Assembly (NCBI GenBank): GCA_038061215.1
Contig: JBBTZV010000021.1
Coordinates: 1 to 29,506, forward strand
Direction of reading: 5' to 3'
DNA length: 29,506 bases
From: Patescibacteria group bacterium
GTDB taxonomy: Bacteria > Patescibacteriota > Minisyncoccia > UBA6257 > UBA9933
Shown here: positions 1-29,506 of the stretch, piece by piece
Numbering within the stretch: position 1 is the stretch's first letter
How the letters are laid out: each line of letters begins with the position of its first letter
Translations under genes and position numbers: made by a program
The notes under the pieces: generated by a model
Databases searched by the model: none
What the model saw: only the letters and a program-made list of their open reading frames with translations
Told to the model about the DNA's origin: nothing

Positions 1-1
1 G

Positions 2-88
2 CGGCGGGGGTGAGATTCGAACTCACGATACCCTTTCGGGTATAACTGTTTTCAAGACAGTTCGTTTCAGCCGCTCACGCACCCCGCC
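2..88 (-). tRNA. tRNA-Ser(UGA)
   Basis: Cloverleaf read on the minus strand: acceptor GGCGGGG/CCCCGCC, anticodon arm ACTGT-CTTGAAA-ACAGT, long variable arm, T arm GTGAG-TTCGAAT-CTCAC, G73. The 3' end abuts the window edge. Confidence 0.97.
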
Positions 89-104
89 TTTAAAATTTTT
101 TATA

Positions 105-132
105 ATTATATCCAAAATATTAAATTTTTCAA
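105..132 (-). promoter_or_regulatory. sigma70-like promoter for tRNA-Ser
   Basis: Minus strand TTGAAA-N16-TATAAT, 16 nt upstream of the tRNA 5' end. Confidence 0.55.
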
Positions 133-138
133 AAAAAC

Positions 139-172
139 AGCCCAATAACTTAACTAGTTAAGTTATTGGGCT
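139..172 (-). terminator. 34-bp perfect palindrome, probable intrinsic terminator of ORF 180..356
   Basis: AGCCCAATAACTTAACT/AGTTAAGTTATTGGGCT, 7 nt past the ORF stop, followed on the minus strand by GTTTTTTT. Confidence 0.7.
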
Positions 173-179
173 TTGGAGC

Positions 180-356
180 TTAATGAAAAAGTGTTTTTTT
201 TGGGACGGTGACGGTATCCAAAAAATCCGCTATCTGCTCTATAAAATGCTCTTTAGAAAGCCTTTTGTCCATGACTTTGTGTAAAGCATTATGCAGATCA
301 TCTACCGCAACGGGAAACACTTTCTCATTTATATTCATTTTCATTGTTGCTTCCAT
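180..356 (-). CDS. small hypothetical protein, 58 aa (MEATMKMNINEKVFPVAVDDLHNALHKVMDKRLSKEHFIEQIADFLDTVTVPKKTLFH); below the ORF-track length cutoff
   Basis: Translated by hand. Strong SD (GAAAGGGGG) upstream, own promoter TTGATT-N17-TAAACT (390..418), and a terminator downstream. Confidence 0.7.
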   Translation of the reverse strand: MEATMKMNINEKVFPVAVDDLHNALHKVMDKRLSKEHFIEQIADFLDTVTVPKKTLFH

Positions 357-389
357 TTTTATAACCCCCTTTCTTAAATAACTAATGGA

Positions 390-418
390 AGTTTAACACA
401 ATAATTTTAAAAAATCAA
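390..418 (-). promoter_or_regulatory. sigma70-like promoter with extended -10 for ORF 180..356
   Basis: Minus strand TTGATT-N17-TAAACT, with TG-n immediately before the -10. Confidence 0.55.
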
Positions 419-446
419 GCCCCTTTATTTTTCATCTTTTATTTTT

Positions 447-517
447 TGGACCCAGCGGGAATCGAACTCGCATCTTCCGGATGCAAACCGGATGCTCTGC
501 CACTAAGCTATGGGCCC
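447..517 (-). tRNA. tRNA-Ala(UGC)
   Basis: GGGCCCA/TGGGTCC acceptor with G3.U70, anticodon loop TTTGCAT, A73, no encoded CCA. T stem GCGAG/CCCGC carries an A52.C62 mismatch. Confidence 0.95.
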
Positions 518-524
518 TTATTTT

Positions 525-595
525 TGGACCCAGCGGGAATCGAACTCGCGCCTCGGCAATGCGAATGCCGCGTAATGCCACTTTACTATGGGCCC
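525..595 (-). tRNA. tRNA-Ala(CGC)
   Basis: Same acceptor and T arm as 447..517, D stem GTAA/TTAC, anticodon arm CGGCA-TTCGCAT-TGCCG, G3.U70. Confidence 0.93.
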
Positions 596-675
596 AAACC
601 AACTCCTGTTTCCTTAAAACATAAATACTATATAATAAAATAAGAATCTTATCAAATAAAAAAGGAGGCAGTAAA

Positions 676-1188
676 ATGCAAACATTAAATGAAAAGGAAC
701 TTCTCAAAAAAGCGCTTTCTTATGTGCTTTTAATTCGTTATTTAAAAGACTATATCGGCTTTCACGTTCTGGCTGACGGCGAACCGTTCACCGAAGAAGT
801 CATAAAATCGCTTCAAAAAGCCGCTGACGAATTTAATAACGAACAAGCCAAAAAATCGCTTTTTCTCTTGAATAAACACTCCGACAGCTATCTTAATTTG
901 CATCTTTATCTTGACAGCGACGAATGCGCCGAAGCATTAATCCAACCGCTCAAACAATTTATCGGCTGGAACGACGAAAAAGACGAAAAAATAATTTCTG
1001 AATTGGCGAATAAATTCAAAGAAAGAATTTCAAAACGCCATGCCCCTCAACAATCGGTTAAAACTCTAAAAAATGAATGGAAACGCGCTAAAAAAATTAT
1101 TAAAGTCGCCAGTTTCGCGGCCGCGGGCGCGGGAGTTGTCGTTGGATTGATTTATTTATTCCGCAAAAAAAATAATACTCCGAAATAA
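676..1188 (+). CDS. hypothetical protein with C-terminal transmembrane anchor
   Basis: 170-aa ORF with SD AAGGAGG. Mostly helical and charged, ending in the hydrophobic segment VASFAAAGAGVVVGLIYLF followed by RKK. Terminator downstream. Confidence 0.8.
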   Translation: MQTLNEKELLKKALSYVLLIRYLKDYIGFHVLADGEPFTEEVIKSLQKAADEFNNEQAKKSLFLLNKHSDSYLNLHLYLDSDECAEALIQPLKQFIGWNDEKDEKIISELANKFKERISKRHAPQQSVKTLKNEWKRAKKIIKVASFAAAGAGVVVGLIYLFRKKNNTPK

Positions 1189-1202
1189 TATTTCGGAGTA
1201 TT
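1174..1202. terminator. bidirectional intrinsic terminator between ORF 676..1188 and tRNA-Pro
   Basis: AATACTCCGAAAT-AAT-ATTTCGGAGTATT, flanked by A and T tracts. Confidence 0.75.
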
Positions 1203-1209
1203 TTTATTT

Positions 1210-1280
1210 TCGGACTGCTGGGAATCGAACCCAGGCCTCACACTCCCGAAGCGTGTATACTACCACTATACTACAGTCCG
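1210..1280 (-). tRNA. tRNA-Pro(CGG)
   Basis: CGGACTG/CAGTCCG acceptor, anticodon arm CACGC-TTCGGGA-GTGTG, T arm CTGGG-TTCGATT-CCCAG, A73. Confidence 0.95.
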
Positions 1281-1359
1281 TGAAATTCTTGTCTATATTT
1301 TTTATAAGAATATCCGCTATCACAAGGCGGACATTGTCCTACCACTATACTACAGTCCG
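1260..1359 (-). repeat. 21-bp direct repeat of the tRNA-Pro 5' end (1260..1280 and 1339..1359)
   Basis: CGGACTGTAGTATAGTGGTAG occurs twice, 79 bp apart. The upstream copy has no T arm and no 3' acceptor strand. Confidence 0.9.
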
Positions 1360-1365
1360 CTTTAA

Positions 1366-2850
1366 TCACTTTACATAAAATTTCTTTTTTATCTCCTCCT
1401 CTGCCCCGCTCTCAAATTCATCTTTTTTTTCTTTCGCGTTCTTAGATAATTTTTCCAGCTTATCATCGGATAAATTACCAAACTCCTTGATTCTCAATGC
1501 TAAATACTTGCTGCTATTCTTGTCCGGCTCTTCAACCACTTCGTCAAGCAGAATTGACAGAATCCAACCGACTTTTGGGCCCGGCTCAATTTCTAAAATT
1601 TCCATTACGTCATTGCCGCTGACTTTCAACATTTTCGGAGAAAGCGGGTCGCGCTTCACTTTTTCAATCATAAAAAGCAAATGCCTCAATTTGTAAGGCA
1701 CGGCTTTCGGCACGCCGGAGCCGATTCTATCCGCTTCCCTTAATTTTATGAAATCTTCAACATTTTCCGGTCCAACGCGGCGCAGAAAACGCCGAACACC
1801 GGCTTCTGTCACTTCGCCCACATTGTAATAAAAAAGATGATAGCGGACAAGATGGACGACTTTTTCAATAAAAACTTTTGAAAAATGCAATCTATCCAAA
1901 GCTCGCGCCGCGATTTTCGCGCCAATTACTTCGTGATTGTAAAAAGTCGAATCCGGACCGTCTCCCGCCTTGGTTTCGGGCTTGCCGACATCATGAAGCA
2001 AAGCCGCCATTCTGATTTCCAAAGAATAATCTTTTTTTACGGCGTAATCCAAAGCGCGCAAATTATGTTCCCAAACCGTATAAATGTGGTGCTTGTTTTG
2101 GCCGACATTAATTCCCTCGCGCAACTCCGGCACAACATGACGAAGCAATCCCAAGTCCTCCAATGTTTGAACGCCTTTAACCGCGTTTTTTGTTGCCAAA
2201 ATTTTTTTAAACTCTTCGCAAATTCTTTCCTTAGCAATCATTTCCAGCAAATTGGCTTGTTTTCTAACGGCTTCGCTTGTTTTTTTCTCAATTTCAAAAT
2301 TTAATTCCGTCGCAAACCGCACAGCCCGCATCAATCGCAAAGCATCTTCGTTAAAACGTTCTTCGGGATTGCCGACAGTTTTAATAATTTTATTTTTAAT
2401 ATCTTTCTGACCGTTAAACGGGTCAATAATTTTTGAAAATTGAAAATTAGAAATTGAAAATTCCGCCGCGATGGCGTTTATTGTGAAGTCGCGGCGGGCA
2501 AGGTCTTCCTCAACCGTTTTGGCGAATTTAATTTCATCCGGATGCCGCTTATCGGTGTATTTTCCTTCCAGCCGAAAAGTGGTTATTTCAACGATTTTTA
2601 ATTTTGGGTTTTCGGAATCAGTTTTTACGGCAACAGTGCCAAATTTATTTTCATAAACGCTGTCCGGAAAAATTTTCTGAATTTCTTTTGGCTTAGCATT
2701 GGTTGTTATATCCCAATCTTTCGGTTCGCGCTCCATCAATAAATCGCGAACGCAACCGCCAACAAGATACGCCTGAAAATTTCCGCCAGTCGGCGGATTT
2801 TGAAGTTTTTTGGCAATCTCAATAATTTCTTCGGGAATATTGAATTTCAT
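1366..2850 (-). CDS. cca: class II CCA tRNA nucleotidyltransferase with HD domain
   Basis: Motifs GGCVRD..DWD, RRDFTINA, EDALRLMRAVRF and ERICEE; HD motif LLHDVGKP. No poly(A)-polymerase signature. Confidence 0.9.
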   Translation of the reverse strand: MKFNIPEEIIEIAKKLQNPPTGGNFQAYLVGGCVRDLLMEREPKDWDITTNAKPKEIQKIFPDSVYENKFGTVAVKTDSENPKLKIVEITTFRLEGKYTDKRHPDEIKFAKTVEEDLARRDFTINAIAAEFSISNFQFSKIIDPFNGQKDIKNKIIKTVGNPEERFNEDALRLMRAVRFATELNFEIEKKTSEAVRKQANLLEMIAKERICEEFKKILATKNAVKGVQTLEDLGLLRHVVPELREGINVGQNKHHIYTVWEHNLRALDYAVKKDYSLEIRMAALLHDVGKPETKAGDGPDSTFYNHEVIGAKIAARALDRLHFSKVFIEKVVHLVRYHLFYYNVGEVTEAGVRRFLRRVGPENVEDFIKLREADRIGSGVPKAVPYKLRHLLFMIEKVKRDPLSPKMLKVSGNDVMEILEIEPGPKVGWILSILLDEVVEEPDKNSSKYLALRIKEFGNLSDDKLEKLSKNAKEKKDEFESGAEEEIKKKFYVK

Positions 2851-2896
2851 TGAATTTAATTATAGACTAAATAACTAATAACTAAAAACTATTTTT

Positions 2897-2971
2897 GCTC
2901 TCGTAGTGAAATGGATATCACGACAGGCTTCGAACCTGTTATTGGGGGTTCGAATCCCTCCGAGAGCGCCA
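2897..2971 (+). tRNA. tRNA-Arg(UCG), CCA encoded
   Basis: GCTCTCG/CGAGAGC acceptor, ACAGG-CTTCGAA-CCTGT, ends GCCA. Confidence 0.95.
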
Positions 2972-2991
2972 ACCGAAAGCGCCGAAACTAA

Positions 2992-3064
2992 GCGCCCATA
3001 GCTCAGTTGGCAGAGCAGTCGCCTCTTAAGCGAACGGTCCCAGGTTCGACCCCTGGTGGGCGCA
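2992..3064 (+). tRNA. tRNA-Lys(CUU)
   Basis: GCGCCCA/TGGGCGC acceptor, anticodon loop CTCTTAA, T arm CCAGG-TTCGACC-CCTGG. Confidence 0.95.
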
Positions 3065-3091
3065 TAAAAATTATTTTTCATAAGGTCTACA

Positions 3092-3163
3092 GTCCTCGTG
3101 GTTCAATGGATAGAACACCGGCCTCCGAAGCTGAAGATAGAGGTTCAATTCCTCTCGAGGACA
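3092..3163 (+). tRNA. tRNA-Arg(CCG)
   Basis: GTCCTCG/CGAGGAC acceptor, anticodon loop CTCCGAA, T arm AGAGG-TTCAATT-CCTCT. Confidence 0.93.
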
Positions 3164-3205
3164 CAAAAATTGATTATTTTTGATAACTAATTAAAATTAA
3201 AAAAT

Positions 3206-3276
3206 GCGGGGTTAGTATAGTGGTAATACACCTCCTTGCCAAGGAGGAGCCGCGAGTTCGATTCCCGTACCCCGCT
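3206..3276 (+). tRNA. tRNA-Gly(GCC)
   Basis: GCGGGGT/ACCCCGC acceptor, U73, CCTCC-TTGCCAA-GGAGG. T stem GCGAG/CCCGT carries an A52.C62 mismatch. Confidence 0.94.
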
Positions 3277-3283
3277 TGTTTAT

Positions 3284-3309
3284 TGAAACTAAACTCCTTT
3301 TTATTCGTT
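3284..3309 (+). promoter_or_regulatory. putative ECF-sigma autoregulatory promoter
   Basis: TGAAAC-N16-CGTT directly before the ECF sigma start codon; resembles the B. subtilis SigW/SigM consensus TGAAAC-N16-CGT(A/C). Confidence 0.55.
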
Positions 3310-3313
3310 TCTT

Positions 3314-3850
3314 ATGATAGAAGAACAGCAAAAATTAATTAAGGAAGCGATTGCCGGAAAATCCGCGCCTTTTGGCTTGCTTTACGACCATTATCAGCCG
3401 ATTGTCTACCGATTTATCTACTTAAAAGTCAGCCATCGCGAAGAGGCCGAAGACCTAACCCATCAAGTTTTTTTGAGCGCCTGGCAGAATATTTCTGGAT
3501 TTAAAATCAAGAAAGAAGCGTCTTTTATAGGATGGCTTTATCAAATCGCCAGAAACAAAGTCATTGACCATTACCGGACAAAAAAACCGACCGTTGATAT
3601 TGACAATATCGCCGACCCGCCGGAAATTGGAAAATCCAACGAGGAAACGGCTGATTTCAGAATTGAAATTAAAATGGTTAAAAAGGCCATTCCCCTATTA
3701 AACGAAATAGAACAAGACGTGGTGATTATGAGATTCGTTGAAGATTTGACTTCAAAAGAAGTGGCGGAAATTTTAGAAAAATCAGAAGGAGCAATCAGAT
3801 TAATTCAACACAGAGCGATAAAGAAATTACAAAATATATTAAAACAATGA
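3314..3850 (+). CDS. ECF-family RNA polymerase sigma factor
   Basis: Region 2 (AEDLTHQVFLSAW, WLYQIARNKVIDHYR) and region 4 (EVAEILEKSEGAIRLIQHRAIKKL); 178 aa. Confidence 0.93.
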   Translation: MIEEQQKLIKEAIAGKSAPFGLLYDHYQPIVYRFIYLKVSHREEAEDLTHQVFLSAWQNISGFKIKKEASFIGWLYQIARNKVIDHYRTKKPTVDIDNIADPPEIGKSNEETADFRIEIKMVKKAIPLLNEIEQDVVIMRFVEDLTSKEVAEILEKSEGAIRLIQHRAIKKLQNILKQ

Positions 3851-4341
3851 ATATTTTTGAAATCCTAAAAGAATTAAAAAATATCAAGCCCGACCAAGAA
3901 TACGCGAAACAATCGCGGTATTTGATTTTGTCCCAGACGCCGGTGAACAAAAAAATCACCGTTGCGGAAATTTTTGATTGGATTTCAATTCATCGTTTGG
4001 CAACCGCCGCCAGCTTAATCGGCGTATTTATTCTTCTTGTGGTTTTAAGCGTTTCCTATCTGCCGGGCAATAAAAACAGCTTGGTGGCCGAAGCCGATGA
4101 AATCAATGCTTCAATAAAGATAAAATTAAACGACATGGGTTATCAGCTGCAAAATCCGGCGGAAATCAATATTAATGAAATACCGAATATCCAAAAAAAT
4201 TTGGAGGAAGTAACCAAATTAATGAAAGAAGCGCAAATTTTAAGTGAAAATAATAAAGATAAAAATATGGGAGAGTATTTGGAAAAAATTAAAGCCGCTC
4301 AAGCTCTGCTTACGGAAATAGAATCGCTGCTCGTCAAATAA
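3847..4341 (+). CDS. putative single-pass membrane anti-sigma factor
   Basis: ATGA-coupled to the ECF sigma. Short N-terminal soluble part, one TM segment (ASLIGVFILLVVLSVSYL), helical C-terminal domain. Confidence 0.65.
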   Translation: MNIFEILKELKNIKPDQEYAKQSRYLILSQTPVNKKITVAEIFDWISIHRLATAASLIGVFILLVVLSVSYLPGNKNSLVAEADEINASIKIKLNDMGYQLQNPAEININEIPNIQKNLEEVTKLMKEAQILSENNKDKNMGEYLEKIKAAQALLTEIESLLVK

Positions 4342-4369
4342 AATATCCCGCCGACTGGCGGGATATTTT
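4340..4369. terminator. bidirectional terminator between the anti-sigma gene and hup
   Basis: AAAATATCCCGCC-GACT-GGCGGGATATTTT plus T tract. The core matches the CCGCC-N4-GGCGG repeat family. Confidence 0.8.
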
Positions 4370-4387
4370 ATTTTTTATAATAAATTA

Positions 4388-4663
4388 TTATTTAACGGCT
4401 TCTTTTAATACCTTTCCTGCTTTGAATTTCGGTTTGGTTGAAGCCGCGATTTGAATTTTTTCTCCGGTTTTCGGATTAATGCCCATGCGAGCATCTCTTT
4501 TAACTGTTTTAAAAGTGCCAAATCCGACAATCGCCACTTCTTCTCCTTTGCTTAAAGTTTTTGTAATTATGTCAAAAACCGCTTCAACGGCGGCAACGCC
4601 ATCTTTCTTGGCCTCAATGCCAGCCGCCTGCATTACCGCTTCAACTAATTCTGGCTTATTCAT
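4388..4663 (-). CDS. hup: DNA-binding protein HU
   Basis: GFGTF, arm RMGINPKTGEKIQI, KPKFKAGK; 91 aa. Confidence 0.96.
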   Translation of the reverse strand: MNKPELVEAVMQAAGIEAKKDGVAAVEAVFDIITKTLSKGEEVAIVGFGTFKTVKRDARMGINPKTGEKIQIAASTKPKFKAGKVLKEAVK

Positions 4664-4743
4664 ATTTAAAATTTATCGCATTATTAGAAATTATTCTCTC
4701 CGACCTTTTAAGCTTTGTATTTAATTGTCAGATGTTAAACAAT

Positions 4744-4771
4744 AAGTGTCAAGTGTCAGGTATCAGGTGTC
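4744..4771. repeat. intergenic 7-bp-period array
   Basis: AAGTGTC AAGTGTC AGGTATC AGGTGTC. Confidence 0.8.
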
Positions 4772-4776
4772 AATAA

Positions 4777-6306
4777 CTATCTGGCGTACTCCACTGACCT
4801 TGTTTCCCTAATCACATTGACCTTAATCTCTCCGGGATATTTTAACTCGGATTCAATCTTGGCGGCAACATCCCGCGCTAATTGCATGGCGCCAAAATCA
4901 TCAATTTTTTCCGGCACCACGAAAATCCTGATTTCCCGTCCGGCGGAAACCGCGTAAGCGTTTTTAATGCCGCTGAAACCTTTAGCTATTTTTTCCAGAT
5001 TTTCCAATCTTTTGAGATAATTTTCAATGGTGTCGCGCCTGGCGCCGGGCCTTGCTCCTGACAAAGCGTCGGCAGCGGCCACAATGTAGGACTCCGGGCT
5101 GCTGAACGGATATTCTTCATGATGAGCCGCCATAGCGGAAATAATTTCTTCGCTTACGCCGAATTTTTTCAAAATCCTGACGCCCAATTCAACATGGCTG
5201 CCTCCGCCGACTTCCTGGTCAATGGCTTTGCCGATGTCGTGAAGCAAAGCTCCGATTTTGGCGATTTCCACGTTCAATCCCAATTCTGAAGCCATCATAG
5301 ACGCCAAATGCGCCGCTTCAATTGAATGATTCAAAACATTCTGGCCATAGCTGGTCCTGCAATAAAGCCGACCTAAAAGCTGGATGATTTCCTTCGGAAG
5401 ATTGTAAACGCCGACTTCGTAAGCCGCTTCTTCGCCTTTTTCGGTAATTTTTTTGTTAATTTCATTTCTCGCTTCTTCAACTTTTTCTTCGATTTTCACC
5501 GGCTGAATCCGACCGTCTTTAATCAATTTCTCCAAAGCCAATTTGGCGATTTCCCGGCGCACCGGATCAAAAGATGAAATAATTATGGCGCCCGGAGTTT
5601 CGTCAATTATGAATTCGGCGCCGGTTTCCTTTTCCAAGGTTTTGATGTTTCTTCCTTCGCGGCCGATAATTTTTCCCTTCAAATCTTCGTCAGCCAAATT
5701 AAAAGAAGTCGTCGTCACTTCCGCCACATGGGAACGCGCCATCCTTTGAATGGCAGTAGTCATAATCTGCGTTGCTTGCCGCTCAAGTTCATCCCTTCTT
5801 TCTTTCAATAATTTTTGAACGGCGATAACCAAATCTTCGTTGTATTTTTCTTTGGTAATGGCGAAAATTTTTTCTTTCGCTTCGGCTTCGGTAAATTTGG
5901 CGATATTTTCCAATTCAGCGCCCAATCGCTGTTTCACTTCTTCAACCTGAATTTTGGCTGATTTTATTTTTTCAACATCGTCCTTGATTTTATTTTCCTG
6001 AAAGCGCAAATCATTGCGCTCTTGCTCAAGCGACTCTTCTTTTTTCAACAATCGCTCTTCCAAACGGCCCAGTTGCGACTTCTGCTCTCTTTCTTCTTTT
6101 TTAATTTCCTCAAGAATGCCGGTGGCTTTATTCTGGGCGTCAAGGACTATCTCTTTAGCCTTGCTTTTAGCGCCTTCCAACTGCTCGCGAATTCTCTTTT
6201 CAACGGAACTGGTTTTTCTAACGGCAATCAGCTGCCGAATAAAATAGCCGGCCGCCAATCCAACCAACATTAAAGCTCCCCAAAAAATAGGATTTTGATA
6301 AATCAT
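4777..6306 (-). CDS. rny: ribonuclease Y
   Basis: N-terminal TM segment, coiled coil, KH domain (KGKIIGREGRNI), HD motif LLHDIGK, C-terminal YPGEIKVNVIRE. Confidence 0.97.
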   Translation of the reverse strand: MIYQNPIFWGALMLVGLAAGYFIRQLIAVRKTSSVEKRIREQLEGAKSKAKEIVLDAQNKATGILEEIKKEEREQKSQLGRLEERLLKKEESLEQERNDLRFQENKIKDDVEKIKSAKIQVEEVKQRLGAELENIAKFTEAEAKEKIFAITKEKYNEDLVIAVQKLLKERRDELERQATQIMTTAIQRMARSHVAEVTTTSFNLADEDLKGKIIGREGRNIKTLEKETGAEFIIDETPGAIIISSFDPVRREIAKLALEKLIKDGRIQPVKIEEKVEEARNEINKKITEKGEEAAYEVGVYNLPKEIIQLLGRLYCRTSYGQNVLNHSIEAAHLASMMASELGLNVEIAKIGALLHDIGKAIDQEVGGGSHVELGVRILKKFGVSEEIISAMAAHHEEYPFSSPESYIVAAADALSGARPGARRDTIENYLKRLENLEKIAKGFSGIKNAYAVSAGREIRIFVVPEKIDDFGAMQLARDVAAKIESELKYPGEIKVNVIRETRSVEYAR

Positions 6307-6366
6307 AATGGAATTTAATTAAAATAATCATTTGCGACAAATTAAGTATAAGGTTAAAATAAGAAA

Positions 6367-7923
6367 ATGTCAAAACGAACGGTAATCTTAATTGTTTTGG
6401 ACGGCTGGGGCATCGGGCCAAAAGACGCGTCAAACGCGATTTACGCGGCAGACCCAAAAAACATCAACCAGCTTAAAACCAATTTTCCTTCAGGCGCTTT
6501 GCAGGCCTCGGGAATCGCCGTCGGCCTTCCTTGGGGCGAAGAAGGCAACAGCGAAGTCGGGCATTTGAATATGGGCGCAGGTAAAGTAATTTACCAAAAT
6601 TATCCGAAAATCACTTTGGCGATTCGCGACGGCAGTTTTTTTGAAAATAAAATCTTGAAAGAAACTTTTGAGCACGCCAAAAAAAACGATTCAGCGGTTA
6701 ATTTAATAGGATTGCTGACCGAAGCCAATGTCCACGCGTCCCTTGAACATCTGGAGGCCTTAATTAAATTCAGCCAAGACGAAAACGCGCCTAAAATCAA
6801 TCTTCATTTGATTACCGACGGCCGCGACAGTCCGCCGCAAAGCGCTTTGAATTTATTAAAACGCATTCCTTTTTCCGAAAAAGTAAAATTAGCCAGTATT
6901 GCCGGCCGATATTACGCCATGGACCGCGACAAACTCTGGGACAGGACGCAAAAATATTATTCAACAATCACAGGCGAAGGAATTTTAATTGACAATCTTG
7001 AAAACCATTTCAATCAAACTTATCAAAAAGGATTAAATGACGAATATATTTTACCGATTTTATTCGGAACTGAAAAAAATTTCATTAAAGACAATGACGC
7101 GATTTTATTTTTCAATTTTCGCGAAGACCGGATGCGCCAGCTGGTTGAAACTTTTATCAATAAAAAATTCGCTCAATTCCCTGTTAAAAATTTTTCCAAT
7201 CTCCATATAACCGCGCTTATCGAATACGACAAGAATTTCAAGATGCCGGTTGCTTTTCCACCGGAAACTATTGACAATCCAATTGGCAAAATTCTGGCTG
7301 ATAGCGGCAAAAATCAATTAAGAATCGCAGAAACTGAAAAATACGCCCACATTACTTACTTTTTTAACGGCGAAAGAGAATCGCCTTTTGAAAACGAATA
7401 TCGGGTGCTGATTCCCTCAATAGCCGAAGTGCGCCATGACGCCCATCCGGAAATGAGAGCCAAAGAAATCGCCGACCGCGTCATAACGGCAATGGAAGAA
7501 GAAAGTTATGATTTTATATTGGTGAATTTAGCCAATGCCGATATGGTGGCGCATACCGGAAATTACGAAGCCACGATTTCCGCGATTAAAGCCGTTGACG
7601 AACAAATCAACAGAATTTCAAAAACTGCTTTGGAACAAAACGATATTTTAATCATCACTTCCGACCACGGCAACGCGGAGAGATTGTTTAACCCAAAAAC
7701 CGGCGAACCGGAAACGAAACACGACCCGAATCCGGTGCCGGTTTATCTGGTGGCGAATGAATTCAAGCGCGAAAGAAGTTTAAGGGAAATTGAGGATGCG
7801 GAATCCGCTCCCATCGGCCTTTTATCAGACATCGCTCCGACAATTCTGGAATTGATGAAAATCTCAAAACCGAAAGAAATGACCGGCCAAAGCCTCGTCA
7901 AATTTTTAATTTCAAATTATTGA
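6367..7923 (+). CDS. gpmI: 2,3-bisphosphoglycerate-independent phosphoglycerate mutase
   Basis: LDGWG, GNSEVGH, DGRD, GRYYAMDRD, AETEKYAHITYFFNG, NADMVAHTG, SDHGNAE. Confidence 0.97.
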   Translation: MSKRTVILIVLDGWGIGPKDASNAIYAADPKNINQLKTNFPSGALQASGIAVGLPWGEEGNSEVGHLNMGAGKVIYQNYPKITLAIRDGSFFENKILKETFEHAKKNDSAVNLIGLLTEANVHASLEHLEALIKFSQDENAPKINLHLITDGRDSPPQSALNLLKRIPFSEKVKLASIAGRYYAMDRDKLWDRTQKYYSTITGEGILIDNLENHFNQTYQKGLNDEYILPILFGTEKNFIKDNDAILFFNFREDRMRQLVETFINKKFAQFPVKNFSNLHITALIEYDKNFKMPVAFPPETIDNPIGKILADSGKNQLRIAETEKYAHITYFFNGERESPFENEYRVLIPSIAEVRHDAHPEMRAKEIADRVITAMEEESYDFILVNLANADMVAHTGNYEATISAIKAVDEQINRISKTALEQNDILIITSDHGNAERLFNPKTGEPETKHDPNPVPVYLVANEFKRERSLREIEDAESAPIGLLSDIAPTILELMKISKPKEMTGQSLVKFLISNY

Positions 7924-9148
7924 TTTTCAATAACCGTTCGTACTTCGCCAATCTTTCCGGATTTGCCGGAGCGCCGGCTTTTATCCCCCAAGCGCCGACT
8001 CCGACAGCCAAATCAGCAATAAAATCATCAAGTGTTTCCACGCTTCGATGAGAAACAATAGTTTGCCAATTATTTTCATAGGCCAGTTTTACGACTTTTA
8101 AAGTTTCGGTTAGAGTGCCAATTTGATTCGGTTTTATCAAAATCGCGTTGCCGGATTTTTGAGCAATGGCGGTTTTCAATCTTTCGGAGTTGGTAGTTGT
8201 CAAATCATCAGCGATAATTAAAATTTCTTTTTTATTCGCCGCTATCCTATTGGATAGCGCGGAAAAATCATCAAACGCCTCTTCGCAAAACGGATCTTCT
8301 ATTGAAATAATATTGTGAGTCTCTATTAATCTTAAATAATATTCCCTTAATTCATCGCTTGAATATTTTTTCCCGCCAATTAAATAATGGTCCTCTTTAA
8401 AAAACTGGGAAGCGGCGACATCCAAGCCGATTCTTAATGGATGTTTATATTTTTCTATAACTTCGGCAATACATTCAATGGCTTCTTCGTTGTTTTTGAA
8501 AGGCGCGCTATAACCCGCTTCATCGCCCAAAACCACATTTTCTTTGCCGAATTTTTCCCTTAAATAATCGCCTAATTTCCGATAAAAAATCTTCCCCAAA
8601 CTGAATCCCAAATTAAAATCATCGGCTTCCGGAATAACCTGAAATTCCTGAAAACTTAATTTACTTTCCTGATGAGCGGCATGCGCGCCGCCGTTGATGA
8701 CATTGAAAATTGGCCGCGGCCAATTTAACATTTGACCATTGACCTTTGACATTTGACTAATATATTCAAACAATTCTAATCCTTCAAATCTTGCTCTTAA
8801 TCTCGCCCAAGCCAAAGACAAGGCCAAAATCAAATTTCCGCCCAAATTGCTTTTAGCTTGCCCTGAGCTTGTCGAAGAGGTTCCGTCCAGCGCGATTAAA
8901 AAATTGTCTAAATCTTCTTGCGTTTCAATCCGCCCGCTGGCGGACGCAGCCAAAATCTGCGACTTTATTTCTTCAAATTTTTTAAGCGCTAATTTCGGCT
9001 CCAAAACAAACGCCTCGTGCGTTCCAACGCTTTTGCCGGCCGGCACGCTGGCTTTGGCTGAAAAATCTTCGCTTATTAATTCCGCTTCCAAAGTATCTTT
9101 GCCGCGGGAATCTTTAATTATTTTCAGGTTAGCATCAATAATTTTCAT
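7898..9148 (-). CDS. eno: enolase (divergent, catalytic residues retained)
   Basis: DSRG, NGGAHA, QEF, GDEAG, LDVAAS, SIEDP, ADDL, IKPNQIGTL, VSHRS, RLAKY. Its 3' end overlaps gpmI convergently by 26 bp. Confidence 0.93.
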   Translation of the reverse strand: MKIIDANLKIIKDSRGKDTLEAELISEDFSAKASVPAGKSVGTHEAFVLEPKLALKKFEEIKSQILAASASGRIETQEDLDNFLIALDGTSSTSSGQAKSNLGGNLILALSLAWARLRARFEGLELFEYISQMSKVNGQMLNWPRPIFNVINGGAHAAHQESKLSFQEFQVIPEADDFNLGFSLGKIFYRKLGDYLREKFGKENVVLGDEAGYSAPFKNNEEAIECIAEVIEKYKHPLRIGLDVAASQFFKEDHYLIGGKKYSSDELREYYLRLIETHNIISIEDPFCEEAFDDFSALSNRIAANKKEILIIADDLTTTNSERLKTAIAQKSGNAILIKPNQIGTLTETLKVVKLAYENNWQTIVSHRSVETLDDFIADLAVGVGAWGIKAGAPANPERLAKYERLLKINNLKLKI

Positions 9149-9393
9149 TGATAATGATTATTAATGTCGATAATTTCAATAGCGTCTTTTTCGCGAAAAA
9201 TAAAAATTGCCCGATATTTTCGGTCAATTCTAAAACTCCAAATTCGCATTTTTCTCGGTTCAAGAAGTTCTGTTTCCAAGCCAGGATGAAATGGATTTTT
9301 CTCGAAAAGATTTTTCTGTTTTACAAATTTCTTCTCTAATTTTCTCTTTTTAAGATAATCTTCAATTTCATTATGAATAGGAAGAATTTTCAT
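9145..9393 (-). CDS. RelE/ParE-superfamily (YoeB/Txe-like) toxin
   Basis: 82 aa; NPFHPGLETELL..WSFRIDRKYRAIF..IIDINNHY is the typical RelE-fold signature. Confidence 0.8.
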   Translation of the reverse strand: MKILPIHNEIEDYLKKRKLEKKFVKQKNLFEKNPFHPGLETELLEPRKMRIWSFRIDRKYRAIFIFREKDAIEIIDINNHYQ

Positions 9394-9614
9394 TTTTTGA
9401 AATAAGAAGAGCGCCTTAACCCATTTTTTACTCCTTCAATAAATTGGCGATTATATTTTTTAGTCGCCCTAAAAGCGCTGATAATTTCGCTGATATTTTT
9501 GGTTGGCGGCGGAGAAAAAATATCGCCCTCCAAGAGCTGACTCAAATATTCATATCGAAGCGCCTTATCAAGCACTTTTTGATATTCTTTTTTAGAAATT
9601 GTTATGGTGGTCAT
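9390..9614 (-). CDS. putative antitoxin
   Basis: 74 aa, ATGA-coupled upstream of the toxin, behind a consensus promoter. Family not recognised. Confidence 0.6.
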   Translation of the reverse strand: MTTITISKKEYQKVLDKALRYEYLSQLLEGDIFSPPPTKNISEIISAFRATKKYNRQFIEGVKNGLRRSSYFKK

Positions 9615-9634
9615 ATTGATATTTCATGTTTTTA

Positions 9635-9662
9635 ATTATATTTTACTAAATTTCTTTGTCAA
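9635..9662 (-). promoter_or_regulatory. consensus sigma70 promoter of the TA-eno unit
   Basis: Minus strand TTGACA-N16-TATAAT. Confidence 0.75.
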
Positions 9663-9703
9663 CTTAAAAAATCAAAAGCAGTTAAGGCGCGTATTTAATT
9701 AAT

Positions 9704-10336
9704 TCAGATAACTTTATTCGCAATCAAAAACTCTTTCACAATCTCAAAAATTTTCTGGTGGCCGGCGGAATTGGGATGTTGTCCGTCTTCTAATAGATTT
9801 TTATAATCAGAATTTATAAATTCTTCAAAAACATCAATAAAAGGAATCTCATTCCCCCGGCAGATGGATTTTATAATTTTGTCATATTGAACAATATGTT
9901 CATTTTTATAAGATTTGTCAGGCGCCCATGGAATTGGAATTGTTTTTGATTCATCTGCCGGCAACAAACCGACGAATAAAATTTTCGAAGCGTATTTCTC
10001 GGCTAATTTTATTAATTTTTGAATATTTTCCTTAAATCTGTCTTGCGAAATCTGGTATTGATTTCTATTGTCAATAAAAGTGGCATCATTTCCTCCGATT
10101 GAAAAAATAATAACAGTGTCTTCTTTTTCCTTTATTCTTTGCTTTGTTTCAAATTCAAATCTTTCCAATAAATCCTCGCTTGTGTCTCCAGAAATTCCCA
10201 AATTATAAACCAAACAATAAAAATCCTGCTCTATTAGAGTTTTCTCATCTAAAAATTTCCTCAATCTTTGTGCCCATCCGCCTTCTCTATCCCATACCCC
10301 ATAAGTTATGCTATCGCCGAAAACTAAAATTCTCAT
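9704..10336 (-). CDS. SGNH/GDSL-family hydrolase
   Basis: Blocks FGDSIT, NLGISGD, IGGND and DGQHPN (S-G-N-H residues). Confidence 0.92.
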   Translation of the reverse strand: MRILVFGDSITYGVWDREGGWAQRLRKFLDEKTLIEQDFYCLVYNLGISGDTSEDLLERFEFETKQRIKEKEDTVIIFSIGGNDATFIDNRNQYQISQDRFKENIQKLIKLAEKYASKILFVGLLPADESKTIPIPWAPDKSYKNEHIVQYDKIIKSICRGNEIPFIDVFEEFINSDYKNLLEDGQHPNSAGHQKIFEIVKEFLIANKVI

Positions 10337-12795
10337 TTTATCTTTTTTTCTTTTTCGTAAACCGCCAAAGTGGTTTTAATAACCGTATCCGGATTTAAAG
10401 AAATGCTTTCGATTCCTTGTTCCACTAAAAATTCGGCAAAATCTTCGTAATCTGACGGCGCTTGGCCGCAAATGCCGATATATTTGTTTTTTTCTTTGCA
10501 TTTTTTAATGACTTCGCTAATCAATTTTTTGACTGATTCGTCTTTCTCATTGGTGATACTTCTAATCATTTCATTGCCGTCTCTGTCAATGCCAACGGTT
10601 AATTGCGTCAAATCATTTGAACCAATGCTCATCCCGTCAAAAATATCCAAAAATTCATCGGCTAAGATAACATTTGACGGTATCTCGCACATTACATAAA
10701 CTTTAAGCCCTTGTTCGCGGCTTAAGCCATTTTTCCTCATAATTTCCAAAACTTTTTTTCCTTCTTCTGGAGTGCGGCAAAAAGGAATCATTGCTTCCAC
10801 ATTATTCAAGCCCATTTCTTCGCGGACTTTTTTGACGGCTTTGACTTCCAATTCAAAGGCCGGCGCGAAATTCGGATGATAATATCTTGAAGCGCCGCGC
10901 CAACCAAGCATCGGATTTTCTTCTTGCGGTTCGTATAATTCGCCACCGATAAGCGAGCGATATTCATTAGTCTTAAAATCGGAAAACCTGACAATCACCG
11001 GATTGGGATAAAAAGCCGCGGCGATTTTAGCGATGCCATAGGCAAGTTTATCCACATAAAATTGAGTTTTATTTTTATAACCGATTATTTTTTTATTTAT
11101 TTGAGTTTTTAATTTTTTATTTTTTATTTTAAGTTTATCGTAATTAATCAGCGCCATCGGATGTATTCCAATGTCCGAAGCGATAATAAATTCTTCCCTC
11201 GCCAATCCCACGCCATCATTAGGCAAAAACGACTTTTCAAAAGCGGTTTCCGGAGTGGCGATATTGAGCATTATTTTTGTTTTTGTCCGCCAGCTGGCGG
11301 ATTGGAATTTTTTAACATTGTGTTCTATTATTTTAAATTCCAAATCGCCGTCATAAACAAATCCCTCGTTGCCGGTCGTGTCAACGGTTATTGTCCGACC
11401 GGTTTTAATTTTTTTGGTGGCGTTTCCGCTGCCGACAATGCAAGGTATGCCCAATTCGCGGCTCACTATCGCGGCGTGGCTTGTTCTTCCTCCTTTGTCC
11501 GTAATAATCGCCGAAGCCATTTTCATAATCGGCTCCCAATCGGGGTCGGTCATATCGGTAACTAAAATTTCTCCAGCCTTGAATTTGTTGATGTTTTTCG
11601 CGTCTAAAATCATCCGCGCCCTGCCAGAAGCAATTTTACTTCCCACCGAAGCGCCTTTGACTAAAACATTTGACCTTTGCCCTTTGACATCTGACAAAAT
11701 ATATTCTTTTATTTTTGAAAAATCGCGGCCCGCGTGAATTGTTTCCGGCCTTGCTTGAACAATGAACAGTTCGCCTGTTCGACCGTCTTTTGCCCATTCC
11801 AAATCCATTGGCGTCCATTTGCCGTTTTTGTTTGAATAATGCTCTTCAACCAAAACCCCCCATTTCGCCAACCGCAAAATTTCTTCATCTGATAAGGCAA
11901 AATTTTCCTTTTCTTTTTGCGAAGTTTTTATAATTTTCGTGTTTTTTACCGAAATCCCCCGGCCTTCCGAATAAACCATTTTTCTGTTTTTGACACCGAG
12001 TTTTTTATCAATAATCGGTTTATATTCCAATTCGCCCAATTTTTTTTTAAATATTAAAAATTCGTCCGGCGTCACTTCGCCTTGCACAATCATTTCGCCC
12101 AATCCCCAAGAGCCGTTTATCAAAACCGCGTCTCTAAAACCGGATTCGGTATCCAGAGTAAACATCACGCCGGAACATCCGAGATCTGAACGCACCATTT
12201 TTTGAACTCCGACTGAAAGCGCGACTTTAAAATGGTTAAAACCCTTGTCAACTCTGTAAGAAATCGCCCTGTCGGTGAAAAGCGAAGCCATTGCCGATTT
12301 CACAGATTTTAAAATTTCGCCGTCTCCGCGGATATTCAAATAAGTTTCATGTTCGCCGGCAAATGACGCGCCCGGCAAATCTTCGGCAGTCGCGCTGGAA
12401 CGCACCGCCACATCGGCATTTTTGCCGTATTCGTCTTCCATATTCCGATAAGCCGTCACTATTTCCTGCCTTAAATCGCTTGGAAATTCTGATTTTTTTA
12501 TCGCTTCCCTGATGACCTTGCCGCGCTTCGCCAAATCTTTTAAATTTTTCGTATTTAATTCTTTTAAAATTTCTTTAATAAATTTTTTTAAAGAAAATTG
12601 CTTGTTGTTTATTGTAAGTTGCGAATTTTTTAAAAAATATTTATACGCGCTGGCCGTCACTATAAATCCGCCGGGAATTTTCACTCCTTTCGGCGTCAAA
12701 TTTTGAATCATCTCGCCGAGAGAGGCGTTTTTCCCGCCCGCCTCGGAAACGTCTTTAATACCGACATCTTTAAGTTGTTTGATAAATGGCTTCAT
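10333..12795 (-). CDS. ppsA: phosphoenolpyruvate synthase (pyruvate, water dikinase)
   Basis: GGKNASLGEM, VRSSATAEDLP, GGRTSHAAIVSRELG, EENPMLGWRGASRY, SIGSNDLTQL, GICGQAPSD. Confidence 0.97.
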   Translation of the reverse strand: MKPFIKQLKDVGIKDVSEAGGKNASLGEMIQNLTPKGVKIPGGFIVTASAYKYFLKNSQLTINNKQFSLKKFIKEILKELNTKNLKDLAKRGKVIREAIKKSEFPSDLRQEIVTAYRNMEDEYGKNADVAVRSSATAEDLPGASFAGEHETYLNIRGDGEILKSVKSAMASLFTDRAISYRVDKGFNHFKVALSVGVQKMVRSDLGCSGVMFTLDTESGFRDAVLINGSWGLGEMIVQGEVTPDEFLIFKKKLGELEYKPIIDKKLGVKNRKMVYSEGRGISVKNTKIIKTSQKEKENFALSDEEILRLAKWGVLVEEHYSNKNGKWTPMDLEWAKDGRTGELFIVQARPETIHAGRDFSKIKEYILSDVKGQRSNVLVKGASVGSKIASGRARMILDAKNINKFKAGEILVTDMTDPDWEPIMKMASAIITDKGGRTSHAAIVSRELGIPCIVGSGNATKKIKTGRTITVDTTGNEGFVYDGDLEFKIIEHNVKKFQSASWRTKTKIMLNIATPETAFEKSFLPNDGVGLAREEFIIASDIGIHPMALINYDKLKIKNKKLKTQINKKIIGYKNKTQFYVDKLAYGIAKIAAAFYPNPVIVRFSDFKTNEYRSLIGGELYEPQEENPMLGWRGASRYYHPNFAPAFELEVKAVKKVREEMGLNNVEAMIPFCRTPEEGKKVLEIMRKNGLSREQGLKVYVMCEIPSNVILADEFLDIFDGMSIGSNDLTQLTVGIDRDGNEMIRSITNEKDESVKKLISEVIKKCKEKNKYIGICGQAPSDYEDFAEFLVEQGIESISLNPDTVIKTTLAVYEKEKKIK

Positions 12796-12804
12796 TTTTT
12801 AATA

Positions 12805-14181
12805 TTACTCATTTAACGAACTCAGAACAAGCATGAGGTCCGCCACATTAAAACATTTTTTTTCGGCGAAAATCAAATCGCCGGTTTTTTTGAAGAAATT
12901 GAAAGAATCGTGATTTTCTAAAAATTCTTTCGGTTTTAATTTTAATTTTTTTGCTTTTTCTAAAGTTAAAAAATCGCCAATCGCTCCGGCGGCTTCGGTA
13001 TTATCAAAACCATCAGACGCAAAAGACATTATTGCTAAATTTTGACATCTAAAACCTGACATCTGACATTTAACCAATGCGCCCAATACTGCTTCCATAT
13101 TTCTTCCTCCCCTCTCCGCCTTTATTTCATGTTTTTTCAGAGTAACTGTTGTTTCTCCGGCAGCAATTAAAGCTTCGCCCATCTTAACTTTTGCCGTCAT
13201 CGATAATAACGCCGCGCTTGCTTCTCCTTCAAGCGCCAAGGAATAAATTTTCGGCTTAAAACCCAATTCTTCGGCCTTACTCACCATTGCCATTACAGCA
13301 TCTTGATTGCAGGCAAATAAAATATTTTTTACATTTTTAAAATAATTTTCATACCCGGTAGTAGAACTGCGTTCACTACGGGGCTTCGCTTTCGGCGTTT
13401 CGTATAATTTAAATTTATCCGGATTAAACCCGTATTTTTTTAAAATTTTTTCCGCGTCTTTTTTCGCCGTTTTATCATAAACCGTCGGACCTGAAGCCAC
13501 ATTGGACAAATCATTGCCGCAAACATCAGAAACTATCAATGAAATAACCGTTGCCGGACAAGCCATTTTCGCCAAACCGCCGCCTTTAAATTCCGACAAA
13601 TGTTTTCTAACGGTATTCAGCTCATTTATATTCGCGCCTGCTCTCGTTAATTCTTTTATCGCCAGAATGGAATTTTTTAATTCTTCTTTTGAAGCGCAAG
13701 CCAAAGCCGAACCGCCGCCGCAAATAAAAGCAATCAATAAATCTTTTCCAGTTAAGCTTTTAACCAATTTAATGATTTCTTGAGTGGCTTTGATGTTTTG
13801 TTTTGAAGGCAAGGGATGAGTACCTACAAAAGTTTTGAGCTTATAAGCTTTTAAGCTTTTAAGCTTATTAACATCTAAAGCGATTCCACCGGTTAATTTT
13901 TTGCCTAAAATTTTTGCCGAAGCTGTAATTGCCAAAGCCGAACCCTTGCCTATTCCAACAATATAAATCCTTTCAAAATCATCAAGGTTGGTTTCTATTT
14001 CATTTTTCTTTTCGTCAAAAAAAGCCGTATGACCAATTTTTAATAAATTATCTTTTATCTTAATTCGTTCTGAAACAATTTTTTCTATATTAATGCCTTC
14101 ATAACCAGCTTCGGCAATTTTAAGCGCTTTTTTGCGAAATGAGTTTACGGCGAGATTTTTAAAATTAATTATATTTTTCAT
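12805..14181 (-). CDS. glycerate 2-kinase (TtuD/GckA type, DUF4147 + MOFRL)
   Basis: GIGKG, HPLP, ICGGGSAL, LNTVRKHLS.FKGGGLA, SDVCG.D...VASGPT, GGRN, SDGFD, NVADL. Confidence 0.92.
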   Translation of the reverse strand: MKNIINFKNLAVNSFRKKALKIAEAGYEGINIEKIVSERIKIKDNLLKIGHTAFFDEKKNEIETNLDDFERIYIVGIGKGSALAITASAKILGKKLTGGIALDVNKLKSLKAYKLKTFVGTHPLPSKQNIKATQEIIKLVKSLTGKDLLIAFICGGGSALACASKEELKNSILAIKELTRAGANINELNTVRKHLSEFKGGGLAKMACPATVISLIVSDVCGNDLSNVASGPTVYDKTAKKDAEKILKKYGFNPDKFKLYETPKAKPRSERSSTTGYENYFKNVKNILFACNQDAVMAMVSKAEELGFKPKIYSLALEGEASAALLSMTAKVKMGEALIAAGETTVTLKKHEIKAERGGRNMEAVLGALVKCQMSGFRCQNLAIMSFASDGFDNTEAAGAIGDFLTLEKAKKLKLKPKEFLENHDSFNFFKKTGDLIFAEKKCFNVADLMLVLSSLNE

Positions 14182-14184
14182 TTT

Positions 14185-14901
14185 TCAAACTAATAAAGCC
14201 GCGCCGATAGCGACGGAATCGGCCGATGTCGCTTTTTTAAATTTTATTTTTTCACTTTTTTCTTTCATTTTCTTGCTCAATTTTTCTTTTAATAGCCCGA
14301 AGAAATTTTTTCTTTTTAGGATTCCTCCGCCGATTACCACTATTTCAGGGCTGTATTTTTTTGCGATTAACGCAAGCCGATTGCCCAAAAACTCGGCCAA
14401 CGCAACGTCAGTTTTGAAATCACGAATACGCTGATATTTTTTTTCCCATTTTTCCGGATATTCAAATTTTTTTATTTTTTTTACTTTGCCGTTTTCGGCA
14501 AAAGCGCGGCCAATGCCGGTGCCAACGGTAAAACCCATTACTTTTTTCGCTTTAATGCCGTTTCCGAACTTCAATTCTCCGCTCAAAAAAACGCGGGCAT
14601 CATTGTCAATTTTCAGCGGCAAACGCGGGAAAATATCGCGAAAATTAAAATTTCTAAGATAAGAAATATTGGGGCTGAAAATAATTTTATTTTTTCCTAT
14701 TACTCCGGCCACGCCGATACCGACGCTTTTTATTTCACCGTTATTTCCAATTAATTTTTTTATTTTCGTTTTTAATATCTCAATAAATTCTTTTTTTATC
14801 TTTGGAGTTTTCGCGCTGAAAGCGCTGGTGATTTTTTTGCCGTTCCAAATAACCGCCCTGATTTTCGTCCCGCCGATGTCTATGCCGAGTTTATAATCCA
14901 T
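14185..14901 (-). CDS. ROK-family protein, shortened
   Basis: GIDIGGTK, GIGVAG, DNDA, TVGTGIG, VVIGGG present. The ExGH and CxCG segment is missing. Confidence 0.85.
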   Translation of the reverse strand: MDYKLGIDIGGTKIRAVIWNGKKITSAFSAKTPKIKKEFIEILKTKIKKLIGNNGEIKSVGIGVAGVIGKNKIIFSPNISYLRNFNFRDIFPRLPLKIDNDARVFLSGELKFGNGIKAKKVMGFTVGTGIGRAFAENGKVKKIKKFEYPEKWEKKYQRIRDFKTDVALAEFLGNRLALIAKKYSPEIVVIGGGILKRKNFFGLLKEKLSKKMKEKSEKIKFKKATSADSVAIGAALLV

Positions 14902-14913
14902 AAATATATTATA

Positions 14914-16764
14914 TCAAAATAATTTTTTCGCTTCATCCCAAAATTCCGGATGATTCTGTTTTTCTTTCATCCAATACATCCACTCTATGCCCCATAGGTA
15001 ATTTTTTTCAAAACCAACGCTTTTCGCATATTCAATATTTTCTTTAAACTGATTAAGGTCAAAAACTTTCAGTTGTTCTTCAAGAGGAATTTCCGGCGGC
15101 CGTTTTTTAAGCCACGGTTCTGCTTGAAGTTCAATTCCAATTATCGGCTTTTTGCCGAAAAACATTTCCATAATCCGGGTTTTAATTTTGAAAAATTCCG
15201 GCTCTAATGGATATTTAAGATAGCCGTCGCCGGGCATAATCCTTGTCCAAACTACCCGATACATCGTGGTGCCGAAAATATCCGCTCTTTTATACGCCTT
15301 GAACCACAATCCAAATTCGCCGCTGTCGGTTAAAATTATCGGTCTTGAAGAATCAAGTTTTTTGACCAAAACTATTTCTTGGCCTAAAAATTCATCATCA
15401 ACTTTCGGACATTCGCCAAAACCCCACAAAAACGGTTCGTTTTCAATTTGCCACGCCCAAATCGCCGGATTATTTTTATAACGACTCACAACCGCTTCAA
15501 TATATTTTAGCAATGCGTTATTCTTCATTTCTATTTCATAATCATTAATCCATTCCGGCTCGTGGCATTCCGGCCATCGCGGCAATCTTTTGCCGATTGC
15601 CAAAATTATTTTTCCGCCGGATTTTTCAATTTCATTTATCTGAAAATCAAGCTCGGAAAAATCATAAACCCCTTCTGTTTTCTCAATTTCCGACCAATGG
15701 GCGTTAAGCCGGAAATTTTTCACTTTCAAATCATTGATAACGGCTATCAAAACATTTCGACTATCAAGACCCAACTCCTTGCTGTATAAAGAAGAAAAAT
15801 CAACGCCCCAGATTTTTGCGCCCGGAGTTTGCGCCGGCTGAATCAATAAAATCAAAACACCGAAGATTATTAATAAAATGGCGATTGATTTTCGAAAAAT
15901 CGACCAAAAAGATATCTGTTCGCCCATTAAATTAGGCCATTTTCTGGCCATAAAAGCGGCTAAAATTATCAAAAAGGCGTACCTAATGCCGCCTAAGCCG
16001 TTTACTAAAGTTAAATTGCCGATAGAAACTGCGTAAAGCAAAATAATATTGGCGACAAACGCCAAAAATTGCTTTAAAACCACGAGGCCCCCTAAATAAT
16101 TCCAGATAAGTTTTTTTGCTTTTTCAAAATTTATTGAATTTATTCCCGCTCCGGAAAACTTTTTGAGCTTAAATCCGCGACCGTAAACCGCCAAAAAAAC
16201 AACCACGGCGGTCATAAATCCGCCTAGTCTTGATAAGATGTAGCCGGAAATGAAATTCGTATTATTGAAAATGATCTTCAAAAAAACATAGCCAAGAGAA
16301 ATAAAAATAGCGGCTATGACAAGATAAAAAACTGAACTTAGTTTGTATTGGCGGCTGAATGAAATTACAAAACCGCCGACAAGAAGCAGAATAAAAGCAA
16401 GCGCCTGGAAAAACGTCAAAGTCTCGCTCAAAAAAAAGTGGCCAAAAACAAAAGTAACAATTGGCGTAAAAACCCCGAAAAGAAGCGGCGCCACCCAGCT
16501 GGCTTCGTTTTCCAAAAGCGCCTTAAAATAAAAATAAAGTCCTGCGCCAAGACAAAATCCGCTTAAAAAAGCCAAAAAAATTATTGAATTTTGCGGCAGA
16601 ACAAAATCAACAAAAGGGATAAGAACGACAGCCAGTCCTTCAAACGCTCCGATAACTAAAGCGTATTTAAGCGGTGAAAAAATTTTCTTGACTAAAATCT
16701 TGTCCAGCGCGAAAACAATGGCGAAGAGAAAATTTGAAAAAATTACTAAATAAAGCCAGTTCAT
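14914..16764 (-). CDS. fusion: N-terminal EamA/DMT-like multi-TM domain + C-terminal clan GH-A glycoside hydrolase
   Basis: About 305 aa of repeated hydrophobic helices with DMT-like spacing, then WGVDFS..RLNAHWSEIE..WQIENEP..IELQAEPW..YLWG. One uninterrupted ORF. Confidence 0.8.
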   Translation of the reverse strand: MNWLYLVIFSNFLFAIVFALDKILVKKIFSPLKYALVIGAFEGLAVVLIPFVDFVLPQNSIIFLAFLSGFCLGAGLYFYFKALLENEASWVAPLLFGVFTPIVTFVFGHFFLSETLTFFQALAFILLLVGGFVISFSRQYKLSSVFYLVIAAIFISLGYVFLKIIFNNTNFISGYILSRLGGFMTAVVVFLAVYGRGFKLKKFSGAGINSINFEKAKKLIWNYLGGLVVLKQFLAFVANIILLYAVSIGNLTLVNGLGGIRYAFLIILAAFMARKWPNLMGEQISFWSIFRKSIAILLIIFGVLILLIQPAQTPGAKIWGVDFSSLYSKELGLDSRNVLIAVINDLKVKNFRLNAHWSEIEKTEGVYDFSELDFQINEIEKSGGKIILAIGKRLPRWPECHEPEWINDYEIEMKNNALLKYIEAVVSRYKNNPAIWAWQIENEPFLWGFGECPKVDDEFLGQEIVLVKKLDSSRPIILTDSGEFGLWFKAYKRADIFGTTMYRVVWTRIMPGDGYLKYPLEPEFFKIKTRIMEMFFGKKPIIGIELQAEPWLKKRPPEIPLEEQLKVFDLNQFKENIEYAKSVGFEKNYLWGIEWMYWMKEKQNHPEFWDEAKKLF

Positions 16765-18074
16765 TTTTTTATAATTTTAGCGTATTCCAGCGCGCTTTTT
16801 CGAATTTTCCGTTTCATTGTTTTTCCGCCAGAGGCGGATCCGCCTTTGGCGGAATAATCAACTTCCACTAGCCCAAATCTCGGCCAAAAACCTTTATCCC
16901 ATTCAAAATTATCCAAAAGCGACCAGTAAAAATATCCGCGGACGTCAACGCCCCCTTGAATTGCTTTATTAACCCAATATAAATGCTCTTTAATAAATTT
17001 CCCCCGTTTTTCATCTTTAGCGTCGGCAAGGCCGTTCTCGGTAATATAAATCGACTTGCCGTATTTTTTCAAATCTTTTAAAACATAATAAATTCCTTCG
17101 GGATAAATTTCCCAGCCCAAATCGGAAACTTCGCGGTTTTCATTTTGATTAAATTTAAAATTCTTAATTAGGTTATAAAAATAATGATTCAAACCGATAA
17201 AATCATGATATTTTTTTATGCGATTCAAAAAATAAAAATTCCACCACCAATCAATTATTTTTTTAAGCAAGCGGTTTATTAATTTATTTTGATACGCCTC
17301 AAAATAAACATTGTTTTTGGCGATGCCGACTTTAACGGCTGGCTGGATTTTTTTGATAATTTTATATGCCTCGCGGTGCGCTTTGATTAAATTTTCAATT
17401 ACTAATAAATAAGACAGTGGATTTCTTTTCTGCGGCGGCCATTCTCCTTTTAAATAAGATATACTGCTGTAAATTTCCGGCTCATTCAAAGTGATCCAGA
17501 ATTTAATTTCATAATCAAATTTGGAAACAATTTTTTCAACATATCTTAAAAAATATTCAATTGTTTTTTTGTTTTCCCAACCGCCAATATCGCGAATCCA
17601 CAAAGGATTGGTCCAATGCCAAAGCGTTACAAACGGCTCAATGCCGCGGCTTTTTAATGCTTTTATAACTTTTCTATAATGCTCAATTTCTTTTTCGTTA
17701 AATTTTCCTTCCTCCGGCTCAATCCGGCTCCATTCAATAGAAAAGCGATGCGCGTTATGGCCCAAAGATTTGGCAATGTCAAAATCTTCTTCAAAGCGGT
17801 TATAGTAGTCGCACGCTCGGCCGGAAATGTAATTTTGCGGGTTTTGCGCCTGTTCTTTAATTTCCGGCCAATTTTGCAAATACCCGAATTTTTTCTTTGC
17901 TTCCTTTGCCAATCTCTCCGCATTTTCTTTTTCCCACTCTGTCCAGTCATTATGATTATTTCCTTCAACCTGATGCGCCGAAGTAGAACTCCCCCAATAA
18001 AACCTCGCAGGAAAAATTAATTTTTGATTTTCTAATGGAACAGGATTTTTAAAAAATTGAAATTTATCTAACAT
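16761..18074 (-). CDS. glycoside hydrolase family 1 (beta-glucosidase-like)
   Basis: FYWGSSTSAHQVEG, RFSIEWSRIEP, TLNEP (acid/base), ITENG (nucleophile), WSLLDNFEW..G..PRFGL. Confidence 0.95.
   Translation of the reverse strand: MLDKFQFFKNPVPLENQKLIFPARFYWGSSTSAHQVEGNNHNDWTEWEKENAERLAKEAKKKFGYLQNWPEIKEQAQNPQNYISGRACDYYNRFEEDFDIAKSLGHNAHRFSIEWSRIEPEEGKFNEKEIEHYRKVIKALKSRGIEPFVTLWHWTNPLWIRDIGGWENKKTIEYFLRYVEKIVSKFDYEIKFWITLNEPEIYSSISYLKGEWPPQKRNPLSYLLVIENLIKAHREAYKIIKKIQPAVKVGIAKNNVYFEAYQNKLINRLLKKIIDWWWNFYFLNRIKKYHDFIGLNHYFYNLIKNFKFNQNENREVSDLGWEIYPEGIYYVLKDLKKYGKSIYITENGLADAKDEKRGKFIKEHLYWVNKAIQGGVDVRGYFYWSLLDNFEWDKGFWPRFGLVEVDYSAKGGSASGGKTMKRKIRKSALEYAKIIKK
16824..16853. repeat. in-frame tandem hairpin element (2 x TCCGCC-N3-GGCGGA) in GH1
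   Basis: TCCGCCAGAGGCGGATCCGCCTTTGGCGGA, 30 nt, encodes SAKGGSASGG. Confidence 0.85.
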
Positions 18075-18672
18075 AAATAATTAATGAAACTACAGCAATT
18101 ATGAAAATTAAAAATTCAATAATAAAAATTGGGTGCCACTTTTCATAGATATTTTTTACCCAATCGGCATCCCCGTGTTCTTTAGCGTAAAAACCCAAGT
18201 CTTTCTCATTAAAAGAAAAAATAAGCTTTTTTAACCCATTCTTTTCTTTCCCTGAATAAAGATATAAAAAAGCGAAATTGTTGGTAGAAAATGGGTAAAG
18301 CCACTTTATTCCCCAGCCAATTCCAATACTGTCATGAACAAAATGAAGAAACGACGATACGCTAAACAAAAGACTCCATTCTTTACCAAAAAATAATAGA
18401 GCAATCATTCCTATTGGTATAAAAATAAGAGGATAATGTGAAATATCGCGGTGACGATAATCTTCTTCCCCCGATTTATTTTTTATTAGATAAAATAAGA
18501 AATCTATATCCGGCAATAGAGCGAAAATGACAGCAATAATAAAAACCAAAAAATTAAGTTCAATCTTAAAAATCGAACTTATAAAAATTGCTGAAAAAAT
18601 CCCGAAGCCAATATCAGCAATACAAACTTTTAAATTACTCCAATAAAAATTTTTCGGAAATTGAAATTTCAT
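18064..18672 (-). CDS. YdjM/LexA-binding-like inner-membrane metal-dependent hydrolase
   Basis: LLPDID, HRDISH, HFVHD, G..WLYPF motifs and several TM segments. Confidence 0.8.
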   Translation of the reverse strand: MKFQFPKNFYWSNLKVCIADIGFGIFSAIFISSIFKIELNFLVFIIAVIFALLPDIDFLFYLIKNKSGEEDYRHRDISHYPLIFIPIGMIALLFFGKEWSLLFSVSSFLHFVHDSIGIGWGIKWLYPFSTNNFAFLYLYSGKEKNGLKKLIFSFNEKDLGFYAKEHGDADWVKNIYEKWHPIFIIEFLIFIIAVVSLIIYVR

Positions 18673-19343
18673 TTTTTATGAATCTTGATTCCGTCTTCTC
18701 CAATGGTGATAAAAATTGAAGGAATGTCTGTCCAACAGCCGACATTAAAATAATTAACGCCGCTGATAATCTCTGCCGCTTCCCGATGAATATGTCCGCA
18801 AAAAACATAACGAACGCCCATTTTAAAAGCATGGCGCGCCGCGCCCTGCGCGATTTTTTCAGAAAGCCGAAGCCATTTCTTAGAAGCTCTTTTTACAAAA
18901 CGGCTTAATCTCAAACTAGACCTTTGCAAAATTATGTAAATAAATGAAGCGATGTCGCTGACAAATTTATTGTTTGCCAAAAATCTGTCAAACTGATGGC
19001 CGTGAATTGCCAGATATTTTTCGTTTTTATATTTCCAAATATATTCTTGTGTCACTGTAATTCCGATAAAATGAGATATCACTTTGAATATAAGCTCATC
19101 GTGATTCCCTAAAACCCAAACTATTTCAATATTGCGTTTTGGATTGGAAAGTTCCTGAATATAAGAGAGAAGCTCCCAATGATCTTTTTCTAAATTGCTG
19201 AAATTTAAATCGTCAAAAATATCTCCCAAAAGAATAAGGCGATCAAAGTTGTGAGCTTTAAGAACGCTTAGCAGCTCTTTCGCCCGGCTTACTGCCGAAC
19301 CAAGATGAATATCCGAAACGATGAATGTGTCAATTTTAGCCAT
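18669..19343 (-). CDS. calcineurin-like metallophosphoesterase (LpxH-like family)
   Basis: DIHLG, GDIFD, GNHD, HGH and GHIH metal-binding motifs. Confidence 0.88.
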   Translation of the reverse strand: MAKIDTFIVSDIHLGSAVSRAKELLSVLKAHNFDRLILLGDIFDDLNFSNLEKDHWELLSYIQELSNPKRNIEIVWVLGNHDELIFKVISHFIGITVTQEYIWKYKNEKYLAIHGHQFDRFLANNKFVSDIASFIYIILQRSSLRLSRFVKRASKKWLRLSEKIAQGAARHAFKMGVRYVFCGHIHREAAEIISGVNYFNVGCWTDIPSIFITIGEDGIKIHKK

Positions 19344-19347
19344 AAAT

Positions 19348-22300
19348 TTAACTTTTTTTAATCCTTAACCAGATTTTTGAACCGTCAATTTTGATTTCCG
19401 CTTCCGCGTCAAATTTGTCGGTTTTTGCAAGCTCAATAGTTTTAACTCCAATGTCTTTTTTAAGATTTTCCGTATTATTGCTTATCAGCCGCTTGAAATA
19501 ATCATCAGCTTCAATATGCAAAACCCCCTTGTCTTTTGGAGTATAACCGGCTTCTTTTCTTAAATCCTGGATAACGCGCGTCAATTCGCGCAATTGCCCT
19601 TCGGCTTTTAATTCCGGCGTGATATTTATGTCTAATTCAACATCGCTCGCGATATTTTTATCAAAAATAATTTCTTTAACGTTAATTTCGTCTTTAATCA
19701 AATCTAATAATTCTTTATTGCTCTTGATGCCTGATACTTGATGCTTGATACTTATTTTTGCGAGCGGCTGACGCACTCTTATCCCCGCTTTTTGCCGCGC
19801 TTCAAGCCCCAAAGAAACAATGCGCCTGATTTCTCTCATTTGCTCCAGGATTTTTTCTTCTTTCCTTAAAAATACTTTTTTAATTTTCTGCCAAAAAAGC
19901 GTAGCCGGCCAATTTTCCAAATGAACAGAATCTTGGCATTTGACATCTGACATTTGACATCTGACATTTTGATAAATTTTTTCCGCAATAAACGGCATAA
20001 ACGGCGCGATTATTTTGGAAAATTCCAACAGAACATATCGCGTTGTCGCAATGGCGCTTTGCTTATCCTCGCTTTCTTCTTTAAATCTGCCTCTTGAACG
20101 CCGAATGTACCAAGTTGACAAATCGTCAATAAAATCAAAAACCGGCTGGCTGGCTTTATCAAGTTCATAATTTTCCATTGCCTCTGATATTTCTTGAATC
20201 AACTGGTTAAGCCGCGCCGAAATCCATAAATCTAAAACATTTCTTGATGCTTGATCCGCCAACTGGCGGATGATACTTGATACTTTTTCATCCGCGTAAA
20301 GCTCATAAAACTTATAAACATTCCACAGCCGCAAAATCACTTTTTTATAAACCTCGTCAACGCCTTTTTCGGAAAAATTAAAGTCTTCAGCGCGAACAAC
20401 ATGTGAAGATAAAAGATAAAGCCGCAAAGCGTCGGCGCCGTATTTATTGACTACTTCAACCGGATCGGGATAATTTTTCAATCTTTTGCTCATTTTCTGG
20501 CCGTCTTCAGCCAAAATAATGCCGTTGACAATCACGTTTTTGTAAGCCGGTTTATTGAATAAAGCGGTTGATAAAACAAGCAAAGTATAAAACCAGCCGC
20601 GGGTCTGATCCAATCCTTCGGCGATAAATTCCGCCGGAAAATTTTTTTCAAATTCTTTTTTATTTTCAAAAGGATAATGCGCTTGGCCGTAGGGCATGGC
20701 GCCGGATTCAAACCAGCAATCAAAAACATCGGCAACCCGCTTTAATTCATTGCCGCAATCGCATTGAAGATTGATTTCATCAATGTATGGTTTATGCAAA
20801 TCAAGTTCGTAATTTTTATTGTGAGGAATCGGAATAAAATCAAGTTCCAGAAGCTCGGCGGTTTTAATGAAGTCATTTCCTTTTTCTTGTTTCATTCTTG
20901 CCGATTTTTTAGCGTCAGCGCCGATTGCCGCGCCAAACATCAGCCAAATCGAATATTCATGAGATATAATTAAAATATTTTTTTCGGAATATTTATTTTC
21001 AATATCATATAAAAATTCTGCCATTCGATTTTTCAACTCGGTTAAATTTTCTCCTTCGGGCGGAATTTTGTAAAATTTTTCTTCCAGCGAAGAAAAATAA
21101 TTGTGGTATTCTTCATGAGTTTTGTTGTCAAAAACGCCGGTGTTCACCTCTCTTATTCTTTCGTCAAATATTATTTTGTCTTGGGCATAGCCAAGCGTTT
21201 TAGCGACAATTTCCGCCGTTTGTTTGGTTCTTAAAAAATCGGAAGCAAAAATAATATCGATGTTTTTTAATTTTTCAGCGGCTTTTTCGGCTTCTTTCTT
21301 TCCTTTTTCAGTTAATGAATGATTGCGGCTGGTTTCTAATTTTGAACTGACTTTATTTTCGGCATTATGAATCGCTTCAGCATGCCGCATCGCAAAATAA
21401 TGATTTCCTGATTTTTTAGCGTATTTTTTCAACTCTTCAAGCGAACCAATTACTTTAATTTTTTCGCATTTATCGCAACGCCAAACCGGCAATGGCGCTC
21501 CCCAAAATCTGCTTCTTGAAATTGCCCAATCGCGAATGCCTTCAAGCCATTTGCCGAAACGCCCTTCTTTGAGATGCTCCGGAATCCATTTAATTTTCTT
21601 ATTGTTTCCGATAAGTTTATCTTTAATCGCCAGGACTTTCACGAACCAAGAAGCGCTGGCGTAATTCAAAAGCGGCGTATCGCACCGCCAGCAATGAGGA
21701 TATGGATGAATAATTTTCTGCTTGCTGAAAAGATTATTTTGATTGGCAAGAAATTTGATTATTTCAATATCTGCTTTTTGATGTTCTGCTTTCGGCTTTA
21801 CCAGCATGCCGGCAAAATCTTTAACTTCCGGTTTGAATCTGCCGTCAATTGAAACATGCTGAATAAAAGGCAAATTATGCTTCTGCGCCAAATTCATGTC
21901 GTCTTCACCGAACGCCGGCGCAATATGAACAACACCCGTGCCTTCTTCGGTTAAAACAAAATCTCCAGCGTAAATTTTCCATCCGTTATCGCGGTTTTTT
22001 AAATTTTTATCCGTTGAATAATAATTGAATAACGGCTTGTATTTTTTGCCAATTAAATCTTTGCCCTCAATTTCTTTTTTTACTTCATGCTCCTTATCTT
22101 TAAATACATCTCTAACTCTATCTTTGGCAACAATATATTTATTATCGTCTCCTTTAATACTTACTATTTGATACTTAATGTTCTGATTGACCGCCAATGC
22201 CGCGTTTCCCGGCAAAGTCCACGGCGTTGTCGTCCATGCCAAAACATAAGTATTCGGTTCATCAACAAGTTCAAATTTCGCCATCACGGAAATATCCGTA

Positions 22301-22899
22301 ATGTTTTTGTACCCTTGCGCCACTTCAAAATTCGCCAAAGTTGTTTCACAACGCGGGCAAAGATGCATTGGTTTGTATCCAAGATAAATCAGCCCCTTAT
22401 CGTAAAGCGTTTTGAAAATCCACCAGATGGATTCGGTATAATACCAATCCATTGTTTTATAAGCGTTCTCCATATCCACCCAGCGGCCGATTCTGGGAAT
22501 TATTTTTTTCCATTCATCGGCGTAGCGTAGCACGCTTTTTCTGGCTTTTTCGTTAAAATTTTCAACGCCGAATTTTTCAACGGCTTTTTTGTCTTTAAGA
22601 TCCAGTTCTTTTTCAATTTCATATTCCACCGGCAAGCCGTGACAGTCCCATCCCCATTTGCGCGGCGCGCGATAGCCATTCATCGTTTTGTAACGGGGAA
22701 CGGCATCTTTAATGATGCTCGCCAAAATATGGCCGTAGTGCGGCAAGCCATTGGCAAACGGCGGGCCGTCATAGAAAACAAAATCGCCTTTTGACGATTT
22801 TTTATCAAGCGATTTTTCAAAAATTTTATTTTCCTGCCAGAATTTTAAAACTTTTTCCTCTAATTCGCTGATATTGAAATTTTGTTGATTTTCAGACAT
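19348..22899 (-). CDS. ileS: isoleucine-tRNA ligase, type 2, with inserted histidine-phosphatase domain
   Basis: DGPPFANGLPHYGH, GWDCHGLPVE, WTTTPWTLP, GTGVVH.AP, EGLDQTRGWF, KMSKR. About 190-aa insert beginning NHYFAMRHAEA. Confidence 0.96.
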   Translation of the reverse strand: MSENQQNFNISELEEKVLKFWQENKIFEKSLDKKSSKGDFVFYDGPPFANGLPHYGHILASIIKDAVPRYKTMNGYRAPRKWGWDCHGLPVEYEIEKELDLKDKKAVEKFGVENFNEKARKSVLRYADEWKKIIPRIGRWVDMENAYKTMDWYYTESIWWIFKTLYDKGLIYLGYKPMHLCPRCETTLANFEVAQGYKNITDISVMAKFELVDEPNTYVLAWTTTPWTLPGNAALAVNQNIKYQIVSIKGDDNKYIVAKDRVRDVFKDKEHEVKKEIEGKDLIGKKYKPLFNYYSTDKNLKNRDNGWKIYAGDFVLTEEGTGVVHIAPAFGEDDMNLAQKHNLPFIQHVSIDGRFKPEVKDFAGMLVKPKAEHQKADIEIIKFLANQNNLFSKQKIIHPYPHCWRCDTPLLNYASASWFVKVLAIKDKLIGNNKKIKWIPEHLKEGRFGKWLEGIRDWAISRSRFWGAPLPVWRCDKCEKIKVIGSLEELKKYAKKSGNHYFAMRHAEAIHNAENKVSSKLETSRNHSLTEKGKKEAEKAAEKLKNIDIIFASDFLRTKQTAEIVAKTLGYAQDKIIFDERIREVNTGVFDNKTHEEYHNYFSSLEEKFYKIPPEGENLTELKNRMAEFLYDIENKYSEKNILIISHEYSIWLMFGAAIGADAKKSARMKQEKGNDFIKTAELLELDFIPIPHNKNYELDLHKPYIDEINLQCDCGNELKRVADVFDCWFESGAMPYGQAHYPFENKKEFEKNFPAEFIAEGLDQTRGWFYTLLVLSTALFNKPAYKNVIVNGIILAEDGQKMSKRLKNYPDPVEVVNKYGADALRLYLLSSHVVRAEDFNFSEKGVDEVYKKVILRLWNVYKFYELYADEKVSSIIRQLADQASRNVLDLWISARLNQLIQEISEAMENYELDKASQPVFDFIDDLSTWYIRRSRGRFKEESEDKQSAIATTRYVLLEFSKIIAPFMPFIAEKIYQNVRCQMSDVKCQDSVHLENWPATLFWQKIKKVFLRKEEKILEQMREIRRIVSLGLEARQKAGIRVRQPLAKISIKHQVSGIKSNKELLDLIKDEINVKEIIFDKNIASDVELDINITPELKAEGQLRELTRVIQDLRKEAGYTPKDKGVLHIEADDYFKRLISNNTENLKKDIGVKTIELAKTDKFDAEAEIKIDGSKIWLRIKKS

Positions 22900-22934
22900 A
22901 TATCTATATTATAAAAAATTTCACAAAATAAAAA

Positions 22935-22956
22935 GGAGCAAGAATAATCTTGCTCC
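22935..22956 (-). terminator. intrinsic terminator of ORF 22973..23359
   Basis: GGAGCAAGA-N4-TCTTGCTCC, followed on the minus strand by TTTTATTTT. Confidence 0.75.
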
Positions 22957-22972
22957 CAATGAACTAAAAGAA

Positions 22973-23359
22973 CTAAAATTCGAACTTAATGCCTATGCTG
23001 GCGTTATGGGCAACCGCTCCTCCTTCTATGCCAATTCCGACATACTGCCAAACCCAGCGGTATTTTGGCGGGAGAATATAACTAATCGCCGCGTGAGCGA
23101 CTAATCCTCCAAAAAAATATGTATCCACTTTTCCTACGCTCGGATGTTTTCCGAGTAATGGATTTCTTTCGTAAAACTTCTGCGGATTTTTCGCGATATA
23201 TCGCGTTTGTCCCCAATCCGCGATATGTAGCGCGGAATAAACAACTTCCCGCGCCGTATCTTTATTTGTCCAATCCTTCCCCCACCATTCATCTTCGGCC
23301 AAAGCCAAAGATGGGGAAATTATTAAAAAAAAGAAAAACAATATAATTTTTCTTTTCAT
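22973..23359 (-). CDS. hypothetical secreted/membrane protein
   Basis: Signal peptide (MKRKIILFFFFLIISPSLALA), SD AAGGAGG, own promoter and terminator; ends in IGIKFEF. Confidence 0.85.
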   Translation of the reverse strand: MKRKIILFFFFLIISPSLALAEDEWWGKDWTNKDTAREVVYSALHIADWGQTRYIAKNPQKFYERNPLLGKHPSVGKVDTYFFGGLVAHAAISYILPPKYRWVWQYVGIGIEGGAVAHNASIGIKFEF

Positions 23360-23415
23360 TTCATCCTCCTTTGTTTTCTTATTTATTTTTTAATTTATAA
23401 TTAAACTCTTGATGT

Positions 23416-23444
23416 ATTATACACTATAATTACTTATTTGTCAA
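23416..23444 (-). promoter_or_regulatory. perfect-consensus sigma70 promoter for ORF 22973..23359
   Basis: Minus strand TTGACA-N17-TATAAT. Confidence 0.8.
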
Positions 23445-23449
23445 ATGCT

Positions 23450-25084
23450 TCACATTTTATCAGGCAAACCAATTCCTAAAAGCCCAAAAAGGTTTTTGAA
23501 GATTATTAAAGTCGCCCGAATCAAAACCAAACGAGCCAGCATCAAGTTTTTTTCTTCACCCCCGCCTTCGCCAAGGCTTCGGCGAGCAGGAATTATTCTT
23601 TCTTTTTCGTAAAAATTATGAAACTCCCGCGCCAAATCTAAAGCATAACGCGCCAAAATTTGAGGATTGTAATTTTTCGCCGCCTCTTCAACGGCTTCCG
23701 GAAACCGCGCCATTTGCCGCATTAAATTTATGTCTTCTGCTGTATTTAATTTTTGGACATCCGATGTCCTAAGGACATCGGATGTCCTTATATTGACTTT
23801 TTTGATGATGCCTTGGCATCTGACTGCCGCATACTGCGCGTAATAAACCGGATTTTTCATTGAACGTTCTTTCGCCAAATCCAAATCAAAATCCATATGC
23901 GTTTCCGGAGAATGCGTCAAAAAGAAAAATCTGGCGGCATCAGGTTTAACTTCTTTAATCAAATCTTCAAAAGTTACGAATTCGCCGGTTCTTTTAGACA
24001 TTTTTACTTCTTTGCCGGCACTCATCAATCTTACAGCTTGAGTAACAATAACTTTTAATTCTTTAAGGCCTATGATTTTCGCCGCCGCCTGAATTCTTTT
24101 GACATAACCATGATGGTCCGGACCCAAAATCATTATTTTAGAATTAAAGCCGCGCGATTTTGTTTCCAAAAAATGGCCGGCGTCAGCCAAAAAATAAGTC
24201 GGAAATTTGTCTTGGGTTATCAAAACTCTGTCTTTTTCATCATTGAAATCGGTTGTCTTAAGCCATAAAGCCCCGTCTTTTTCATAAATCAATTTTTTCG
24301 CTTTGAAAATTTTTAAAACTTTATCAATGTAGCTTTTTTTATGAATATGTTTATCCTCCGATGTCCAGCGGTCAAATTTTATCTTCGCTTCTTTTTCAAC
24401 GGCTTTCTTAATTTCTTTCAAAAAATCAGCGGCGGCCAATTGACCGAGTTTTAACGGATTATTTTGATATTTTTTGGAAATCGCTTTGTGTTTTTTCGCC
24501 CATTCTTTCACATATCCGCCTTTATAAAAATTTTCCTCGTTTTTGATGAAACCGTTAGTAGCTAAAATTGACTTGCCGAGCGTTAAAATCTGATTGCCGG
24601 TGTCATTGACATAATATTCCCGCTCCACTTTATAACCGCAAAATTCCAAGATATTGCTTAAAACGTCGCCCATAAAACCGCCCCGGCCATTGGCAAGAGT
24701 CAAAGGCCCTGTGGGATTGGCGGAGATAAACTCTATCTGAACTTTTGACATCTGACCTTTGACAGCTGACTTGCCGTAATTTTGTTTTTTTTTCAAAATT
24801 TCTCTTAATTCGTCTTGTAAAACTTTTTCCGAAATCCAAAAATTAATAAACCCCGGCGGCGCGACTTCTATCTTAGTAAAAAGTGAATAGTGATTAGTGA
24901 TTAGTTTTGTTTTAATTTCTTCCGCAATTTCTAACGGACTCTTCTTCAATTTTTTCGCCAACTTCAAAGCAACATTCGTTGAATAATGCCCGAATTGCTC
25001 GTTTTCCGGAACAAAAATTTCAATTTCAATCGGTTCTTTAATAACGGCTTTTTTAAGATAATTTAAAATTTTTGTCTTAATCAT
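23450..25084 (-). CDS. argS: arginine-tRNA ligase
   Basis: FGHYSTN, GFINF, EFISANPTGPL, YYVNDTGNQ, KMSKRTG, NPVYYAQYA, FHNFY. Confidence 0.96.
   Translation of the reverse strand: MIKTKILNYLKKAVIKEPIEIEIFVPENEQFGHYSTNVALKLAKKLKKSPLEIAEEIKTKLITNHYSLFTKIEVAPPGFINFWISEKVLQDELREILKKKQNYGKSAVKGQMSKVQIEFISANPTGPLTLANGRGGFMGDVLSNILEFCGYKVEREYYVNDTGNQILTLGKSILATNGFIKNEENFYKGGYVKEWAKKHKAISKKYQNNPLKLGQLAAADFLKEIKKAVEKEAKIKFDRWTSEDKHIHKKSYIDKVLKIFKAKKLIYEKDGALWLKTTDFNDEKDRVLITQDKFPTYFLADAGHFLETKSRGFNSKIMILGPDHHGYVKRIQAAAKIIGLKELKVIVTQAVRLMSAGKEVKMSKRTGEFVTFEDLIKEVKPDAARFFFLTHSPETHMDFDLDLAKERSMKNPVYYAQYAAVRCQGIIKKVNIRTSDVLRTSDVQKLNTAEDINLMRQMARFPEAVEEAAKNYNPQILARYALDLAREFHNFYEKERIIPARRSLGEGGGEEKNLMLARLVLIRATLIIFKNLFGLLGIGLPDKM
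23755..23787. repeat. 33-bp inverted repeat in frame in argS
   Basis: GGACATCCGATGTCCT-A-AGGACATCGGATGTCC; encodes RTSDVLRTSDV. Confidence 0.9.
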
Positions 25085-25107
25085 GTATATTCATTATACT
25101 AAAATTA
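25085..25107. promoter_or_regulatory. bidirectional promoter with overlapping -10 boxes (argS / smpB)
   Basis: TATACT on the plus strand (25095..25100), 7 nt before the smpB ATG. TATAAT on the minus strand (25093..25098), 8 nt before the argS ATG. Confidence 0.65.
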
Positions 25108-25542
25108 ATGATTATCACCACCAACAAACGCGCGTATTTTGACTATCAAATCCTTGAAACCATTGAGGCCGGCATTGAACTGAAAGGATTTGAAGTTAAA
25201 GCCATTAAAACCGGAAGAATAAACCTTGCGGGAGCTTACGCTATTATCCGCGACAATCAAGCTTGGCTGATTAATGCCGACATACCGGCTTATCAGCCGA
25301 AAAACGCGCCGGTTGATTATGATTCAAAACGCACCCGGCGTCTGCTTTTGAAAAAATCGGAGATAAAAAATTTAATCGGCGGTGTCGCGGAAAAAGGGTT
25401 GACTTTGACGCCCCTAAAGGTTTATACTAAAAATCGGAAAATCAAGATAGAAATCGGCTTGGGAAAAAGCCGAAAAAAGAAAGACAAGAGAGAATTGCTT
25501 AAAAAAAGAGACATTGAGAGAGAGATTAGCAGAAAATTATAA
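25108..25542 (+). CDS. smpB: SsrA-binding protein SmpB
   Basis: NKRAYFDY, EAGIEL.G.EVKAIK, RTRRLLL, GLTLTPL, KKDKRE..KKRD; adjacent to tmRNA. Confidence 0.97.
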   Translation: MIITTNKRAYFDYQILETIEAGIELKGFEVKAIKTGRINLAGAYAIIRDNQAWLINADIPAYQPKNAPVDYDSKRTRRLLLKKSEIKNLIGGVAEKGLTLTPLKVYTKNRKIKIEIGLGKSRKKKDKRELLKKRDIEREISRKL

Positions 25543-25581
25543 AAATTCGGGCGTGTCTATTTGTAAGACTTTCGGATACAT

Positions 25582-25940
25582 GGGAATGATTGGATTCGAT
25601 GGCAGCACTTTTATAAAATGGCAAGTCGAGGATGATTTCTCACCTCGTAAATCATGAAATCAAAACTATATCTGCCAAAAACAGATTAGCCAATTATTTG
25701 GCTCCCGCGTTCGCTTTAGCGTAAACGCGGCATCGCTTGGCTGAAACTTGATAGGCCATAAGCGGTGTAATACATCAAGATATATTTAATCTGCCGGCGC
25801 GATTAAACGAAACTAAGCCGGAAAAGAATTATGAGCTTTTGTTTGGTTTCAATTCATAATTCTTCAAAATAAATCAAACTAAACTTGTAGAAGTTTTATA
25901 AAATTATTGTCAGACGCGGGTTCAATTCCCGCCATTTCCA
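25582..25940 (+). ncRNA. ssrA: tmRNA (one-piece); predicted tag ORF 25674..25724, (A)AKNRLANYLAPAFALA
   Basis: Acceptor GGGAATG/CATTTCC with G3.U70 and A73; GGATTCGA near the 5' end; PK1 (GAGG/CCTC, ATGATTT/AAATCAT); T arm GCGGG-TTCAATT-CCCGC. CCA not encoded. Confidence 0.95.
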
Positions 25941-25951
25941 CAATATTAAAT

Positions 25952-26458
25952 ATTAATATTAACTACCGCATCAACAATCAAATAAAAGCTCCTGAATTGA
26001 GAGTAATTGACGAAGCTGAGGGCAATCTCGGAATTATGCCGCTTGAGGCGGCATTAAAATTGGCGCAAGAAAAAGGATTGGATTTGATAGAAATAGCGCC
26101 GACCGCCAAACCGCCGGTTGCCAGAATAATCGGCTTTGATAAATTCCGCTATCAAAAAGAGAAGGAGTTAAAAAAACAAAAAGCGACCCAGAAAACGAGC
26201 GGATTAAAACAGATAAAAATCAGCGTAAGAGAAGCTCGCCACGATTTGGAAAACAAAGCAAAGAAAATAGAAGAGTTTTTAAATGAAGGCAATAAAGTTG
26301 AAATTATGCTGACGCTCAAAGGCAGGGAAAAATACATGAGAGACTGGGCGCGCCAGAAAATGAACGAATTTATGGCCATTATCGGCGCCGAATACAAAAT
26401 CACGATGGAGCCGAAATTTGGCGGAAAAGGAATAGCGATGCAAATAACCAAAAAATAA
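25952..26458 (+). CDS. infC: translation initiation factor IF-3; probable non-AUG (ATT) start at 25952 or 25958
   Basis: RINNQI.APELRVID, GLDLIEIAP.AKPPVARI, KQIKI, FL.EGNKV. The track start at 25907 lies inside the tmRNA, and no ATG precedes the conserved N-terminus. Confidence 0.9.
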   Translation: MNINYRINNQIKAPELRVIDEAEGNLGIMPLEAALKLAQEKGLDLIEIAPTAKPPVARIIGFDKFRYQKEKELKKQKATQKTSGLKQIKISVREARHDLENKAKKIEEFLNEGNKVEIMLTLKGREKYMRDWARQKMNEFMAIIGAEYKITMEPKFGGKGIAMQITKK

Positions 26459-26459
26459 T

Positions 26460-26612
26460 ATGAATAAATCAATCACCGACAGAATAAAAATCACGGGAAC
26501 CGGAAAAATTTTAAGGCGGGCAATGGGCCAGTGCCATTTTCGCGCCAAAAAAAAGACCAATCAGATTAAAAGAAGAAAGAGAATGCGAGAAATTAAGTTT
26601 GGTAAAATATGA
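26460..26612 (+). CDS. rpmI: 50S ribosomal protein L35 (50 aa; not in ORF track)
   Basis: MNKSITDRIKITGTGKILRRAMGQCHFRAKKKTNQIKRRKRMREIKFGKI; canonical infC-rpmI-rplT position, ATGA overlap with rplT. Confidence 0.9.
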   Translation: MNKSITDRIKITGTGKILRRAMGQCHFRAKKKTNQIKRRKRMREIKFGKI

Positions 26613-26953
26613 CAAGAGTTAAAAGAGGGAAAATAGCAACCAAAAAACGAAAGAAGATTCTTAAATATACGAAGGGTTTCCGCTGGGGAAGAAAATCCAA
26701 AGAACGGGCCGCCAAAGAAGCGCTTCTTCATGCCTGGACGCACGCTTTCCAGGGCCGCAAAGAAAAAAAGCGGAATTACCGGCAATTATGGAATGTTCAA
26801 ATTAACGCCGGAACGCGCGCCGCAGGCCTGACTTACAGCAAATTAATCAGCGGCCTTAAAAAGAAAAATATAATTTTAGACAGAAAAATTCTGGCTGATT
26901 TAGCTGGAAACGAACCGAAAGTTTTTGAGAAAATTGTGGAGAGAATAAAATAA
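26609..26953 (+). CDS. rplT: 50S ribosomal protein L20
   Basis: MTRVKRG, GRKEKKRNYRQLW..QINA, YSKLI.GLKK..I.LDRKILADLA. Confidence 0.97.
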   Translation: MTRVKRGKIATKKRKKILKYTKGFRWGRKSKERAAKEALLHAWTHAFQGRKEKKRNYRQLWNVQINAGTRAAGLTYSKLISGLKKKNIILDRKILADLAGNEPKVFEKIVERIK

Positions 26954-26981
26954 AAAGAACCGCGAATGCAATGCGGTTCTT
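26953..26981. terminator. bidirectional terminator between rplT and the NUDIX gene
   Basis: AAAGAACCGC-N9-GCGGTTCTTT. Confidence 0.75.
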
Positions 26982-27412
26982 TATTTAATAAGAAGCCCGT
27001 GGACTTGCGCCAAAACCCTTTGACTGTCTTTATATTTTAAAAGAATTTTCATCGCTTCTTTATAGGTGAACCAGCCGTATCCATCATGTTCGTAAGAAAT
27101 CCTGATTTGCGGTTTTTTTGTTTCCGCCAAATAAAAAATAACAACTTTGAAAACTTTTTGTTTTTTAATTCCATGGCCGCGCCAAAAAACGAATTTTTCG
27201 TAGGCCTTAAAACGCTGGTCTATTTTAAGTTCGTTGCCGCTAAGGCCGGTTTCCTCTCTTGTCTCGCGCAAAGCGGCTTGAAAACTTTTTTCTTCCGCTT
27301 CAATTTTGCCTTTCGGAAAATTCCAATATCCGCCGCCGTGATAAAGCAAAAGGAATTTTAAGCCTTCTTTGGTTTTACGATAAATAATGATGCCGGCGGA
27401 TATTTCTCTCAT
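26981..27412 (-). CDS. NUDIX hydrolase (Ap4A-hydrolase-like); likely start MREISAG at 27412
   Basis: SAGIIIYR, W.FPKGKIE..E...AALRETREETGL (NUDIX box), EH..Y.W. Substrate assignment is tentative. Confidence 0.88.
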   Translation of the reverse strand: MREISAGIIIYRKTKEGLKFLLLYHGGGYWNFPKGKIEAEEKSFQAALRETREETGLSGNELKIDQRFKAYEKFVFWRGHGIKKQKVFKVVIFYLAETKKPQIRISYEHDGYGWFTYKEAMKILLKYKDSQRVLAQVHGLLIK

Positions 27413-27417
27413 TAAGT

Positions 27418-29160
27418 TTATTTTAACATTTTTAACATTTTTTCCACTGGCCAACAATTGATAATGTCCTCTTTTTCCGCCCAGCCGCGGCGAGCTTGAA
27501 AAACGCCGTATTCCATAAAACTCATTTGCTCTTTTTGATGGGCATCTGCATTGATAACCATTTTCACGCCTATTTCTTTGGCTTTTTTGATGTTTTCGTC
27601 GTTCAAATCAAGCCTGTAAGGATTGGCGTTGATTTCCAAAATCGTTCCGGTCTCTTTGGCGACTTTCAGAATTTTAGCGAAATCAATTTCATATTCGTCC
27701 CTTTGCTTCAAAATCCGGCCGGTTGGATGGGAAATAATGTCAACATTCGGATTTTCCATCGCCTTAATGATTCTTTCGGTCATTTTTTCTTTTGTCATTT
27801 TCATCTGCGAATGAACGCCGGCGATCACGTAATCAAGTTTCGCCAGCGCTTCGTCCTTTATGTCAATGGAGCCGTCCGCCATTATATTCGCCTCGCAACC
27901 GTGTAATACACGACATCTGACATCTGACATCTGACATTTGACATTAATTTTATCAATTTCTTTTCTTTGCTCTGCCAATTGTTTTTCGTTTATGCCGTGT
28001 TCAATCGCCAAAAATTTCGTATGGTCGGAAATACCGATATATTCATAACCGAGCGCGAGCGCCTCTTCCGCCATTTGCTCAATCAATCTTTTCCCTGCTC
28101 CCCAATGCGAATGGCAATGCAAATCTCCTTTAATATCTTTTAATTCAATAAGTTCCGGCAGTCCCTTCGACGAGCTCATGGCAAGTTCTATTTCGCCGGT
28201 ATTTTCCCGAAGCTCCGGCGGAATCCATTCCAGCCCCAATTTTTCATAAATTTCTTCTTCGTTTTCACCGGCAATCATTTTCGCTCCGCGAAACAAACCG
28301 TATTCCGAAAGTTTCAATCCTTTTTCAATCGCTATTTTCCGTAAAACTATATTGTGCTCTTTGGAGCCGGTAAAGTATTGAAGCGCCGCGCCGTAAGATT
28401 TCCGCGGCACCACGCGGATATCCATATCATATCCGTCTTCAAAACGGACCGATGTTTTGGTTTTGCCCTTGCCCCAAATTTTGACGACTCCCGGAAGCGA
28501 AACGAAAAAATCCATCACTTTTTCCGGCTCGTCGGAAATTGCCAAAAAATCAACGTCGCCGAGCATTTCTTTACGTCGGCGGACCGAACCGCAGGCGACC
28601 ACTTTTTCCACGCCTTTGATTCTTCTTAATCTTTCTTCAATTTCGCCAACAAACGGCAGAATTTCACCGAGCAAAAATTTGCCCTTGTCTCTTTTTAAAA
28701 ATTTAATGCCTTCCAGAATGTTTTTTTCCGTTTTTTCGCCGAAGCCGAATAAAGGCGCGATTTTGTGAGCCCTGGCCGCGGCCTCCAAATCATCAAGGTT
28801 TTTAATTTTTAATTTTTGGTAAAGAATTTTTATTTTTCTCGGGCCAATGCCTTCCACCGCCGCCAATTCCTCTATATTCACTGGAATTTTTTTCTTTAAT
28901 TGCCGGTGTTCTTTAATTTTTCCAGTTTTTATATATTCAATTATTTTCTCGGCAATGCCTTGGCCAACGCCCGGAATGTTTTTCAAACCGCCAATGTCTT
29001 GTTTTTTATAAATTTCATCAGCGCCTTCCTGTAAGGTTTCCAAACTCAAAGCCGCTTTTTCATACGCCTGCGACTTAAAAGAACCCGGGGTTTCGCCCCC
29101 TTCCATTTCAAAATAAAGAGCAATTTCATGAAAGATTTTAGATAGTCCTTGATTGAACAT
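27418..29160 (-). CDS. polX: DNA polymerase X with C-terminal PHP domain
   Basis: HhH motifs (IPGVGQGIA, VEGIGPRK), GSVRR...GDVD, DIRVV, YFTGSKEHN, PPELRE; PHP motifs DLHCHS, SDH, HPTGR, DAH. Confidence 0.94.
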   Translation of the reverse strand: MFNQGLSKIFHEIALYFEMEGGETPGSFKSQAYEKAALSLETLQEGADEIYKKQDIGGLKNIPGVGQGIAEKIIEYIKTGKIKEHRQLKKKIPVNIEELAAVEGIGPRKIKILYQKLKIKNLDDLEAAARAHKIAPLFGFGEKTEKNILEGIKFLKRDKGKFLLGEILPFVGEIEERLRRIKGVEKVVACGSVRRRKEMLGDVDFLAISDEPEKVMDFFVSLPGVVKIWGKGKTKTSVRFEDGYDMDIRVVPRKSYGAALQYFTGSKEHNIVLRKIAIEKGLKLSEYGLFRGAKMIAGENEEEIYEKLGLEWIPPELRENTGEIELAMSSSKGLPELIELKDIKGDLHCHSHWGAGKRLIEQMAEEALALGYEYIGISDHTKFLAIEHGINEKQLAEQRKEIDKINVKCQMSDVRCRVLHGCEANIMADGSIDIKDEALAKLDYVIAGVHSQMKMTKEKMTERIIKAMENPNVDIISHPTGRILKQRDEYEIDFAKILKVAKETGTILEINANPYRLDLNDENIKKAKEIGVKMVINADAHQKEQMSFMEYGVFQARRGWAEKEDIINCWPVEKMLKMLK

Positions 29161-29190
29161 GATTTATTAAATTGTATCATTTTTAAATAA

Positions 29191-29224
29191 AAACGGCTTC
29201 CTTTTGTTTTAACGGAAGCCGTTT
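29191..29224 (-). terminator. intrinsic terminator of ORF 29223..29390
   Basis: AAACGGCTTCC-N12-GGAAGCCGTTT, with a T-rich tail on the minus strand. Confidence 0.7.
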
Positions 29225-29390
29225 AATTTTTTATCCTTAATTTCAAATTCTTGCATATCTTTCTGCCGCCCAAATTCAAACAGAATTTTTTCATTTCCCC
29301 CGCAGAAACAAATTTTTTCCTTTTTCTGCAAAATCCCCTGTAATTTCTGTCATTAACGCGGTCTCTCAAATTCTTAAAATAATCTTCCAT
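29223..29390 (-). CDS. small basic Cys-containing hypothetical protein, 55 aa (MEDYFKNLRDRVNDRNYRGFCRKRKKFVSAGEMKKFCLNLGGRKICKNLKLRIKN); not in ORF track
   Basis: Translated by hand. SD AAGGAGG 5 nt upstream of the ATG; terminator at the stop. Confidence 0.7.
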   Translation of the reverse strand: MEDYFKNLRDRVNDRNYRGFCRKRKKFVSAGEMKKFCLNLGGRKICKNLKLRIKN

Positions 29391-29506
29391 ATCTGCCTCC
29401 TTTATATTTTAAGTATTTTTAAAAGAGCGGATATTTATTCCTCCGCAAACACCGGTTTATCTTTCAAGGTTATTATTATTTTACCGCCTTGAACTGATTT
29501 TGTCTC

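Follow-up and report, generated by a model that had tools for sequence, protein, structure and literature searches.

A very short palindromic element inserted in frame in housekeeping genes of a groundwater Patescibacteria genome

MITEs are 50-500 bp long, derive from an identifiable IS element and carry target duplications, and DNA uptake sequences (DUS/USS) are very dense and accumulate by substitution without indels. The SDR4-6 of Nostoc/Anabaena are very short dispersed sequences, reportedly of 21-27 nt, that form hairpins and sit within tandem heptamer repeats and within each other; we know of no mover for them, and they are said to have been described, together with the STRR heptamer repeats, by Elhai et al. 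in 2008 (Genome Res 18:1484). REP, BIME and REPIN sequences are extragenic and tied to a RAYT gene (PMC3116915). The palindromic elements of Rickettsia (RPEs), about 150 bp long and confined to that genus, lie in frame in unrelated housekeeping genes, encode a conserved peptide translated as a tolerated extra peptide, and have no known cognate transposase (PMC10969869).

The element treated here was encountered in a stretch of 29,506 nt (the window; contig JBBTZV010000021.1 of assembly GCA_038061215.1, Patescibacteria group bacterium). It exists in two forms. One is a 16-mer whose loop has 4 nt and whose consensus, TCCGCC-AGCT-GGCGGA, is a perfect palindrome; the other is a 15-mer with a 3-nt loop, usually met as a 30-nt twin. 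Like REP/BIME/REPIN it is a short GC-rich palindrome with many copies per genome, and like MITEs it is non-autonomous, bounded by inverted repeats and dispersed; unlike REP, however, it lies in long ORFs in 30 of 34 copies and shows no link to Y1 genes, and unlike MITEs its sites with conserved flanks display a loss of 4 nt (16-mer) or no change (twin) and no duplication, while no transposase that could represent a MITE-type parent was found within the window. Insertion in frame in housekeeping genes (+4 or +10 aa), with a low-confidence loop in the GH1 model, is an RPE-like trait, but RPEs (~100-150 bp, conserved peptide) are ten times longer than these units of 15, 16 or 30 nt, whose 16-mer is read in three phases and which cross phylum boundaries. 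The sequence-only reading had named REP and in-frame RPEs as analogues and the copies as much shorter, and against RPEs this difference in size is confirmed (15-30 nt vs ~150 bp). With the SDRs the element shares its nature of very short dispersed hairpin, its presence or absence between otherwise similar contexts, and the insertion of a hairpin below 30 nt into heptamer arrays (8 of 25 copies, in a fixed phase) and into its own copies. It differs from them in length (15-16 nt, 30 for the twin, vs 21-27 nt), in hosts (Patescibacteria and other uncultured phyla vs cyanobacteria), in lying mostly in frame within essential genes and in its fixed 16-for-4 junction, and to our knowledge the two are unrelated in sequence. 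On our reading the element is undescribed and may be kin to both RPEs and SDRs. The features of the window are as follows.

2782..2797, in a minus-strand gene: 16-nt element, loop AGTC, in the CCA-adding enzyme gene (cca), read as NPPTGG; exact match
4336..4373, plus strand: terminator-like hairpin, 17-pair stem followed by a T run, core CCCGCC-GACT-GGCGGG at 4347-4362
8929..8944, in a minus-strand gene: 16-nt element, loop CGCT/AGCG, in enolase (eno), read as ASASGR; +12 nt net
11286..11301, in a minus-strand gene: 16-nt perfect palindrome, loop AGCT, in ppsA, read as QSASWRT
16824..16853, minus strand: 30-nt twin of two 15-nt hairpins, loops AAA and TCT (coding strand), in GH1, read as SAKGGSASGG
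19723-19753 and 19937-19969: two further in-frame heptamer arrays in ileS (Tandem Repeats Finder, period 7, 4.4 copies each)
20255..20270, in a minus-strand gene: 16-nt element, loop AACT, in ileS, nested in a heptamer array, read as IRQLAD
21979..22026, minus strand: empty ileS site, occupied in a near-identical strain by the +12 variant element TTCGCC-AGCT-GGCGAA

An exact pattern search recovered all six copies of TCCGCC-N3/4-GGCGGA that had been reported from the letters alone (2782-2797, 8929-8944, 11286-11301, 16824-16838, 16839-16853 and 20255-20270), against none in 100 dinucleotide-preserving shuffles of the window. The five peptides quoted for them are correct in long minus-strand ORFs, where the 16-mer is translated in all three phases, and the host genes were recognized by Pfam as CCA-adding enzyme, enolase, PEP synthase/PPDK-type enzyme, GH1 and IleRS. 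The loops (AGTC; CGCT, AGCG on the other strand; AGCT; AACT, AGTT on the other strand; AGA and TTT in the twin) had been said to start all with AG, which holds if the strand is chosen copy by copy and fails on one fixed strand. The hairpin at 4336..4373, a possible variant of the family, begins within the last codons of the ORF 3847-4341, its core lying just past the stop codon, and the 20-nt core has a folding energy of -9.6 kcal/mol as DNA; only this variant fits a GC hairpin plus T run at a gene end, the copies inside genes having no T run and the twin having TTT on its upstream and AAA on its downstream side, whichever strand is read.

The whole draft genome (392 kb, 86% complete, from a tiny groundwater bacterium; G000) carries 34 perfect copies, one per 11.5 kb, and TCCGCC/GGCGGA is by far its commonest GC-rich hairpin with a 6-bp stem. 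Thirty of the copies (88%) are inside the 374 long ORFs (82% of the genome), as compared to a mean of 1.05 and a maximum of 5 after shuffling synonymous codons and a mean of 0.05 after permuting codons; the observed frequency is thus about 30 times the codon-shuffled null. Copies with one mismatch are fewer than perfect ones (11 vs. 34), the one-step variants of the AGCT loop are all transitions, and the stem variants preserve pairing (TTCGCC/GGCGAA, n = 5; CCCGCC/GGCGGG, n = 2-3).

Since relatives retain the empty sites, the copies are true insertions. Alignment with orthologues displayed indels exactly at the sites, with four more residues per 16-mer and ten more for the GH1 twin; together with the excess over the codon-shuffled null, this means that both tests by which the sequence-only reading could have failed turned out in its favour. 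The 16-mer takes the place of exactly four target bases (net +12 nt), while the 15-mer and 30-mer enter with neither loss nor duplication of the target. The net gain of 12 nt (four residues) was found in cca, eno, ppsA, SecA, IscS and GyrB, and the exchange of 16 for 4 with intact flanks in cca, IscS and SecA, as well as in G044 (an IscS site) and G016 (an ileS site). In cca, AGCC is replaced by the 16 nt and the flanks on both sides are intact, so that KLQK-ANFQ of the relatives L016 and L024 reads KLQNPPTGGNFQ in the window. The SecA site is empty in 29 of 29 relatives and the IscS site in 28 of 30. Only the window and L015 carry the eno copy (net +12 nt with respect to 19 aligned relatives); L016 and the closer relatives L013 and L014 have the empty site, so that its distribution is patchy. 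In ppsA, where the target is a stretch with a 7-nt period, the site is empty (KKFP-KPKTK) in 74 of the 79 relatives aligned; the orthologous copies have two stem mismatches in L013 and L014 and one in L017, some are still perfect in lineages only about 76% identical, and their arms are better conserved than their loops. Decay by point mutation was seen in orthologous copies, those of ppsA among them. The non-coding RNase P RNA also gains a net 12 nt from a 16-mer, and nested copies occur in the IscS of G016 and in the RNase P RNA of G048, the layers of the latter adding 13 nt each rather than 12, with arm-multiplied forms present. None of the empty sites examined contained a full arm, the flanks in IscS and SecA being arm-like (GCGGA, GGCGTC). 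With a net 12 nt for the 16-mer and no target lost or duplicated for the 15-mer and 30-mer, the length added is always divisible by three and, with no stop codon in it, is simply translated as a short loop, predicted to be floppy, exposed at the surface and rich in Gly, Pro, Ser and Ala.

In GH1 the 30 nt of the twin stand cleanly between GATTAT and AAAACA, the target being neither shortened nor duplicated. The VDY/KT turn gains ten residues, as the sequence-only reading had indicated, and the insert is absent from PDB 1vff; among 120 homologues, 114 are empty at the site, three have the twin and two a single unit. In the AlphaFold2 model, residues 410-417 have pLDDT <50 and are placed between the strands 403-405 and 422-424, this being the sole internal stretch of at least eight residues with such values. 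A second clean +30 nt twin, in the opposite orientation, was found in the IscS of G017. At least 120 stretches from species-representative genomes hold the twin, some of them in MAGs that bear the label of another phylum. Its DNA is identical across hosts of 33-63% GC, and in long ORFs its translation is nearly always in a single phase, SAxGGSAxGG, many differences in the second loop being synonymous Ser codons. In four metagenomes the contig depth rose 20- to 60-fold at the GH1 twin, with dozens of different flanks.

Heptamer arrays and AT-rich loop-coding DNA are the commonest hosts, and arrays are the preferred landing ground of the 16-mer: 8 of the 25 16-mers of the genome lie in 7-nt tandem arrays as compared to 2.2% of random positions, in arrays built from unrelated units and all in one phase, which is restored at offset 3 only (49 of 56 junction matches vs. 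9-16 at other offsets). The copy at 20255..20270 in ileS is flanked by 7-mers of the CTTGATG/CTTGATA type (array about 20243-20285), and the array phase is recovered once the hairpin and 3 nt are removed; at the same site G018 (L004) has an unbroken array of the same units and G004 (L002) a decayed copy. Within arrays, a loss of 4 nt cannot be told apart from a 3-nt duplication with loss of one 7-nt unit, and 3-nt direct repeats at the 16-mer are confined to arrays, where the period produces them. The other ileS site concerns the near-identical strain L099, with 98-100% protein identity for most shared genes, which carries one +12 variant copy and has DNSPAGEL in place of the DKN-L of the window. 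In four groundwater runs the contigs have 77 letters where the window has 65 nt (21952-22016), with a cluster of substitutions around the insertion; the difference is a replaced patch and no bare insertion, so it may reflect allele exchange, and no insertion event was directly observed, this patch being the sole strain-level difference.

The motif is present in 49 of 51 genomes of the family and 150 of 251 of the phylum (reversed-pattern control, at most 2), with 0 to 85 copies within the family, two genomes of which (89% and 98% complete) have none. A copying of the hairpins from single-stranded DNA by a RAYT or by an IS200/IS605-type Y1 HUH transposase, as for REP/REPIN, would agree with their being short and GC-rich, with the Y1_Tnp-like ORFs of 18 of the 51 family genomes and with the lack of target duplication typical of HUH enzymes. 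The co-occurrence search proposed from the letters, however, gave no match to the Y1 family (PF01797) or to reverse transcriptases in this 86% complete genome, in addition to no transposase in a Pfam search of the window. PF01797 is likewise missing in the high-copy G014 (42 copies), G048 (61), G052 (45) and G017 (28; 100% complete), whereas G008 has one Y1 gene and zero copies. Across the 51 family genomes copy number did not follow the Y1 count (Spearman 0.11, p = 0.42; median 12 copies with a Y1 gene vs. 11 without), nor was it related to S23p gene count (Spearman 0.01). With 88% of the copies intragenic, no GTAG-type 5′ motif and four target bases lost, we consider this route unlikely. Only slightly better placed, and still unlikely, is a site selected by the host, be it a 6-4-6 palindromic protein-binding site, an uptake sequence or an RNA hairpin, with insertion merely its origin: the retention of the same arms across the phylum, the excess of perfect over one-mismatch copies, the better conservation of arms than loops and the covarying stems all favor it, but presence per site is patchy even between close relatives, copy number falls to zero in two genomes of one family, and orthologous copies do decay. 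Moreover, unlike DUS/USS, one copy per 11.5 kb is far sparser than known uptake sequences, and every site tested arose by an indel and not by substitution.

Errors of replication or repair arising in place in slippage-prone DNA (template switching, quasi-palindrome correction or fold-back synthesis in heptamer arrays), where nothing moves, would account for the strong association with 7-nt arrays, the nested and arm-multiplied forms and the substitutions clustered around the strain-level insertion. A template switch would take its copy from sequence nearby. The 12 arm bases are nonetheless identical in arrays built of unrelated units, in conserved codons of SecA and IscS that are not repetitive, and in other phyla, and none of the examined empty sites has a full arm, IscS and SecA having arm-like flanks; such an origin is therefore improbable. 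Selection for a flexible linker peptide (SAKGGSASGG, PPAGG), with likeness of the DNA a by-product of codon bias, might be read from the single phase of the twin and its synonymous Ser codons, but is contradicted by the codon shuffle, which keeps the peptides and yields a mean of 1.05 copies and not 30, and by the copies in RNase P RNA and between genes; given also the three phases of the 16-mer and the identical DNA in hosts of 33-63% GC, it is very improbable. Short palindromes can in principle be assembly or library artefacts (adapters, chimeras), and contig depth does pile up at the element, but assemblies made independently in separate projects have the element at the same sites, the frames remain open and orthologous copies bear lineage-specific mutations, which leaves an artefact scarcely credible.

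We thus regard the copies, with some reservation, as probably a very short non-autonomous palindromic insertion element, in line with the earlier proposal of an uncharacterised ultra-short element that remodels protein loops; its being mobile or templated is what we infer, since the search yielded no mover. The element, folded or annealed to itself, would enter either a break with a 4-nt stagger, the overhangs being lost, or single-stranded DNA at the replication fork. The joining would be carried out by a trans-acting function that recognises the constant 6-bp arms, either a host enzyme that is conserved or a foreign one that is widely shared, rather than a Y1/RAYT transposase, and filled alleles may then spread between related lineages via short-patch homologous recombination. 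The 34:11 ratio of perfect to one-mismatch copies and the ppsA copies still perfect at about 76% identity therefore indicate constraint or homogenisation on the arms; a purely selfish scar would need neither, which counts against the insertion element that we favor.

A tentative further reading, slightly less likely than not, is that no smaller class of mobile DNA has been seen so far: a palindrome of 15-16 nt whose junction is deterministic (16 nt gained for 4 nt lost, the twin leaving its target unchanged), moved by an enzyme or repair route of a type not so far tied to mobile DNA and common to many uncultured bacterial phyla, and rewriting surface loops of essential proteins and helices of structured RNAs such as RNase P RNA. 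If mobile, the element would lower the known size limit of mobile DNA to about 15 nt, and would show that essential genes can harbour a selfish element even in the most reduced bacterial genomes, as it is in frame and stop-free by construction. Any enzyme put forward must account for the fixed 16-for-4 junction, a concrete signature of the element, and the sequence, constant across phyla, offers a ready probe for pull-down or binding assays. The element is also relevant to alignment-based phylogeny and structure prediction of the host proteins. Aminoacyl-tRNA synthetases, SecA, GyrB, IscS and glycolytic enzymes keep receiving loop insertions from it, and RNase P RNA a new helix, which makes it relevant to the evolution of proteins and RNA in Patescibacteria.

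The sequence-only reading had proposed that a short hairpin, TCCGCC-N3/4-GGCGGA, lies dispersed and in frame in housekeeping genes of the window, and a pattern search recovered six copies at exactly the positions claimed, with none in 100 dinucleotide-preserving shuffles. The element occurs as a 16-mer (4-nt loop) or as a 15-mer (3-nt loop), the latter usually doubled into a 30-nt twin. All six copies are contained in minus-strand long ORFs; the host genes proposed for them were borne out by Pfam, and translation of the host ORFs returned the same insert peptides. A variant with arms CCCGCC/GGCGGG, also named in that reading, does sit at the centre of a terminator-like hairpin of 17 pairs followed by a T run, and this hairpin with its putative variant element comes directly after the stop codon of the ORF at 3847-4341.

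Copies of the element in the window (the six perfect ones in minus-strand ORFs) and on other contigs of its genome (G000)
2782-2797: 16-mer, cca, CCA-adding enzyme
8929-8944: 16-mer, eno, enolase
11286-11301: 16-mer, ppsA, PEP-synthase/PPDK-type enzyme
16824-16838 and 16839-16853: 15-mers forming a twin, GH1 glycosidase
20255-20270: 16-mer, ileS, IleRS
4347-4362: putative variant copy, core of the terminator-like hairpin
Contig C4, 1372-1387: 16-mer, directly ahead of the G/FTIVELL processing motif, in the short leader peptide of a prepilin-like protein
Contig C12, 16303-16319 (1004-1020 of locus L098): element at the helix P18 position of RNase P RNA, as in relatives L297, L301, L302, L307 and L313

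The draft genome in which the window is contig C21 (392 kb in 42 contigs, 39.8% GC, estimated 86% complete) has close homologues labelled by their sources Candidatus Wolfebacteria, Parcubacteria or Patescibacteria, and groundwater metagenomes are the nearest public data. It contains 34 perfect copies, and no other GC-rich hairpin with a 6-bp stem comes near that number (5-6 copies for the next GC-rich stems). GC-rich tetramers are over-represented in this genome generally, an enrichment that does not explain the arm pairs. Chance and codon bias were ruled out: hexamer frequencies predict less than one pair, and the 374 long ORFs hold 30 copies, against about one (mean 1.05, maximum 5) when synonymous codons were shuffled within genes and 0.05 under codon permutation. 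Genes are not avoided by the element: ORFs account for 82% of the DNA, and 88% of the copies fall within them. In the mismatch spectrum, 34 copies are perfect, 11 have one mismatch and 49 have two, where a triplet-shuffle null gives 0.05, 0.95 and 19.7, respectively. Pairing is preserved in the stem variants (TTCGCC/GGCGAA, n = 5; CCCGCC/GGCGGG, n = 2-3), and every one-step departure from the loop consensus AGCT is a transition, which fits descent from one putative master sequence. DNA folding energy is about -6 to -7 kcal/mol for the 16-mer and -12.7 kcal/mol for the twin.

As judged from alignments, the copies are insertions relative to orthologues, which were drawn from metagenome contigs fetched via ppsA and from family genomes via ileS, SecA, IscS and RNase P RNA.

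Filled and empty sites in host proteins
cca: filled KLQNPPTGGNFQ; empty KLQK-ANFQ (orthologue alignment)
ppsA: filled KKFQSASWRTKTK; empty KKFP-KPKTK; empty in 74 of 79 relatives
eno: filled QILAASASGRIETQ; empty QIL-SREFQSQ; filled in the window and relative L015 only
SecA (another contig of the genome): filled LNALAAPPAGGGVH; empty LNALTGKGVH, a conserved motif; empty in 29 of 29 relatives
IscS: filled IGAPPAGGFRE; empty IGADFRE; 28 empty, a decayed copy in genome G010 and a nested copy in G016

More cases of four added residues were found in ileS and IscS of relatives and in GyrB. Some copies in the filled ppsA clade have one or two stem mismatches, so that copies decay once inserted, and the eno hairpin is patchily distributed, since L013 and L014, closer relatives than L015, are empty at that site.

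Where flanks are conserved, the 16-mer occupies the place of exactly four target bases and leaves both flanks intact. This junction was seen at cca, at two IscS sites, at SecA and at an ileS site of G016, the net gain always being 12 nt; because the net change is likewise +12 in RNase P RNA, which has no reading frame, the rule reflects the mechanism rather than survivorship alone. The form with the 3-nt loop follows another course: at GH1 the twin is a clean 30-nt insertion without target loss or duplication, and the same is true of a twin in reverse orientation, translated SARGGSAFGG, in IscS of genome G017. Alternatively, the loop could be the original target, flanked by newly added arms, a reading that agrees with the +12 rule and with a hand count in which about half of the positions are identical between loops and replaced 4-mers. 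The loops nonetheless have a common AGCT consensus regardless of target, and those of the twin are not derived from the target; we keep this reading as a possible microhomology effect. Insertion of a 12-nt core into TCGA, TTAA or CCGG targets was rejected, given heptamer arrays that lack those tetramers yet have full arms, and so was mirroring of a pre-existing GGCGGA half-site, a full arm being present in none of the empty sites examined.

The replacement of four bases by sixteen can also be followed in 7-nt tandem arrays, which are abundant in the genome, with about 15 in the 29.5-kb window and many in frame within genes.

Heptamer arrays in the window (a selection)
2433-2462
8723-8757
11669-11688
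13043-13069
19723-19753
19937-19969
24735-24770
27912-27944

Heptamer-periodic flanks surround 8 of 25 16-mers, compared with 2.2% of random positions. For each of these eight array copies, the phase of the array carries on across the junction only once the hairpin plus 3 nt is taken out, with 49 of 56 junction matches at offset 3 and 9-16 at other offsets; this offset is the 16-for-4 rule modulo 7, which within arrays is indistinguishable from a 3-nt duplication with loss of one unit. That arrays mark permissive loops may account for part of the co-location of array and element. At the ileS array site the heptamer unit is different in every genus of the family; genome G018 has an unbroken run of the window's units, and in G004 the hairpin is decayed. 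The IleRS of the window (19348-22899) also has an inserted histidine-phosphatase domain (His_Phos_1, residues 504-672), and IleRS of similar length is found across the order.

Among 120 homologues of GH1, the site is empty in 114, holds the twin in three, including a protein only 63% identical to that of the window, and holds a single 15-nt unit, translated SAKGG or SASGG, in two; from this range of alleles, the site was hit or reshaped repeatedly. The inserts have no stop codons and reading frames stay open, and a twin that falls in a long ORF is almost always translated in one and the same phase, whichever way round it lies (SAKGGSASGG or SARGGSAFGG). Its flanks are TTT and AAA, which look like a target preference because they are native target bases in GH1. 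In an AlphaFold2 model of GH1 (mean pLDDT 84), insert residues 410-417 have pLDDT <50 and lie between strands 403-405 and 422-424, a position at which PDB 1vff has no residues. A glycoside-hydrolase-like domain is also found at 14914-16764, where a 616-aa ORF fuses it with an EamA-type transporter (Pfam EamA, Glyco_hydro_42).

Variation is visible between strains. L099, a contig from another groundwater sample, encodes ArgS, IleRS and four more shared proteins 98-100% identical to those of the window, and its ileS carries a +12 variant element (TTCGCC/GGCGAA, loop AGCT) where the window is empty (21979-22026); contigs of four runs have 77 letters in place of 65 at the same site. On these sequences the difference is one of strain-level presence/absence. 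Substitutions cluster around the variant element, and the form of the difference suggests a short-patch transfer rather than a bare insertion. GH1 (16761-18074 in the window, 10001-11314 in L099) is only 85% identical amid neighbouring genes of 98-100%, and is thus a recombination mosaic, with the twin in both alleles. The relatives L015 and L016 agree at the ppsA hairpin site, their ppsA being 77% and 76% identical to that of the window; their eno alleles are very different, and only L015 has the eno hairpin. This contrast points to a putative recombination breakpoint between ppsA and eno. As these two contigs match in ppsA and not in eno, and GH1 diverges as it does between strains, recombination between lineages is common here.

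Of the 51 genomes of the GTDB family, 49 contain the motif (33 of 34 genera); counts per genome run from 0, in G008 and G036, to 85, and the reversed-pattern control gives 0-2. Across the phylum, 150 of 251 genomes sampled have it (up to 75 copies), a tally in which one unpublished genome, G216, contributes a single copy on which none of the conclusions rests. At least 120 stretches from species-representative genomes contain the exact 30-nt twin (24 fixed bases), including stretches of MAGs labelled Omnitrophota, Kiritimatiellae, Ignavibacteria, Planctomycetales, Lentisphaerae and Gammaproteobacteria. Its depth is raised 20- to 60-fold in each of four groundwater metagenomes, where contigs give it dozens of different flanks.

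Full-text literature searches by sequence and keywords returned no published description of the element. The nearest published systems are Rickettsia palindromic elements, REP/REPIN elements and Nostoc SDR elements. The Rickettsia elements measure about 150 bp, whereas those described here have 15, 16 or 30 nt; Nostoc SDRs are reportedly 21-27 nt long and located in heptamer repeats, and in this location the two would be alike.

In RNase P RNA, the position of helix P18 is only a short linker in 16 of 30 relatives and is taken by the element in G004, G052, G037, G002 and the window's own genome; the RNA of G048 has three nested element layers there, and that of G013 a copy elsewhere. The P18 helix was rejected as the master copy, as those 16 relatives have no hairpin and in those with one it is the element, its loops not being GNRA. 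Insertion of the element may have restored a helix that this RNA had lost.

As for the enzyme that would insert the element, the window encodes no transposase, and neither a Y1 HUH transposase nor a reverse transcriptase was matched in the draft genome (86% complete). Of the 51 family genomes, 18 have Y1_Tnp and 42 have S23p (PF05635), copy number is unrelated to either (Spearman 0.11 and 0.01, respectively), and both are missing from several high-copy genomes that are complete or nearly so; S23p was rejected as an associated gene on this lack of association. The sole S23p gene of the window's genome (contig C29, 591-902, within locus L093, C29:496-964) lies between heptamer arrays in inverted orientation (GTATTTA/GTATCTA and TACTAAA types). 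At 27418-29160 the window encodes a family X DNA polymerase that has a PHP domain; gap-filling polymerases act at break junctions. Arms that are constant phylum-wide, a fixed junction and a surplus of perfect copies suggest that something widely shared recognises the element by its sequence.

Follow-up and report, generated by a model that had tools for sequence, protein, structure and literature searches.

Heptanucleotide tandem arrays across a Patescibacteria-like family, with dispersed units matching the inverted arms of S23p cassettes

How does one short unit come to stand in tandem in unrelated housekeeping genes, and how do these genes tolerate it? The question is raised by a stretch of 29,506 nucleotides (the window), contig 21 of 42 in the 392-kb, 86% complete assembly of a groundwater bacterium (genome G000). 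Its arrays are given below with their TRF calls or their self-matches at an offset of 7, or of 8 for the site at 13836.

2433..2462, minus strand: cca, in frame; sense AATTTTC (antisense TGAAAAT), about 4.3 copies, peptide FSISNFQFS; TRF, 17/21 self-matches.
2870..2891, no strand: intergenic, immediately upstream of cca, AATAACT x3.1; TRF, ORF map.
4744..4773, plus strand: intergenic, RGTGTCA type, downstream of rny; TRF, 18/21 self-matches.
7904..7931, no strand: overlapping ends of gpmI and eno, degenerate, the weakest site listed; 12/21 self-matches, TRF period 14-15.
8723..8760, minus strand: enolase, in frame, residues 130-142, SQMSKVNGQML; sense units GTCAAAT, GTCAAAG and GTCAATG; TRF 8723-8757.
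11664..11698, minus strand: ppsA, in frame, residues 366-378, SDVKGQRSNV, NNNGTCA type; 19/28 self-matches, TRF 11669-11688.
13043..13077, minus strand: glycerate kinase-like gene, in frame, VKCQMSGFRCQ; RATGTCA units, one of them decayed; TRF 13043-13069.
13833..13871, minus strand: same gene, period 8, in frame; plus strand TTTTAAGC, 4.8 copies; TRF, 21/24 self-matches at offset 8.
19723..19753, minus strand: ileS, in frame, IKHQVSGIK; sense AAGTATC/AAGCATC; TRF periods 7 and 14 (period-14 substructure).
19934..19969, minus strand: ileS, in frame, NVRCQMSDVKCQ; AATGTCA and GATGTCA alternate; TRF 19937-19967, period 14 at 100%.
22155..22182, minus strand: ileS, weak, decayed AAGTATC type, IKYQIVSIK; 13/21 self-matches, no TRF call.
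24735..24773, minus strand: argS, in frame, degenerate NNNGTCA, SAVKGQMSKV; TRF period 14, 24735-24770.
24882..24905, minus strand: argS, in frame, LITNHYS; sense AATCACT (plus strand AGTGATT); TRF, 94% matches.
27911..27945, minus strand: polX, in frame, NVKCQMSDVRC, RATGTCA x4.7, the cleanest array of the window; TRF 27912-27944, 96% matches, 26/28 self-matches.

The self-matches of the thirteen sites flagged by the first-pass annotation were ranked against every equal-length stretch. The period excess is borne out at all thirteen (twelve of period 7, one of period 8); ten rank in the top 0.9% or better, and the lowest are 7904 (top 1.8%) and 22155 and 24746 (each 13/21, top 1.2%). Over the G000 genome TRF returns, at 3.5 copies or more, 101 rows of period 7 against 13 of period 6 and 17 of period 8. 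Our own scan finds 50 period-7 arrays with a score of at least 14, against none in ten codon-shuffled genomes; at the same threshold there are none at periods 4-6, six at period 8 and two at period 9. The excess is family-wide, since 33 relatives (230 kb) give 71 rows of period 7 against 14 of period 6 and 13 of period 8. The units are AT-rich, lack G-tracts and bear stop triplets, and the array edges are ragged, with neither target-site duplication nor fixed ends. Of 115 arrays, 74 lie in frame within protein-coding genes, many of them essential, and intergenic density is five times the genic one. Pfam agrees with the gene names first assigned, and the peptides said to recur in unrelated proteins (VKCQMSDVRC, VKGQMSKV and others) do so. 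Arrays had been placed in nearly every large gene, which overstates their extent: among genes of at least 400 residues, 7 of 11 in the window and 23 of 105 in the whole genome carry one.

Seven and three have no common factor, so that a stop-free unit yields one 7-residue periodic peptide in every frame. Among 46 coding arrays with a unit free of sense stops, 39 have an antisense stop (random coding 7-mers: 25.6%), and in all 42 NNNGTCA-type coding arrays of G000 and of G030, a genome of another genus, the sense strand is the stop-free one, which bears out the claim that stops are kept off the coding strand. Units with a sense stop are kept in genes only where the in-frame copy is mutated; this, the stop-free sense strand and the fivefold intergenic density support selection as a filter of frame and orientation. 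Intergenic arrays have stops on both strands in 28 of 37 cases, against 17.7% expected. The array at 4744 is, as first described, opposite to local transcription: its plus-strand unit lies between two minus-strand genes, and the local transcript thus bears the TGA strand. Selection would purge any gene-breaking array; within genes, arrays would last only where the sense strand is the stop-free one and the site is a permissive loop of a housekeeping protein, and between genes the transcribed strand would be the stop-bearing, ATG-free one. The stop and orientation argument has already been published for TAACTGA repeats (PMC4679880).

In each genome one or two unit variants are amplified to dozens of loci. 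For RATGTCA there are about 20 unlinked loci in G000; G030 has about 23. The pattern (ATGTCAR)3 matches G000 27 times and G030 30 times (reversed-pattern controls: 0-1); across 400 genomes of the phylum it is rare. (ATACTAR)3 has 52 matches in G000 and at most three in any other genome, and (TGGAATT)3 has none in G000 but 42 in the relative G061, spread over 13 contigs or more. Several unit families coexist per genome, and related genomes differ widely in their units.

About one third of the coding arrays are common to another genus, and these change all their units in parallel; two thirds are not shared with the next genus. Others are insertions of 4-13 residues at places where orthologues show no visible seed; most of these gains lack polarisation by an outgroup and could be losses in the other lineage. 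Gapless alignment to orthologues, which the first-pass annotation had taken to speak against its account, is frequent, at eno, argS, ileS and polX, and tells in part against that account; it arises because the orthologues there carry arrays at matching positions. The ileS array at 19723 is matched in G030 by an orthologous one (91% nucleotide identity, gapless), the polX array likewise (92%; none in G023), the argS array at 24735 is identical to G030 at 59 of 60 nucleotides, and the ppsA array has a near-identical orthologue in G030, while four of its residues are missing from G023. In the ileS array at 19934 all G030 units read RGTGTCA where G000 has RATGTCA, a concerted difference between the two orthologous arrays, and G023 is short by exactly seven residues; at 22155 no periodicity was found in orthologues. 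At the cca site G030 has a longer array of another unit, and G023 has no array and is two residues shorter. The array at 13043 is part-conserved in G030 and G023 with unchanged length.

A new observation is that loops of enolase, ArgRS and glycerate kinase host arrays with genome-dependent units. The enolase array lies in the inter-domain linker, which is five residues shorter in the solved enolase 2PA6; net length is unchanged relative to the closest orthologues, and at least 8 out of 30 orthologues, besides G061 and G005, carry period-7 arrays of other units in this loop. The argS loop at 24882 carries AGAATTA, ATAACTG or GTCAGAT arrays in other genomes, again with unchanged length. The period-8 unit at 13833 is the TAGCTTT/CTAAAAG heptamer plus one base, and the matching loop of G030 has a five-unit NNNGTCA heptamer array.

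Also new is that the dispersed units match the inverted arms of S23p/IVP (PF05635) cassettes of the same genome. Inverted arrays lie 20-60 nt from PF05635 genes in G000, G005, G009, G019, G023, G030 (two cassettes) and G061, while in G002 the flanks are period-8 arrays and G032 has a different unit on either side of the gene. The arm units are the dominant dispersed units in G000, G030, G023 and G061, and the enolase loop, of RATGTCA type in G000, has in G061 AATTCCA, the complement of that genome's cassette arm. Cassettes on G000 contig 29 and G030 contig 7 are about 99% identical in arms and ORF, their syntenic flanks only about 77%, and the arms differ in length by 22 and 35 nt; at least one cassette, arms included, is thus far younger than its flanking genes and recently exchanged or mobile. 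In a decayed G030 cassette the right arm forms the in-frame leader of a pilin-like gene. PF05635 reaches eight copies in these tiny genomes, and its count follows array density (rho 0.54, p 0.001, uncorrected for relatedness and on about 4-9 kb per genome). Against a special link, S23p has no known catalytic activity, the G000 assembly (86% complete) yielded no cassette with RATGTCA arms, TAGCCAC, the arm unit of G019, has more matches in G009 than in G019, and the ordinary genes rplS and rnpA are likewise flanked by arrays; cassette arms could merely mirror arrays that fill any spacer of the host genome.

The arrays belong to a known class of heptanucleotide repeats, here spread across a Patescibacteria-like family. 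We put at about an even chance the fuller reading that they are STRR or long-SSR-type heptamers, linked to cassettes, copied from array to array and then filtered by selection. STRR (short tandemly repeated repetitive) heptamers of heterocystous cyanobacteria and the general surplus of heptamers in prokaryotic long SSRs (Mrazek and colleagues 2007, cited in PMC4692102) share with them tandem 7-nt units, several families per genome, a predominance of period 7 over its neighbours and, in that account, an unexplained function; those repeats are described as mainly intergenic, whereas here most lie in frame in genes, the hosts are Patescibacteria-like genomes of about 0.4-0.6 Mb and the units are AT-rich with stop triplets. 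The TAACTGA direct repeats that MacGregor (2015, PMC4679880) described in marine Beggiatoaceae, in cyanobacteria and in some Bacteroidetes likewise have a "forward" strand with stops in three frames, its copies at ORF ends or between genes, and a translatable "reverse" strand with copies within ORFs. Their horizontal spread is suspected and their mechanism not known; they are mostly intergenic, with few ORF copies, chiefly at protein termini, and no reported link to flanked cassettes, unlike the arrays here, which occupy internal loops of housekeeping enzymes and share their units with the arms of S23p cassettes. The GGGAATC and GGGGAYT heptamers that Rehm et al. (2015, PMC4692102) reported from Xanthomonas and Nostoc also form hundreds of arrays of about four units, some in convergent, hairpin-capable inverted pairs, and vary in length and sequence at the same intergenic sites among close relatives, but are G-rich, quadruplex-forming and intergenic. 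The 23S rRNA intervening sequences of Coxiella burnetii (PMC4990558) encode an S23p ORF, a small PF05635 four-helix bundle, between complementary flanks and are regarded as selfish; the present cassettes differ in lying between protein genes with heptamer arrays as flanks.

A further parallel emerges from the arrays themselves, which are ragged, non-palindromic stretches of 21-40 nt. Rickettsia palindromic elements are in-frame selfish DNA that adds a peptide at tolerant sites of unrelated housekeeping proteins; in contrast, they are palindromic, about 100-150 bp long and have defined ends.

The strongest alternative, which we consider possible but unlikely, is slippage and selection alone: the replicative polymerase of the lineage would prefer 7-nt slips and any tolerated 7-mer would expand in place, with neither copying between loci nor a link to cassettes. 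Slippage by 7 nt was proposed by Mrazek and colleagues, as cited in PMC4692102 and PMC4679880. It accords with a family-wide excess made up of very diverse units, with unrelated units in identical permissive loops, with ragged ends devoid of element-like termini and with arm lengths that shift in multiples of about 7 nt. It does not account for the few units that dominate dozens of unlinked loci and vary from genome to genome, for insertions of dominant units where orthologues have no seed, or for dominant units being those of cassette arms. Moreover, the units are more closely related to each other than random or letter-shuffled 7-mers: 74 one-mismatch links join them, and none of 200 shuffles gave more than 62. 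The first-pass claim that local slippage alone does not explain the shared unit is thus upheld by its 20 or so and 23 or so unlinked loci and by the seedless insertions.

It is improbable that the arrays are DNA or RNA sites for a multimeric protein (S23p or other), selected for regulation, termination or RNA stability, with coding copies as tolerated by-products or also in use. Such sites would fit the solo intergenic RGTGTCA-family arrays of G000 and G030, whose transcript sense is the stop strand in six of six, the solo copies of G061, five of five in one orientation, the strong hairpins of inverted pairs at gene ends, the usual length of four to five units and the high nucleotide conservation of some coding arrays between genera. 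Orthologous arrays, however, show no significantly higher conservation than the remainder of the gene around them (0.77 vs 0.73, p 0.34), unrelated units occupy one loop among related genomes and two thirds of coding arrays are missing from the next genus.

Selection of the 7-residue periodic peptides (e.g. VKCQMSD), or phase variation by slippage, appears very doubtful. In ArgRS five genera share VKGQMSKV, which directly precedes the conserved segment IEFISANPT (G032 has a perfect (GGTCAAA)4 at this site), and each unit gives its peptide in any frame; yet loops of relatives hold unrelated peptides and the same unit families fill intergenic spacers. For phase variation the hosts are essential single-copy enzymes in which a 7-nt step would be lethal, and no 7-, 14- or 21-nt variants were found between assembled contigs of four metagenomes from two studies, although contigs hide rare variants; contigs of four runs span the ileS array at 19934 without gaps, and other samples differ in ppsA by SNPs at 11680/11681 (TGCCCTT to TGACCTT or TGATCTT).

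Template-directed addition of repeats, whether reverse transcriptase or an enzyme akin to telomerase does it, is the strict form of the first-pass proposal of repeat addition plus selection, of which the selection part stands. It is scarcely credible: it would explain one unit at many unlinked sites, and weak PF05635 matches adjoin reverse transcriptase genes in some relatives, PF05635 proteins being related to the DGR accessory protein Avd (PMC10053308), but no reverse transcriptase was found in the array-richest genomes (G000, G030, G061, G006), density is unrelated to its count (rho 0.06), and units are of several families per genome and differ between relatives. PolX, proposed with it as a gene-content marker, is also present in array-poor G023 and does not discriminate.

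Under the preferred reading of cassette-linked heptamers, new arrays would be copied from existing ones, a step that we infer. The likeliest routes would be that arrays act on each other through template switching or misaligned repair, or that cassette arms stay behind or are taken up by adjacent genes. Copying of this kind would keep the 7-nt register with no need for a reverse transcriptase. Once fixed, arrays would be inherited, internally homogenised and sometimes overwritten by another unit type.

Period-7 arrays were found with Tandem Repeats Finder (TRF) at almost all of the 13 sites flagged in the window by the first-pass annotation, with the units described there visible in the sequence, and its 8-bp analogue corresponds to a period-8 array at 13833-13871. 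Each site was ranked by self-match at offset 7 (offset 8 for the site at 13836) against all window positions of equal length; ten of the 13 fell in the top 0.9% or better and the weaker sites at 7904, 22155 and 24746 in the top 1.2-1.8%. The assembly of the source genome (G000; 392 kb, 42 contigs, 86% complete), in which the window is contig 21, contains 101 TRF rows of at least 3.5 copies with period 7, against 13 with period 6 and 17 with period 8. A genome-wide autocorrelation scan returned 50 period-7 arrays versus 0 in ten codon-shuffled genomes, and at other periods 0 (periods 4-6), six (period 8) and two (period 9); in 33 relatives there were 71 period-7 rows versus 14 and 13 at the neighbouring periods. 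With tandem 7-nt units, at least three copies and a genome-wide period-7 excess, the arrays belong to the class of short tandemly repeated repetitive heptamers (STRR), or long SSR, and 115 merged arrays of at least three head-to-tail copies are present in G000. The claim that nearly every large gene carries one is too strong, as a TRF array is present in seven of the eleven window genes of at least 400 amino acids and in 23 of 105 genome-wide. An assembly artefact was rejected, since the arrays reappear in the contigs of 8 runs (two studies) and 33 relatives carry them too; an alternative genetic code with TGA as sense was also rejected, long open reading frames being intact under table 11.

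Array density between genes, at 1.03 per kb, is five times that in coding sequence (0.21 per kb); 74 of the 115 nevertheless lie in coding sequence, since this makes up 90% of the genome. Sense-strand units of coding arrays are mostly RATGTCA or AAGTATC, and intergenic units mostly ATACTAR, CTAAAAG and similar ones, in up to 11 copies. One long (ATACTAG)n array (contig C22:5033-5225) is broken by a scaffold gap of 100 N, and its true length exceeds the assembled one. Array ends are ragged and show neither the defined termini nor the terminal inverted repeats or target-site duplications of RPE-like and MITE-like elements: around 43 NNNGTCA arrays the flanks gave no conserved sequence and scattered boundary phases, and for RATGTCA arrays a search for a constant start phase, flank conservation or target-site duplications was negative.

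As 7 and 3 have no common factor, a strand bearing a stop triplet stops all three frames within three units, and a stop-free unit encodes the identical seven-residue periodic peptide in any frame. The stop-strand bias described for the window extends to the genome: an antisense stop triplet is found in 39 of the 46 coding arrays with a stop-free sense unit, versus 25.6% of random coding 7-mers, and stops on both strands in 28 of 37 intergenic arrays (17.7% expected), counts which describe array families and not numbers of events because arrays are not independent events. The stop-free strand is the sense strand in 42 of 42 NNNGTCA-type coding arrays of G000 and of G030, a member of another genus of the same family. 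All six solo intergenic arrays of the NNNGTCA family are oppositely oriented relative to the neighbouring genes, among them the array at 4744, for which this had been noticed in the window. On these counts selection filters the arrays for strand and frame, as had been proposed. Both this class of repeat and the stop-strand logic had been described before (PMC4692102, PMC4679880), the latter as an argument about TAACTGA repeats (MacGregor 2015, PMC4679880). In neither of these two papers did we find heptamer arrays reported in frame across many essential genes.

The same protein loops are used recurrently, as seen in enolase and ArgRS loci fetched from 33 genomes of the same family and in 396 kb of G030 and 241 kb of the array-poor relative G023. 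The enolase array lies in the linker joining the N-terminal domain and the barrel, where a solved enolase is 5 residues shorter; the length of this loop is constant in the family, and at least eight of 30 orthologues carry in it period-7 arrays with different units (also G061 and G005). Both ArgRS arrays behave likewise, the same loops carrying different units in relatives; the ArgRS peptide VKGQMSKV is common to five genera, and at its site the array of G032 consists of four perfect units. In the glycerate kinase-like gene the period-8 array of G000 corresponds to a heptamer array in G030.

The expectation that orthologues would reveal net in-frame insertions held in part. Matches in G030 span 39 coding arrays of G000; at 13 of them the expectation failed, a co-located array being aligned without gaps, and in two of these 13 every unit has changed alike (RATGTCA versus RGTGTCA), which is concerted evolution of inherited arrays. 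At 12 or more sites the expectation was borne out by net insertions of 4 to 13 residues relative to G030 or G023, with neither an array nor an obvious seed in the orthologue, and the array at C22:3932 is missing from both comparison genomes. Presence/absence polymorphism at orthologous sites in the form of net in-frame insertions is thus observed, as in RPE-like and MITE-like elements. Hypermutability of coding arrays was not seen, nucleotide identity to G030 being 0.77 in arrays versus 0.73 in the rest of the gene (p 0.34).

Across the family the period is constant and the unit is free, and individual genomes have amplified units of their own. The sharing of one unit by unlinked sites, first remarked in the window, is found genome-wide: (ATGTCAR)3 with one mismatch has 27 matches in G000 and 30 in G030, a few in 12 other relatives and 0-1 for the reversed control, and exact matches are rare among 400 genomes of the phylum. 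(ATACTAR)3 has 52 matches in G000 and at most 3 in other genomes; (TGGAATT)3 has no match in G000, 19 in G006 and 42 in G061, where they are spread over at least 13 contigs. G030 shares the unit families of G000, and G023 shows a weaker period-7 excess with other units. Single-linkage clustering of units was discarded, as it put 45 of 52 in one cluster but random 7-mers chain up to 43-47; the sole usable clustering result is the number of one-mismatch links between units, 74 versus at most 62 in shuffles.

Two more heptamer features were recorded. In G116, an unrelated genome of the phylum sample, 24 matches to the reversed control pattern represent its own amplified family. Directly 3' of the enolase stop of G006 (contig C48; fetched locus L026:1377-1507) inverted eight-unit arrays AAATTCC and AATTTGG with an 18-nt spacer form a terminator-like hairpin built solely of repeats.

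Local slippage alone would account for the period and for the diversity of units across the family, but not for the one or two dominant units per genome at unlinked sites, an objection which the first-pass annotation had raised from the shared unit in the window. Phase variation, or a function at the protein level, is disfavoured by the host genes, the missing length variants and the intergenic copies. Contingency loci switch frame by copy-number polymorphism and are located in surface or host-interaction genes or promoters; the window arrays reside in cca, eno, ppsA, ileS, argS, polX and a glycerate kinase-like gene, names which Pfam confirmed. In contigs of four groundwater metagenomes (two studies) spanning five arrays there were no array length variants and no listed 7-, 14- or 21-nt indels, although contigs hide rare variants and low-frequency variation could be missed in them; the only array-internal variants were substitutions in the ppsA array. 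The template-directed repeat addition first suggested is disfavoured in its reverse transcriptase (RT) form, since the RT gene expected of a diversity-generating retroelement, retron or telomerase-like element was not found (no PF00078 match in G000, 86% complete, G030, 98% complete, G006 or G061) and RT matches do not follow array density in the enolase and ArgRS loci of 33 relatives (rho 0.06, uncorrected for relatedness); PolX was rejected as a discriminator because array-poor G023 has it too.

Beside the arrays discussed so far, the window contains the following features.
14914-16764, one 616-aa open reading frame combining an EamA-type transporter domain (aa 3-135) with a glycoside-hydrolase-like domain (Glyco_hydro_42 match, aa 344-444).
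16820-16854, two tandem TCCGCC-N3-GGCGGA hairpins, coding, about 60-90 nt before the stop of the 16761-18074 open reading frame.
20245-20284, in ileS, a 16-nt hairpin TCCGCC-N4-GGCGGA within an AAGTATC array, in frame; one permissive site common to two micro-repeat classes.
20835-21410, in ileS (aa 504-672), a histidine-phosphatase domain (Pfam His_Phos_1, E 7e-30) splitting the halves of the catalytic domain.
23755-23787, in argS, an in-frame 33-nt palindrome built of the commonest heptamer's core and the complement of that core (GGACATC and GATGTCC), encoding RTSDVLRTSDV; it is the inverted form of a heptamer array within a gene, and the enclosing 43 nt (23750-23792) fold at -28.8 kcal/mol.
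At the 16820-16854 hairpins, where dozens of unrelated contigs end, word depth in all four metagenomes rises to 386-964 from about 10-50 in the vicinity, so the TCCGCC-N3-GGCGGA hairpin must be very abundant in these communities.

Outside the window, G000 has one gene for the small four-helix-bundle protein S23p/IVP (PF05635; C29:591-902, E 8.7e-37), whose flanking arms are inverted (GTATYTA)n and (TARATAC)n arrays of the family of the commonest G000 intergenic arrays. PF05635 genes are present in 29 of 38 family genomes, up to eight in each, and the gene has inverted heptamer arrays on both sides, at a distance of 20-60 nt, in G000, G005, G009, G019, G023, G030 (two) and G061, giving eight cassettes in seven genomes; in G002 the gene is flanked by an inverted period-8 pair, and in G032 the arrays on its two sides have different units. 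The cassettes have the organisation of S23p/IVP hairpin cassettes, a PF05635 open reading frame with complementary flanks able to pair around it. Those of G000 and G030 lie between protein-coding genes in conserved synteny and not in a 23S rRNA helix.

The arm unit differs by genome and in G000, G030, G023 and G061 matches the units dominant there. In G061 it is the unit amplified genome-wide and found in the enolase loop, in G023 (ATGAATY) it equals the commonest units on a different contig, and of the G030 cassettes one has TGACAWT and GTCAGAT arms, of the coding-array family, and the other GTATCTA arms. A counter-example is the arm unit of G019, with more copies in G009 than in G019. The region syntenic to the RATGTCA-armed G030 cassette lies outside the 86%-complete G000 assembly. 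The cassettes at G000 C29 and G030 C7 are syntenic, and their nucleotide identity is about 99% across arms and open reading frame versus about 77% in the flanks, so that the cassette is much younger than its surroundings and has been exchanged or is mobile. The two copies differ by four substitutions and one frameshifting indel, and their arms by 22 and 35 nt; arm length thus changes fast. The cassette at G030 C3:85824-86170 (fetched locus L077; arms TGACAWT and GTCAGAT) is decayed, and its PF05635 gene is truncated. Its right arm forms the in-frame leader of a gene whose product begins like a type IV pilin (GFSLLELIIYIAIFG), which shows one way in which an arm can become coding sequence.

Among the 33 relatives, the density of arrays at the enolase and ArgRS loci correlates positively with the number of PF05635 matches (rho 0.54, p 0.001) and with strong matches only (rho 0.41), both values being uncorrected for relatedness. 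The link to the cassette could be passive, since arrays also lie beside ordinary genes, rplS and rnpA for example. Weak PF05635 matches 200-600 nt upstream of RT genes in G003, G008, G009, G015, G021 and G025 fit Avd-RT pairs of diversity-generating retroelements and differ from the S23p genes with strong scores and flanking arrays.

The dominant units and their identity with cassette arms suggest that arrays may be copied from existing arrays, and S23p may take part in the copying. A wider reading, which we consider unlikely, is that the S23p/IVP cassettes are the autonomous members of a mobile-element family, with arms recognised by an S23p multimer and copied independently of RT, and that the heptamer excess of many bacteria, including in-frame peptides in essential enzymes, would be their debris and non-autonomous progeny.

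In bacteria, knowledge of heptamer repeats goes back to 1990 and that of their general excess to 2007; we know of no mechanism for either. A literature search, at the level of listings, found no link of S23p/IVP to heptamer repeats or cassette arms. The family offers an unusually clean test bed, with tiny genomes and genome-specific units which make copies traceable, and arrays within essential proteins record the sites tolerating extra peptide. It also provides a candidate partner gene: array density rises with its copy number, and its cassette is mobile or exchanged as one piece. If this link is causal, the widespread PF05635 family would gain a function outside diversity-generating retroelements, and a recurrent source of loop insertions in candidate-phyla-radiation proteins would be explained; otherwise the data still show selection alone shaping the strand and frame of a non-triplet repeat.
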